Shown here: positions 1 to 32,048 of the stretch, piece by piece
Layout: each line of letters starts with the position of its first letter
Numbering within the stretch: position 1 is the first letter of the stretch
From: Minisyncoccota bacterium
Lineage (GTDB): Bacteria; Patescibacteriota; Minisyncoccia; Phycocordibacterales; Phycocordibacteraceae
Assembly: GCA_022842945.1 (NCBI GenBank)
Contig: JALHOO010000003.1
Location: 80,458-112,505 of the forward strand
Length of the DNA: 32,048 nucleotides
Reading direction: 5' to 3'
Translations under genes and position numbers: made by a program
The notes under the pieces: generated by a model
What the model saw: only the letters and a program-made list of their open reading frames with translations
Databases searched by the model: none
What the model was told of the DNA's origin: nothing

Positions 1-57
1 TGGTTATAGCCTATTTAGGACGAATGAGGAACTAGGAGGAATGCCGAACGACCGCCC

Positions 58-207
58 TCAACGAGGGCGGTCGTGACGCGATGTACTGTCTCCCTTGAGA
101 AGCAGGACGAGCGCAACGACACATAAGAGTCCGCTGACGCTGACTATCATGATGTTGTCGCTGATCGGGCCTGAGACCATTCCAAGGAGCTCACGAATGT
201 TACTCAT
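58..207 (-). CDS. small hydrophobic membrane peptide (49 aa), function unknown
   Basis: SD AGGGAG (220..215) lies 7 nt upstream of the ATG at 207. Hydrophobic helix IMIVSVSGLLCVVALVLLL. The stop sits inside hairpin 50-72. The ORF-track start at 270 has no RBS. Confidence 0.4.
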   Translation of the reverse strand: MSNIRELLGMVSGPISDNIMIVSVSGLLCVVALVLLLKGDSTSRHDRPR

Positions 208-288
208 GATCATACTCCCTTGTTCCTCAGATAGTGTATCAATCACTTGAATGCCAAAACCCGGTTTCAAACCGGGCTCTGGATAACT

Positions 289-364
289 TGGTGCGCGGTG
301 TAGGGATCGAACCTACTACCTCCACAACGTCAATGTAGCGCTCTACCAAGTGAGCTAACCGCGC
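289..364 (-). tRNA. tRNA-Val (anticodon GAC), CCA encoded
   Basis: Hand-folded cloverleaf. Acceptor GCGCGGT/ACCGCGC, D stem GCTC/GAGC, anticodon stem CTACA/TGTGG with loop TTGACGT, T arm GTAGG-TTCGATC-CCTAC, then A-CCA. Confidence 0.9.
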
Positions 365-365
365 A

Positions 366-1061
366 TCATGTTCTAGAGGTATCGGGAGCGATTCCCTCAC
401 AGAAACTTTTTGCAATGTACATTAGTCTGCGACGTATTTCAACTTTGCCGCAACTGATTGCGCAGACACCCTTGTAGTGTGGGTAAGTAGACTTCCCATG
501 AGTTCTCATGTCTATAGATGTTTTTCCAAAACTAGTTTCCGGTAGTTGAAGTTGTTCTGCCCAATAGCTTCTTAGTAATTCAGGGTTCTGATCAGCGCGA
601 AGATGTAAGTAGCACCTAATCTTATCAAATGGGACTCCATACAGACGTTTTAGGCTTTCTGCGAAGAAGCGTGCGATGGCAGGGTCTGAACTTCCAAGGG
701 AAGTTGTATCGCCCTTGGCACCCTCGCCAAGATAGAGAAACGCAAGAGCAAGTTCAATGATGTGCGGGTCTTGAGTATCAAGCTCTTCTAATACACGTCT
801 CCCTGACTCGTTCGCTGCTTCAATGCGTACTTCCTTCTGTGTGGTATGCCACACCGCAGCCTTTTGTCTTGCACGTACGAGCCCTTCTTTCGACTGACGT
901 ATTAGCTCTTGTTCTTGCTCCATTGTAAGTTGAATGGACTTGAACCAACCACTAAGAGTCGAACGAGGAATACCAAGCTCCCGTTCGATAGTGCCGATAG
1001 ACAGCCCTGATTGCCTGAGTTCTATGGCGCGTGAGCGCAATTGTTCGAATCGAGACCTCAT
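366..1061 (-). CDS. HTH (resolvase-type) plus LAGLIDADG-like domain protein, possible free-standing homing-endonuclease-like gene
   Basis: N-terminal LRQSGLSIGTIERELGIPRSTLSGWFK is HTH-like. Internal LAFLYLGEGAKGD resembles the LAGLIDADG motif. Start taken at the ATG at 1061, with TATTAT 6 nt upstream. The TGA stop is 1 nt from the tRNA-Val 5' end. Confidence 0.45.
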   Translation of the reverse strand: MRSRFEQLRSRAIELRQSGLSIGTIERELGIPRSTLSGWFKSIQLTMEQEQELIRQSKEGLVRARQKAAVWHTTQKEVRIEAANESGRRVLEELDTQDPHIIELALAFLYLGEGAKGDTTSLGSSDPAIARFFAESLKRLYGVPFDKIRCYLHLRADQNPELLRSYWAEQLQLPETSFGKTSIDMRTHGKSTYPHYKGVCAISCGKVEIRRRLMYIAKSFCEGIAPDTSRT

Positions 1062-1114
1062 GTATACATAATACACTCAGAAGTACGAGCTATTGTATGT
1101 GATACGCTCAATCT

Positions 1115-1738
1115 GTGGAAACCATTTGCTTAACAGGCTCAAGTATAGACAGCGCCGCAAAGAAAGCTGCGCAGGTACTTAAGAATGGAGGCATTGTCCT
1201 CTTCCCAACGGACACTCTCTACGGTCTTGCCGTTGATGTAACAAACCCTAAAGCACTGCAGCGTCTGCGGGACTTAAAGGGCAGGGAAAAGAAGAAGCCG
1301 ATATCGGTAATTGTATCGGGAGTAGATGGTATTTCTGCATATGCTCAGATGAACGATGCAGCTCGTGTGCTTGCCGAGCGCTTTCTTCCCGGAGCACTCA
1401 CCCTCGTGCTGCCAGCAACCTCAAAGATTCCTCAAGAAGTCACACTTAACGGATCTATAGGTATCCGTGTTCCTAACGATGCGTTCTGTCTTGCCCTTGC
1501 ACGTGCGTTTGGCAAACCCTACACCGCAACCAGCGCAAACAAGAGCGGACGTGAGACACCGGCAACAATTCGAGAGGTTATGCTGCAGTTCGGACACAGT
1601 GTGAACGAGATAGCACTCGCTATAGATGACGGAGACCGGAAGGGCAGAACCGGCTCAACGGTTGTGACGATGGTAGATGGTGTTCCGTATGTGCTTCGCG
1701 AAGGTGCTATTACAAAAGAAATGTTGAACGATACATAG
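1115..1738 (+). CDS. tsaC: L-threonylcarbamoyladenylate synthase (YrdC/Sua5/TsaC family)
   Basis: Motifs PTDTLYGLAVD, KGREKKKPISV, TATSANKSG, GSTVV. GTG start. Confidence 0.8.
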   Translation: METICLTGSSIDSAAKKAAQVLKNGGIVLFPTDTLYGLAVDVTNPKALQRLRDLKGREKKKPISVIVSGVDGISAYAQMNDAARVLAERFLPGALTLVLPATSKIPQEVTLNGSIGIRVPNDAFCLALARAFGKPYTATSANKSGRETPATIREVMLQFGHSVNEIALAIDDGDRKGRTGSTVVTMVDGVPYVLREGAITKEMLNDT

Positions 1739-1743
1739 GGAAA

Positions 1744-1769
1744 CGGCTCCGCCTGTTGGGGCGGAGCCG
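1744..1769. terminator. bidirectional stem-loop between convergent tsaC and the 1787..2071 gene
   Basis: cggctccgcc / ggcggagccg 10-bp stem with a 6-nt loop. Confidence 0.55.
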
Positions 1770-1786
1770 GCGGAAACTGCAGTTCC

Positions 1787-2071
1787 CTAGTAGTAGAGTT
1801 CTTCGCACGGGGTGGTGTAGTGGCGGCACACCGCGGCATAGGCGTCGTTGTTGCGACACGCCGTCATGGCGTTCGCCCGTGCCCGCCTGAGAATCTGGTG
1901 CGTGCCGAACCAGTTTCCACCCGCGGTATCATAGACCCAGCAGCGATACACCAGAACCCGGGTGGTTGCCGCCGCCGACGACTCGCCGGACGCGGAAATC
2001 GCCGGCGCGGGCGCCGCCGCGCTCAGAAGCAGGGCAGCCGCCAGAGCCGGCGCGATAAGAAATTTATTCAC
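1787..2071 (-). CDS. small secreted protein with 4 Cys (94 aa), orphan, GC-rich
   Basis: Signal peptide MNKFLIAPALAAALLLSAAAPAPA. SD AAGGAGA lies 6 nt upstream of the GTG start. About 66% G+C over 1861-1980 by hand count. The plus-strand Arg-rich ORF 1820..2086 is a shadow. Confidence 0.6.
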   Translation of the reverse strand: MNKFLIAPALAAALLLSAAAPAPAISASGESSAAATTRVLVYRCWVYDTAGGNWFGTHQILRRARANAMTACRNNDAYAAVCRHYTTPCEELYY

Positions 2072-2087
2072 GGGATGTCTCCTTGAG

Positions 2088-2109
2088 AGTTAAAAGGTAC
2101 GCGTACTGG
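2088..2109 (-). promoter_or_regulatory. copy 1 of shared element agttaaaaggtacgcgtactgg (core palindrome GTACGCGTAC 2097-2106)
   Basis: A near-identical 23-nt copy lies at 17515-17537. Both sit 25-32 nt upstream of an SD-led orphan gene on the minus strand. Confidence 0.5.
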
Positions 2110-2152
2110 TTCTGACCCTACCGTGCCGTGTGGGGTTTCGTCAACTTTAGAG

Positions 2153-2632
2153 CTACGACACCGGGAACCAACCCGTAGCCTTGCGACTAGTTGCAACCGA
2201 GTGTGTAAGTGGTTCTCCGCGTCCTGTTTCGCAGACAAGCTTCAAGCTCTGGAGTGCCTTCTCCCACTGATATCCTGTTATGCGATAGAACTCGGTTATC
2301 TCATTCCATCCACTTTGAGTGAAAGAGACAAGGGTGCCGCGCGAGGGGCTCTCCGCAAAGTCTATGCGTATGGTTGTAGGGAACTCAGACGCATCTTTGG
2401 AGAAGGTGCTTCGCAGTACGGTCCACGTAATCATCTTGTTCATACGGTAGTCCGTAATCGCAACGTGCGTCGCCTGGTCTGGTCCAAAGCCAAGCTTTAG
2501 TTCGCCACCTTTCTTTGGATCTCCCGTTATGTCGCGCGAGTACCAACTCCGCAGTCCTCCAAGGGTGGTCATCATCTCATACACCCGCCCTATAGGCATG
2601 GCTATGTCGACGGTGAAGGTGATCTTTTCCAT
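2153..2632 (-). CDS. SRPBCC/AHSA1-like (START-fold) domain protein
   Basis: 159 aa. The length and pattern (FTVDIAMPIGRVYEMMT..LRSWY..) resemble Aha1/SRPBCC-family proteins. Recognised by family resemblance only. Confidence 0.45.
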   Translation of the reverse strand: MEKITFTVDIAMPIGRVYEMMTTLGGLRSWYSRDITGDPKKGGELKLGFGPDQATHVAITDYRMNKMITWTVLRSTFSKDASEFPTTIRIDFAESPSRGTLVSFTQSGWNEITEFYRITGYQWEKALQSLKLVCETGRGEPLTHSVATSRKATGWFPVS

Positions 2633-2648
2633 AGGAGGGGGAAACGCG

Positions 2649-2670
2649 AAAGCGCCCCGAGGGGCGCTTT
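2649..2670 (-). terminator. stem-loop downstream of the cold-shock gene
   Basis: aaagcgcccc..ggggcgcttt inverted repeat. Confidence 0.5.
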
Positions 2671-2674
2671 TCGG

Positions 2675-2875
2675 TTAGACCTTGCTGACCTTGATCGCGT
2701 TCTGTCCCTTAGGACCTTCAGCGACTTCGAACTCGAGAGTGTCTCCCTCGCGAAGATCGTCAAAGTTGACGTTCACGAGCTCGTTAGAGTGGAAGAAAAG
2801 ATCCTTCGCTGCTCCTTCGATGCGGATGAATCCGAATCCCTTATCAGTAAGACCTGCAATTGTTCCCTGCTGCAT
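2675..2875 (-). CDS. cspA: cold-shock protein (CspA family)
   Basis: GTIAGLTDKGFGFIRIEG..DLFFHSNEL carries the RNP1 and RNP2-like motifs. 66 aa. Confidence 0.85.
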   Translation of the reverse strand: MQQGTIAGLTDKGFGFIRIEGAAKDLFFHSNELVNVNFDDLREGDTLEFEVAEGPKGQNAIKVSKV

Positions 2876-3025
2876 ATGCGATGTGTTGTTGAGAGCACCT
2901 AAGTAAGTATCAATGAGGCTGGATATCGAAACTACGATTTCCGTACTACTTACTCAGCGCTACGTTGATAGCACCAGACTACTACAATCGTATTATTTTG
3001 TCAACTCATGTCTGTGGGTCGCACA

Positions 3026-3054
3026 AAGCCCCGGACCAAGATGGTCCGGGGCTT
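3026..3054 (-). terminator. intrinsic terminator of the lipoprotein gene
   Basis: aagccccggacc / ggtccggggctt 12-bp stem with a 5-nt loop, followed by TTTG on the minus strand. Confidence 0.6.
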
Positions 3055-3069
3055 GATAGCAGGCCGAAA

Positions 3070-3408
3070 CTAGGTGTTCGGCCGACAAGTGGTATTGGCC
3101 AGCTGGCCCATGTTGTAGGTCGCGATGCAGCTGTAACGGTTTCCGTTGCCGGTGTCGGCCGTCCAGGCCAGCTTCATCATCTCGGGGTTGTGGCGATTCA
3201 GAATCTGGATGCTCGCCGCCAGGATCATGGGCTGGTCGTTGTCCTGAAGCCACTGAGCCGTGACATTCTGGAGGGTGCTGTCGGGCGCCTGGCCGAGTCC
3301 GAACGGAGTCGCGTTTGCCATGGCGAGCACAGCGTTGTTCACGGTGCCACAGCCGGAGAGCGCGACGGCCGCGAGGCCGCAGAGAACGGTCATCTTGAAA
3401 GTACGCAT
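3070..3408 (-). CDS. lipoprotein (112 aa), orphan, GC-rich
   Basis: Start moved to the ATG at 3408 (MRTFKMTVLCGLAAVALSGC) with a lipobox LSGC. SD AAGGAG lies 7 nt upstream. Confidence 0.6.
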   Translation of the reverse strand: MRTFKMTVLCGLAAVALSGCGTVNNAVLAMANATPFGLGQAPDSTLQNVTAQWLQDNDQPMILAASIQILNRHNPEMMKLAWTADTGNGNRYSCIATYNMGQLANTTCRPNT

Positions 3409-3509
3409 CGTAAGGCTCCTTGATGCTGCCGCCACAGTGACGTTACGGTCTGCTAAAGAGCAGAACCACAGCTTTTCGTACGGAATCTTTTGGACCCGTA
3501 TCTGATAGG

Positions 3510-3538
3510 GTTATACGTTATTTAGATAACTCAGTCAA
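3510..3538 (-). promoter_or_regulatory. sigma70-like promoter for the lipoprotein gene
   Basis: TTGACT, 17 nt, TATAAC on the minus strand. Confidence 0.4.
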
Positions 3539-3568
3539 ATGATATTTTGATAGGTCTTGCCTTAAAAT

Positions 3569-3597
3569 GCAAAACCGTCCTTATCGGACGGTTTTGC
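3569..3597 (-). terminator. stem-loop downstream of tRNA-Glu
   Basis: gcaaaaccgtcc / ggacggttttgc 12-bp stem with a 5-nt loop, followed by ATTTTAAGG on the minus strand. Confidence 0.6.
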
Positions 3598-3602
3598 TCA
3601 TG

Positions 3603-3674
3603 TGATCCCACGGGGAATCGAACCCCGATTTCCTGCGTGAAAGGCGGGCGTCCTAACCGTTAGACGATGGGACC
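3603..3674 (-). tRNA. tRNA-Glu (anticodon TTC), no encoded CCA
   Basis: Hand fold: acceptor GGTCCCA/TGGGATC, anticodon loop CTTTCAC, T arm CGGGG-TTCGATT-CCCCG. One C-A mismatch in the anticodon stem. Confidence 0.85.
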
Positions 3675-3760
3675 TTTCCTGTAGCTTGGTGCTACGACTG
3701 GCACTGTACCACTTTTTCTACAGGCCTCAAACGTCCTCGTAGTTTATACTCGGAGGATAT

Positions 3761-4723
3761 ATGGCACTTATACTTTCGTTCGCGCTTCTTGCGGTTGGGC
3801 TCGTTATTCTCATACTCGGCGCCGAATGGCTCGTTAAGGGTGCCTCATCTATTGCACGTAAGTACGGTATTCCTCCTTTGGTTATTGGTCTCACGGTTGT
3901 GGCATTCGGTACCTCGATGCCAGAGTTGTCTGTGAACATATATGCCGCTGTCTCCGGTGCAACAGGCCTTGCTATTGGAAACGTGGTTGGCTCAAATATC
4001 GCAAACATACTCCTTGTACTCGGTGCGTCCGCTATCATCTGCAGCCTTTCCGTTAAATCAAGCACGGTACGTTGGGAGATTCCGCTCGCGCTCCTTGCGA
4101 GCGTACTCGTCCTCGTCTTTGGCAGCGATATCCTGCTTGATGGAGGGGTAACGAATGTGATAACTCGTACGGACGGTATGGCGCTTCTGGGCCTCTTTGC
4201 CATATTCATGTTCTATATCGTGGCGCTGTTCCGTTCTGACGCGAGTCCCTTAGAAGAAGAGGAGGAGAAGCCGCTGACGCCATTACGTGCATTCCTATAC
4301 ACCATCGTTGGTCTTGTCGCGCTCACTGGCGGCGGACGCCTCCTTGTAGATCAGGCAGTGTCTCTAGCAGGGGTCATAGGTCTTTCAGAAGCAGTTATCG
4401 GTCTTACGGTTGTTGCTATAGGAACGTCGCTTCCGGAACTTGCAACGTCTGTAGTTGCCGCATGGCGTAAGCAGGTAGATATTGCGGTAGGGAACGTCAT
4501 TGGTTCAAACATCTTCAACATCTTCTTGGTACTTGGCGTGAGCTCTGTTATCGCACCCTTGCCGGTGCGGGAAGGGTTCGTGGTTGATGCACTCGTTATG
4601 ATTGTGGCAACCGTCTTCCTCTTTGTTGCCCTCTTCCTTGGAAAGCGTGGACACATCGACCGATGGCAGGGCATTGTGTTCATACTCCTCTATGTTGGCT
4701 ACGTGGCGTATCTCCTCCTCTAA
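3761..4723 (+). CDS. Ca2+/Na+ antiporter (CaCA/YrbG family)
   Basis: Two alpha-repeats, GTSMPELSV..GNVVGSNIANILLVLG and GTSLPELATS..GNVIGSNIFNIFLVLG. About 10 TM segments. Confidence 0.85.
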   Translation: MALILSFALLAVGLVILILGAEWLVKGASSIARKYGIPPLVIGLTVVAFGTSMPELSVNIYAAVSGATGLAIGNVVGSNIANILLVLGASAIICSLSVKSSTVRWEIPLALLASVLVLVFGSDILLDGGVTNVITRTDGMALLGLFAIFMFYIVALFRSDASPLEEEEEKPLTPLRAFLYTIVGLVALTGGGRLLVDQAVSLAGVIGLSEAVIGLTVVAIGTSLPELATSVVAAWRKQVDIAVGNVIGSNIFNIFLVLGVSSVIAPLPVREGFVVDALVMIVATVFLFVALFLGKRGHIDRWQGIVFILLYVGYVAYLLL

Positions 4724-4777
4724 CCCCCTACTTATCATTTAGTGCGTATCTTGCTAGGATGCAGGAGTTCAACTCAA

Positions 4778-4862
4778 GGAGAGGTGCGTGAGTGGTTGAA
4801 ACGACCGGTTTCGAAAACCGGCATGCCGAAAGGTATCGGGAGTTCGAATCTCCCCCTCTCCG
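4778..4862 (+). tRNA. tRNA-Ser (anticodon CGA), long variable arm
   Basis: Acceptor GGAGAGG/CCTCTCC, anticodon stem CCGGT/ACCGG with loop TTCGAAA, T arm GGGAG-TTCGAAT-CTCCC. TGcTAGGAT extended -10 at 4752-4760. Confidence 0.9.
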
Positions 4863-4959
4863 CTAAAGAGACTCGAAGAGAGTCAGATCACCACCTTCAC
4901 AGCACAGCCAAGCTGTGCCTTGGTTTGGGTGTGTCGGCGGTGAAAGGTACAATGGCTTT

Positions 4960-6507
4960 ATGCGCGTCCAGACTCTCCGCCTGCTCGACTTCAAGCGTTT
5001 TCACGACCTCACAATCGACCTGACAACTAGGTCCACGAAAATCGTCGCCATCGTCGGGCCCAACGGCTCCGGCAAGAGCAGTGTGTTCGACGCGTTTGAA
5101 GAGATCGGAAGTTTTCAAAAAGGGCGAGGGGGCAAGTTAGAGGCTTACTACAAAAAATCTGCCCACGACCCGGCCGGTCCGGTTGTGCCAGGCTACGACG
5201 TTCATCGCTCTGTTCAGTTGGTGACCGACCCGGCCGAACTGACGCGTACGAGTATTTATATTCGAAGCGCGTACCGGTTCACGGCTCGGCTCGGTGTCGG
5301 GCAAATTCGCCAACTCCCTGACGCCGAAGCGGATGGTAACAGACCGCAGTATCTGATCGATACCGACGCGAGGCTCACCGAAAATTACGAGCGCCTAATC
5401 GGCCGCTTTTTCGGAGAGGTCTACAATAAGGACGTGAAGGGCGACGAGTGGGTCACGGCCAACATCGAAGGCATCAACGTTGTCCTGAGGGAGGTTCTGG
5501 ATATCCAAATATCCGACCTCGGTAACCCCGTCGAAGGGCAGGGGAGCCTGTACTTCGATAAGGGCACGTCGCGAAAATTTCCATACGAGAACCTTTCCGC
5601 GGGCGAGAAGGAGGTCGTCGACCTAGTGCTCGATCTCTACGTGAAGCGGACGATCTACACCGACAGCATCATTTGCATCGACGAGCCTGAGCTCCACCTC
5701 AACACGGCCATTCAGCGCCGACTTCTCATCGAACTCGAGAAGCTGGTACCCGATGGTTCTCAGCTTTGGGTGGCGACCCACAGCATCGGGTTCCTGCGCG
5801 CACTCCAAGAGGAGCTTCGAGACAATACAACGGTTCTCGATTTCAGCGATATCGATTTTGATGCGCCACATACGATCGTGCCGATCGCCGGGTCGCGTGC
5901 GGACTGGTCTCGCATATTCGCAACGGCGCTTGAGGACCTGACAGGTCTCCTTGCGCCTAGGCGGATCGTCTACTGCGAAGGACGTCCTGATCCGGGCGTG
6001 AACGGCGAAGAGCAAGGTCTCGACGCCGATGTGTACAACACGATTTTCCAGGAAGGGCACGGCGACACCCTGTTCGTGTCGAGCGGAGGTGGCGGAGAAG
6101 TCTCAAGGAATGCCCTTCTCGCGATGCGGATTCTCGGCAAGGCCCTCAGGGATGTGCGTCTCGATATTCTGAAAGACCGAGACCAACTTTCTGAAGCTGA
6201 GCGCGATGCCTTTCTTGCTGAGGACCCTTCGAAACGGATGCTGCGCCGGCATGAGCTGGAAAACTACTTGTTCGACAAAGAGGTGTTGCAAGCCTTCTGC
6301 GCCGGCAGGGGTGGAGCGCTTGATGAGGCTCGCTACGACGCAGCAGTGAATGACGTCCTTATGCAAGATCTCAAACTGGTCCAGCAGGAGATACAGGCCG
6401 CCTGCGCCTTCAGGGGAAACATGCCCGAATTTAAACGTGCCCTAGCATCCGCCTTCGACCCCGCGTTCGCGGTCTACCAGGATCTGGAAGCCTCCATCTT
6501 TCCCTAG
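4960..6507 (+). CDS. ABC-type (RecF/SMC-like) ATPase fused to a Toprim/DUF4435-like C-terminal domain; OLD-family or PARIS-like defence candidate
   Basis: Walker A GPNGSGKS, signature LSAGEKEV, Walker B IICIDEPELHL, VATHS. The C-terminus carries RIVYCEGRPD, SSGGGGEV, ILKDRDQL and HELENYLF. Start taken at the ATG at 4960 (MRVQTLRLLDFKRF). Confidence 0.65.
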   Translation: MRVQTLRLLDFKRFHDLTIDLTTRSTKIVAIVGPNGSGKSSVFDAFEEIGSFQKGRGGKLEAYYKKSAHDPAGPVVPGYDVHRSVQLVTDPAELTRTSIYIRSAYRFTARLGVGQIRQLPDAEADGNRPQYLIDTDARLTENYERLIGRFFGEVYNKDVKGDEWVTANIEGINVVLREVLDIQISDLGNPVEGQGSLYFDKGTSRKFPYENLSAGEKEVVDLVLDLYVKRTIYTDSIICIDEPELHLNTAIQRRLLIELEKLVPDGSQLWVATHSIGFLRALQEELRDNTTVLDFSDIDFDAPHTIVPIAGSRADWSRIFATALEDLTGLLAPRRIVYCEGRPDPGVNGEEQGLDADVYNTIFQEGHGDTLFVSSGGGGEVSRNALLAMRILGKALRDVRLDILKDRDQLSEAERDAFLAEDPSKRMLRRHELENYLFDKEVLQAFCAGRGGALDEARYDAAVNDVLMQDLKLVQQEIQAACAFRGNMPEFKRALASAFDPAFAVYQDLEASIFP

Positions 6508-6603
6508 TCGGTTAGCGCATGCGGGCGTCTGAAGCATTCGCGGCCTCAAACAGAGTCGTTTGACCCCCTTCTATGCACAGGCGCGCATGAGACCATTGCC
6601 TCA

Positions 6604-6765
6604 ATGGGACTTAGTCCAGAGGAACTCCAGACCTTCAAGGACGCCTACAAAAAGGCATTCCAGGAAGATCTCGACGATGCCGAAGCATCCGATCTGGCCT
6701 ACCGCCTGCAAGAACTCTATCGGCTCATACTGACGAAGCCGGATGTGTGCGCCTCAACGGATTGA
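6604..6765 (+). CDS. small helical acidic ORF (53 aa), unknown; in frame with the preceding ATPase gene
   Basis: MGLSPEELQTFKDAYKKAFQEDLDDAEASDLAYRLQELYRLILTKPD reads like real coding sequence. No SD. Same frame as 4960..6507, with no stop between the TAG at 6505 and 6763. Confidence 0.3.
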   Translation: MGLSPEELQTFKDAYKKAFQEDLDDAEASDLAYRLQELYRLILTKPDVCASTD

Positions 6766-6850
6766 TCATCAGTCACGACACCATACTTCCTAAGCAACGA
6801 AAACGCCGCCCAGGGATGCTGGGCGGCGTTGGTCAATTTCGAAGGCTTGC

Positions 6851-7024
6851 TCAGAGAGCCCTGCGGAACATGCGGATGCAGTTACGACCGTTCTCTTCTG
6901 CCACGTCTTTTGGTAACGCGGGACGGTCTTCGAGCTGTGGCTCGCGCCAAGCCAAGAACCGGTTGAGGACGGTGTCGGCCTGCATCTCTTCAGCCGTAGG
7001 TAGGTCGCGTGGACGAACTAGCAT
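6851..7024 (-). CDS. small ORF (57 aa), unknown
   Basis: SD AAGGAG lies 7 nt upstream of the ATG at 7024. The ORF-track start at 7084 lacks an RBS. Confidence 0.3.
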   Translation of the reverse strand: MLVRPRDLPTAEEMQADTVLNRFLAWREPQLEDRPALPKDVAEENGRNCIRMFRRAL

Positions 7025-7255
7025 AGCAATGCTCCTTCGCTGTCTGAAACTGTTGTCCAAATGAAGTATACCGTGTTTCAGCATACTGGGGATGTCAGGG
7101 ACTTCGGGGACGTTGATTTAGCGTTATGCGGCGTCCGTCAGCTCGTCGGATGCAATCACGTCTCGTATCTCTTCGAGTGCCTCACCCCGTTTGCTACTCT
7201 TGGTGTGTGCTAGCATTTCCTCAAGCCACACCTCGGCCTCTTCCGGAGGCTGATA

Positions 7256-7290
7256 AGTTCGAACGTCATCTACCTGCCCCCGCTAAAAGA
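7256..7290 (+). repeat. degenerate copy of the tRNA-Ser 3' end and its flank (possible distal att remnant)
   Basis: agttcgaa..catctacctgcccccgctaaaaga compared with the tRNA end agttcgaatctccccctctccgctaaagaga at 4841-4870. AGTTCG matches, then 15 of 21 positions match after a 4-nt indel. Confidence 0.3.
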
Positions 7291-7291
7291 A

Positions 7292-7321
7292 AAAGGGCGC
7301 TCGCTTTCGCGGGCGCCCTTT
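7292..7321 (-). terminator. intrinsic terminator of the HAD-family gene
   Basis: 13-bp stem aaagggcgctcgc / gcgggcgcccttt with loop tttc, followed by TTTTTCTTTT on the minus strand. Confidence 0.8.
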
Positions 7322-7326
7322 GAAGT

Positions 7327-8451
7327 CTATACGGAATAGATAGCTCCTCGAGCTTGAAGCGCCAGAAGAGAATCCACGGACTCGCGCCCTTCAACCGCTT
7401 CGTCTGCGATATAGAACGTGCGGTTCGGCTGGTCTCCGGGCATTTTGAACTCATACTTGCCAGGAGTTGCCGCAGCCGGTGTAAGGCGCTCAAGAAGCCA
7501 GCTGACATCCTCTCCGGCGAAGCTGGTGCCGTAGAGGCTGGAGCTTGCCATAAGATGACGCGCGATAGGAGCGCCCCCTGGAAGCACGAAGATCGCAGAC
7601 GCTTCAGGAAGCACGTCCCTCAGCATATACAGTCCGGTAAGCGCATCGTCAGCGATCGTAAGAGAGACGTCTTCTGGTTGAACGCGTGCTTCTGCAAGCG
7701 CCCTACGCAGAAGATGGTCAGCACTTGCTTCTTTGGTACCCAAAGAGGGCACTACATAGAAGCAGGGCTTCCCAGGCTTGCTCTCGTCTCTGAAGTCGAT
7801 GAGGGCGCGTTCTCCCATTTCAAGGAAGTGACTCGCAATCCGCAACTTCAAGTCAGTTTTGTGCTGCTCGTCTTCTGGATTGAACTGAAACCGCCAGTCG
7901 AGCGGCTGAACATCAGTTCGACCTTCATTGAAGGCGGTGTCATCTTCGAGTTTAGAAAGCGCGCCGAGAAGGTCGCCGTTGAAATCAATCTCTTCGAAGC
8001 GACGCCGGACATGCTTTCTGAAGTCCAGTCCACCAAGAAGCTCTGAGAACTCGCCGTCGTACGCATACCCTCTATCAGGTTGGCGCAGAAGAAGACTCCC
8101 TCCAAAGCCCACAATCGCAGAGGGGTCTAAATGACCCGCAAAGCGACGAACGCGTTCAGGTTTCGCATATACAAACCGGCCCGTTTCAGGATCGATTTCA
8201 AGATGCGGTGCTGCACGCGCGTAGCCATACTTGCGAGATGCTTCAAGCGCCTCGCTCGACATAACCATGCCAGTTTCGCGTGCGGTGTTATATACCACTG
8301 CACCGTTCCCGTGCGCCACTTCATGCATCTGGATCTGAGAAGTCTCAGAACCGGTGCAGGTGTTGTCGAGATCCAGAACACTTACGCGCGGATTACGACG
8401 CAGTCTCCGAACCAGCAGACTGTCCTTGTACGGATTAATCTTGGTTTCCAC
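7327..8451 (-). CDS. HAD-superfamily hydrolase (IIB-like)
   Basis: DxDxT motif VLDLDNT, NTAR, a conserved Lys in GTKEASADHL, and a distal acidic motif IADDALTG. GTG start. Confidence 0.6.
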   Translation of the reverse strand: METKINPYKDSLLVRRLRRNPRVSVLDLDNTCTGSETSQIQMHEVAHGNGAVVYNTARETGMVMSSEALEASRKYGYARAAPHLEIDPETGRFVYAKPERVRRFAGHLDPSAIVGFGGSLLLRQPDRGYAYDGEFSELLGGLDFRKHVRRRFEEIDFNGDLLGALSKLEDDTAFNEGRTDVQPLDWRFQFNPEDEQHKTDLKLRIASHFLEMGERALIDFRDESKPGKPCFYVVPSLGTKEASADHLLRRALAEARVQPEDVSLTIADDALTGLYMLRDVLPEASAIFVLPGGAPIARHLMASSSLYGTSFAGEDVSWLLERLTPAAATPGKYEFKMPGDQPNRTFYIADEAVEGRESVDSLLALQARGAIYSV

Positions 8452-8558
8452 GGTAGCCCCCAGTTGTGAATGAACAAGTCAAGCACACTCTACCTAACAT
8501 CATCTGAAGACTTCATGAACTCTCTAGGACGTCCTACATAGGCTATACTGTGCCAATC

Positions 8559-9776
8559 ATGGCGTTCACGCTCCCGAAACCCAAAGACTGTGCAGACTGC
8601 GGCAGTGGAGCTATATTCCACCGAACCACCTACATAAGCATTGTTATAGATGGCATCTTTGCACCGCTTTCAAGTCCGAACCCGTTCCTCAGAGGATTCA
8701 CGAGACTTGTGTACGGCATTGAACGCAGGGTTACGCCCTACATACTCAACACGCTCACGGACTGGGGATGGGCGAAACGTATACCCGAAGCAGATGACGA
8801 TACCCAACTCTTGGCACTTATGCTCTGGAACGAAGCTAAAGAGCGAAACATTGAGGTATCAGAGGTTCGTCTCTTCAACCTCCCACGCAACATCTTTACA
8901 GCGAAATACCCAGACGGCAGACGCATCGCATTTGAGGGCATTCCCATGCCCGCGAACGCAGACCTTGATCGCGCTCCCTGGATGGACAACAAGGACGTAC
9001 TCAAGAAGAAGTTCCGTGCGCTTGGACTTCCTGTTGCAAAGGGCGGGGCAGTTTCTACTCTTAAAGAAGCGAAGAAGCTTTTCAAGACGCTCACACCGCC
9101 TGTTATTGCAAAGCCGTTCTCCGGTTCAGCGTCGCGCCATACCGTTCTCCACATCATGAACGAAGAGGAACTCGAACATGGGTTTAACGTTGCAAAGCAA
9201 ATAGCACCTAAGGTTGTTATAGAAGAGGAGCTCGTAGGGGCGGTGTATAGAGCAACAACCGTGAATGGGGTATTTGCTGCAGCGCTTCGCAGAGACCAGC
9301 CTCACGTAACGGGAGACGGCACCCATACCATCAGAGAACTCGTAGCTATTGCAAACGAGCATCCAAGCCGACAAGGACCGTACTTCCACAGAATGCAGTT
9401 AGACGAGTACGCAGAGAAAGAACTTGAATGGCAGGGCTACACCTTCGACACCGTTCTTCCTCCGGGTATCAAAGCAACCTTGCACCAGAAGATTAATTGG
9501 AGCGTAGGAGGCACCACCTGCGACGTAACGGATGAGGTGCACCCGGACAACATAGAGCTCTTCGAAGAGGTGGCGAGAGTACTGAACGCCAAGATCGTAG
9601 GTCTCGACTTCATCATTGAAGACATGAGTCGCTCATGGAAAGAGCAGGAACGATGCGGCATCCTCGAGTGCAACAGCATGCCCTTCTTTGATAACCATCA
9701 CCTCCCGTTTGAAGGGAAGCCACGCAACGTTGCGAGCCTCATTTGGGACATGAACGAGCCTCAGAACAAAGCATAA
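8559..9776 (+). CDS. ATP-grasp domain protein (cyanophycin-synthetase N-terminal-like)
   Basis: LGLPVAKGG..PVIAKPFSGSASRHTV..VIEEELVGAVYRATTVNG..HVTGDGTHTIRELV matches the ATP-grasp pattern. Start could be the GTG at 8550 or the ATG at 8559. TATACT lies at 8544-8549. Confidence 0.55.
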   Translation: MAFTLPKPKDCADCGSGAIFHRTTYISIVIDGIFAPLSSPNPFLRGFTRLVYGIERRVTPYILNTLTDWGWAKRIPEADDDTQLLALMLWNEAKERNIEVSEVRLFNLPRNIFTAKYPDGRRIAFEGIPMPANADLDRAPWMDNKDVLKKKFRALGLPVAKGGAVSTLKEAKKLFKTLTPPVIAKPFSGSASRHTVLHIMNEEELEHGFNVAKQIAPKVVIEEELVGAVYRATTVNGVFAAALRRDQPHVTGDGTHTIRELVAIANEHPSRQGPYFHRMQLDEYAEKELEWQGYTFDTVLPPGIKATLHQKINWSVGGTTCDVTDEVHPDNIELFEEVARVLNAKIVGLDFIIEDMSRSWKEQERCGILECNSMPFFDNHHLPFEGKPRNVASLIWDMNEPQNKA

Positions 9777-9901
9777 TTCTTCATTGCCTTTTCAGTTCTG
9801 GCTGTTAGACTTAGGATATCGGTCGAATTGCCAGCCAATATATATTGGATGGCTTTGTTTCTTCCTTCAGGGAGGCGCAGAGCCATTCTCCAAAAATCAT
9901 C

Positions 9902-10021
9902 ATGGATGAGAACGAAGTTATCGCCCCAGTAGAGGGTGTTGAGGCAGAGGAAGAGGCTACCGAGGCTCCGGCTGAGGAAGCAGCTCCTGCCGTGGAGGCT
10001 GACGAGGAGGCGGCTGCATAA
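9902..10021 (+). CDS. very acidic small ORF (39 aa)
   Basis: MDENEVIAPVEGVEAEEEATEAPAEEAAPAVEADEEAAA, followed by the terminator at 10041-10067. No clear RBS. An in-frame TTG at 9845 would give 58 aa. Confidence 0.3.
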   Translation: MDENEVIAPVEGVEAEEEATEAPAEEAAPAVEADEEAAA

Positions 10022-10040
10022 GCCACTCTCCACGCAAAGA

Positions 10041-10067
10041 AAAGGACCGCACTTTGGTGCGGCCTTT
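10041..10067. terminator. bidirectional terminator (trxB on minus, small acidic ORF on plus)
   Basis: aaaggaccgcac / gtgcggccttt stem with one bulge. T-tracts on both strands. Confidence 0.7.
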
Positions 10068-10086
10068 TTCTTTTATATAACGGGAA

Positions 10087-11013
10087 CTACGAGTGCTTCA
10101 TGAGCCACTGATAGATGTCCTCAAGCGCCTTAACCGCGTCTCCGGCAGCAATGTTGTTCTGGTGGTAGAGCTCGTCGGTACAGTCTCCGGCCGCCCACAC
10201 ACCGTCAACGCTCGTGTGCTGGTTCTTAGGGTCCGTAACCACGTGTCCCACTGGATCAAGGGTAACCAAGTCCTTAACGAAGTCGGTGTTTGGAATAACC
10301 CCAACCTCAACGAAGACACCCGTAACCGGAAGGTCGGTAACAACACCGGTTGCTTTATCTCTAACCGACAGACCGCTCACGAACTTGTCGCCAAGTACCT
10401 CTGTTGGCTCTGCGTTCAAACGCGTCTTCATATTTGGGTGCGCCAGAACTTTCTCAACCGTAATAGCGTCGCCCTTGAAGGTGCTATGGCGATGGATGAG
10501 TGTAACGGAGTTTACATACGCGAGTAGCTGCGCGGCAGTCTCAAGACCTGCATTCCCGCCGCCCACAACCGCAACGTCCATACCGGAGAACATTGGCCCG
10601 TCGCAAGATGCACAGTACGTAACGCCCTTGTTCTCAAACTTGTCCGCGCCCGGCACCATAAGTTTCTTGCGGCTGGCACCTGAGGCCAAGAGTACCGCAC
10701 GGCTCGTGTAGGTCTTTCCGTCTCGTGTGGTCGCCGTAAACACCCCGTCAGCCTTCGTAAGGAGCGCAACGCGGTCTCCTTCCACAATAGTCAGTATGTC
10801 TTTGCTGTACGCCTCCAGGTGCTCCTTAAAGGACTTCTTCAGATCCTCGCCCTTAATGTGTACGGTACCTATCCAGTTCTCAATGCCGTCTGAGACCGTA
10901 CTCTGTCCGCCAATCTCTTCGGCTATTAATACGGTCTTAAGACGCTTACGCGCTGCATAGACACCTGCGGCTACTCCTGCGGGCCCGCCGCCAATTATGA
11001 TGAGGTCGTTCAT
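10087..11013 (-). CDS. trxB: thioredoxin-disulfide reductase
   Basis: GGGPAG, redox CASCDG, GGGNAGLE, AAGD. Start moved to the ATG at 11013 (MNDLIIIGGG); the ORF-track N-terminal extension crosses the ftsZ terminator. Confidence 0.9.
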   Translation of the reverse strand: MNDLIIIGGGPAGVAAGVYAARKRLKTVLIAEEIGGQSTVSDGIENWIGTVHIKGEDLKKSFKEHLEAYSKDILTIVEGDRVALLTKADGVFTATTRDGKTYTSRAVLLASGASRKKLMVPGADKFENKGVTYCASCDGPMFSGMDVAVVGGGNAGLETAAQLLAYVNSVTLIHRHSTFKGDAITVEKVLAHPNMKTRLNAEPTEVLGDKFVSGLSVRDKATGVVTDLPVTGVFVEVGVIPNTDFVKDLVTLDPVGHVVTDPKNQHTSVDGVWAAGDCTDELYHQNNIAAGDAVKALEDIYQWLMKHS

Positions 11014-11019
11014 GAAGTG

Positions 11020-11028
11020 AGTATAGCA
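11020..11028 (-). promoter_or_regulatory. extended -10 TGCTATACT, 6 nt upstream of the trxB ATG (leaderless-type)
   Basis: Minus strand reads terminator hairpin, TTTGCTATACT, cacttc, ATG. Confidence 0.5.
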
Positions 11029-11057
11029 AAATCCCCTGCAAGGGGTGCAGGGGATTT
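11029..11057 (-). terminator. intrinsic terminator of ftsZ
   Basis: Perfect 12-bp stem aaatcccctgca / tgcaggggattt with a 5-nt loop. Confidence 0.75.
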
Positions 11058-11072
11058 CGTTTCCACGTATCT

Positions 11073-12353
11073 CTACTTCTTGTGTCTTCGGAGGAAGGAC
11101 GGGATTGCGCCCCATGCCTCGTCCTCTTCCTCAGCGTTCTGTGCGGAAGGAGGTGTAACAGTCTTCTGAATCGGTGCTTCCTCACGCTTCTGAGGCTGGG
11201 CCGTAACGAGAGGTTCCTCTCGGCGTGCTGATACCTTTGGCTCCTCTACAACAGGCTCTGGAAGGGGTGCAGGAACAGGCTCCTCCTTGCGTCCCATGTC
11301 GTTGTATATCTTGCCCCGGGTTTCCTCCTGTTCTGCAGGTGCCATTGCAAAGAGCGAGCGCTCGATGCCTCCCTGGCTCCCATCGCCATTGTCGCCCTCA
11401 GGGAAGCCTGTTGCGATAACAATGATGCGGATCTGGCCCTTCTTGAGCTTCTCGTCGCGCATGATACCGAAGATAACCTTTGCGGCTGGATCAACGGAGT
11501 CTGAGACAACCTTCGCCGCTTCCTGGACCTCGAGGATACCGAGATCGTCTGCTCCGGCAACAACGAAGAGTACACCCTTCGCGCCCGTGATAGAGACGTC
11601 GAGGAGAGGGGAGTTAACCGCCTGCGCTGCTGCGTCTTGTGCACGGCGATCTCCTTCGGCAATACCAATACCCATGAGTGCGGGACCAGCGCCCTCCATG
11701 ATGGCCTTGATGTCGTTGAAGTCGGTGTTGATTTCTCCGGGAGTGGTGATGATGTCAGACACACCTTCAACTGCCTGGCGGAGAATCTCGTCGGCCATAG
11801 CAAAGGCAGACTTTGCAGAAGTCTGTGCCTCAACAATAGCGAGGAGTTTATCGTTTGGAATAACGATAAACGCATCTACTTCCTTCTTGAGCTCCATAAG
11901 ACCGCGCTCAGCGAGCTCCTTGCGGTGCATGCCCTCGAACATGAATGGGCGGGTAACAACGGCAACGGTGAGTGCTCCGATTTCTTTTGCGATGCGCGCA
12001 ACAACAGGAGCAGCTCCGGTTCCGGTACCTCCTCCCATACCACAGGTGATGAACACCATGTCGGAGCCCTGGAGTGCCTCCTGGATTTCCTGGCGAGTCT
12101 CTTCAGCTGCACGCTTGCCGAGTTCCGGATTCATACCGGTACCAAGGCCACGGGTGAGGTTCTTACCAATGTGGATCTTGCGCTTGGCGAGGGAACGATG
12201 CAAATCCTGGGCATCTGAGTTAACGGCGATGAATTCCACGCCCTTCACTTTGGAATTAACCATGTGGTTCACGGCATTACACCCTGAGCCACCGACACCA
12301 ACGACACGGATGCGAGCGAAGGTTTCGACTTCTGGTTCTACACGCTTTGACAT
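11073..12353 (-). CDS. ftsZ: cell division GTPase FtsZ
   Basis: GVGGSGCNAV, tubulin signature GGGTGTGAAPVVA, and a long acidic/Pro-rich C-terminal linker. Confidence 0.95.
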   Translation of the reverse strand: MSKRVEPEVETFARIRVVGVGGSGCNAVNHMVNSKVKGVEFIAVNSDAQDLHRSLAKRKIHIGKNLTRGLGTGMNPELGKRAAEETRQEIQEALQGSDMVFITCGMGGGTGTGAAPVVARIAKEIGALTVAVVTRPFMFEGMHRKELAERGLMELKKEVDAFIVIPNDKLLAIVEAQTSAKSAFAMADEILRQAVEGVSDIITTPGEINTDFNDIKAIMEGAGPALMGIGIAEGDRRAQDAAAQAVNSPLLDVSITGAKGVLFVVAGADDLGILEVQEAAKVVSDSVDPAAKVIFGIMRDEKLKKGQIRIIVIATGFPEGDNGDGSQGGIERSLFAMAPAEQEETRGKIYNDMGRKEEPVPAPLPEPVVEEPKVSARREEPLVTAQPQKREEAPIQKTVTPPSAQNAEEEDEAWGAIPSFLRRHKK

Positions 12354-12391
12354 AGGAAGCTGTTAAATGGTCCTTTAATAAGTTCTGATTC

Positions 12392-12418
12392 ATCATACCA
12401 GCCAAAAGGAGCTTGCAA
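12392..12418 (-). promoter_or_regulatory. putative ftsZ promoter
   Basis: TTGCAA, 15 nt, then TGgTATGAT extended -10 on the minus strand, about 40 nt upstream of the ATG. Confidence 0.4.
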
Positions 12419-12488
12419 AGACTGACAAAAACAGGAAACGTGCTGTAAATAAAGCGTCACATTGGGGCGTCTGAGAGAAAAAATGAAA

Positions 12489-12511
12489 CCCCGGCGCTAA
12501 AAGCGCCGGGG
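12489..12511 (-). terminator. intrinsic terminator inside the ftsA-ftsZ spacer
   Basis: ccccggcgc / gcgccgggg 9-bp stem with a 5-nt loop, followed by TTTCATTTTTTC on the minus strand. Confidence 0.8.
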
Positions 12512-12512
12512 C

Positions 12513-12699
12513 ATACTCCATTTCGGCGTCCCGTGGAGTGCGGGATGAAGGACCCGAAGTCCATCTCGGCGATGCCTTACGAACGAACAGCGCGTCGCAT
12601 GGGCGATCTCCCTCGGATCCGTTCTTGCTACGGGCTGTAGCTGTTTGCTCGGTCCAGTATTGATGATGAGGTATCAAGTACAGGACGTCAATGTAGTAT
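12513..12699 (-). ncRNA. candidate structured RNA (ftsA 3'UTR-derived or independent sRNA), class unknown
   Basis: No credible ORF. Long-range closing helix 12513-12532 / 12683-12699 (about 14 bp). Internal hairpins GCUAC-AGCCC-GUAGC, enclosed by GGACCG/CGGAUCC, and GGAC-UUCG-type. Ends at the terminator 12489-12511. Confidence 0.45.
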
Positions 12700-13872
12700 C
12701 TACGGCAAAAACTGCTTCAAGAACTTCTGTATAGAAACTGCAAACTCTCCCATGTTCGCGCCTTTCTTCTTCGGTGTCTCCGTGTCTCCCGTAAGGCCCC
12801 AGAGCGCAAGACCATAGGCAACCGCCCACGTAGCGTCCTTAACTTTCGTGTCGCTTGAAACCTTGAGGTCTGCAATACGGGAAGGAAGGTTGAGAGTCCC
12901 TTTCGCAATGTCGCTAATAGAGCCTTGTCCTGAGGCACCTCCTGAGATAATGATGCCGGCAGGGAGGTTGCCACGGCGTCCGAGAACTTTGAGATGCTTG
13001 TCTATGAGCTCGAACATGGCACGGAAGCGTGCGGTAACAATTTCGTCCACGCGCTTTCGCGGATACATAGCACCTCCAAGACGTCCCATCTTCAAGCGCT
13101 CCGCGTCTTCTAGAGACACTTTGAACCCAAGGGCGAGATCATCCGTTATGTTTGTGGAGCCAATAGGGAATACTTTTACGGAAATAGGAAGGCCCTCGTC
13201 ATAGACAACAATAGAGACGGTCTCAGCGCCGATGTTCGCCAGCACGCACCCCTTCATCTTCTGATCTTTAGTGAGGGTTACATACGAGCCTGCAAGGGGA
13301 GATGCCATGCGATCCACAACCTCGATGTTTGCCGCCTCTGTTGTAGCAGTGAGGACTTCTGCGTGCTGCGTAAGGCAGGTAACGAAAAGGTAGTCAGCGG
13401 TGAGGCGCGTACCCTTGAGACCAATAGGCTCTCCCAGAGACTTCGCCCCGTCTACGCGGAACTCTACAGGAATCTCGTGGAGGATAGTGCGGTTCAGGAA
13501 GTTCGGACGTGCTGCCTCGCGTGCAGTCTCAAGCACCTTCTCAAGATCAAGGTCGGTAATCTCCTGGTCTGCACGAGAGATAATAGCTTCGCCCGTTGCG
13601 CGCACCTCGTCGAGAGATACGCCGCCAATAGCAAGAAATCCGCGGCGTATAGGGACACGCGCAGACTGCTCTGCCTGAGCCCTTGCCTGTCGTACGCTCT
13701 CAGCCGCATCCTCCGCATCAACCACGTACCCGTGCCGCATCCCGCGACTCTCAGAGATGCCCGTGCCGATGATATGAAGTTCCGAACCGGCTTCCGTCTG
13801 CACCTCTTCAACAACCACGACTTTCGTCTGGTGGGTGCCGATGTCGATGCCGGTAGCGATTCGTCGGGACAT
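12700..13872 (-). CDS. ftsA: cell division protein FtsA (actin-like ATPase)
   Basis: GIDIGTHQTKVVV phosphate-1 motif, ANIGAETVSIVVY, IIISGGASG. Sits upstream of ftsZ. Confidence 0.9.
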   Translation of the reverse strand: MSRRIATGIDIGTHQTKVVVVEEVQTEAGSELHIIGTGISESRGMRHGYVVDAEDAAESVRQARAQAEQSARVPIRRGFLAIGGVSLDEVRATGEAIISRADQEITDLDLEKVLETAREAARPNFLNRTILHEIPVEFRVDGAKSLGEPIGLKGTRLTADYLFVTCLTQHAEVLTATTEAANIEVVDRMASPLAGSYVTLTKDQKMKGCVLANIGAETVSIVVYDEGLPISVKVFPIGSTNITDDLALGFKVSLEDAERLKMGRLGGAMYPRKRVDEIVTARFRAMFELIDKHLKVLGRRGNLPAGIIISGGASGQGSISDIAKGTLNLPSRIADLKVSSDTKVKDATWAVAYGLALWGLTGDTETPKKKGANMGEFAVSIQKFLKQFLP

Positions 13873-14270
13873 TTAAGAAGAGCTGTTTTTAGACTGACTA
13901 GTAAGCCGCTTGAAGAGCAAGCGTTCCTTACGTTCCATTGTAGCCCCGTGTTGCTCTCCCTTCAAATGGAAACATCCGTGGATAAACAAAAACCCAACGA
14001 ACTCGGTGTACGTCATGTCGTACTCGGGTGCCTGCTTCTTCGCAACTTCAAGACAGATAACGATCTCTCCGGACTTCTCTCCGGCTTCGTACGAAAGCAC
14101 GTTCGGCACATAGTCCTTGTTACGCAGAAACATGTTCATGGCCTTCGCGCGCTTCTTCCCGGCGAACGCTAAGGACATCTCCCAGCCTGGGAGTGTAGCC
14201 TTAAGCGCCTCCTCATACGGAAAGCGGGGAATAGGAGAACGAGTGAAGTTGCGAGTGTCGAGTGAGGTCA
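13873..14270 (-). CDS. ybeY: rRNA maturation endoribonuclease YbeY
   Basis: Zn motif HGCFHLKGEQHG. Start uncertain among the TTG at 14289, the ATG at 14277 and the ATG at 14270. The stop abuts the ftsA ATG. Confidence 0.75.
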
Positions 14271-14288
14271 TACCCATAGGATATAGCA

Positions 14289-14310
14289 AAAAGCGCCCGA
14301 AGGCGCTTTT
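14289..14310 (-). terminator. intrinsic terminator after rpsU
   Basis: aaaagcgcc / ggcgctttt stem with a 4-nt loop, followed by TTTTTG on the minus strand. Confidence 0.7.
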
Positions 14311-14312
14311 AT

Positions 14313-14573
14313 CTACTTTCGTCCGCGAGTCTTGCGAGCGGCTGGATCGATCTTGCCGAGCTTCACCTGTTCGTTGTACTCAGCGATGCGCTCTCCACGG
14401 ATCATGGCGCGAGCGTGGTCTACGTTCTTGGACTTCTGGCGAACGTAGTAGCGGCGCTTACGGAGCGCGCGCACAAGACCGAGGCCCTGGCCACGGCGAG
14501 AGAAGCGGCGCAGAAGCGACGCGGAGCTCTCGTTCTTGCTACGGACTACCTCAATTCGTACGGCGTTTTGCAT
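14313..14573 (-). CDS. rpsU: 30S ribosomal protein S21
   Basis: SLLRRFSRR..RKRRYYVRQKSK pattern. Basic, 86 aa. Confidence 0.7.
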   Translation of the reverse strand: MQNAVRIEVVRSKNESSASLLRRFSRRGQGLGLVRALRKRRYYVRQKSKNVDHARAMIRGERIAEYNEQVKLGKIDPAARKTRGRK

Positions 14574-14579
14574 AGGTGG

Positions 14580-14588
14580 AGATTAGCA
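14580..14588 (-). promoter_or_regulatory. extended -10 TGCTAATCT, 6 nt upstream of the rpsU ATG (leaderless-type)
   Basis: Minus strand reads TATGCTAATCT, ccacct, ATG. Confidence 0.45.
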
Positions 14589-14623
14589 TAAATAGGGGTT
14601 TTCTGTCTAGGAAGGGTGCAGAA

Positions 14624-14654
14624 ACGCCCGCGGCCTTGGAGGGCGCGCGGGCGT
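14624..14654 (-). terminator. stem-loop after the GC-rich membrane-protein gene
   Basis: acgcccgcg / cgcgggcgt 9-bp stem with a 13-nt loop, then TTTCTG. Confidence 0.45.
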
Positions 14655-14663
14655 GTGTGGCGG

Positions 14664-15071
14664 CTAGTCTGCCGCCCGGGTGGACCTGTGGTGTGTCCAC
14701 AGTTTGAAGCCCGTCAGGATGATGGCCAGGGCCATCAGGCCGTCGATCGACCAGAGGAACAGCATGATCGGCGCGTCCGGCGTGATGATGAGCATGGTGG
14801 TGGCGACTGCCAGTACCATGCCGAGCACCATGCAGGCGAGCGCGACGCCGAGCTTTTCCGAACGGTCGGTTTCCATGTCCATGGAACCGGTCAGGATGCC
14901 GAGGAAGCCGGCAGAGAATATGCCGTTTGTCACGAGCACCAGACCAGTCAGTGCGCCCTCCGTGCTCGCGGCCATCTGCTGAGGGGCAAGATACAGCAGA
15001 AAGCCCTGTGAGACGCAGACGATGGCGGCGCAGGTTGTGAGCCCCGACCAATTATTCCATGTCTTCTTCAA
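14664..15071 (-). CDS. 4-TM membrane protein (about 135 aa), orphan, GC-rich
   Basis: Start placed at the TTG at 15071, 6 nt after SD GGGAGA. Four hydrophobic helices. The other-frame ORFs here (14551..15051, 14616..15011, 14680..14982) are shadows. Confidence 0.5.
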   Translation of the reverse strand: MKKTWNNWSGLTTCAAIVCVSQGFLLYLAPQQMAASTEGALTGLVLVTNGIFSAGFLGILTGSMDMETDRSEKLGVALACMVLGMVLAVATTMLIITPDAPIMLFLWSIDGLMALAIILTGFKLWTHHRSTRAAD

Positions 15072-15134
15072 GGTACTTCTCCCTGCGTGTGGCGTGACCA
15101 AATATGGTTACTGTCCCAACTACGCTGTAGCGTA

Positions 15135-15162
15135 ATTATACATAAATCTTAAAGATTGTCAA
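15135..15162 (-). promoter_or_regulatory. consensus sigma70 promoter for the membrane-protein gene
   Basis: TTGACA, 16 nt, TATAAT on the minus strand, directly after the hisS-like stop codon. Confidence 0.6.
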
Positions 15163-15163
15163 T

Positions 15164-16321
15164 CTACGCAACAACCTTCAGTCTCTCAATAAGCGAGGCA
15201 AGAGGAATGAACGTCTCGGTGTGCGTAGAGCGCTCTCGGAGAATCACATTCCCCTCAAGCGCCTCCTTGCGGCCCATAATAAGGAGGTACTGCGGGTTAT
15301 GCGTCTCAGCAAGGCGCATCTGCTCTGAAAGGGACGCAACACCCATTGCCTGTGTCATGGGAATACGTGCACGACGCAGATCGTCTGCCATCTTCATGCT
15401 CTCGCGCTTGGCTTCGTCTCCAATGTGTACGAACACGAAACGCGGTGCTGCACGCTCCTTAACGGGCGCTATAGGTTCGCGGTTCGAGGTGTTGATACGA
15501 ATAACCGCACCAACAGAGTGCACGGCAGTCTTGAAGAAGGGACGTGCGAGTTCGTTATATCGAGAACCCCACGCGTGTACGTTGTTGTTGCCTCCAGGAA
15601 TAGAAAGATCGAAACAGGTCTCTGCCCAGTAGTTGCCGTGCGAGAGGAGGTCTGGCGCGAGCTCGTACGGGGTGTCGGTTGTCTCAAGATACTCGAGTAC
15701 ACCTTCAAAGTGCTTGCGGCTGGCTTCTGAAAGATGATCGGTAGGAGATGGGAGCATATCAACAAAGTCCTTCATGCAGGTAAGGACAGAGGCGGCTTCG
15801 ATAACGTTGCCGTCCTTTGCTTTCTCGAGGCACTCTGAAGGAAGGGTGGCTCCGTGCTTCCTCGTGAACTGCGAGAACTCACGCGCATAACGGCTCCGTG
15901 TCTCTTTGTCACCCATGCTGTTAAGACGGAGTTTTGGATCGGTCTTTGAGAGATCCTGCATGAGGGCACGCACCGCACGGATGAGTACCGCGTCTGCGAT
16001 AGCGTGCTCAACCCCAAGCACATGGAATTGGATAACAATCTGCTTTGGTGCAGGACGTCCTTGTGCGGCGTTGGTGTGCCAGAAGAACAACGGCTGGAGA
16101 GCTGAAGGCGTGAGGCCTGCATCACGCACCTGCTTTAGAAGCCCTACAACCTCCTTAGCAGACGGTTCGAAGGAATCGAGTGTATAGCCGTCCGGATACG
16201 GTGCCTTAACGGTCTGGCCGCGTCTGGCGTGCGTAAGGGTGGAGAGAGGAGCGAAGCCGTAATAGTTGCCGATAGCGTGCGCACGCTTCAAAACGTCTGA
16301 GGGAAGAAGGGTAGTAGGCAT
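15164..16321 (-). CDS. histidyl-tRNA synthetase-like protein (class II aaRS HisS/HisZ family, divergent motifs)
   Basis: QGRPAPKQIVIQFHVLGVE resembles HisRS motif 2 (RQFHQLGVE). WGSRYNEL resembles GGRYDGL. The C-terminus VFVHIGDEAK..YLLIMGRKEALEGNVILRE looks like an anticodon-binding domain. Confidence 0.55.
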   Translation of the reverse strand: MPTTLLPSDVLKRAHAIGNYYGFAPLSTLTHARRGQTVKAPYPDGYTLDSFEPSAKEVVGLLKQVRDAGLTPSALQPLFFWHTNAAQGRPAPKQIVIQFHVLGVEHAIADAVLIRAVRALMQDLSKTDPKLRLNSMGDKETRSRYAREFSQFTRKHGATLPSECLEKAKDGNVIEAASVLTCMKDFVDMLPSPTDHLSEASRKHFEGVLEYLETTDTPYELAPDLLSHGNYWAETCFDLSIPGGNNNVHAWGSRYNELARPFFKTAVHSVGAVIRINTSNREPIAPVKERAAPRFVFVHIGDEAKRESMKMADDLRRARIPMTQAMGVASLSEQMRLAETHNPQYLLIMGRKEALEGNVILRERSTHTETFIPLASLIERLKVVA

Positions 16322-16323
16322 AG

Positions 16324-16875
16324 CTATTGAATTTCTGATACAGCGCCCGGAAGCACGTCTATTCCGTCAACCGGCAGAAGACGGATGAACGCACGGCCCA
16401 TAATGTCGCGCTTGGGTAAGGCTCCCCAGGTGCGGGAGTCCGAGCTTTTCGGACGGTTGTCACCCATAACGAAGAACTGGTCTTCGCCAAGCGTGCGTTC
16501 AAGCGTGTACGTAGCGTCCTCAGAGACTACATACGACTCATCAAGCGTTATTTCTGTGCCATCAACTTTTGTTACGCGTGTAGTGCCCTGTTCAACATGC
16601 ACGGTTTCTCCCGGAAGACCGATAAGGCGCTTGATGTAGAACACACTCTCATCATTTGGGTACCTAAATACCACCACGTCGCCACGCTTTGGTTCGCTAA
16701 GACGGTATGAGAGCTGATCAACGATTAAATAATCGCCGCTATCAAACGTGGGATACATGCTTTCGCCTTCAACAACGAATGGTTGCGCAACAAAGAGGCG
16801 GATGGGGACGACAATAATGATTGCAAGGACAACGAAGGTGATGAGTTCACGAAACGCCGTCACAAGAACTTTCAT
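16324..16875 (-). CDS. lepB: signal peptidase I
   Basis: GESMYPTF (catalytic Ser), GDVVVFRYP, YIKRLIGLPGE (catalytic Lys), FVMGDNRPKSSDSR. Confidence 0.9.
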   Translation of the reverse strand: MKVLVTAFRELITFVVLAIIIVVPIRLFVAQPFVVEGESMYPTFDSGDYLIVDQLSYRLSEPKRGDVVVFRYPNDESVFYIKRLIGLPGETVHVEQGTTRVTKVDGTEITLDESYVVSEDATYTLERTLGEDQFFVMGDNRPKSSDSRTWGALPKRDIMGRAFIRLLPVDGIDVLPGAVSEIQ

Positions 16876-16938
16876 GCGCGCATTGTATTCCTCTGAATCT
16901 GCACGTCAACTTTTTGAACGTTTGACAGTAAACAGAAA

Positions 16939-16966
16939 CTCCCCGTCGCGCATGCGCGACGGGGAG
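16939..16966 (-). terminator. intrinsic terminator of the 16972..17493 gene
   Basis: 13-bp stem ctccccgtcgcgc / gcgcgacggggag, then TTTCTGTTT on the minus strand. Confidence 0.7.
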
Positions 16967-16971
16967 CGTTT

Positions 16972-17493
16972 CTAGTTCACATGGATCTGTGACACCGCCA
17001 GGAACTTTCTGACAAATGCCATGCCGCAATTCGTCCCGAGCCACTGGATGGTTGAGTTGATAACCTGTACATCCCGCGGCGTGAACTTCTCTCCTTCGCC
17101 CATGATGGCGTGTATAGCGGTCCTGCCGTAGTTCGTGCAGTGCTCCGGTATGCACTCGATCTCCCAGAGTTCGGCGATGATCCTTTCCGGGTTTCGTTGA
17201 GGCCAATCGAGTCGCGAGACAGAATGGGAAAGGCGTAACGAAAGCTTGGCATGAGATCTCCGCCGCTCATTTCTGGGCACATGCGGAAAATCTTGAGGCC
17301 GAGCCCGAGAGCTGTATTGAACGACCGGTTGCTGCGACCGTTCGACAATGCGTTGCAAGCCGGTAAAGGCTTCCTTGTAGGGGATAGTTCCCTTGTCGAT
17401 GCGTCGTACAATCTCGTCGACACGTCTGTGAAGACCCCCGAGCTCTTCGTTCGTGAGTCTAACCGTCTCCGACAGCTGTGGTGCCGTCTCCAT
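16972..17493 (-). CDS. hypothetical cytoplasmic protein (173 aa), orphan
   Basis: ATG at 17493 with AGAAGGA upstream. Has its own terminator. I recognise no family. Confidence 0.5.
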   Translation of the reverse strand: METAPQLSETVRLTNEELGGLHRRVDEIVRRIDKGTIPYKEAFTGLQRIVERSQQPVVQYSSRARPQDFPHVPRNERRRSHAKLSLRLSHSVSRLDWPQRNPERIIAELWEIECIPEHCTNYGRTAIHAIMGEGEKFTPRDVQVINSTIQWLGTNCGMAFVRKFLAVSQIHVN

Positions 17494-17514
17494 TGTGACA
17501 GTCCTTCTAGTTGA

Positions 17515-17537
17515 AGTTAAAAAGGTACGCGTACTGG
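17515..17537 (-). promoter_or_regulatory. copy 2 of shared element agttaaaaaggtacgcgtactgg (core palindrome GTACGCGTAC 17526-17535)
   Basis: Identical to 2088-2109 apart from one extra A. Lies downstream of a TTGACT-17-TGAGAT promoter-like pair (17570..17542). Confidence 0.5.
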
Positions 17538-17594
17538 GCGCATCTCATCACTTATGGCTCTAACAGTCAAATACTCCAAGGCCGGTTCAGTCGA

Positions 17595-17603
17595 TGTTAG
17601 AAT
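17595..17603 (+). promoter_or_regulatory. extended -10 TGtTAGAAT, 7 nt upstream of the pth ATG (leaderless-type)
   Basis: Plus strand reads gaTGTTAGAAT, gcttgta, ATGGCA. Confidence 0.5.
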
Positions 17604-17610
17604 GCTTGTA

Positions 17611-18210
17611 ATGGCACACGTACTCATCGGCCTTGGAAACCCTGGCGGCGAATATGAGAAAACCCGGCACAATGCCGGAAGGATGGTTGCAGAACTCTTT
17701 GCCGAGGAAGAGGAGTTCGAAGACTTCAAGCTAAAGAAGAGTGCGCAGGCTCTTGTAACAGACGGTGCGGTAGACGGAAAGAAAGTGCAGATAGCACTGC
17801 CTGAGGTATACATGAATCTTTCTGGAAAGACGGCACTCGCACTTGTGAAGTCAAAGCCTGCTGCAAAGAAGCTTCTCGTTATCCGCGACGATCTCGACCT
17901 TCCTCTCGGAATAATCAAGATGACAACCTACGGACGCGGTGCCGGAGGACACAAGGGCGTAGAGAGCATCATGCGTGCACTTAAGACCAAGGATTTTGTA
18001 CAGATAAAGATTGGTATCGCTGGAAGCACTCCAAAAGGAAAGCTCAAGAAAGTCTCTGGAGAAGAGAAAGTAATTAGCCACGTAATAGGGAAGTTCAATC
18101 CTGCAGAGGAAGCAGTGCTCAAGAAGACCTTGAAGAAGGCATCTGTAGCTGCGCGTCTCTTTGTTACAGACGGAGTGGAGAAGGCAATGCTGTTTGCGAA
18201 CACAAAGTAG
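17611..18210 (+). CDS. pth: peptidyl-tRNA hydrolase
   Basis: LIGLGNPGGEYEKTRHNAG, YMNLSG. Start moved to the ATG at 17611 (MAHVLIGLGNPG). Confidence 0.9.
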   Translation: MAHVLIGLGNPGGEYEKTRHNAGRMVAELFAEEEEFEDFKLKKSAQALVTDGAVDGKKVQIALPEVYMNLSGKTALALVKSKPAAKKLLVIRDDLDLPLGIIKMTTYGRGAGGHKGVESIMRALKTKDFVQIKIGIAGSTPKGKLKKVSGEEKVISHVIGKFNPAEEAVLKKTLKKASVAARLFVTDGVEKAMLFANTK

Positions 18211-18262
18211 CGTTTTATGTAGCGCATGGTAGATTCCATGCGGAACAGATAGGGAGGTCTCC

Positions 18263-18610
18263 GTGAGTGAACATAGACGAATAAAGCCTGAGCATCTCGA
18301 AACGCTGACCGAACATCACCTTGCGGGCTTTCACCTGCATCGGACGTTTCCAATCTTCGTGCGCTACAGGAAGATTGGGTTGAACTCTCGCGGGTCCCGG
18401 TATCAGCTGGAACTGTCGCCTTTGGGACACTTTCCTCCGCTTTCGGTTACTGGCGGTTTGCCGACGTCGGAAGGCGCGATTGCTTGGTGGCAGGATAGCG
18501 ACCTCGCAGACTGCCTCGACCAGATAATCGTCAAGACGTATTCTGGCCAGGGCGAGTATCAATCCTTCACTCTTGGAGGAAACGGCAAGGTCATACCCAA
18601 GGGCGGATAA
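18263..18610 (+). CDS. hypothetical protein (115 aa), orphan
   Basis: SD GGGAGG lies 5 nt upstream of the GTG at 18263. The competing minus ORF 18215..18649 would have to start inside or upstream of the S1 terminator. Confidence 0.4.
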   Translation: MSEHRRIKPEHLETLTEHHLAGFHLHRTFPIFVRYRKIGLNSRGSRYQLELSPLGHFPPLSVTGGLPTSEGAIAWWQDSDLADCLDQIIVKTYSGQGEYQSFTLGGNGKVIPKGG

Positions 18611-18615
18611 CGAAA

Positions 18616-18643
18616 ACACCCGGAGCAGTAATGCTCCGGGTGT
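18616..18643 (-). terminator. intrinsic terminator of the S1 gene
   Basis: acacccggagc / gctccgggtgt 11-bp stem, then TTTTCGTT on the minus strand. Confidence 0.75.
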
Positions 18644-18660
18644 CTCCAATTTAATACTTG

Positions 18661-19806
18661 CTACTTCTTCGCTCCCTTCGCTCCTGCGAACGCAAGCGTC
18701 ATGCGCTGGTCCTTTGGTTCAAAGAGGGTAATGGTGAACGGATAGGTCTTGCCAAGCTCAAGTGCTTCGCGTAGCTCAACCGGAGACGCGAACTCTGAGA
18801 TGTGTACGAGACCTGCAACACCTTCCTCAATGGAAGCGAGTGCACCGTGCTTGTTGTACTTGATGATAACGCCAGATACCTCCATGCCCTTCTGGTAGCG
18901 GTCGCTCGCGGTCTTCCATGGGTTCTCCTTGAGGGCCTTAACGGAAAGGGATACCTTGCCGTCCTTAACCTCGATAACCTTAACGGACACCTTGTCGCCA
19001 ACCTTGAAGAGCGTGCGTGGATCCTCAACGAGTCCCCAGTCGAGCTCAGAGATATGCACGAGTCCCTCAAGACCCTGCTCGAGCTTAACGAACACACCGA
19101 AGTCAACGGCACCGGTAACCTCTCCCTCAACAACGTCGCCAACCTGGTACTTGTCGATAAGAGATGCCTTCTCGTTCTCTTCGTCGCCTGCGCGCTCAGA
19201 GAAGATAAGCTTGCCCTCCTTTGCTTCAGCCGTAATGATGCGGACCGAAAGCTGAGTTCCCGTGAGCTTCTGGAGCTCAGAGAAGATCTTGTCCTTGTCG
19301 CCCTCAGGAACGCGTGGGTAGTGCTCCTTTGTGAGCTGAGACGCTGGAAGGAATCCCTGGATACCCTGCCACGAGAGGATAAGTCCTCCCTTGTTTGCCT
19401 CGTCAACGGTAAGGGTGTAGACAGTCTGGCCTGCAATAGCAAGCTCAGCCTCGCTCCAGATAGCAGCCTGGCGAGCCTCCTTAAGAGAGAGCTCGATATA
19501 GCCGTCGAGACCTGCGGGGTCAACAACCTTCGCAGAGATAGTGTCGCCCGGGTTCGCCTTGCGGAGAACGTCTGCGGCGTTTAGGTACTCGCGTCCGTAA
19601 ATGATACCGGTACCGAATGGAGGAAGATCTACGTAGAGACGTCCACGGACGAGCTCGATAATAGTTCCTTCAATAAGGTCCCCGGCGCGTGGGGGAGTTG
19701 CGATAGCGTCGAGCATCCCTTCCATAGGGTGTCCGGCGGTAACGGCAACAGTTGAGACAACAGGAGGAGCTTTACGCTCTTCTGTTGCCTGAGTTTCTTC
19801 AGGCAT
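18661..19806 (-). CDS. rpsA: 30S ribosomal protein S1 (multi-S1-domain RNA-binding protein)
   Basis: Repeated S1 OB motifs (GDLIEGTIIE.., GDVVEGEVTGAVDFGVFVKL..GLVHISEL, GMEVSGVIIKYNKHGALASI..GLVHISEF). Start moved to the ATG at 19806 (MPEETQ). Confidence 0.8.
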   Translation of the reverse strand: MPEETQATEERKAPPVVSTVAVTAGHPMEGMLDAIATPPRAGDLIEGTIIELVRGRLYVDLPPFGTGIIYGREYLNAADVLRKANPGDTISAKVVDPAGLDGYIELSLKEARQAAIWSEAELAIAGQTVYTLTVDEANKGGLILSWQGIQGFLPASQLTKEHYPRVPEGDKDKIFSELQKLTGTQLSVRIITAEAKEGKLIFSERAGDEENEKASLIDKYQVGDVVEGEVTGAVDFGVFVKLEQGLEGLVHISELDWGLVEDPRTLFKVGDKVSVKVIEVKDGKVSLSVKALKENPWKTASDRYQKGMEVSGVIIKYNKHGALASIEEGVAGLVHISEFASPVELREALELGKTYPFTITLFEPKDQRMTLAFAGAKGAKK

Positions 19807-19934
19807 GATTAGTGTACGAGGCGTCTCTTTGTGGTGGGTACTCGCTACCTTGCGGCATGCGAGGGATAGCCCACTCACGGCGTATATACGCGCTCGCGAT
19901 AGGGAAAACCTACCATATATATAGGTAAAGAAAA

Positions 19935-19961
19935 AGCCCCCGTCCATTTTGGACAGGGGCT
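19935..19961 (-). terminator. intrinsic terminator upstream of rpsA (ends the small-peptide transcript)
   Basis: agcccccgtcc / ggacaggggct stem with one mismatch, then TTTTTCTTT on the minus strand. Confidence 0.65.
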
Positions 19962-20121
19962 GTGCTTTCTGAAGTACTTGGGTACGAGCCCTGAGTCAAC
20001 GCCGGTCCCATAGACCGAAGTGAACGCATATCAGGGTGCCTCGTGGCAATGCTCCTTTCTGGCCGCAGCCTTCAGGGGTTTCGTGGCGCCGACATTCGTG
20101 TCAGACGCCGCCGCGCATCGA

Positions 20122-20241
20122 TCAGGTCGCGCAGATCAGGCCGGAGACGCCGGCCGCGGCGCCCAGGGCGATGTCGTCGTTGTTCACGAGGCTCTTGAAG
20201 CTTCCGGTGCCCACGTGGCCCGGCGGATGGAAGTTACGCAT
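20122..20241 (-). CDS. small peptide (39 aa) with a hydrophobic Gly/Ala-rich C-terminus; not in the ORF track
   Basis: MRNFHPPGHVGTGSFKSLVNNDDIALGAAAGVSGLICAT. SD GGGAGA lies 5 nt upstream of the ATG. Own promoter and terminator. About 70% G+C over 20101-20220 by hand count. Confidence 0.45.
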   Translation of the reverse strand: MRNFHPPGHVGTGSFKSLVNNDDIALGAAAGVSGLICAT

Positions 20242-20295
20242 AACTGTCTCCCTTGCTTGCTTTGACATCCCGACCATCGGGCTCGTAGCTCGGAT

Positions 20296-20323
20296 AACTT
20301 ACCATACCCTCAGATATTGTCAA
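20296..20323 (-). promoter_or_regulatory. sigma70 promoter for the 39-aa peptide
   Basis: TTGACA, 16 nt, then TGgTAAGTT on the minus strand. Confidence 0.55.
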
Positions 20324-20576
20324 TACCCCTGTGGATATGGTCTAAAACAGAAAACCCACCCAAAAGGGCAGGCAAGTGAGGGAGCTAATCTTCCGGTATC
20401 GGTACCCGGACAACGAACCGATATTCATGACCCGAAAGATCAGCTCCCCGCGCGGCAGTCTTCTGCGCGCTCCCTCTACGCTAACACCTCGAACCTGGGA
20501 GGAAAGACATTCTCCCTGTGCACAGCCCCTGACTTCCCTACCTACTCCCTCTTCTTTGCGGTATAATGAGGGGAAC

Positions 20577-21218
20577 ATGGTCATCACGCACCACGGCGGG
20601 CAGTGCTTCAAAATAACTCAAGGCGACTTAACCATCGTCTTCGATCCTATATCTAAGGCAGGCACCTTGCCGGCTGTCCGCTTCGGTGCGGACCTCGCGC
20701 TCGTTACACGCAAGCATCCTGATATGAGCGGTACCGACGAAGTATCGTTCGGCGGAAAGGAACCGTTTGTTATAGACGGGCCGGGAGAATACGAGCACTC
20801 AGGGGTTCGTGTGCAGGGATTCCTTACGAACAGTCAGTACGGAGCAAGCAAGGGAAGGTTGGATGCGGTTAATACGGTCTATGCCGTTGAGGTAGATGGC
20901 ATGACGGTAGTGCACCTGGGTGCGCTGGCAGATCCTATGCTCTCGCATGACGCACGCGAAGCTATAGACGACATCGACGTACTCTTCGTTCCTGTTGGCG
21001 GAGACGGTGTGCTCTCACCTGCTGAAGCAAGCAAGCTCTCCGTTACCCTTCAGCCAAAGATAACCATTCCGATGCACTGGTCTGGTATGGGGGAGCCAAA
21101 GGCACTTGAGAGCTTCCTGAATGAAGGCTCGAAAGAGTTCGAGAAGGTGGATAAGCTCACTCTTAAGAAGAAGGACGCGGCAGAGAAAGACGGTGCTATC
21201 ATCGTTATAACTCCATAG
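20577..21218 (+). CDS. MBL-fold (UPF0173-like) protein with a degenerate metal-binding motif
   Basis: MVITHHGGQCFKI N-terminus typical of the family. LVTRKHPDMSG replaces the expected HxHxDH. TATAAT at 20562-20567. Start moved to the ATG at 20577. Confidence 0.5.
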   Translation: MVITHHGGQCFKITQGDLTIVFDPISKAGTLPAVRFGADLALVTRKHPDMSGTDEVSFGGKEPFVIDGPGEYEHSGVRVQGFLTNSQYGASKGRLDAVNTVYAVEVDGMTVVHLGALADPMLSHDAREAIDDIDVLFVPVGGDGVLSPAEASKLSVTLQPKITIPMHWSGMGEPKALESFLNEGSKEFEKVDKLTLKKKDAAEKDGAIIVITP

Positions 21219-21222
21219 ACCT

Positions 21223-21612
21223 ATGGCAACTGAACGCATCATCGAGCACGTGAATCGTCTCCGAGAGAAGCCGCACCATGTGCGCCACAACATCGCTATG
21301 GGTGTGGCGTTTGGTATCACGGGGTTAGTTGCACTCGGCTGGATGACGGCGCTTGCAACCTCAGGCACGCTCGCCCTTAAATCAAGTGCGGTAGTATCAA
21401 GTGCTTCTGGAGCGGGGAACGATGTGTCTGAGGTTGTCTCAGAGTCGACAAACGCCTTCTCGAGTCTCATGGGGGCGGCCGGGGCCGCATTCAACGCAAC
21501 CTCAACTGAAGCTGCACTTGATATTATCGAGAGCGAGACACGCACGTACTCAACCTTTGAGACGCGCACCGAGCCCGCGAACAATACTGATAAGACGGTT
21601 ATATCTTTTTAA
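21223..21612 (+). CDS. membrane-anchored hypothetical protein (129 aa)
   Basis: One TM helix (IAMGVAFGITGLVALGWMTALA) followed by a Ser/Ala-rich tail. Tightly packed between the MBL-like gene and gyrA. Confidence 0.5.
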   Translation: MATERIIEHVNRLREKPHHVRHNIAMGVAFGITGLVALGWMTALATSGTLALKSSAVVSSASGAGNDVSEVVSESTNAFSSLMGAAGAAFNATSTEAALDIIESETRTYSTFETRTEPANNTDKTVISF

Positions 21613-21615
21613 TAC

Positions 21616-24096
21616 ATGCCTAAGAAAGCAGTTGTTCCTGAGGAGCCAATCGTACCGCGCGTAAACGTGGTGGATCAGTCTATTACGACTGAGATGCGCA
21701 CGAGCTACCTCGACTACGCGATGTCCGTTATCACGAGTCGTGCTCTCCCCGACGTACGTGATGGACTCAAGCCCGTACACCGCCGCATTCTCTACGCAAT
21801 GCGTATGACGGGACTCACGCCAACGGCGAAGTTCAGGAAGTCTGCGACGGTGGTGGGAGAGGTGCTCGGTTCGTACCACCCGCACGGCGACGCGTCGGTG
21901 TATGACGCGATGGTAAAGCTCGCGCAGGACTTCGCAACGCGCTACCTCTTGGTGCAGGGACAGGGTAACTTCGGTTCGGTAGACGGGGATCCGCCTGCTG
22001 CATACCGTTATACGGAAGCGAAGATGTCGCGCCTGGCGGACGAGATGCTCAAGGACCTCGAGAAGGAGACGGTTGAATGGGCACCGAACTTTGACGGTTC
22101 AAAGCAGGAACCAACCGTACTTCCAGCAGCGGTACCGAACCTACTCCTTAACGGTACGCTTGGTATTGCGGTGGGTATGGCAACCAACATTCCTCCGCAT
22201 AACCTGCGCGAAGTTGTTGCCGCTACCACCCACCTCATTGATGATCCGGAAGCAACGGTGGACGATCTTTTGGGTCACGTGAAGGGACCTGACTTCCCTC
22301 TTGGTGCAGTTGCGTTTAATCAGGCGGATATTAAGCACGCGTACACTACCGGACGCGGAGGTGTGGTAGTGCGTGGAGAGGCAGATATCGTTGAAGAGAA
22401 GAAGGGAACGTCAATCATCATCACCTCCATTCCATACCGTGTGAACAAGGCGGACCTCATCACGCGTATCGCAGACCTTGTGCGCGACAAGAAGCTCGAG
22501 GGCGTGAAGGATCTTCGTGACGAGTCCACCACCGACATCCGCATCAACGTGGAACTGAAGGGAACCGCACACCCGCAGGCCGTGCTCAACAATTTGTATA
22601 AGTACACTGAGCTCGAGAGCACCTTCCACTACAACATGTTGGCGCTCGTGGACGGCGTCCCAGAGACCCTTTCTTTGAAGGGTATGCTCGAGAGCTTTAT
22701 TGCGCACCGCAAGGAGGTAGTGAAGCGTCGTACTGAGTACGAGCTTCGCAAAGCTGAAGAGCGCGAGCACATCTTGCTTGGTCTCTCAAAGGCACTCGAC
22801 CATATCGACGAGGTTATCGCTACCATTAAGAAGGCAAAGGACGTGCCGGACGCTAGCGTTCAGCTCCAGAAGAAGTTTGGCTTCTCCATCATTCAGGCTG
22901 CAGCGATTCTCGACATGCGTCTTCAGAAGCTCGCAGGTCTTGAGCGCAAGAAGATTGAGGAAGAGCTCGCAGAAGTACAGGAGCTTATCAAGCGTCTCAA
23001 GAAGATTCTTTCAAGCGCAAAGAACATTCTTGCGGTTGTGCGTGACGAGCTTGTGGCTGTCGCTGAGAAGTACGGAGATGATCGCCGCACGAAGATTGTG
23101 AAGGGTGGAGTGAAGAATATTTCTGTAGAGGACCTGGTGCCAGACGAGGAGTCTGTCCTCGTGCTTACGGCAGGAGGCTACGTAAAGCGTACGAACCCTG
23201 AGGAGTACAAGGTGCAGAAGCGCGGAGGTGTAGGGGTTATCGATATGTCTACCAAGGAGGAGGACGTGGTTACACACTTCCTTGCGACAACTGCGCACGC
23301 AGACCTCCTCTTCTTCACGGACTTCGGCAAGGCATACCAGCTCAAGATGTATGAGCTTCCAGAAGGAAAGAAGGCAACCAAGGGAAAGAGCATCATGAAC
23401 TTCCTCTCACTTGCAGCAGACGAGAAGGTTACGTCGGTGCTTGCTATGCCTAAGGTTGAGAAAGGAAGTGGCGCACGCGACCAGCTCTCCGTATTCCTTG
23501 TTACCGAAGCCGGCACTATTAAGAAGGTTGAGGCGAAGTCCTTTGCTGACGTACGTCGCTCCGGCATCATCGCTATTGCTCTTAAGGGAGGAGATCGTCT
23601 GGTGTCTGCACACTTGGCTGCTCCTGGAGACTCCGTATCCATTGTTACGGCAGAAGGACAGTCCATACGCTTTGACGAGGGCGAGACCCGCGCCATGGGC
23701 CGCACGGCAGCGGGCGTGCGCGGCATGACAGTTAAGAAGGGAGACGCTATTGTCTCAGCTGAGGTTGTGCCTGCGGGAGCAAAAGCCGCATCCCTCCTCG
23801 TTATCATGGACAAGGGCTACGGCAAGAAGACGTCTTTGTCTGAGTACAAGGTGCAGGGACGCGGAGGCTCAGGCATCAAGACTGCTGACGTCACGGCAAA
23901 GACCGGAAAGATTATCGGTGCCAAGGTTCTTATCGGAGACGACGAGAAGGACGAGGAGCTCGTGGTTATTTCAAAGAAGGGACAGGTTATCCGCTGTTCA
24001 ACTGGAGAGATTCCTTCCCTTTCTCGTGCCACACAGGGCGTTCGTATTATGAAGATGCGCGAGGGAGACTCCATCGCATCGATGGTTGCGCTGTAA
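21616..24096 (+). CDS. gyrA: DNA gyrase subunit A
   Basis: [34 protein letters not shown], catalytic-Tyr region [11 protein letters not shown]-terminal beta-pinwheel repeats. Confidence 0.97.
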
Positions 24097-24107
24097 CAGA
24101 TCTATCT

Positions 24108-24485
24108 ATGAGCTTTGAACAACCCGGAGGTTTTGGACCGAAAGCGATTGACACCGTGCCAGACAAGGAGAAGCCGACACTTAACGCTGAAGGGTACTCA
24201 AAGCCCCCGCTCCTTGAGATCGTTAACACTACGTTTACTCCTGAAGAGAAGAAGCATCTCTGGGAAGTGTCTTCTGCAACCTCTATTCCAGCACTCAGGG
24301 AAGCCATTGAGAACTTTAATGCAGCGTCTAGTCCTAAGCTCGCTTCAGAGTATGGCGTAACACTGGATGTTATGGAGATAGTTGATCAAACGATTAACAC
24401 ACAGGAGATAGAAGGTTTTGAAGGCTCACAGGTTGTTCTCAATAGGACTATGCAGGGTGTCGCACGAATGGAGATACGGCCGTAG
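24108..24485 (+). CDS. hypothetical protein (125 aa)
   Basis: ORF packed directly after gyrA and followed by the terminator at 24518-24540. No recognisable motif. Confidence 0.45.
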   Translation: MSFEQPGGFGPKAIDTVPDKEKPTLNAEGYSKPPLLEIVNTTFTPEEKKHLWEVSSATSIPALREAIENFNAASSPKLASEYGVTLDVMEIVDQTINTQEIEGFEGSQVVLNRTMQGVARMEIRP

Positions 24486-24517
24486 TTTTTTAGGACGTCC
24501 GCTATAGTTTGTTGATT

Positions 24518-24540
24518 GCGAGACGCTAACCGCGTCTCGC
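24518..24540 (+). terminator. stem-loop ending the gyrA operon
   Basis: gcgagacgc / gcgtctcgc 9-bp stem with a 5-nt loop. Confidence 0.55.
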
Positions 24541-24541
24541 T

Positions 24542-24550
24542 TGCTATACT
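24542..24550 (+). promoter_or_regulatory. extended -10 TGCTATACT, 6 nt upstream of the methyltransferase ATG (leaderless-type)
   Basis: Plus strand reads cTTGCTATACT, tcctac, ATG. Confidence 0.5.
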
Positions 24551-24556
24551 TCCTAC

Positions 24557-25087
24557 ATGAACTTTAGCAACCCGCAGAACAACGTGCTCCAGCTCGGTCT
24601 TCGAGATGGAATGAAAGTGGCAGATCTGGGTGTAGGTTCCGGACACTATGCGGCAAGTGCCGGCGCTATTGTGGGACCTGAGGGCCGAGTGTATGCCGTT
24701 GATATCCAGGAAGACATTCTGAAGCATGTGAAGGACCATGCCGAGAGCAGAGGTCTACGAAACGTTGAGACGGTGTGGGGGAACTTCGAGAAACTTGGGG
24801 GCACCAAACTGCGTGACGCGTCTGTAGATGCGGTTATTCTTTCAAACACACTCTTCCAGCTTGATCATAGAGATGGGGCAGTTGCAGAGATAAAGCGCAT
24901 CCTAAAGTCTGGAGGAAGGCTGCTTGTTGTGGACTGGGCGGGTGCGTACGGTGGCATGGGGCCACTTCCACATCAGGTGGTGTCCGAGCATGTGGCTGAA
25001 GAACTATTCATCACCGCAGGCTTTCATAAAGTGAAAGACTTCCGTGCAGGGCCTCATCATTACTCCATTGTATTTACCGCGCCTTAA
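24557..25087 (+). CDS. class I SAM-dependent methyltransferase
   Basis: Motif I VADLGVGSGHYA, post-I YAVDI, GGRLLVVDW. Confidence 0.75.
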   Translation: MNFSNPQNNVLQLGLRDGMKVADLGVGSGHYAASAGAIVGPEGRVYAVDIQEDILKHVKDHAESRGLRNVETVWGNFEKLGGTKLRDASVDAVILSNTLFQLDHRDGAVAEIKRILKSGGRLLVVDWAGAYGGMGPLPHQVVSEHVAEELFITAGFHKVKDFRAGPHHYSIVFTAP

Positions 25088-25096
25088 CTCTTTCGT

Positions 25097-26401
25097 ATGA
25101 CGAATCTCAAACCGTTCCAGGTGATAATCATGGGGATTTTCGGCTTCATCGCTGTCCTTGGTCTTGTACTGTTCGCAAACTTCCAGGGATTCTCAAGTGG
25201 CGGACCACAGGTAGGCAAGGTGCTCATCTGGGGAACGCTGCCATCATCTGATTTCAATAGTGCCTTAAGTACGTTTAGAGAGGCACATACCGAGTATGCA
25301 AGTGTTTCGTATGTAGAGCAGCCTGCAGAGACCTTTGACCGAGACCTGGCTGAAGCTATTGCAACCGGTAGGGGTCCTGACCTTGTGGTTATTACCCAAG
25401 AGGAACTTCTCTCGGCACAAGGGAAGCTCACGCTCATCCCGTCCTCAACACTTTCTGAGCGCGACTTCCGAGATGACTATCTCCCTATTCACGAACTGTA
25501 CTTAACCTCTAACGGCACCTACGGTGTACCGTTCCTGGTTGACCCGCTCGTGCTCTTCTACAACCGTCCTATCTTGGCGTCAGCGGGTGCGCCTAGGCCT
25601 CCTGCTACCTGGGAAGCGGTTACTGGTCTTGCCTCAGCGGTGAACCGGCAGACAGACGCACAGACCGTTACCCAGAGCCTTATTGCGCTTGGTACGTATG
25701 AGAACGTAGAGAATGCGCGTGCCATCCTTTCGCTCCTCTTCCTTCAGGCAGGGTACAGCATCAGCGAGCCTGCAAGTGCGGGTATGCGCGCAACACTTTC
25801 CGACTCCAAGGAAAGTGTGTTTGGAAACTCTCCAGCCGTAAGTGCGTTGAACTTCTATACGGAGTTCGCGAATCCCGGAAAGACCGTGTACTCCTGGAAC
25901 CGCTCTCTACCCCTTAGTAGGGATGCATTCGTTGCAGGAGATCTCGCACTCTACTTAGGTTTCGCGTCCGAGCGCAACGACTTGGCACTCGCAAACCCGA
26001 ACCTCGACTTCGACATGGCGCCCGCACCGTCTCCATCCCTTACCACAACCCGCATAAGCTACGGAAACGCGTACGCGTTTGCGATACCACGCGCCTCTAA
26101 GAACAGTGACGGGGCGCTTCGTGCAGCACTCACGCTCTCTGGCAAGGACGGTTCCTACCTCTTCGCACGCGCAACCGGCATGGCTCCAGCACTTCGCTCT
26201 GAGCTCGCACCAACCAAGGACGACCTGTTCGAACCGGTGTACTACCCAGAGGCGCTTGTTGCTCGTGCCTGGCTCTCCCCAGCCATTGAAGAAACCGACC
26301 GCATCTTTGCTACCATGGTTACGAACGTGTTGAGTGGCAGGGAATCAGTGGCGAGTGCCATCTCAACGGCTACTCAGGCTCTTAATGCGGCGTTGAAATA
26401 A
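25097..26401 (+). CDS. membrane-anchored extracellular solute-binding-like protein (SBP family 1-like)
   Basis: N-terminal TM anchor. VPFLVDPLVLFYNRPIL and PPATWEAV resemble SBP_bac_1 patterns. No permease or ATPase genes are adjacent. Confidence 0.55.
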   Translation: MTNLKPFQVIIMGIFGFIAVLGLVLFANFQGFSSGGPQVGKVLIWGTLPSSDFNSALSTFREAHTEYASVSYVEQPAETFDRDLAEAIATGRGPDLVVITQEELLSAQGKLTLIPSSTLSERDFRDDYLPIHELYLTSNGTYGVPFLVDPLVLFYNRPILASAGAPRPPATWEAVTGLASAVNRQTDAQTVTQSLIALGTYENVENARAILSLLFLQAGYSISEPASAGMRATLSDSKESVFGNSPAVSALNFYTEFANPGKTVYSWNRSLPLSRDAFVAGDLALYLGFASERNDLALANPNLDFDMAPAPSPSLTTTRISYGNAYAFAIPRASKNSDGALRAALTLSGKDGSYLFARATGMAPALRSELAPTKDDLFEPVYYPEALVARAWLSPAIEETDRIFATMVTNVLSGRESVASAISTATQALNAALK

Positions 26402-26407
26402 TCTTCT

Positions 26408-26827
26408 ATGACTACTATTGCACCCCTTCTCCGAACGTACGCAGCTATGTTTGTGCTTGCCTTGCTGTCTGTGGCAAACGTTGCGAACGCACAGAACACT
26501 CCGGGAGGAGGGAATCCGGGCGGGGGAAACACGCCTGGAGGAGGAAATGCAGGAACCTCAGGAGGTCTCGTTAATCCATTGAACGGTATTAACTCTCTGC
26601 CTGAGTTTCTAAGTGCCATTCTGGCGGGTGTGGTACAGATCGGTACGATTGTCCTCATCATGATGCTCGTGTACGTGGGCTTCTTGTTTGTGGCGGCACG
26701 TGGCAACGCAGAGAAACTCCAGGGAGCAAAGAGCGCGCTCGTGTGGACGGTTATCGGTGGTCTGGTTCTCCTTGGCGCTACTTCCATCCAGCTTGTTATT
26801 CAGGGCACCGTTGATTCATTGCGCTAG
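26408..26827 (+). CDS. pilin-like two-TM secreted protein, paralog 1 (TrbC/VirB2-like topology) with a PGGGN repeat linker
   Basis: Signal peptide ..ANVANA, repeats NTPGGGNPGGGNTPGGGN, then TM, ARGNAEKLQGAKSALVW, TM. Confidence 0.6.
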   Translation: MTTIAPLLRTYAAMFVLALLSVANVANAQNTPGGGNPGGGNTPGGGNAGTSGGLVNPLNGINSLPEFLSAILAGVVQIGTIVLIMMLVYVGFLFVAARGNAEKLQGAKSALVWTVIGGLVLLGATSIQLVIQGTVDSLR

Positions 26828-26828
26828 T

Positions 26829-27125
26829 ATGCGATTTCTCCTATCAGCACTTGCGCTCCTGCTGCCTGTGCAGGCACAAGCAGCAAGTCTTAAAGAACTT
26901 ACCGAGGATCTCGTTGGGTTCGCGAACAACTCTATCGTGCCGCTCATCTACGCACTGGCGTTCCTCGTGTTCATCATTGGTATGGTCCGGTACTTTTTCC
27001 TTGAGCAAGGCGAAGAGGGACGCGAGAAAGGCAAGCAGCTCATGCTCTGGGGCATTATTGGCTTTGTGGTTATGTTCTCCGTCTGGGGCATCGTTAGGCT
27101 TCTTATGACGGCCCTTCCTGGGTAG
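26829..27125 (+). CDS. pilin-like two-TM secreted protein, paralog 2
   Basis: Start moved to the ATG at 26829 (MRFLLSALALLLPVQAQA). PLIYALAFLVFIIG..GEEGREKGKQLMLWGIIGFVVMFSVWG. Confidence 0.65.
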   Translation: MRFLLSALALLLPVQAQAASLKELTEDLVGFANNSIVPLIYALAFLVFIIGMVRYFFLEQGEEGREKGKQLMLWGIIGFVVMFSVWGIVRLLMTALPG

Positions 27126-27171
27126 TGCATAAGGGGTTGTTGCTTCCGTATATCCTGTTACGCTTCACTAT

Positions 27172-27549
27172 ATGAAAACTTTCGCTACTGTTCTGGCTCT
27201 TGGCCTGTTCGCCGTTACAAACACTGTTTATGCCCAGAATGGGGAGATTGGAGGCTCTACTCTCGGGGCATACCTTGAGAGCATTCGTGACTTCATCAAC
27301 ATCTATCTCATTCCGTTCCTGTTCGCTATCGCGTTCATCGTCTTCATTTGGGGAATATTCCAGTACTTCATTGCAGGAGGTGCGAACGAAGAACAGCGCG
27401 ACAAGGGAAAGCAGCTCGTTATGTGGGGAATCATTGGTTTCGTTATTATGGTCTCGGTCTGGGGTCTTGTTAACCTTGTTACGAACACCTTTAACTTAAA
27501 CAATGACAGTAGTGATCTGGAGCTTCCAACCTTCGATATAGCAAATTAA
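27172..27549 (+). CDS. pilin-like two-TM secreted protein, paralog 3
   Basis: Signal peptide ..NTVYAQ. PFLFAIAFIVFIWGIFQYFIAGGANEEQRDKGKQLVMWGIIGFVIMVSVWG. Confidence 0.65.
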   Translation: MKTFATVLALGLFAVTNTVYAQNGEIGGSTLGAYLESIRDFINIYLIPFLFAIAFIVFIWGIFQYFIAGGANEEQRDKGKQLVMWGIIGFVIMVSVWGLVNLVTNTFNLNNDSSDLELPTFDIAN

Positions 27550-27653
27550 CGCGGGAATTCGTTTTCCACACGTATTTCCTAGCTCTATTGACGCACTGCC
27601 ATTCCGGTCTATCCTATAGCTATACGCCATCGCGTTACCCGTAATCAAACATT

Positions 27654-28016
27654 ATGAAGAAACTAGGTTATCTCAGTGCAGCGTTCGCTCTCTCGTTCCC
27701 GCTCATGGCGGCTGCGCAGGTGAATGCAACAAACGTGCAGAACCTCGGCCAGGGTCTCATCGGTCTTATCAACAACGTTGCGGTACCGCTTCTTTTCGCT
27801 ATCGCGTTCATTGTCTTCATCTGGGGAGTATTCCAGTACTTCATTGCAGGAGGACATGACGAGGAGAAGCGCGAGACCGGAAAGAGCCTCATGCTCTGGG
27901 GAATCATCGGATTCTTCATCATGGTCTCGGTATGGGGTCTCGTGAACATCCTTCGCGGAACGTTCAACTTTGACGACAGCATCGATTACGGACAGGAGCT
28001 TCCTGAAAGGCGCTAG
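27654..28016 (+). CDS. pilin-like two-TM secreted protein, paralog 4
   Basis: Signal peptide ..LMAAAQ. PLLFAIAFIVFIWGVFQYFIAGGHDEEKRETGKSLMLWGIIGFFIMVSVWG. 56 of 59 nt identical to paralog 3 over 27795-27853 versus 27322-27380. Confidence 0.65.
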   Translation: MKKLGYLSAAFALSFPLMAAAQVNATNVQNLGQGLIGLINNVAVPLLFAIAFIVFIWGVFQYFIAGGHDEEKRETGKSLMLWGIIGFFIMVSVWGLVNILRGTFNFDDSIDYGQELPERR

Positions 28017-28036
28017 CTCAAACGCTCTCTCCACAC

Positions 28037-28064
28037 AAAAGCCCGCGCTATTGCGCGGGCTTTT
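28037..28064 (+). terminator. intrinsic terminator after paralog 4
   Basis: aaaagcccgcgc / gcgcgggctttt 12-bp stem with a 4-nt loop and a T-tract. Confidence 0.75.
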
Positions 28065-28072
28065 GCTATAGT
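28064..28072 (+). promoter_or_regulatory. extended -10 TGCTATAGT, 6 nt upstream of the paralog-5 ATG (leaderless-type)
   Basis: Plus strand reads tTTGCTATAGT, tcatgt, ATG. Confidence 0.45.
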
Positions 28073-28078
28073 TCATGT

Positions 28079-28327
28079 ATGAGCCCCTTCCAGACCTTCA
28101 TCGGCAAAGTACAGGCAGAAATTCTGACCCCCATCATCACCCTCCTTACCCTTGGAGCGTTTCTTATATTCCTCTGGGGTATTGTTGAGTTCATTGCGGG
28201 TGCTACAAACGAAGAGAAGCGTGCTGCAGGCCAGCAACATATGATCTGGGGCATCATTGGCCTCGTTATTATATTTGGTGCGAACGCTATCGTGTCTCTG
28301 CTTAAGGCAACGGTTGGAGCAACCTAG
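28079..28327 (+). CDS. pilin-like two-TM protein, paralog 5 (no signal peptide)
   Basis: PIITLLTLGAFLIFLWGIVEFIAGATNEEKRAAGQQHMIWGIIGLVIIFG is the same core as paralogs 1-4, but the protein starts directly at the pre-TM1 segment. Confidence 0.6.
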   Translation: MSPFQTFIGKVQAEILTPIITLLTLGAFLIFLWGIVEFIAGATNEEKRAAGQQHMIWGIIGLVIIFGANAIVSLLKATVGAT

Positions 28328-28347
28328 AGGTGTGTCTGTATAAAAAT

Positions 28348-28381
28348 GAGCCCGCGCTTCCAGTTAAGGAATCGCGGGCTC
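28348..28381. terminator. stem-loop between the convergent pilin array and the SPFH operon
   Basis: gagcccgcg / cgcgggctc 9-bp stem with a 16-nt loop. Confidence 0.45.
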
Positions 28382-28400
28382 GAAGTTTTGAACAAGGTGC

Positions 28401-29144
28401 TTAACCCGAATACGGTTCACGCCAGACTGCGAGGTTGAGTGCGATATTGCTCTTCGATTGGACCCGAACAGCAACGTACTTTTCGCACGCTTCCACGCTC
28501 CAGTTATGGACCACTCCTTTGCGGTCCATGCACTGATAGATGTAGCCGATCTTGGTTACATCAGACTCGGTGTCCGTACAGTCCAAATCGTCGTTCGCTT
28601 CGCAGCTTACGATCTTCTGACCCGTTGCGGCATATACCCAGTCAGACCATCCATCTCCTTGTGCAGGCGCCTCAAGAGGCGAAGGTACGTAGAGGGTGGG
28701 TGCGCTAGCTGAGGTGAACGTAGCGGACGGCATGGTGCCGGTGTTCGCGTTGATAGCGGCACGCGCCTCACGGGAAAGGCCGGGAGTTTGTCCGAACCCC
28801 ATCGAGGCCAGCCAAGGCACGACGATGAACCATACGAAGGCACCGACGACTGCCAGGGCTCCAGTCGTCTTAAGCAGGGCAAGCCAGAAGGGATCGCCAT
28901 GTCCGTGGGAGTCGTGACCCCCGCCACCCTTTGTGGGGTGATGGGGATCAGGATGTCCGGCGACCGGATGGTCGCCAGGTTTCTTCTCTTTTGTCGGAGC
29001 CTTCGGCTTCTTGTGGCCGACTCTTCGAGCGAGGATAATGCTTCCGACAATAACAGCAATTAGCCAAAGAAGTAGCCCGAAGGCGACGATGATGACAAAG
29101 CCCCACAGGATGAACCCGCCGAGCGTTTGAGCGGCTTCTTCCAA
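28401..29144 (-). CDS. membrane protein with a His-rich linker and a Cys-containing extracytoplasmic C-terminal domain (247 aa), orphan
   Basis: TTG start 6 nt after SD AGGAGAG and 11 nt after the SPFH stop. TM1, then KKPKAPTKEKKPGDHPVAGHPDPHHPTKGGGGHDSHGHGD, then TM2-3, then a domain with 4 Cys. Confidence 0.55.
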   Translation of the reverse strand: MEEAAQTLGGFILWGFVIIVAFGLLLWLIAVIVGSIILARRVGHKKPKAPTKEKKPGDHPVAGHPDPHHPTKGGGGHDSHGHGDPFWLALLKTTGALAVVGAFVWFIVVPWLASMGFGQTPGLSREARAAINANTGTMPSATFTSASAPTLYVPSPLEAPAQGDGWSDWVYAATGQKIVSCEANDDLDCTDTESDVTKIGYIYQCMDRKGVVHNWSVEACEKYVAVRVQSKSNIALNLAVWREPYSG

Positions 29145-29155
29145 CAGATTCTCTC

Positions 29156-30304
29156 CTATGGTTTAGTGCTGGCTGGTTTGCCGATAGTTCCGATAGCGTC
29201 AACAAGAGCCGATGGTACGACAAAAGTCGTTCCTTGGCCCATTGCCTCTGTAACGAGAATCTTCTCGCTCAGCGGCTGATTGGTCTCCATCGCCCGAAGA
29301 CGGGCAGTGATGGCGACGGCTTCAGCTCTTGCCTTCATTCTCGTTTCAAGCGCGGTAGCTCCAGCCCTGACAACAGTGTCATAGGCCGCAGCATTGGCGC
29401 CTGTCCTGACCGTCTCAGCATTCCGATCGGCAGTGTACGCCGCAAGACTGAGTCTCTCGTTCTCAGCGGCAGCTGCACCGCTAAGGACGATGGACTCGAG
29501 GTTCGCAGCCTTGATCGTTACGCCGATGTGGCCCTTAAGGCCCCTACGGTCTTTTTCATCGAGCCCGCATTCTTCTTCCTCAGGCAGACAGAGTGTCAGC
29601 TTTTGGATTGGAATGGAGAAGTTCTCCTTCTCGCAATTCTTCCCTTCGTCCGTTTCCGAACGAAGTTGGTCATAGGTGAAGGTGCCGATGAAGTTCCGTC
29701 CAATGCGATCTACATACGACTCGAGCTGAGTGCGCCAATCGTTTGATTCGAAGAGCGCCTTGTAGGGGTTCGTGATGCGGACGATGATGACGAATTCAGC
29801 TCGAACCGGGAGCATGTCCCGGGTCTTCGCGTCTTCGATAACCATGACATACGAGAAGTCGTTTGCGACGAATACCTCCGTCTCTTCCTCTCGATGCCAG
29901 ACATCACGCCCACCTTCAAGATTCGTCCGGTACTCGTTCCAGACGAAGTCGTACTTGTAGACTTCGCGCATGCCCGGAATCCCGACCCAGAAGAGGCCGA
30001 AGCTACGCGTGTACTGAGGCCGGGTTTCGTAGTTCTTGCCCGGCTTATTTGGAAGCACTTCCCATTCAGGCTCGTTCTCGTCGAAGTGGGGTTTACCTCG
30101 TTCGTTCAGATGGTAGCCGCGGAAGGAGAGAATCGCACGGTGAAAGGACTTGCCCTTCGCGATGATCTTTCCCTTGCCCTCAGGAACCTTCGTGTAAAGA
30201 AGGTTGGAATTCGCCGAGGTGCTCAGCAAGAACGGTGTGGCGATGTATGCACCACCGGCTGCAACAATAAGAGCGGCGGTCGCGGTCGCGGTAAGGATGC
30301 TCAT
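29156..30304 (-). CDS. SPFH/band-7 (prohibitin/flotillin-like) domain membrane protein
   Basis: N-terminal TM. VRAEFVIIVRITNPYKALF and IGVTIKAANLESIV are SPFH-like strands. Ala-rich coiled-coil tail. SD GAGGG lies 8 nt upstream. Confidence 0.55.
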   Translation of the reverse strand: MSILTATATAALIVAAGGAYIATPFLLSTSANSNLLYTKVPEGKGKIIAKGKSFHRAILSFRGYHLNERGKPHFDENEPEWEVLPNKPGKNYETRPQYTRSFGLFWVGIPGMREVYKYDFVWNEYRTNLEGGRDVWHREEETEVFVANDFSYVMVIEDAKTRDMLPVRAEFVIIVRITNPYKALFESNDWRTQLESYVDRIGRNFIGTFTYDQLRSETDEGKNCEKENFSIPIQKLTLCLPEEEECGLDEKDRRGLKGHIGVTIKAANLESIVLSGAAAAENERLSLAAYTADRNAETVRTGANAAAYDTVVRAGATALETRMKARAEAVAITARLRAMETNQPLSEKILVTEAMGQGTTFVVPSALVDAIGTIGKPASTKP

Positions 30305-30372
30305 GTTCGTACCCTCGTATTTGAGTTGTTGTGATTCAGCACCTTGTTCTCAAGGAGCCGTTGTCTGTATAT

Positions 30373-30402
30373 AGTATACCACTAAAATCGACAGAAAGTC
30401 AA
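30373..30402 (-). promoter_or_regulatory. sigma70 promoter of the SPFH operon
   Basis: TTGACT, 18 nt, then TGgTATACT on the minus strand, between tRNA-Leu and the SPFH gene. Confidence 0.55.
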
Positions 30403-30419
30403 TAGATGGCTTGATATTG

Positions 30420-30500
30420 TGCTGGAGAGAGGACTTGAACCTCCACCCCCGAAGGGACCTGCTCCTAAGGCAGGCGTGTCTACCATTTCACCACTCCAGC
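30420..30500 (-). tRNA. tRNA-Leu (anticodon TAG), type II, no encoded CCA
   Basis: Acceptor GCTGGAG/CTCCAGC, anticodon stem CCTGC/GCAGG with loop CTTAGGA, 13-nt variable arm, T arm GGAGG-TTCAAGT-CCTCT. Confidence 0.85.
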
Positions 30501-30525
30501 GCTGTCCCTATCCTACCAGGAAAAA

Positions 30526-30561
30526 GAAAAGAAGGGAGCCCCTAGGGACTCCCTTCTTTTC
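30526..30561. terminator. perfect 13-bp stem-loop between tRNA-Lys and tRNA-Leu
   Basis: gaaaagaagggag / ctcccttcttttc with a 10-nt loop. Confidence 0.6.
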
Positions 30562-30566
30562 CTCCT

Positions 30567-30642
30567 TGGTGCACCTGCCTGGGCTCGAACCAGGGACCAT
30601 CTCCTTAAGAGGGAGTTGCTCTACCAACTGAGCTACAGGTGC
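30567..30642 (-). tRNA. tRNA-Lys (anticodon CTT), CCA encoded
   Basis: Acceptor GCACCTG/CAGGTGC, D stem GCTC/GAGC, anticodon loop CTCTTAA, T arm CCTGG-TTCGAGC-CCAGG. A27-A43 mismatch. Confidence 0.85.
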
Positions 30643-30650
30643 AAAGAAAC

Positions 30651-30667
30651 GTACCCCATAGGGGTAC
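30651..30667 (-). terminator. short stem-loop between alr and tRNA-Lys
   Basis: gtacccc ata ggggtac. Confidence 0.35.
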
Positions 30668-30702
30668 CTGTTGATACTAATAGATATGTCCTTCTAATTC
30701 AA

Positions 30703-31845
30703 CTACTCAACAACCCGGGAGAGGTGGGCAGGGATATGGGCGAGGAGTACATAGGGCGTGGAGTCCGCGAGGCGTGCCATAGAGCGCACAGAGTTCGGAT
30801 CCTCCGGGTTTCGGCTTATGAGCGTAACAACATCGCCTCGAGCGGCCTCTACGTCCGTTACATCAAGCGACACCATGTTCATGGATACTCTCCCCGCTAT
30901 AGGAGCGGGTACCCCGTTAACCTGCAGACTGCCTACGTTTGAAAGGGCTCGATCTACGCCTTCATAGTATCCAGCGGGGACTGTAGCGATCCGGGAAGGA
31001 CGCTGTGTAGTGAAAGAGGCGTTGTATCCCACAGAGTCTCTTCGAGGAATCTCGCGTAGTGAGGTTATGAACGAGCGCATAGAGAGCACCGGTTTCAGAT
31101 TGTTTGCAGCAAAGGATGCATCATACCCATACAAGCCCACGCCAATGCGCAGTACGTTCATGGGGTATGACGCAGAGAAACGTGCACCCTTTGTTGCGGA
31201 AGCATGCCGGTACGTAATAGAAGGGAATGCAACCTCAAGCTGCACAAGACTCTCTTTCCACAGCGAAAGCTGATTCTCCGTAAACGAAGTATCGGCGTTA
31301 TCTGCGTCTGCGAGATGTGTCGCTACACCAACAACTGAAAGCTTCGAGTTCATCTGTATGAGTGCTATAGCCTCTTCAAGATCGCCTGGAAGAATGCCCT
31401 GGCGGTGCATACTCGTATCAAGCTTCAGATGAATGCGCACAGGCCTGTGTACGGTCTCTGAAAGGGAACGCAGCTGTTCTATGTCCGTTACGGCGTAGTC
31501 CGTATCTCTAAGCGAACTGCGAGCTATAGACTCGGGACGCACATAGCCCATAACAACAATGCGAGACGTGATACCTGCTCTACGTAACACCCTCGCCTCG
31601 TACAAGGAGTCAACCATAAAGAACGCGATGTCTTCTGTATCAAGAAGGGAGGCTATAACCGTAAGGCCGTGGCCGTACGCGTTGCTCTTGAGTACTGGCG
31701 CAATCTTCTGTGCTGGATACTGCTCTTGATATGCACGGAGGTTGTGCAGAAGATTCTCCTTCGAGATGGATACGGTTATGAGCGGCTTGTCGTGGGTAAG
31801 CGCTCGGCGTATGCGTCGTAGAAGAGTTCGAAGCAGTGGTCTCAT
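30703..31845 (-). CDS. alr: alanine racemase
   Basis: PLP-Lys motif VLKSNAYGHGL. About 381 aa after moving the start to the ATG at 31845; the ORF-track extension to 31986 runs through tRNA-Leu. Confidence 0.85.
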   Translation of the reverse strand: MRPLLRTLLRRIRRALTHDKPLITVSISKENLLHNLRAYQEQYPAQKIAPVLKSNAYGHGLTVIASLLDTEDIAFFMVDSLYEARVLRRAGITSRIVVMGYVRPESIARSSLRDTDYAVTDIEQLRSLSETVHRPVRIHLKLDTSMHRQGILPGDLEEAIALIQMNSKLSVVGVATHLADADNADTSFTENQLSLWKESLVQLEVAFPSITYRHASATKGARFSASYPMNVLRIGVGLYGYDASFAANNLKPVLSMRSFITSLREIPRRDSVGYNASFTTQRPSRIATVPAGYYEGVDRALSNVGSLQVNGVPAPIAGRVSMNMVSLDVTDVEAARGDVVTLISRNPEDPNSVRSMARLADSTPYVLLAHIPAHLSRVVE

Positions 31846-31848
31846 AGT

Positions 31849-31934
31849 TGGTACCAGGGGCGGGACTCGAACCCGCACGACATTGCTGTCTGAGGTGTTT
31901 AAGACCTCTATGTCTACCATTCCATCACCCTGGC
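31849..31934 (-). tRNA. tRNA-Leu (anticodon TAA), type II, CCA encoded
   Basis: Anticodon stem GAGGT/ACCTC with loop CTTAAAC, long variable arm, T arm GCGGG-TTCGAGT-CCCGC, G1-U72 wobble, A-CCA end 3 nt from the alr ATG. Confidence 0.85.
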
Positions 31935-31954
31935 GTATGTACAGGAGTATACCT

Positions 31955-32029
31955 TGGAGGCCCAGACGGAAATCGCATCCGTGCATAGCGGGTTTGCAAT
32001 CCGCCGTGTTTCTACTTCACCACTGGGCC
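31955..32029 (-). tRNA. tRNA-Cys (anticodon GCA), CCA encoded
   Basis: Acceptor GGCCCAG/CTGGGCC, loop TTGCAAA, T arm ACGGA-TGCGATT-TCCGT, discriminator U73 as expected for Cys. Confidence 0.8.
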
Positions 32030-32048
32030 GTACCGCAATACTAGCGCG

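Follow-up and report, generated by a model that had tools for sequence, protein, structure and literature searches.

Units in the window

The window, a stretch of 32,048 nucleotides from contig JALHOO010000003.1 (assembly GCA_022842945.1), belongs to an uncultured bacterium of the CPR/Patescibacteria type with a genome of 0.69 Mb and a GC content of 0.524. Between its backbone genes lie the nine units U1 to U9, which are listed in Table 1. Judged from their sequence, the units have a common build: a predicted promoter is followed by a leader with a GGAG-type box, then by a gene whose small product is predicted to be exported or membrane-bound, and the unit closes with a hairpin terminator.

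Table 1. Units of the window, with base composition of the part given in the fourth column; GC percentiles are against whole-genome windows of equal length
Feature	Position	Strand	ORF or part	GC	Percentile	GC3	Content
U1	58..207	-	58-207	0.54	58		49-aa ORF beside tRNA-Val; GGAG 7 nt before ATG
U2 unit	1740..2144	-	1787-2071	0.653	99.8	0.78	94 aa, signal peptide, 4 Cys; AAGGAGA 7 nt before GTG; hairpin downstream
U3 unit	3025..3540	-	3070-3408	0.619	99.4	0.84	112 aa, lipobox L-S-G-C; AAGGAG 7 nt before ATG; terminator hairpin after ORF
U4 islet	4864..7290	+	4960-7290	0.565	98.6		At 3' end of tRNA-Ser; ORF 4960-6507
U5 swapped segment	14630..15136	-	14664-15071	0.610	99.3	0.82	Leader, ORF, terminator hairpin (about 14616-14650); 135-aa multi-pass membrane protein; GGGAGA 7 nt before TTG
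U5-driving promoter	15135..15162	-					TTGACA-16-TATAAT, 12/12; one base past stop of HisS-like gene
U6 swapped segment	16915..17594	-	16972-17493	0.554	82		173 aa; AAGGA 8 nt before ATG
U7 gap	18211..18660	+	18263-18610	0.546	71		115 aa; GGGAGG 6 nt before GTG; hairpin after
U8 gap	19948..20375	-	20122-20241	0.675	99.8	0.90	39-aa peptide; GGGAGA 6 nt before ATG
U9 two-gene unit	28401..30402	-					Adjoins tRNA-Leu; promoter TTGACT-N18-TGgTATACT
U9a		-	29156-30304	0.551	85		SPFH/Band-7 gene, preceded by GAGG
U9b		-	28401-29144	0.573	96.9		247-aa His-rich membrane protein, preceded by AGGAGAG

The first-pass annotation gave every unit its own promoter-like element and most units their own terminator or stem-loop. 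Promoters and terminators of their own are seen for most units; the promoter of U5 and the 13-bp terminator stem of U6 (16938-16967) are examples. The TGn extended -10 element described in that annotation is absent from U2 (TTGACG-N18-TAGGGT) and U5; U6 (TTGACT...TGaTGAGAT), U8 (TTGACA-N16-TGgTAAGTT, followed by about 50 nt of leader) and U9a have it. An 18-nt palindromic leader element occurs in both U2 (2092-2109) and U6 (17520-17537), and no 10-mer is common to three or more units. We did not find a recombinase, an att-like repeat or a target duplication flanking the units.

The coding status of U1 is uncertain, since it is not GC-rich and its protein is absent from the protein collection. 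The SD-based starts of U2 to U9 reproduce the protein records in the collection exactly (under NCBI and Logan). Lipoboxes are found among the units, as is one OmpA-like barrel, u8, although Lgt and Omp85/BamA were not found in the order; LspA was not found in this genome either.

U4 stands apart from the other units as a tRNA-Ser-linked defence islet that is PARIS-like. Its ORF matches the PADLOC AriAB model with 99.9 bits and is a defence candidate of the PARIS AriAB type, in which ABC-ATPase and Toprim are fused. This ORF lacks an SD; a TACAAT box precedes its ATG by 6 nt, as in genes of the leaderless type. Downstream of it come about 780 bp in which the ORFs are short and code poorly. A copy of U4 with 88% DNA identity was found in another context without a tRNA.

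Base composition and codon usage

The GC contents counted by hand in the first-pass annotation were exact (0.658 for 1861-1980, 0.700 for 20101-20220 and 0.483 for 27301-27420), but its figure of at least nine GC-richer units was too high. U2, U3, U5 and U8 are clear outliers, the U4 islet and U9b are marginal, and the remaining three units are not GC-rich. With a GC content of 0.61-0.675 and a GC3 of 0.78-0.90, the four clear outliers fall within the genome's top 1%. The codon score of U6 is atypical despite its ordinary GC content.

Genome-wide, the tail with a GC3 of at least 0.75 comprises about 12 genes, and U2, U3, U5 and U8 belong to this GC-rich set. Its codon usage is unlike that of bulk genes and unlike that of ribosomal-protein genes, with GGC, CTG, CCG, GTC, GCC and CGG as its codons, a GAA fraction of 0.46 and a raised GC2. 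Congeners that are GC-rich themselves favour CTC, CGC and GAG, unlike this set. The composition and codon usage of the four window units and of the roughly 12 genes genome-wide are foreign to the backbone.

Across the genus, the backbones have a GC3 between 0.42 and 0.88, and the flexible gene pool has one of roughly 0.45-0.9, mostly 0.55-0.85. Pool members in the same gaps are GC-richer than the backbones recorded as AT-poor (sic), and GC-poorer than GC-rich backbones.

Translation signals in a genome without an anti-SD

The sole 16S rRNA of the genome ends in ...GGAACAUAUCCAAU, with UAUCC in place of CCUCC, and a CCUCC anti-SD was absent from the 16S tails of all 29 aligned relatives from the order. 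Loss of the anti-SD from 16S rRNA is a published trait (PMC9297842; PMC10783764). Because the tail lacks CCUCC, the conserved genes carry no SD. There is no genome-wide enrichment, as GGAG precedes 6.1% of starts and 6.1% of random sites. Predicted pairing of upstream regions with the canonical anti-SD is below that of random sites, and pairing with the organism's own 16S tail is not enriched. The motif TAnnnT is found 5-8 nt before the start in 26.7% of genes versus 3.2% of random sites, and 164 of the 173 genes that have it start with ATG. A -10 box at this distance from an ATG marks a leaderless mRNA, and at least a quarter of the core genes look leaderless by this sign.

The contrast between SD-led units and an SD-less backbone, drawn in the first-pass annotation, is stronger than was claimed there. 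A GGAG, GAGG or AGGA box precedes the genes of all units except the ATPase gene of U4. The backbone genes of the window lack an SD, with only chance matches before the Na/Ca exchanger and TrxB ORFs. Sixteen SD-led units were measured across the genome, and each has its box 6-8 nt from the start; five of them begin with GTG or TTG, versus nine of the 173 leaderless-type genes. If every start inside a range of 25 codons is counted, 10 of the 12 genes with a GC3 of at least 0.75 have an SD box, compared with about 20-23% of the genes in the remaining GC3 classes. In ten genomes, all without an anti-SD, a strong SD precedes 1 of 168 core genes versus 23 of 172 flexible ORFs when each is read from its longest start. 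Since the 16S rRNA has no anti-SD, the existence of a class of SD-led genes is paradoxical and not just a nuance of regulation.

Turnover of the gaps and origin of the units

The order of the backbone genes is kept in nine congeners, which confirms that the units sit in intergenic gaps of conserved gene strings, and U1 to U8 are absent from all nine. There, the corresponding gaps contain either nothing or unrelated genes, most of which are SD-led. The U5 site is empty in G021 (58 bp). The U7 gap is empty or holds other genes. The U8 gap holds GC-rich, SD-led genes for 349-355 aa in G020 and G021, and nothing in G024, G026 and G036. At the position of U9, after the pilin array, each of the nine congeners has an SD-led membrane-protein gene, either a different one or a diverged one; the homologues in G021 are 44% and 27% identical to U9 and lie in the same position.

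A swap at strain level was seen in L081, a near-identical strain whose backbone is 90-98% identical at the nucleotide level. L081 has different genes in the gaps of U5 (an unrelated gene for 100 aa) and U6 (an unrelated gene for 137 aa), and the boundaries of these swaps could be mapped. U7 is also present in L081, at 91% amino-acid identity, together with an extra gene for 204 aa in the gap. The TTGACA-16-TATAAT promoter of U5 precedes the different cassette of L081 as well, so it belongs to the site and not to the cargo. The view that the promoters look domesticated was partly right: the U5 promoter is a stable part of its site, and the leader, SD and ORF are the portion that changes.

We suggest that the units are probably accessory cassettes that come from the flexible gene pool of the lineage and are swapped horizontally at hot spots. 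That they are swapped cassettes and not assembly chimeras follows from the empty or refilled gaps of the congeners and the different genes of the near-identical strain. Piecemeal horizontal acquisition, one of two explanations offered in the first-pass annotation, agrees as a process with these observations and with the distinct GC-rich codon usage. Each cassette is a self-contained expression unit of one or two genes, with a sigma-70-type promoter, a leader of 30-100 nt, an SD and a terminator. Transcription would start at the predicted promoters, and the products, small secreted, lipobox-bearing or membrane proteins, may be exported and may serve at the cell surface or in contact with a partner. 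A few intergenic gaps in the conserved gene order would act as hot spots, where horizontal transfer adds, removes and replaces cargo, most likely because DNA that has been taken up recombines via the conserved flanks. In the gap between HisS and S21, the promoter and the outer terminator arm stay while leader, SD and ORF are exchanged.

The only homologue of U2 is 65% identical and is located in L071 between the same AHSA1 and Sua5 genes, with a GC3 of 0.84 and an AGGAGA box. Among 5.8 billion protein clusters, U2 and u8 have just one or two relatives each, in the same gene neighbourhood. U3 has seven relatives among 1.84 billion representative proteins, and the three small ones share its gene neighbourhood. 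The four small proteins of this family are always encoded upstream of CSD-AHSA1, with a GC3 of 0.79-0.93 and an SD in every member. Their lipobox and cysteines are invariant although the proteins are only 37-42% identical, which indicates a function in this lineage. The structure model of U3 has one helix on a four-stranded sheet and gave no significant match in the PDB.

It is a real, though to us tentative, possibility that the GGAG-type box is kept by selection and read by something other than the canonical 16S tail, such as a different RNA segment, ribosomal protein or factor. In that case a 30S-binding pathway would serve initiation on leadered accessory genes, while core genes would initiate leaderless. 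This is the second option of the first-pass annotation, a distinct translational class, and it is compatible with horizontal swapping. Same-neighbourhood orthologues whose proteins are 38-65% identical keep both the SD and a GC3 of 0.79-0.93, with varying wording of the box (AAGGAG, AAGGAGG, GAGGTGA), which looks like selection and not like an unerased foreign signature. The U2 and u8 orthologues keep their SD as the U3 family does, and in u8 the leader has visibly changed less than the four-fold sites of the gene (62% identical). A Nudix-like gene in the gap between Pth and S1 has an SD in both G028 (backbone GC3 0.88) and G063 (0.42). So does a membrane protein of 398 or 415 aa in the same two genomes, where the 398-aa case of G028 assumes a start at the ATG that lies four codons into the longest ORF. 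The uniform spacing, the tolerance of GTG and TTG and the excess of strong SDs in flexible ORFs point the same way. Against this, we found no reader: an intact anti-SD word is missing from every RNA-like context of the genome, and the sequence downstream of 16S has no conserved free CCUCC. By our reading, the organism's own 16S tail would offer the box just GGA:UCC and interrupted pairs. The orthologous sets examined are few, and what looks like conservation could stem from recent spread in the genus.

We consider it unlikely that a high-GC diderm, perhaps a host, was the direct and recent source of the GC-rich units, with SD, lipobox, beta-barrel and codons as unerased and functionless remains. 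The codon preferences and raised GC2 of the GC-rich set would fit such a source, as would the lack of Lgt, Omp85 and LspA. The KGG protein matches only Hyphomicrobiales plasmids (56-80% identity), and u8, an OmpA/OmpX-like 8-stranded barrel, has its sole outside relative in an outer-membrane protein of Hyphomonas polymorpha (26% identity). However, these outside matches are short or remote, and no close donor homologue of any window unit was identified among the 5.8 billion clusters and 1.84 billion representatives. The families of U2, U3 and u8 are confined to contigs of close relatives, and the invariant residues of U3 speak for a function. The high-GC host proposed in the first-pass annotation is therefore not borne out, the outside relatives being only alphaproteobacterial and the unit families confined to the lineage.

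An artefact, either a chimeric metagenome-bin assembly or chance SDs in GC- and purine-rich upstream DNA picked by gene callers, is highly improbable: the genome is a metagenome-type assembly of four contigs, but its contamination is 0.04%, the units of 120-700 bp are flanked on both sides by backbone genes within single contigs, homologous units lie in the same neighbourhood on contigs from other studies, the boxes are concentrated in GC3-rich genes and have a spacing of 6-8 nt in all 16 units, and the assemblies of at least four independent runs reproduce both U5 junctions, with the LactB-side junction of U8 also recovered in per-run assemblies.

Anti-Shine-Dalgarno loss and probably leaderless core genes

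The genome harboring the window is 694 kb in 4 contigs, with a GC content of 0.524, 99.5% completeness, 0.04% contamination and a single 16S rRNA gene; the window covers C3:80458-112505 of it. A cmscan alignment showed that this gene ends GGAACAUAUCCAAU where the bacterial model reads GGAUCACCUCCUUU. In the 16S tail, ...CAUAUCCAAU, the anti-Shine-Dalgarno (anti-SD) sequence CCUCC is mutated to UAUCC. CCUCC was missing from the tail in all 29 relatives aligned, which represent 22 species within the genus and another 7 families within the order.

Accordingly, we found no genome-wide SD enrichment upstream of starts: GGAG precedes 6.1% of starts and 6.1% of random sites. Pairing to the canonical tail is below random, with duplex energies of -6 kcal or lower in 17.9% of the genes and 23.8% of random sites. 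A -10 box, TAnnnT, ends 5-8 nt before the start in 26.7% of genes against 3.2% of random sites, and 164 of the 173 genes with such a box (95%) start with ATG. A TAnnnT box this close to the ATG is the signature of leaderless mRNAs, and judged by this signature the genome would be dominated by leaderless genes.

The backbone of the window, i.e. the conserved genes between the units, shows the same pattern of TAnnnT boxes without SD as the rest of the genome. In brief, Pfam searches identified it as Sua5, AHSA1, a cold-shock protein, a Na/Ca exchanger, TrxB, FtsZ, FtsA, YbeY, S21, a HisS-like protein, LepB, Pth, S1, a metallo-beta-lactamase-fold protein (LactB), GyrA, a methyltransferase, a solute-binding protein, five pilins and Alr. 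The pilin array consists of PF18895 T4SS-pilin genes. Together with the small genome size and a 16S tail like the published one of some Parcubacteria, this array assigns the genome to the Parcubacteria type of CPR/Patescibacteria.

We found no reader for an SD box, either downstream of the 16S gene, by tests of pairing to the tail, or in a genome-wide search for anti-SD words. In the 330 nt read downstream of the 16S gene in 27 genomes, CUCC words lie in hairpin stems and are not conserved. Words resembling GGATCACCTCCTT gave only coding or antisense matches genome-wide. A new SD matched to the organism's own tail (GGAUAU) is ruled out, since pairing to that tail is not enriched; the enrichment of GATA upstream of starts is the -10 box.

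Nearly every genome read from the order carries, some 150-260 nt 3' of the 16S gene, a motif of the form GAATAGGCGGAACA(A/C)AAG or a shorter core resembling CGGAACAAAAG. The motif is followed by a hairpin of terminator type or by a tRNA, and could be an antitermination or processing element.

Bacteroidota also have SD-poor genomes in which a few genes still carry an SD, and most of them keep a CCUCC tail that is masked. The genome studied here is likewise SD-poor with a small SD-bearing minority, but its CCUCC is mutated rather than masked. Many Flavobacteriia are listed as being without a conserved CCUCC in PMC10783764. For part of the Parcubacteria, PMC9297842 reports that the anti-SD has been lost, and our genome fits the class of SD-scarce genomes with no CCUCC (class iv) of PMC10783764. 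It shares both the CCUCC-less tail and the lack of a genome-wide SD signal with the SD-scarce bacteria of these two papers, in whose passages on the subject the residual 2-7% of SD-bearing genes are handled as background. Unlike there, the SD-bearing remainder here makes up a class of its own, consisting of leadered accessory units that can be swapped and whose boxes have canonical spacing.

Architecture and composition of the units

The first-pass annotation described at least nine GC-rich units in the window, all but the ATPase gene SD-led, inserted between SD-less backbone genes. The contrast in translation signals is borne out: a GGAG, GAGG or AGGA box precedes every unit (U1-U9) except the ATPase gene U4, and the backbone of the window follows the no-SD pattern. 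The spacing between box and start is 6-8 nt in all 16 SD-led units measured genome-wide, within the 5-9 nt of SD-dependent genes, and five of the 16 start with GTG or TTG. The starts placed by means of the SD reproduce exactly the protein sequences recorded in the protein collection.

As predicted from the sequence, a unit consists of its own promoter, leader, box, ORF and hairpin. In U5, the clearest case, the stop of the HisS-like gene is followed, after 1 base, by a TTGACA-16-TATAAT promoter matching the consensus at 12 of 12 positions, a leader of about 55 nt, GGGAGA, a TTG start, the ORF for a 135-aa multi-pass membrane protein and a terminator. The S21 promoter lies directly 3' of this terminator. 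The features are collected in the table below.

Units and other features of the analysis. Positions are those of the window unless a contig is named; GC percentiles are against same-length windows across the whole genome
Feature	Position	GC	Product or remark
U1		ordinary	
U2	1787-2071	outlier, at least 99.3rd percentile	signal-peptide protein, four cysteines
U3	3070-3408	outlier, at least 99.3rd percentile	lipobox protein
U4	4960-6507	marginal, 98.6th percentile (islet)	fused ATPase gene
U5	14664-15071	outlier, at least 99.3rd percentile	membrane protein
U5 site	14630-15136		swapped segment
U6		ordinary	soluble orphan
U6 site	16915-17594		swapped segment
U7		ordinary	soluble orphan
U8	20122-20241	outlier, at least 99.3rd percentile	39-aa peptide
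U9a	29156-30304	ordinary	SPFH protein
U9b	28401-29144	marginal, 96.9th percentile	membrane protein
u8	G000:C3:72208-72885	GC 0.65, GC3 0.85	separate gene 8.2 kb before the window, SD-led, signal peptide
18-nt element	2092-2109		between -10 box and SD
18-nt element	17520-17537		between -10 box and SD
18-nt element	G000:C4:659-676		2 mismatches
ftsA-ftsZ spacer	12393-12699		346 nt
GC-rich stretch in spacer	12489-12622		
Hairpin in spacer	12488-12512		terminator-like, minus strand
Pth ORF	17554-18210		as annotated
GAATAGGCGGAACA motif	L001, about 3100-3130		3' of 16S gene

The three hand counts of GC in the first-pass annotation were exact on recomputation, but only part of the claim that all nine units are GC-richer stood. 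U2, U3, U5 and U8 are clear outliers, the U4 islet and U9b are marginal, and U1, U6, U7 and U9a have ordinary GC. The GC3 (GC at the third codon position) of the four outliers is 0.78-0.90 against a gene mean of 0.565 (standard deviation 0.074). Across the genome, about 12 genes form a tail with GC3 at or above 0.75. The four outliers are among them, and each GC-rich island of at least 300 bp in the genome coincides with a gene of this tail. An SD box was found in 10 of 12 GC3-rich genes and, with the same permissive start rule, in about 20% of the genes in other GC3 classes. The compositional outliers would be a subset of the cassette pool in this species.

An Rfam search of the window returned seven tRNAs and no other RNA family, and the GC-rich stretches are therefore no known RNA genes. 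The ftsA-ftsZ spacer has a local GC-rich stretch and a strong hairpin resembling a terminator; the one ORF in the spacer scores as non-coding.

The codon choice of the GC3-rich genes (fractions: GGC 0.69, CTG 0.39, CCG 0.55, GTC 0.45, GCC 0.42, CGG 0.29, GAA 0.46) is unlike that of bulk genes and unlike that of the ribosomal-protein cluster, and GC2 is also raised in the units. By our reasoning from these data, biased gene conversion leaves unexplained why GAA rises, why GC2 is raised, why the boundaries are sharp and gene-limited, and why there is an SD. Codon optimisation for expression is ruled out, since ribosomal-protein genes favour GCT, GGT/GGA, CTC/CTT and CCT/CCA and the units favour GCC, GGC, CTG and CCG.

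A window repeat search and a k-mer comparison of 16 unit flanks showed that the only shared words are the -35 word ATTGACAA and one 18-nt leader element. This element, CCAGTACGCGTACCTTTT with the palindrome GTACGCGTAC, is found in the leaders of the unrelated U2 and U6 and has no other exact copy in the genome. The two units may have it in common as an operator or as a leader module.

The C-terminal tail of the U8 product is rich in Gly and Ala and contains a Cys (…GAAAGVSGLICAT). It is reminiscent of small modified-peptide precursors; no modifying enzyme was found near U8.

Exchange of the units at conserved sites

In nine congeners, with GyrA 74-93% identical, the gene order TrxB-FtsZ-FtsA-YbeY-S21-HisS-LepB-Pth-S1-LactB-hyp129-GyrA-MTase-SBP-pilins is kept. 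None of these syntenic congeners possesses homologues of U1-U8. Four corresponding gaps are either empty (9-60 bp) or occupied by other genes, most of them with an AGGAGG-type box upstream. When the longest start of each ORF in the ten regions was examined, a strong 5-mer SD was found for 1 of 168 core genes and for 23 of 172 flexible ORFs.

We consider the contig of a near-identical strain, L081, the decisive evidence on swapping. Its backbone is 90-98% identical to that of the window at the nucleotide level (at the protein level, HisS-like 98%, LepB 99% and S21 100%). In L081 the U5 gap holds an unrelated gene for a 100-aa membrane protein and the U6 gap an unrelated 137-aa gene. U7 is common to both strains, at 91%, and is followed by an extra gene in L081. 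At the U5 site the two cassettes have the promoter and the outer terminator arm in common; in congener G021, where the site is empty, neither is present. Independent per-run assemblies (SRR281545xx series) contain the same two junctions of U5 and the same U8 junction on the LactB side, and the mosaic is therefore no assembly chimera.

We found no repeat, target duplication or recombinase at the unit boundaries. The window repeat search and the k-mer comparison of flanks rule out shared boundary repeats or att sites. Sites resembling tRNA-Gln (the last 25 nt of both tRNA-Gln genes, at most 5 mismatches) are also ruled out as boundaries, since the 7 in the genome, including both genes, do not fall within the window.

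Within this one genus, and with gene order conserved, the backbone GC3 of the regions that correspond to the window in the nine congeners spans 0.42 to 0.88, which is unusually wide for such small genomes. The variable genes in the same gaps are GC-poorer than GC-rich backbones and GC-richer than GC-poor backbones, and the flexible pool thus has a composition of its own.

The gap between Pth and S1 holds a gene of 216-256 aa in congeners G028 (L057/58), G063 (L061/62) and G021 (L053/54). Its GC follows that of the genome (0.63, 0.46 and 0.54, respectively). An AGGAGG- or GAGGAG-type box is kept in G028 and G063, and a Nudix-type box was seen in the G021 copy only. BLASTP links the copies of G028 and G063; that of G021 was related to them by eye only.

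The Pth ORF itself is probably annotated too long. The L081 orthologue is 199 aa long and the two strains resemble each other only from 17595 onward, so an ATG near 17611 is the likely start.

The best-supported reading is that the units form a pool of small, self-contained accessory cassettes, mostly for envelope proteins, that are exchanged at hot spots. These hot spots would lie between leaderless core genes of a bacterium without anti-SD. Variable genes at chromosomal hot spots are ordinary: in bacterial pangenomes, flexible islets are exchanged by homologous recombination of flanking core genes. As in such islets, the variable genes are concentrated in a few gaps, near-identical strains differ in content and mobility genes are absent. 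The units differ from them in being very small (0.3-0.7 kb, one gene), in their uniform expression architecture and in a translation signal unmatched by the host ribosome.

Phage morons are autonomous promoter-gene-terminator units between conserved genes of lambdoid prophages, often with deviant GC. The units resemble them in consisting of one gene with its own promoter and terminator, in their conserved neighbours and deviant composition, and in varying among close relatives. Unlike morons, they are located in the chromosome among housekeeping genes (ftsZ, rpsU, pth, rpsA, gyrA) with no prophage, and at one site the promoter belongs to the site and not to the cargo. With integron cassettes and CALINs they share the exchange of one-gene modules at fixed sites. 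Unlike these, they have no attC-like or tRNA-Gln-like repeat at their boundaries and no integrase nearby, and they are single rather than arrayed, each with a predicted promoter at its own site.

Retention of the signals, protein sorting and a candidate defence islet

U3 has 7 relatives among 1.84 billion representative proteins, 3 of which are small lipobox proteins, the rest being weak matches to repeat domains of giant adhesin-like proteins. Among 5.8 billion protein clusters, U2 has one relative and u8 (a gene outside the window, distinct from U8) has two. The small relatives of U3, U2 and u8 are all found in contigs of close relatives and in the same gene neighbourhood (MFS-U3-CSD-AHSA1, AHSA1-U2-Sua5 and LepA-122-aa-u8-glutaredoxin). 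In 70 further species of the genus, U3 gave one weak match only. HMMER matches to HYR and I-set repeat proteins suggested an Ig-like domain in U3; this is not supported by its predicted model, a single helix on a sheet of four strands, for which the PDB gave no significant match.

Among the orthologues the unit is in every case the most GC-rich gene of its neighbourhood, with GC3 of 0.79-0.93. The orthologues always carry an SD box, although its wording varies: AAGGAG here, AAGGAGG in contig L073 and GAGGTGA in L072 and L074-76. In u8, identical 4-fold sites amount to 0.62, compared with about 0.38 from composition alone and 0.27 in the neighbouring gene. Between two strains the flanks encode proteins with 98% identity, but the u8 alleles share only 71%; the alleles are thus exchanged independently of the backbone while box and GC3 are kept. 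At the level of sequence comparison, this retention despite allele exchange suggests selection rather than an unerased foreign signature.

Acquisition of the units from a high-GC host had been proposed as their origin. The process itself is supported by the variable gaps and the swaps in L081, but the host source is unproven, the matches pointing to it being remote or short alphaproteobacterial ones. Only two outside matches could be named, to KGG proteins on Hyphomicrobiales plasmids and to an outer-membrane protein of Hyphomonas polymorpha (26% identical), and both concern units outside the window. The protein-cluster and representative-protein searches gave no outside donor match for the units of the window. 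A high-GC alphaproteobacterial source is thus a lead and not a result. GC-rich congeners, tested as a source, correlate with the units in codon usage at r = 0.92 overall, but the choices for Leu, Arg and Glu differ.

The other proposal, a distinct translational class, agrees with the SD box kept in all orthologues of U2, U3 and u8, but no reader for the box was found. Such a class is more surprising than could be known at first, because the ribosome is without the partner sequence.

A similar mismatch concerns protein sorting. U3 has a lipobox of the form L-[AS]-[GA]-C after an N-terminal hydrophobic segment, in which L17, S18 and C20 are invariant in the 4-member family. Profile searches found neither Lgt (PF01790) nor signal peptidase II/LspA (PF01252) in this genome; Lgt was absent from all 60 relatives, with 10 of 14 control genomes scoring. 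Omp85/BamA (PF01103) is absent from this genome and all 60 relatives. Gene u8 lies between LepA and a glutaredoxin-like gene, a position kept in two related contigs, and its product matches PF13505 (OMP_b-brl) with 51.8 bits (cut-off 28.7). The predicted model has 8 long strands (pLDDT 71), with Foldseek matches to OmpA, NspA, Ail and OmpX at E = 1e-7 to 1e-6, and on this model u8 is a putative OmpA/OmpX-like 8-stranded beta-barrel.

Several small proteins carry conserved lipoboxes, and Lgt and Omp85 are missing from all 61 genomes of the order searched.

We tentatively propose, as a possibility that we rate below even, that an order-wide accessory class keeps the SD at canonical spacing, the lipobox and the OmpA-like barrel under selection although CCUCC, Lgt (here also LspA) and BamA were lost. 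Unknown analogues would then read these signals, and an ultra-small cell would possess a second, anti-SD-independent way to recognise GGAG boxes. That a diderm partner cell reads them, the promoter-SD-gene-terminator units being built to work there, is far less likely than analogues and strikes us as very improbable.

That some of the Parcubacteria have lost the anti-SD was known. We found no published description of a swappable, leadered, SD-led unit class in a genome without anti-SD. Nor did we find it described that the leftover SD genes form a coherent class of swappable, leadered single-gene units, mostly for the envelope and tolerating non-ATG starts, or that, as in this species, many units of the class have their own G+C-rich codon usage. 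If the box is functional, translation initiation here has a component missing from current models, which would also leave open on what grounds gene callers with an SD model pick their starts in these genomes. If it is not, the units are a marker of recent gene flow and could lead to the donors or partners of these organisms, for which no host is known. Protein sorting poses the same puzzle, with lipobox proteins and an OmpA-like barrel kept without Lgt and BamA (and here LspA).

The U4 islet is an element of a different kind from the other units and a candidate for PARIS-type defence. It encodes a fused ABC-type ATPase with a Toprim/DUF4435-like domain, and is located at the 3' end of a tRNA-Ser with a leaderless-type start. 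The product matches the PARIS AriAB model (PADLOC scores of 99.9 bits, E = 3.7e-29, for AriAB and 75.9 bits for AriA) and contains the Pfam domains AAA_21 and AAA_15. A copy of the AriAB-like gene with 88% DNA identity in another assembly (L080) stands in a different context, with no tRNA and adjoining a gene with a Mrr_cat domain, which suggests a mobile defence gene.

Follow-up and report, generated by a model that had tools for sequence, protein, structure and literature searches.

The stretch of DNA analysed here (the window, 32,048 nt, with an FtsZ 97% identical to that of 'Patescibacteria group bacterium', in agreement with the reduced, probably episymbiotic host supposed in the preliminary description) contains a tRNA-Ser gene followed by an inserted cassette with an ATPase-Toprim gene, a 53-aa ORF and a terminal repeat element. 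The features are listed below, L081 being the contig that carries the closest relative of the gene (90% identical).

4778..4863, + strand: tRNA-Ser, anticodon CGA (ARAGORN; Rfam tRNA, 55.6 bits); its 3' end is the left junction of the cassette
4864..7283, + strand: inserted cassette, 2,420 nt; ATPase-Toprim gene and 53-aa ORF, then the terminal repeat element; no recombinase of its own
4870..4959, + strand: conserved upstream non-coding region, aligns with L081
4902-4918: 7-bp hairpin in the upstream region
4947-4952: putative -10-like TACAAT, read by eye, ending 7 nt before the ATG
4960..6507, + strand: ATPase-Toprim gene, single-chain PARIS-like (AriAB-like) defence candidate, 515 aa
4960..5889, + strand: ABC (SMC/RecF-type, AAA_21/AAA_15) ATPase domain, residues 1 to ~310 (Pfam, Foldseek, invariant motifs)
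5056-5079, + strand: Walker A (K39) of the ATPase domain
5593-5616, + strand: signature LSAGEKEV of the ATPase domain
5668-5700, + strand: Walker B/D-loop IICIDEPELHL (D241, E242) of the ATPase domain
5770-5784, + strand: H-loop VATHS (H274) of the ATPase domain
5956..6279, + strand: predicted Toprim (DUF4435-like) nuclease core, residues 333-440 (PADLOC, hhalign, Foldseek, invariant acidic residues)
5971-5982, + strand: YCEG (E340) of the Toprim core
6079-6096, + strand: SSGGGG of the Toprim core
6175-6183, + strand: DRD (D406, D408) of the Toprim core
6253-6267, + strand: ELENY (E432, E434) of the Toprim core
6280..6504, + strand: C-terminal helical bundle, residues 441-515 (AF2 helices, pLDDT >90)
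6604..6765, + strand: 53-aa acidic ORF, 96 nt after the stop codon in the window and in L081
6802..6830, + strand: perfect 12-bp GC-rich hairpin (inverted repeat; RNA fold -33.3 kcal/mol, z = -2.56)
7086..7283, + strand: terminal repeat element, whose right end ...ATCTACCTGCCCCCGC is the recombination junction
7282-7127, - strand: orphan 3' copy of a large serine recombinase gene (its last 52 codons), within the terminal repeat element
about 7086-7115: three GGGAC direct repeats, after the orphan recombinase 3' copy

The gene lies in a GTG-initiated ORF (4915..6507, +) in which the ATG at 4960 gives a protein of 515 aa, and this methionine is the start of every homolog in our alignment (A1). 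The distance from the 3' end of the tRNA-Ser to the ATG is thus 96 nt and not 98 nt, as given in the preliminary description. The eight motifs quoted there are all present in the protein: GPNGSGKS (33-40), LSAGEKEV (212-219), IICIDEPELHL (237-247) and VATHS (271-275) in the N-terminal part, and RIVYCEGRPD (335-344), SSGGGGEV (374-381), ILKDRDQL (403-410) and HELENYLF (431-438) in the C-terminal one. Across 36 homologs, with identity down to 49%, the invariant residues comprise G33, P34, N35, G36, G38, K39 and S40 of the P-loop, S213, G215, E216, K217 and E218 of the signature, C239, I240, D241, E242, P243, E244, L245 and H246 of the Walker B/D-loop, A272, T273, H274 and S275 of the H-loop, and Y338, C339, E340, G341, S374, G376, G377, L404, D406, E434 and N435 of the C-terminal half, so the motifs are not due to chance. 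In the same set D408 and E432 are conserved in at least 90% and most members have D or E at position 344. The gene is under purifying selection (omega 0.057 at dS 1.0 against the L081 copy). It had been described as GC-richer than the backbone, which holds only mildly: its GC content of 0.571 compares with a mean of 0.538 +/- 0.019 for the window and is reached by 2% of the segments of equal size.

The insertion could be read directly by comparison with close relatives. The empty site in L091 and L093 reads ...CTCTCCGC|CAAAGAAAAGGGCG, the same tRNA-Ser being followed directly by the host terminator, and the occupied site in the window reads ...CTCTCCGC|TAAAGAGACTC ... CTGCCCCCGC|TAAAAGAAAAAGGGCG. 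The blastn homology to the relatives ends at 4869 and restarts at ~8411, and an independent short-read contig (L089) is identical to positions 4834-7190. Two relatives whose FtsZ is 96% identical lack the gene at the syntenic site, and this empty site proves that the gene was acquired horizontally by the Patescibacteria genome. The repeat element that ends the cassette is found again in L081 at 7926-8122, 9706-9902 and 14234-14430 (average identity of the four copies 76%; nhmmer E 3.7e-59), the last of these copies being the genuine 3' end of the recombinase gene in L081, and additional copies and arrays of it occur in metagenomes, with one array on a 58-kb marine contig. The orphan recombinase fragments have dN/dS values of 0.17-0.85, too ambiguous to show that a function has been retained. 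A local alignment between the tRNA-Ser 3' end and positions 7256-7287, which could have indicated an att-like repeat, was not significant, as 59 of 500 shuffles reached the same score. The cassette junction is established independently of this alignment by the empty site in the relatives and by the repeat element.

The element that carries the gene, and this element only, resembles the SCCmec-type cassettes. In the available part of PMC11470126 these are described as being moved by large serine recombinases and as stacking at a site where they restore the 3' end of a gene, and they include recombinase-less cargo cassettes, some with defence genes, that lie in tandem, have direct repeats at their boundaries and are mobilisable in trans. 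The cassette in the window is likewise a recombinase-less cargo unit with a terminal repeat. As far as that description goes, the two differ in that the 3' end repeated here is not that of rlmH but that of the recombinase gene itself (52 codons plus the GGGAC repeats), and in that the copy in the window lies at the 3' end of a tRNA-Ser gene and has no recombinase in its vicinity.

Besides the ATPase-Toprim gene, the conserved part of the cassette includes its upstream region, which can still be aligned with L081 despite saturated synonymous sites in the gene (dS about 1.0). A leaderless mRNA is possible, as only 7 nt separate the end of the putative TACAAT from the ATG; a scan for consensus sigma-70 promoters, which was not designed for Patescibacteria, returned no sites. 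The 53-aa ORF shows omega 0.069 at dS 0.92 against L081 and is recorded as a called protein on four contigs. It has no Pfam match and was not found by tblastn downstream of the homologs with 61-78% identity. From this pattern of substitution and occurrence the ORF is a real gene, co-inherited with its neighbour, but not a conserved partner of the family. We also considered it as an obligatory partner, and this was ruled out because it occurs only with the 90% identical relative. The hairpin at 6802..6830 is the probable terminator of the two-gene unit, judging by its fold; it has no T-run and was hence missed by the consensus terminator scan.

By their sequence, the N-terminal ~310 residues are an intact ABC ATPase, in which K39, D241/E242, the signature and the H-loop are all invariant. 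Two Pfam models match the protein above their cut-offs, AAA_21 (7.1e-20, 72.7 bits, cut-off 27) and AAA_15 (3.5e-12, 47.1 bits, cut-off 32.1), and the full-length structural model was matched by Foldseek to PtuA, the retron Eco8 effector and GajA at E values from 1e-10 to 8e-8. An NCBIfam search gave nothing near any cut-off, all the repair models remaining far below theirs. The most variable stretch of the family is found at residues 61-100 (28% identity), and the predicted model has only a two-helix arm at 138-180, without the long coiled-coil insert (IS1/IS2) of AriA. Of the AriAB profile, ~100 positions are missing from the N-terminal part, and the distance from the Walker A lysine to the Walker B glutamate is 203 residues, compared with 354 in AriA (K39 and E393; PMC11464382).

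On profile and model evidence, the C-terminal ~200 residues comprise a Toprim domain of the DUF4435 type and, after it, a short bundle of helices. The PADLOC AriAB model (PDLC02981) was the best match of the whole query (3.7e-29, 99.9 bits, running through residue 444), and also of the 36 aligned homologs without exception and of 10 remote members, taken from plasmids, viruses and genomes (80-138 bits). This profile is matched only over ~216-556 of its 694 positions, that is, about half of it, the unmatched positions ~556-694 being the counterpart of the C-terminal bundle; moreover, the fusion-protein HMM of Rousset 2022 was used with thresholds of 80 or 20 bits, and PDLC02981 may differ from that published model. 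When the C-termini of the family were searched alone against 5,027 PADLOC defence models, only PARIS models were matched, apart from one stray MTase_II in one member: AriAB by 25 of the 27 C-termini (best 1.7e-8) and AriB by five of them (best 1.4e-6), and none matched the PADLOC OLD or GajA models. The query itself matches neither Pfam DUF4435 (PF14491) nor TOPRIM_OLD (PF20469), even at E<=1, and so lies below the DUF4435 score of at least 27 bits in the same polypeptide by which fused PARIS is recognised. Sub-threshold DUF4435 matches were obtained in three of the 27 C-termini (best E 3.8e-4) and in the representative P0249 (E 2.6e-4, 21.3 bits), and TOPRIM_OLD was absent among the 13 Pfam families that the 27 C-termini matched.

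Comparison of profiles and structures points in the same direction. In hhalign, the C-terminal profile (A2) aligned with that of a family with PF14491 members (A4) at a probability of 88.8% (E 2.5e-6, 84 columns), and the alignment spans the SGG/DRD/E-ENY core. The strands and helices alternate in the predicted secondary structure of the Toprim core, and the best Foldseek match of the C-terminal model among 350,542 PDB chains was 6nk8_A (E 8.7e-4, prob 1.0, TMq 0.42), the C-terminal Toprim region of a Burkholderia class 2 OLD protein, followed by AriB (8ux9_A; E 2.8e-3, prob 0.77), with a TMq of only 0.27. Both TM-scores are low, and the Toprim loops of the model are uncertain (pLDDT <50 at 343-351 and 376-384). 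The BFVD structure search with this model gave nothing significant. The PDB was also searched by sequence: phmmer and the whole-protein profile found ATPase matches only, with no AriB or OLD Toprim, and neither of these was found with the C-terminal profile or with the Toprim core of P0249. An attempt to reach E. coli AriB through the P4-satellite hotspot found a DUF4435 gene in none of the 60 satellites listed, the one locus inspected having other cargo. At a conservation of 38-51%, the bundle at 441-515 is one of the family's more variable regions, and it is short in comparison with AriB.

The acidic residues E340, D406, D408 and E434 are conserved and are predicted to bind metal. The acidic set of AriB is E26/D30/D88/E90/E122 (PMC11464382); E340 and D344 are four residues apart, as in AriB, and E340 and D406 are 66 residues apart compared with 62, so that we infer the equivalence of the two sets from motif order and spacing and not from a direct alignment. 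Additional support comes from L005, where the system is split into two genes with a 4-nt overlap. One encodes a compact ATPase (26% identity, E 2e-12), and the other, of 279 aa and annotated with PF14491, contains the same series of motifs (WVED, SGG, DRD, HEVENYL). Taken together, the Pfam search by halves, the PADLOC search and the structure comparison that the preliminary description had proposed returned an ATPase N-terminus, PARIS models for the C-termini (one stray match apart) and OLD and AriB as the two best structural matches of the C-terminal model, and the Toprim/DUF4435 signal that it had anticipated in the C-terminal half was obtained from the PADLOC PARIS models, the hhalign comparison and the two Foldseek matches.

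With 412 clusters at 50% identity (E<=1e-10), the family is large; it is a single-gene system throughout and is scattered across phyla, its proteins being named 'AAA family ATPase' in public records. A 77% identical copy was found in an alphaproteobacterium (a sphingomonad) and others in a spirochaete, a Firmicute, a plasmid and prophages. No partner gene is conserved in the 14 neighbourhoods examined. Ten of them contain defence or mobile-element genes (restriction, Dnd, CBASS-like, SIR2-HerA, toxin-antitoxin pairs, recombinases, integrases or prophage genes), and the remaining four, the flanks of the window included, are housekeeping or uninformative. Examples are L081, with Dnd genes, SMODS/SLATT and a serine recombinase nearby; L100, with a McrB-like/LlaJI pair and a SIR2-HerA pair; L001, with HNH, Mrr and a transposase; L004, with an Eco57I/ResIII enzyme; the plasmid copy, flanked by toxin-antitoxin pairs; and nine copies on viral contigs, adjoining an integrase or a CI-type repressor. 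The contexts are therefore not consistently housekeeping, and the lack of the gene at the syntenic position in the host's close relatives agrees with this. A phage GenBank collection gave no protein-level match, and a scan of genome contigs with peptide patterns, which proved too generic, yielded four full-length relatives among 80 loci. As previously noted for the window, the gene stands alone, with no helicase, reverse transcriptase or separate nuclease near it; in its closest relative (L081) it is accompanied by the 53-aa ORF. Neither the window copy nor any homolog at the loci examined has a GajB-type UvrD/PcrA-like helicase beside it, no reverse-transcriptase domain was found in the neighbours, and Rfam found only tRNAs in 3400-8600, with no msr/msd ncRNA.

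Among the systems described, fused PARIS (merged ariAB; PADLOC AriAB PDLC02981; 'PARIS merge' in DefenseFinder) is the most similar. It has an AAA_15/21 ATPase followed by a DUF4435-type Toprim in one polypeptide, it is also a single-gene system of defence islands, prophages and mobile elements, and its model is the top-scoring defence model for every family member tested. The candidate is however ~180 positions shorter, ~100 of them from the helical insert of the ATPase and ~95 from the C-terminal bundle, its profile match is partial, and Pfam DUF4435 stays below threshold. As the published PARIS trees were built with a coverage filter of >75% (PMC11464382), the candidate family would fail it because of its partial coverage of AriAB. 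Two-gene PARIS (AriA and AriB of E. coli B185, 8ux9) has the same ATPase family, with the Walker A lysine at K39 in both, and would share the Toprim acidic set and the layout of Toprim plus helical bundle, the compact split relative in L005 bridging the two forms. The differences are in the coiled-coil insert of AriA (464 aa), which builds the hexamer and the trigger-binding pores and is mostly absent in the candidate, in the release and dimerisation of AriB, which is impossible in a fused chain, and in the metal-binding motif, DxD in the candidate and DxE in AriB (D88/E90). The protein had been called unusually compact, and this is right with respect to the PADLOC AriAB model (694 positions) and to AriA plus AriB (464+306 aa, ~250 residues more than the candidate), but 515 aa is an ordinary size for a class 1 OLD protein, that of Thermus scotoductus having 528 aa (6p74). 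GajA (Gabija, class 2 OLD) and the retron Eco8 effector (class 3 OLD) have the ATPase and Toprim fold in common with the candidate, which differs from Gabija and retron type I-B in lacking GajB helicase, reverse transcriptase and ncRNA and in a C-terminus that matches neither PADLOC model.

[quoted passage not shown] We consider it most likely a relative of known PARIS rather than a new kind of system, that is, a compact, fused, PARIS-like (OLD class-4-like) defence candidate whose function and substrate we infer from its relatives. The preliminary description had left the choice between OLD family and fused PARIS, and the sequence evidence favours the second over OLD proper; in Pfam the query matches neither TOPRIM_OLD nor DUF4435. 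The ATPase head would dimerise on ATP and could function both as infection sensor and as safety catch. A phage cue, probably sensed by residues 61-100, which are hypervariable, and by the short arm of helices at 138-180, would shift the state of the ATPase and this would unmask or dimerise the tethered Toprim nuclease, which would then cleave nucleic acid by two-metal chemistry and stop the growth of the infected cell. The substrate would most likely be tRNA or another RNA, as for AriB, or alternatively DNA, as for OLD. Because sensor and nuclease form one chain and the pore-forming coiled-coil insert of AriA is mostly missing, activation would be a conformational change inside the oligomer and not the release of an effector. 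The gene arrived in the Patescibacteria chromosome on the recombinase-less 2,420-nt cassette, which is integrated at the tRNA-Ser 3' end.

It could be argued that the protein instead belongs, with P2 Old or TsOLD, to the OLD proteins of class 1 and is a stand-alone DNA exo/endonuclease acting on phage or host DNA and not an RNA or tRNA nuclease. Class 1 is defined operationally as a single gene with an ABC ATPase fused to a Toprim domain (PMC10568477), which agrees with the domain order of the candidate and with its lack of a conserved partner. Its members are about 520-590 aa long (515 aa is near the 528 aa of TsOLD), they have an ATPase that regulates a two-metal Toprim nuclease and include phage-borne examples; furthermore, 6nk8_A is the best structural match of the C-terminal model, and the full-length model matches the OLD-type effector of retron Eco8 and GajA. 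However, the Toprim subtype is different, as TOPRIM_OLD is unmatched by the protein, by its C-terminal half (E<=1) and by the 27 family C-termini, which among PADLOC models of this kind match just AriAB and AriB and no OLD or GajA model. Profile-profile homology points to the DUF4435 family, a split relative of ATPase plus DUF4435 exists, and the sequence similarity to 6p74 is confined to the P-loop. OLD proteins cut DNA and AriB, the closer relative, cuts tRNA. We regard the OLD interpretation as rather unlikely.

Two further interpretations do without a primary role in defence. Since PARIS behaves like a type II toxin-antitoxin pair (PMC10802264), the gene could be a selfish stabilisation (addiction) module of the cassette, with a toxin restrained by its own ATPase or by the 53-aa protein and defence incidental at most. 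Its carriage on recombinase cassettes, the plasmid copy between toxin-antitoxin modules and the co-inheritance of the 53-aa ORF under purifying selection would fit with this, although the ORF is missing beside all other homologs examined, so the 53-aa protein is no general antitoxin, and many copies are located in chromosomal defence islands and prophage immunity regions; we find this improbable. The available part of PMC12796447 describes Cran1, an archaeal OLD-family ATPase, as having a role in the cell cycle and not in defence, and to that extent architecture alone is no proof of defence. A housekeeping ATPase-nuclease for DNA repair or chromosome maintenance, like RecF/SbcC or Cran1, would also be consistent with the SMC_N/RecF-type similarity of the N-terminus and with the housekeeping genes that flank the window copy and some homologs. 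However, it would hardly explain a gene that is missing from the syntenic site in relatives with a 96% identical FtsZ, has a 77% identical copy in an alphaproteobacterium besides the other scattered copies listed above, shows no conserved synteny and leaves all NCBIfam repair models far below their cut-offs, and we think it very improbable.

Returning to the fused PARIS-like system, it is possible, and we propose this only tentatively, that both the carrier and the protein depart from what is known, the carrier as an integron-like serine-recombinase cassette system and the protein as a minimal PARIS with different switching. Each cassette would end in a ~200-nt element with a spare recombinase C-terminus (52 aa) and three GGGAC repeats, and since every cassette end brings this spare C-terminus, cassettes could stack by the recombinase gene while leaving it intact, as in the L081 array and the 58-kb marine contig. 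They may also insert at similar-looking sites, for instance at the 3' end of the tRNA-Ser gene in the Patescibacteria genome, and defence genes would be shuttled across phyla in this way, as with the 90% identical copy in a Dnd/CBASS-like island and the 77% identical one in a sphingomonad. As for the protein, it may be a minimal PARIS because it is fused and lacks the pore-forming insert of AriA, and it would be activated without releasing an effector and sense its triggers via a different surface.

These results reveal an annotation gap, as Pfam misses the nuclease half of a large and widespread family (412 clusters). The candidate would be a minimal model for how an ABC ATPase gates a Toprim nuclease when the two cannot separate, and, being a single gene and ~250 residues smaller than AriA plus AriB, it should lend itself easily to cloning, mutagenesis and structure determination. 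Should the gene prove to be non-defensive, the ATPase-DUF4435 architecture would be an unreliable marker of immunity. Finally, this work documents a candidate for innate immunity in a reduced Patescibacteria genome, and its carrier cassette points to a serine-recombinase route by which defence genes may move between distant phyla.

The ATPase-Toprim gene encodes, in one chain, an intact ABC ATPase and an intact DUF4435-type Toprim domain whose acidic residues are invariant, and this gene is mobile and accessory in its host lineage. All eight motifs quoted in the preliminary description were found (residues 33-40, 212-219, 237-247, 271-275, 335-344, 374-381, 403-410 and 431-438), and 36 full-length homologs (49-90% identity), once aligned, show no variation at the residues of Walker A, the signature, Walker B/D-loop and H-loop, nor at Y338-C339-E340-G341, S374, G376, G377, L404, D406, E434 and N435 in the C-terminal part. 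Such invariance indicates that the motifs reflect selection and not chance. The adjoining tRNA-Ser was confirmed, and the gene is indeed GC-richer than its surroundings, though by little: its GC content is 0.571, a value reached by only 2% of equal-sized windows, and the window averages 0.538 +/- 0.019. The window features are as follows:

4778-4863: tRNA-Ser(cga), 96 nt before the ATG
4915-6507, + strand: ATPase-Toprim ORF; ATG at 4960 (515 aa), the common start of every aligned homolog
6604-6765, + strand: 53-aa ORF, acidic and probably helical, 96 nt past the ATPase-Toprim gene and co-inherited in L081, a locus with a 90%-identical copy
6802-6830: 12-bp hairpin, probable terminator of the unit
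7086-7283: terminal repeat of 198 nt that closes the insertion

The 90 nt preceding the gene (window 4870-4959; L081 9915-10000) are conserved despite saturated synonymous sites. Within them are an inverted repeat (GACTC...GAGTC), a 7-bp hairpin at 4902-4918 and, ending 7 nt short of the ATG, a TACAAT. This stretch shows no Shine-Dalgarno sequence, and therefore the mRNA may be leaderless.

As modelled, the N-terminal half is an ABC/SMC-type ATPase head of the standard kind, bearing a short arm of two helices (residues 138-180). The Pfam matches (AAA_21, 7.1e-20; AAA_15, 3.5e-12; SMC_N) are restricted to the first ~290 residues, and no NCBIfam model matched the protein near its cut-off. The AlphaFold2 model of the whole protein has a mean pLDDT of 82.9 and, in a structure search, its ATPase head resembles PtuA, the OLD-type effector of retron Eco8 and GajA; Rfam found only tRNAs around the insertion, so there is no retron RNA at this locus. 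The distance from the Walker A lysine to the Walker B glutamate is 203 residues, compared with 354 in AriA, the ATPase of two-gene PARIS (PMC11464382). Residues 61-100 are the least conserved, with 28% identity; near the signature and Walker B motifs (201-220 and 241-280) it is 82-84%.

The C-terminal half alone has no Pfam or NCBIfam match, and sequence and profile searches of the PDB reached no Toprim protein. With the whole protein, the best PADLOC match was the fused-PARIS model AriAB (3.7e-29), aligned over residues 202-444 and thus deep into this half. When the ~200 C-terminal residues of 27 family members were scanned against the 5,027 PADLOC defence models, 25 matched AriAB (best 1.7e-8) and five AriB (best 1.4e-6), and nothing else was matched apart from a single stray methyltransferase. 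Pfam DUF4435, which the preliminary description had suggested, was touched by three of the 27 (best E 3.8e-4) and by a further family representative, P0249 (E 2.6e-4, 21.3 bits), all these matches staying below the 27-bit cut-off. The C-terminal domain was also modelled by itself (pLDDT 82.4, pTM 0.78). Among 350,542 PDB chains this model matched Burkholderia OLD best, in its C-terminal Toprim region (6nk8_A, E 8.7e-4, prob 1.0), and next AriB of the PARIS complex (8ux9_A, E 2.8e-3, prob 0.77); further matches were unrelated hydrolases (E>0.018). Furthermore, an HMM search over all retrieved loci revealed a split relative:

L005 7827-9757, Actinomycetota MAG SYMT01000004.1: compact ATPase (<=364 aa) and DUF4435 gene (279 aa), overlapping by 4 nt

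This pair, smaller than E. coli AriA/AriB, is a split counterpart of the fused protein. Its ATPase is colinear with our N-terminal half (26% identity, E 2e-12), and its 279-aa protein carries the same motif series as the C-terminal half (WVED, SGG, DRD, HEVENYLLD) and, together with several homologs, a precomputed PF14491 (DUF4435) annotation, most of its ~20 homologs of ~279 aa being without Pfam annotation. Compared profile to profile, our C-terminal family and that DUF4435 family match with 88.8% probability (E 2.5e-6) across the SGG-DRD-E-ENY core. Five lines of evidence from PADLOC, sub-threshold Pfam matches, structure and the split relative agree, and we conclude that this half consists of a divergent Toprim domain of the DUF4435 type and, after it, a short helical bundle. 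By order and spacing, E340, D344, D406, D408 and E434 would correspond to the metal-binding residues E26, D30, D88, E90 and E122 of AriB (PMC11464382).

The gene had been proposed to be either OLD-family or fused-PARIS-like, and the sequence evidence supports this while favouring a PARIS-like protein over OLD proper. AriAB was the top defence model for all remote members tested (32-50% identity, from plasmid, viral and genomic copies), although with scores of only 80-138 bits over about positions 216-556 of the 694 in the profile; with respect to that profile, the 515-aa protein lacks ~100 positions of the ATPase insert and ~95 of the C-terminal bundle. To find fusions, the original PARIS study relied on purpose-built HMMs with cut-offs of 80 or 20 bits (PMC9122126), so present tools may well call this gene PARIS. 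A later phylogeny retained only hits with >75% coverage (PMC11464382), which would probably exclude the family. PARIS membership also involves the Pfam DUF4435 model, whose cut-off the protein does not reach, and the long AriA insert, which it does not carry. We therefore class it as a PARIS-like variant, compact and fused, which probably works as PARIS/OLD proteins do and belongs only in part to the curated families. The alternative, a class 1 OLD DNA nuclease, agrees with the operational definition of that class, a lone ATPase-Toprim gene (PMC10568477), and with its size: the Thermus scotoductus OLD protein (TsOLD, 6p74) has 528 residues, so 515 aa is ordinary for the class and not unusually compact as had been stated. 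However, no OLD-type Toprim model was matched in Pfam or PADLOC, and we consider this alternative unlikely.

A word-indexed search gave >2,000 matches, the best 120 being full-length (about 510-560 aa), and an exhaustive profile search with the C-terminal domain gave 704 clusters at 50% identity, 412 of them at E<=1e-10. Among the best 150 clusters, the complete proteins share one architecture, with the C-terminal domain starting at about residue 315; the shorter ones are probably incomplete. Among the named sources are Patescibacteria/Parcubacteria, Rhizorhapis (77% identical), Ignavibacteriaceae, Treponemataceae, Hyphomicrobiaceae, Phascolarctobacterium and Poribacteria. One Zymomonas plasmid and nine IMG/VR viral contigs carry further copies; in the GenBank phage collection nothing matched. 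The homolog loci have these neighbours:

L081: Dnd genes, SMODS+SLATT, serine recombinase
L087: serine recombinase, TrwB, ArdC, HicB
L001: HNH, Mrr-type endonuclease, transposase
L002: serine recombinase, HTH gene
L004 (Phascolarctobacterium): guaA upstream, 1,355-aa Eco57I/ResIII enzyme downstream
pZMOB01: gene flanked by RelE/ParE and YafQ/DinJ pairs, one on each side
L100: gene flanked by McrB-like/LlaJI and SIR2-HerA pairs, one on each side
L094: Schlafen/AlbA_2, trypsin-like peptidase, T5orf172 protein
L099: phage integrase
L098: CI-type repressor
Window, L082, L085, L088: housekeeping or unknown

No partner gene recurs in these neighbourhoods, so the gene is a single-gene system, standing alone as first described. 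That it is a housekeeping ATPase-nuclease is very improbable: the surroundings are not consistently housekeeping, being of defence or mobile type in the ten loci other than the last four. An addiction module of the cassette that carries the gene would be only slightly easier to credit. In L100 (IMG/VR contig 3300045988_172546, 3898-12993) a tight same-strand run of AAA_5 (McrB-like), LlaJI-type endonuclease, ATPase-Toprim homolog, SIR2_2 and HerA places three candidate defence systems back to back. The L004 homolog (7980-9610) appears split into two ORFs (220 and 300 aa), perhaps because it is a pseudogene or through misassembly.

The window FtsZ shares 97% identity with the FtsZ of a 'Patescibacteria group bacterium' and about 83% with FtsZ from Parcubacteria, and therefore the host is a CPR bacterium, as had been guessed. 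Two relatives with 96% identical FtsZ (L091 and L093, on 675- and 405-kb contigs) carry, in this order, FtsZ, TrxB, a 401-aa gene, a 360/390-aa gene, tRNA-Ser and tRNA-Glu, and both lack the ATPase-Toprim gene. At their empty site the tRNA-Ser 3' end, ...CTCTCCGC, is immediately followed by CAAAGAAAAGGGCG and a terminator hairpin; this sequence is found in the window directly after position 7283 and therefore the insertion is exactly 4864-7283 (2,420 nt). DNA homology with L081 runs from about 4870, at the left junction, to near 6745, spanning the upstream region, the gene, a 96-nt spacer and the 53-aa ORF. Both ORFs are under strong purifying selection between the two loci (omega 0.057, dS 1.0, for the ATPase-Toprim gene; 0.069, dS 0.92, for the 53-aa ORF); the small ORF has no Pfam match and is absent beside all other homologs examined.

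The terminal repeat has three direct copies in L081 (7926-8122, 9706-9902 and 14234-14430), the four averaging 76% identity. The minus strand of each copy codes for the 52 C-terminal residues of the large serine recombinase of L081 (...RTFQPP-E-E-WLEEMLAHAKS-KR-ETL...LAA), followed by a stop (TAA, TAG or TGA, depending on the copy) and three GGGAC repeats, and the orphan copies all terminate at one point, ...ATCT-CCCCCGC. The order in L081 is SMODS+SLATT and repeat 1, three small genes and repeat 2, and ATPase-Toprim with four more genes and repeat 3, which runs into the intact recombinase gene. The window has a single cargo-plus-repeat unit, without recombinase, at a tRNA end whose final bases resemble the junction sequence. 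More copies occur in metagenome contigs (L157, L166, L135, L142, L145), several as arrays at 0.6-0.8 kb intervals, and a 58-kb marine contig has both an orphan copy and a full-length recombinase, 81% identical, whose 3' end is the repeat. The repeat looks like the boundary mark of an integron- or SCC-like accretion system, the simplest reading being site-specific accretion of the cassette type, where every new cassette supplies a replacement recombinase 3' end. Tandem SCC elements at rlmH (PMC11470126) offer a parallel. The dN/dS of the fragment copies (0.17-0.85) is too ambiguous to show that spare C-termini are kept functional.

The surrounding tRNA cluster is also variable. tRNA-Glu and tRNA-Ser are ~75 nt apart in the relatives, whereas window 3683-4751 holds a Na+/Ca2+ exchanger (Na_Ca_ex) gene (3761-4723) between them, and from the 374-aa gene to Sua5 the cargo differs per genome (CSD, AHSA1, MFS); the cluster is therefore a general gene-turnover hotspot in the host lineage. 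The 374-aa gene right of the insertion (7327-8451, - strand), which has no Pfam domain, shares only 26-31% identity with the gene at the corresponding position in the relatives, unlike the next gene (8550-9776, 81%), and at this edge of the hotspot it has either evolved very fast or been replaced. In Rhizorhapis (L082) the 77%-identical homolog lies 197 nt downstream of a tRNA-Arg(ccg) (7728-7804). The gene may repeatedly use tRNA 3' ends to land.

By analogy with PARIS (PMC11464382, PMC10802264) and OLD proteins (PMC10568477), the ATPase head would dimerise on ATP and act as both sensor and lock. Its state would be altered by a phage cue, for which the hypervariable residues 61-100 are a possible reader, and the Toprim domains, exposed or paired as a result, would then cut nucleic acid and arrest the infected cell. 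The substrate would more likely be tRNA, because AriB is the closer relative, with DNA as another possibility. In PARIS the effector is released, whereas in a fused protein release is impossible, so activation would have to happen within the oligomer. If either the cassette system or this release-independent activation were true, the significance of the finding would be greater.

Follow-up and report, generated by a model that had tools for sequence, protein, structure and literature searches.

The locus examined here belongs to a bacterium of the Paceibacteria (Parcubacteria, CPR; Patescibacteria), ultra-small organisms here from a drinking-water habitat, and carries five consecutive plus-strand genes at positions 26408-28327 of the 32 kb stretch of DNA that was analyzed (the window). 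The open reading frames exist as given in the initial annotation: (i) P1 (26408-26827; 139 aa), the most divergent paralog, which has a leader, a Gly/Pro linker with three copies of the PGGGN repeat and a two-helix core, (ii) P2 (26829-27125; 98 aa), the ATG of which lies 1 nt past the P1 stop and is coupled to it, (iii) P3 (27172-27549; 125 aa), which ends in an acidic tail, (iv) P4 (27654-28016; 120 aa), the candidate major subunit, and (v) P5 (28079-28327; 82 aa), which is without a signal peptide. A single helix-loop-helix core is common to all five proteins by alignment, with pairwise identities of 17-55% among the paralogs and profile-profile probabilities of 97.9-99.9% between the five paralog orthogroups.

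The five proteins are members of the T4SS_pilin family (PF18895), as had been suspected from their layout. Whole-protein scores of 29.7 (P1), 43.0 (P2), 43.2 (P3), 46.3 (P4) and 41.4 bits (P5) all exceed the gathering score of 26.6 bits, and the E-values (7e-7 to 5e-12) are far beyond chance. The homologues number more than 1,000; those listed all carry the PF18895 label and are from Patescibacteria, with 'pilin' as the NCBI name. The layout of the family, in which two hydrophobic helices are separated by a short polar loop and usually preceded by a signal peptide, is found in the hydropathy segments of the array pilins and in the AF2 model of P4 (leader helix H3-21, helical hairpin H28-65/H70-103, pLDDT 79). 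P1 to P4 have N-terminal hydrophobic leaders with predicted AxA-type cleavage sites (ANA↓Q, AQA↓A, VYA↓Q, and AAA↓Q or VNA↓T). A leader is missing from P5, for which an in-frame extension upstream is impossible; the P5 orthogroup is likewise limited to two hydrophobic segments in 49/51 arrays. Of the VirB2-type topology that the initial annotation proposed, the leader and the two-helix hairpin are upheld by hydropathy and AF2, while the basic loop is not: the net charge between the helices is +2 in P1, -1 in P2 and P4, and 0 in P3 and P5, with a conserved acidic EE beside R and K.

Membership in the canonical TrbC/VirB2 family is not borne out at the family cut-off. P1 (19.7 bits) and P5 (19.2 bits; E ~1e-3) miss the PF04956 gathering score of 27.9 bits, and P2 to P4 are unmatched. 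P2 has a weak match to DUF4134 (19.3 bits), and the NCBIfam model NF045849 (cut-off 40) scores P3 at 47.7, P4 at 37, P5 at 31.3, P2 at 29.5 and P1 at 20.9 bits. The weak matches thus appear to converge on three conjugative-pilin families, namely TrbC (P1 and P5), DUF4134 (P2) and NF045849 (all five). When compared by hhalign with five plasmid VirB2/TrbC sequences, the P1 orthogroup reaches a probability of 38% (P 3.4e-4) and P5 of 30% (P 5.6e-4), both in register; the P4 family profile reaches 0.3-0.5% against VirB2, Agrobacterium-type included, and shows no similarity. Against real VirB2, the profiles give no more than a suggestion of homology. The P4 family profile finds nothing meaningful among PDB sequences, and a Foldseek search of the P4 model against the PDB returns generic helical matches (E >1) and no conjugative pilin, the search being uninformative for a simple two-helix hairpin. 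P3 has no tblastn match among 72,556 plasmids, and a literature search on the locus tags of the Mycoplasma family covered by NF045849 yielded nothing useful.

The array is divided by several putative expression signals. Upstream of P3, a promoter-like site at 27137-27164 (+) has TTGTTG, a 16-nt spacer and a TG-extended TACGCT that ends 7 nt before the ATG, and may be of the leaderless type. In 41/51 arrays the P3 ATG is preceded at 6-10 nt by a TGnTAnnnT box, and 37 of these have it at 6-8 nt. P4 has a sigma-70-type promoter predicted by consensus scan at 27588-27615 (+; TTGACG, 16 nt, TATCCT), and TTGAC-N16-19-TAnnnT is found upstream of its orthologue in 45/51 arrays. The 3' UTR of P4 includes a TCTCCAC motif (28028-28034, +; TCTCC-like in 36/51 arrays) just 5' of a terminator-like GC hairpin at 28036-28065 (+), which has a 13 bp stem, a TATT loop and a following TTTT (-26.1 kcal/mol). 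A hairpin of -20 kcal/mol or stronger follows P4 in 46/51 arrays, with a median z of -5.1 compared to shuffles and 41 distinct stem sequences; an Rfam search of the P4/P5 hairpin gives sub-threshold attenuator- or terminator-type matches only. An extended -10 box for P5, TGCTATAGT (TGcTATAGT), is predicted at 28064-28072 (+) and ends 6 nt before the ATG, which begins at the 7th nt after it. A TGnTAnnnT box occurs 6-9 nt before the P5 ATG in 41/51 arrays, compared to 0.8% of random 21-mers. The hairpin and the box that were first noted ahead of P5 as a strong terminator and a leaderless-type promoter are both present in the sequence. Between P5 and a convergent minus-strand gene, a hairpin at 28348-28381 is a probable bidirectional terminator (RNAfold -28.7 kcal/mol for 28328-28400) and has a counterpart 3' of P5 in 49/50 arrays. 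At the other end of the array, the P1/P2 gap in relatives has a median of -4 nt (ATGA overlap).

The promoter that P4 has for itself and the terminator hairpin behind it are both conserved, which makes P4 the probable major subunit. RNA-seq gives a weak indication from assembled contigs, as near-identical short contigs of three runs cover, among the pilin genes, the P4 region only. One RNA-labelled run has a 42.5 kb contig with flat depth that looks like DNA carry-over. With flat depth and assembled contigs, per-gene expression is unreadable from the RNA-labelled runs.

Upstream of the pilins lie a class I SAM methyltransferase (24557-25087, +; 176 aa; Pfam Methyltransf_31, _11 and _25) and a membrane-anchored protein with an oligosaccharide-type solute-binding-protein fold (25097-26401, +; 434 aa; Pfam SBP_bac_1, 1.7e-16), the stop of which is 6 nt before the P1 start. 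The AF2 model of the latter (pLDDT 85) has an N-terminal helix at residues 6-27, and its top Foldseek matches are beta-glycoside, maltodextrin and mannooligosaccharide binding proteins (E ~1e-21, TM 0.7). The initial annotation recorded both genes as preceding the array, which is correct; they are not incidental neighbors, as the solute-binding-fold gene adjoins P1, at a gap of 0-11 nt, in 72/77 loci and the methyltransferase orthologue precedes the array by about 1.3 kb in 69/77. The two genes are conserved parts of one gene block with the pilin array. Cognate permease and ATPase genes for the solute-binding-fold protein are absent from the window and from the flanks of the 77 loci. The other neighbors of the array in the window are housekeeping genes, and the window also includes lepB, which encodes signal peptidase I.

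The relatives compared are 77 related species-level genomes (loci), with 50 or 51 arrays used for counts of position and regulatory signals. The genome scan that identified them used P2-P4 as the query, all five paralogs together having no stretch conserved enough. An array of five pilin genes (range 5-7) in the same order is found in nearly all of the 77 species-level genomes (~70 species), with gene order and gene sizes fixed. The array is flanked by gyrA and alr on a chromosomal backbone conserved in the 77 species, and the conserved synteny reaches through gyrA and other housekeeping genes. Position in the array predicts paralog type for P1 in 49/50, P2 in 46/50, P3 in 33/50 and P5 in 49/50 arrays, with P4 within 46-49/50. 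Orthologues share a median identity of 52-64% per position, compared to the 17-55% between paralogs. P4 is the most conserved (median identity 64%; helix conservation 0.81 and 0.83). Across the orthogroups, conservation is 0.61-0.83 in the helices and 0.25-0.48 in the tails, and variable tails beside conserved helices are the pattern expected where pilin termini are exposed. In some lineages, types 3 and 4 are represented by one or two additional copies. Judged by sequence comparison, each of the five paralogs is an ancient orthogroup conserved in its own right, and their order is fixed; they do not form a fast-varying repertoire. Across a whole class, the pilin genes form a stable module of the core genome, with five non-redundant members, expression signals that differ between them and a sugar-binding protein that is tightly coupled.

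Arrays of VirB2-like pilin genes are documented in Patescibacteria, where 441 arrays of 2-11 genes are catalogued from 383 assemblies and are most abundant in Microgenomatia and Saccharimonadia (Quiñonero-Coronel 2025, PMC12102498). An array is defined there as 2-11 pilin-family genes in tandem or with one non-pilin gene between (PMC12102498), a definition that includes the five consecutive genes described here, the relatives of which are all Patescibacteria/Paceibacteria. Paralogs of the published arrays have a mean identity of 25% and a maximum of 54%, and a pilin gene is near virB4 in only 1,135/1,948 cases, such that ~40% of pilin loci are away from virB4 (PMC12102498). As arrays and loci distant from virB4 are already published, the arrangement is not new. 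While the family and the array phenomenon are known, the present locus adds the fixed order of five orthogroups, the conserved neighbors, the conserved expression signals and a P5 that is without a signal peptide throughout.

The genes VirB4, VirB6 and VirD4 are absent from the window, as first reported, and no T4SS machinery is found within 10 kb of the array in the 77 loci; the window is also free of ICE genes around the array. The array definition of PMC12102498 further expects a T4SS core in the genome (VirB4 with TrsD, PrgI/VirB3 and VirB6), none of which is encoded in the 32 kb of the window. Support for a link to a T4SS, therefore, comes from the name of the family and from co-occurrence that others report. 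Three genomes carrying the same array (C7867-001, -004 and -007, corresponding to L044, L013 and L051) are VirB4-positive in Table S1 of PMC12102498. In Ca. Southlakia epibionticum, the pilin array is inside the T4SS cluster and is essential (Wang 2023, PMC10633639; PMC12857230).

Taken together, it is reasonably probable that the five-gene array is a vertically inherited core-genome locus encoding five non-redundant VirB2-like T4SS pilin (PF18895) paralogs, a judgment that extends jointly to the following mechanism. P1 to P4 would carry Sec leaders for removal by signal peptidase I and would enter the membrane as helical hairpins, the two variable tails facing outward and the short charged loop facing the cytoplasm; P5 would enter the membrane without a leader. 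The pilins would form a membrane pool from which a chromosomal T4SS of monoderm type (MPF-FATA-like), with its genes at another place in the genome, would assemble a surface filament or the portion of the channel that is extracellular, and the resulting structure may serve contact or exchange with a host cell. P4, as a monocistronic gene with its own promoter and terminator, would supply the abundant major subunit, P1 and P2, translated together with the membrane-anchored sugar-binding protein, would be subunits of low abundance, and P3 and P5 would be transcribed separately as leaderless mRNAs. Family membership, paralogy, conservation of the orthogroups, the regulatory anatomy and the lack of machinery nearby are shown by the data, whereas use of the pilins by a T4SS, the formation of a filament and the major and minor roles are what we infer. 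To our knowledge, a T4SS pilus has never yet been seen in any Patescibacterium.

The role initially suggested for the array was a variable surface or host-contact repertoire. VirB2 paralogs of Bartonella and Anaplasma have a proposed role as alternative pilins or in surface variation. Similarly, the five genes could encode interchangeable alternative major pilins that provide surface variation or a broader host range, the idea favored in the published discussion on Patescibacteria (PMC12102498) and one with which the strong differences between the paralogs in their N- and C-terminal tails, the least conserved parts, and the extra type 3 and type 4 copies of some lineages are consistent. Such a repertoire fits poorly with five positions that are each a separate orthogroup conserved in ~50 species (52-64% versus 17-55% identity), with fixed order and sizes, with paralogs that carry different, conserved expression signals and with one type that is always without a leader; we regard it as unlikely. 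The fixed module, the distinct expression signals and the coupled sugar-binding protein instead argue for a division of labor over simple antigenic variety.

The coupled sugar-binding protein also suggests a reading apart from filaments and T4SS, in which the hairpin proteins form a membrane complex that works with it, for example as an unusual uptake or anchoring device. The adjacency in 72/77 loci with no permease or ATPase partner nearby, the lack of a T4SS gene near any of the 77 loci and the weak similarity to true VirB2 would all be in keeping with such a complex. Adjacency is weak evidence of shared function, as the synteny extends through gyrA and housekeeping genes, and the weak remote matches to named, characterized families are all to conjugative pilin families. 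We know of no transporter built from two-helix hairpin subunits, which speaks against the complex as well. The same family is, moreover, found inside a T4SS cluster in Saccharimonadia (PMC10633639). A membrane complex of this type is, thus, quite improbable. Small size and two hydrophobic helices, and nothing else, would suit holin-like or phage-derived membrane proteins or the remnants of a decaying mobile element. This last origin is highly improbable and effectively refuted by conservation and context: there is no PHROGs match (E up to 0.01), to holins or other phage families, and no plasmid match (P3), no lysin, integrase or relaxase is nearby in the window, the array lies between gyrA and alr on a backbone conserved in 77 species, and all five genes are intact and conserved. 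The generic holin family named at the outset as a refuting outcome is, therefore, not what was found.

Within the favored reading of T4SS pilins with divided roles, a more specific and rather doubtful proposal is that the five paralogs and the co-translated sugar-binding protein build a heteromeric T4SS-type pilus that latches onto host surface polysaccharide, with P4 as the shaft, P1, P2 and the binding protein as a glycan-recognizing tip or initiation complex, and the leaderless, signal-less P5 as a membrane-resident base. Except for VirB5 at their tip, VirB2-type pili are homopolymeric; a heteromeric pilus, if true, would represent a major/minor-pilin organization never described for this type. 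A large part of bacterial diversity belongs to the Patescibacteria, and in the only one of their species tested both the T4SS and the pilin array are essential. The locus also yields hypotheses, testable in a Paceibacteria co-culture that can be manipulated, on the identity of the major subunit, on the binding protein as a structural part and on the membrane insertion of a leaderless, signal-less pilin.

Compared to known systems, the array is closest in kind to the published arrays of Patescibacteria (the six-pilin array of Ca. Southlakia epibionticum ML1 and the catalogue), which have tandem, diverged but structurally alike paralogs of the same Pfam family and are likewise chromosomal, in monoderm hosts of reduced genome, with no relaxase nearby. 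The ML1 array is inside the T4SS cluster, whereas the array described here is far from any T4SS gene. It also differs from the catalogued arrays in belonging to class Paceibacteria, in the clade-wide constancy of its five orthogroups, in its coupling to a solute-binding-fold gene and in having one paralog that is always without a signal peptide. The canonical conjugative pilins VirB2 (Agrobacterium), TrbC (RP4) and TraA (F) are like the array pilins in leader, two hydrophobic helices, short cytoplasmic loop and termini outside, with weak in-register similarity for P1 and P5 at scores below the PF04956 cut-off. By contrast, the canonical pilin is encoded by one gene and has a basic loop, while the array has five paralogs in a monoderm host with no adjacent virB3/virB4, mixed-charge loops with a conserved EE and no evident cyclization or acetylation genes. 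The Mbov_0395/MMCAP2_0565 family of Mycoplasma ICEs (NF045849) shares the ~80-residue two-helix core and the monoderm hosts, but its genes are single and inside an ICE, unlike a five-gene chromosomal array without ICE genes. MPF-FATA, the T4SS class of these Mycoplasma ICE hosts, has been proposed as the origin of the T4SS in Patescibacteria. Type IV pili are unrelated to the array in fold and machinery, and the array pilins have no class III leader or prepilin peptidase site; as an analogy only, the gene sets of type IV pili combine one highly expressed major subunit with several conserved, non-redundant minor subunits and sometimes an adhesin.

The five plus-strand pilin-like genes P1 (26408-26827, 139 aa), P2 (26829-27125, 98 aa), P3 (27172-27549, 125 aa), P4 (27654-28016, 120 aa) and P5 (28079-28327, 82 aa) are consecutive in the ORF listing and align over a common helix-loop-helix core, with pairwise identities that range from 17% (P1-P2) to 55% (P3-P4). 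The ATG of P2 lies 1 nt past the P1 stop, within a longer TTG-initiated frame. By sequence and hydropathy, P1-P4 have short, hydrophobic leaders ending in an AxA-type site, followed in P1 by the repeat linker NTPGGGNPGGGNTPGGGN; P5 has mature-type sequence from its first residue and a frame that is closed upstream. The tandem array, shared core, linker, four signal peptides and signal-less P5 of the initial annotation are retained, but not its basic inter-helix loop, which has net charges of +2, -1, 0, -1 and 0 in P1-P5 and a conserved acidic pair beside R and K.

All five proteins exceed the curated gathering score of Pfam PF18895 "T4SS_pilin" (29.7-46.3 bits vs 26.6), the family of putative T4SS pilins that had been suspected, and match NCBIfam NF045849 ("Mbov_0395 family pilin-like conjugal transfer protein" of Mycoplasma ICEs), with P3 exceeding the cut-off. 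The TrbC/VirB2 model, also proposed as a check, is matched only below its threshold of 27.9 bits by P1 (19.7 bits) and P5 (19.2 bits), and DUF4134 is weakly matched by P2. A P4 query of 5.8 billion proteins returned >1,000 matches; PF18895 is on all P4 homologues among the matches listed, and those with names are almost all from Patescibacteria, Paceibacterota or Parcubacteria, several being called "pilin" by NCBI. In the AlphaFold2 model of P4 (built from a 54-sequence alignment, pLDDT 79), a leader helix at residues 3-21 is followed by a long helical hairpin with arms at 28-65 and 70-103; with the PF18895 scores, the family and topology first proposed are largely right. Foldseek found no match to this model better than E = 1, the fold being too simple to discriminate. 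Profile comparison relates the five orthogroups (same-type pilin genes at one array position across related arrays) to one another with probabilities of 98-99.9%. Five annotated VirB2/TrbC genes from plasmids of Agrobacterium, Sinorhizobium, Sphingobium and Bradyrhizobium were compared in turn: the orthogroup profiles of P1 and P5 match them in register across both helices (probability 38% and 30%, P 3-6e-4), and the P4 family profile has no similarity (probability 0.5%). On these family scores and profile comparisons, the paralogy of P1-P5 is certain as judged from sequence, their PF18895 membership is established by score, and homology to canonical VirB2 is plausible rather than demonstrated.

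The window represents an ordinary stretch of chromosome, with genes for Sua5, a Na/Ca exchanger, FtsZ, FtsA, YbeY, signal peptidase I, Pth, ribosomal protein S1, GyrA and alanine racemase; searching it for VirB4, VirB6, VirD4 and type IV pilus genes found none, as initially noted for the three VirB/VirD genes. Amid the housekeeping genes are an HTH (transposase-like) protein (366-1076, minus strand) and a 530-aa AAA_21/AAA_15 ATPase of the AbiEii/OLD-like type (4915-6507, plus strand), which may together represent a small insertion, defensive or mobile in nature. Two further sizeable ORFs (7327-8451, minus strand, 374 aa; 8550-9776, plus strand, 408 aa) have no Pfam match at E up to 1e-3, the latter product bearing a likeness, judged by eye, to ATP-grasp ligases. 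Convergent with the array are two minus-strand genes, one (28401-29144) for a poorly conserved membrane protein with a Gly/His/Pro-rich segment, a Cys-containing C-terminal domain and no family match, the other (29156-30304) for an SPFH/Band_7 protein; Band_7-type genes are downstream of the array in ~30 related loci.

Near-identical DNA is present in drinking-water metagenomes, and the same gene order (gyrA, methyltransferase, solute-binding-like gene, five pilins, then minus-strand genes) is found on 454-503 kb contigs with P4 identity of 75-93%. With each GTDB species represented by one genome, a scan recovered 77 loci, nearly all labelled Patescibacteria. An HMM of the window's paralogs detects five tandem pilin ORFs (range 5-7) at nearly every untruncated locus, where the final ORF is always short (about 76-101 aa). 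When each gene of 50 five-gene arrays is assigned its best match among P1-P5, array position equals paralog type for positions 1 (49/50), 2 (46/50), 4 (49/50) and 5 (49/50); position 3 best-matches P3 in 33 arrays and the closely related P4 in 16 others. Complete arrays all begin with type 1 and end with type 5, the additional copies of 6-7-gene arrays being types 3 and 4, and position 5 has two hydrophobic segments, hence no leader, in 49/51 arrays. Median orthologue identity (52-64%) exceeds that between paralogs within one genome; the paralogs are old and individually conserved. Within orthogroups, identity to the window sequence is 0.61-0.83 in the helices and 0.25-0.48 in the tails at the N and C termini, as would be expected of exposed tails. 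One locus (L064, 9917-10692) has only a type-4 and type-5 pair, beside F-type ATP synthase genes and without the binding-protein gene, methyltransferase or gyrA; it may represent the pilin locus in reduced or relocated form.

The intergenic gaps have medians of -4 (P1/P2 overlap), 40, 95 and 64 nt in P1 to P5 order. A TTGAC-N16-19-TAnnnT promoter precedes P4 in 45/51 arrays (27588-27615 in the window by consensus scan, TTGACG/TATCCT), and the P4-P5 gap holds a GC hairpin of -20 kcal/mol or stronger in 46/51 (median z of -5.1 vs shuffles, 41 distinct stem sequences), the other gaps having no excess structure vs shuffles. Just past this hairpin, 41/51 arrays have an extended -10 box (TGnTAnnnT) whose end is 6-9 nt short of the P5 ATG (chance level, 0.8% of random 21-mers), a position that is a sequence signature of leaderless mRNA. 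The separate, leaderless-type transcription initially proposed for P5 is upheld and extends to P3, which has a similar box in 41/51 arrays; a hairpin follows P5 in 49/50. From these gaps, promoters, boxes and hairpins, we infer four transcription units: (binding protein-P1-P2), (P3), (P4) and (P5). Because it would be monocistronic, has a strong promoter and strong terminator and is the most conserved of the set, P4 appears as expected of a major structural subunit. Shine-Dalgarno sequences are absent from the P4 5' UTR (27616-27653), where a GTTACCCGTAATCA-like stretch is conserved across relatives, and none is obvious for any of the five genes. A conserved, non-coding TCTCCAC / TTCTCCAC motif (28028-28034), compared at the equivalent position in related loci L009-L085, lies 1-5 nt 5' of the P4 terminator hairpin in 36/51 arrays; it has no Rfam match, and its distance from the P5 -10 box is too great for a -35 element. 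Assembled contigs from three wastewater RNA-seq runs, a weak indication, are short, near-identical and within the array solely on the P4 region; a fourth run has clearly DNA-like long contigs. In run X8 (labelled RNA-Seq), compared with window 23500-29500, a 42.5 kb contig of a ~90-93% identical relative has flat depth and stops at the P5 stop; it is probably DNA carry-over, making the run unusable for expression.

The reading we favour, with a fair degree of confidence, is that a VirB4-powered T4SS uses P1-P5 for a host-contact filament or channel. P1-P4 would be exported by Sec, cleaved by signal peptidase I (encoded at 16324-16875) and lodged in the membrane as hairpins whose two tails face outward; P5 would insert without cleavage. 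A monoderm-type, VirB4-powered T4SS encoded elsewhere would pull these pilins out to build a filament on the surface, or an extension of the channel, for host contact, with P4 as the bulk subunit and P1, P2, P3 and P5 as specialised minor subunits. The variable-tail repertoire initially suggested, in which the pilins would be redundant variants, is unlikely: the orthogroups are conserved by position, which shows a fixed complement of distinct subunits, not a rapidly diversifying repertoire.

It is quite improbable, too, that the pilins form a membrane complex which needs no T4SS and acts with the sugar-binding protein encoded upstream (25097-26401, plus strand). That the array derives from a phage or holin, or is in decay, is barely credible: a PHROGs search with the paralogs matched no family, leaving the holin alternative unsupported.

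The sugar-binding protein is modelled confidently (pLDDT 85, pTM 0.83), with an N-terminal membrane helix, and superposes on oligosaccharide-binding proteins, among them beta-glycoside, maltodextrin and mannooligosaccharide binders (E about 1e-21); no permease or ATPase gene is near its gene in the window or the flanks of related loci. Its orthologue is separated from the first pilin gene by 0-11 nt in 72/77 loci, the exceptions being four truncated contigs and an atypical two-gene locus, and the methyltransferase (24557-25087, plus strand) lies upstream of it in 69/77, so these neighbours are not the incidental ones first described. However, gyrA, an MBL-fold gene and S1 are likewise syntenic in most loci, so that part of this conserved adjacency is owed to how stable gene order generally is in genomes of this small size. 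The binding-protein gene is likely to be co-transcribed with P1 and P2; a functional link is hypothetical.

Pilin arrays in Patescibacteria, including loci away from virB4, are published, and the novelty initially claimed was overestimated. Among 3,035 Patescibacteria genomes screened with PF18895 and PF04956, Quiñonero-Coronel et al. 2025 (PMC12102498) found VirB2-like pilins in 1,948 VirB4-positive assemblies, near virB4 in just 1,135, with 441 arrays of 2-11 pilin genes (identity mean 25%, maximum 54%). Wang et al. 2023 (PMC10633639) showed a pilin series within the T4SS cluster to be essential in Southlakia epibionticum. Paceibacteria virB4 is usually close to dnaA/dnaN. Parcubacteria bacterium C7867-001, -004 and -007, VirB4-positive in Table S1 of PMC12102498, carry the same array as the window (loci L044, L013 and L051). 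Thus, pilins without adjacent machinery are a known, common arrangement, and relatives do have T4SS machinery elsewhere in the genome. MPF-FATA systems are without VirB2 homologues according to the 2025 paper (PMC12102498); the match of all five paralogs to the Mycoplasma ICE family NF045849 suggests that MPF-FATA systems, at least in the Tenericutes branch, may have a native VirB2-like protein. To the published arrays, the present locus adds features not found described in the Patescibacteria pilin-array literature examined: a class-wide, fixed five-orthogroup organisation with differentiated promoters, a conserved signal-less paralog and tight coupling to a sugar-binding protein.
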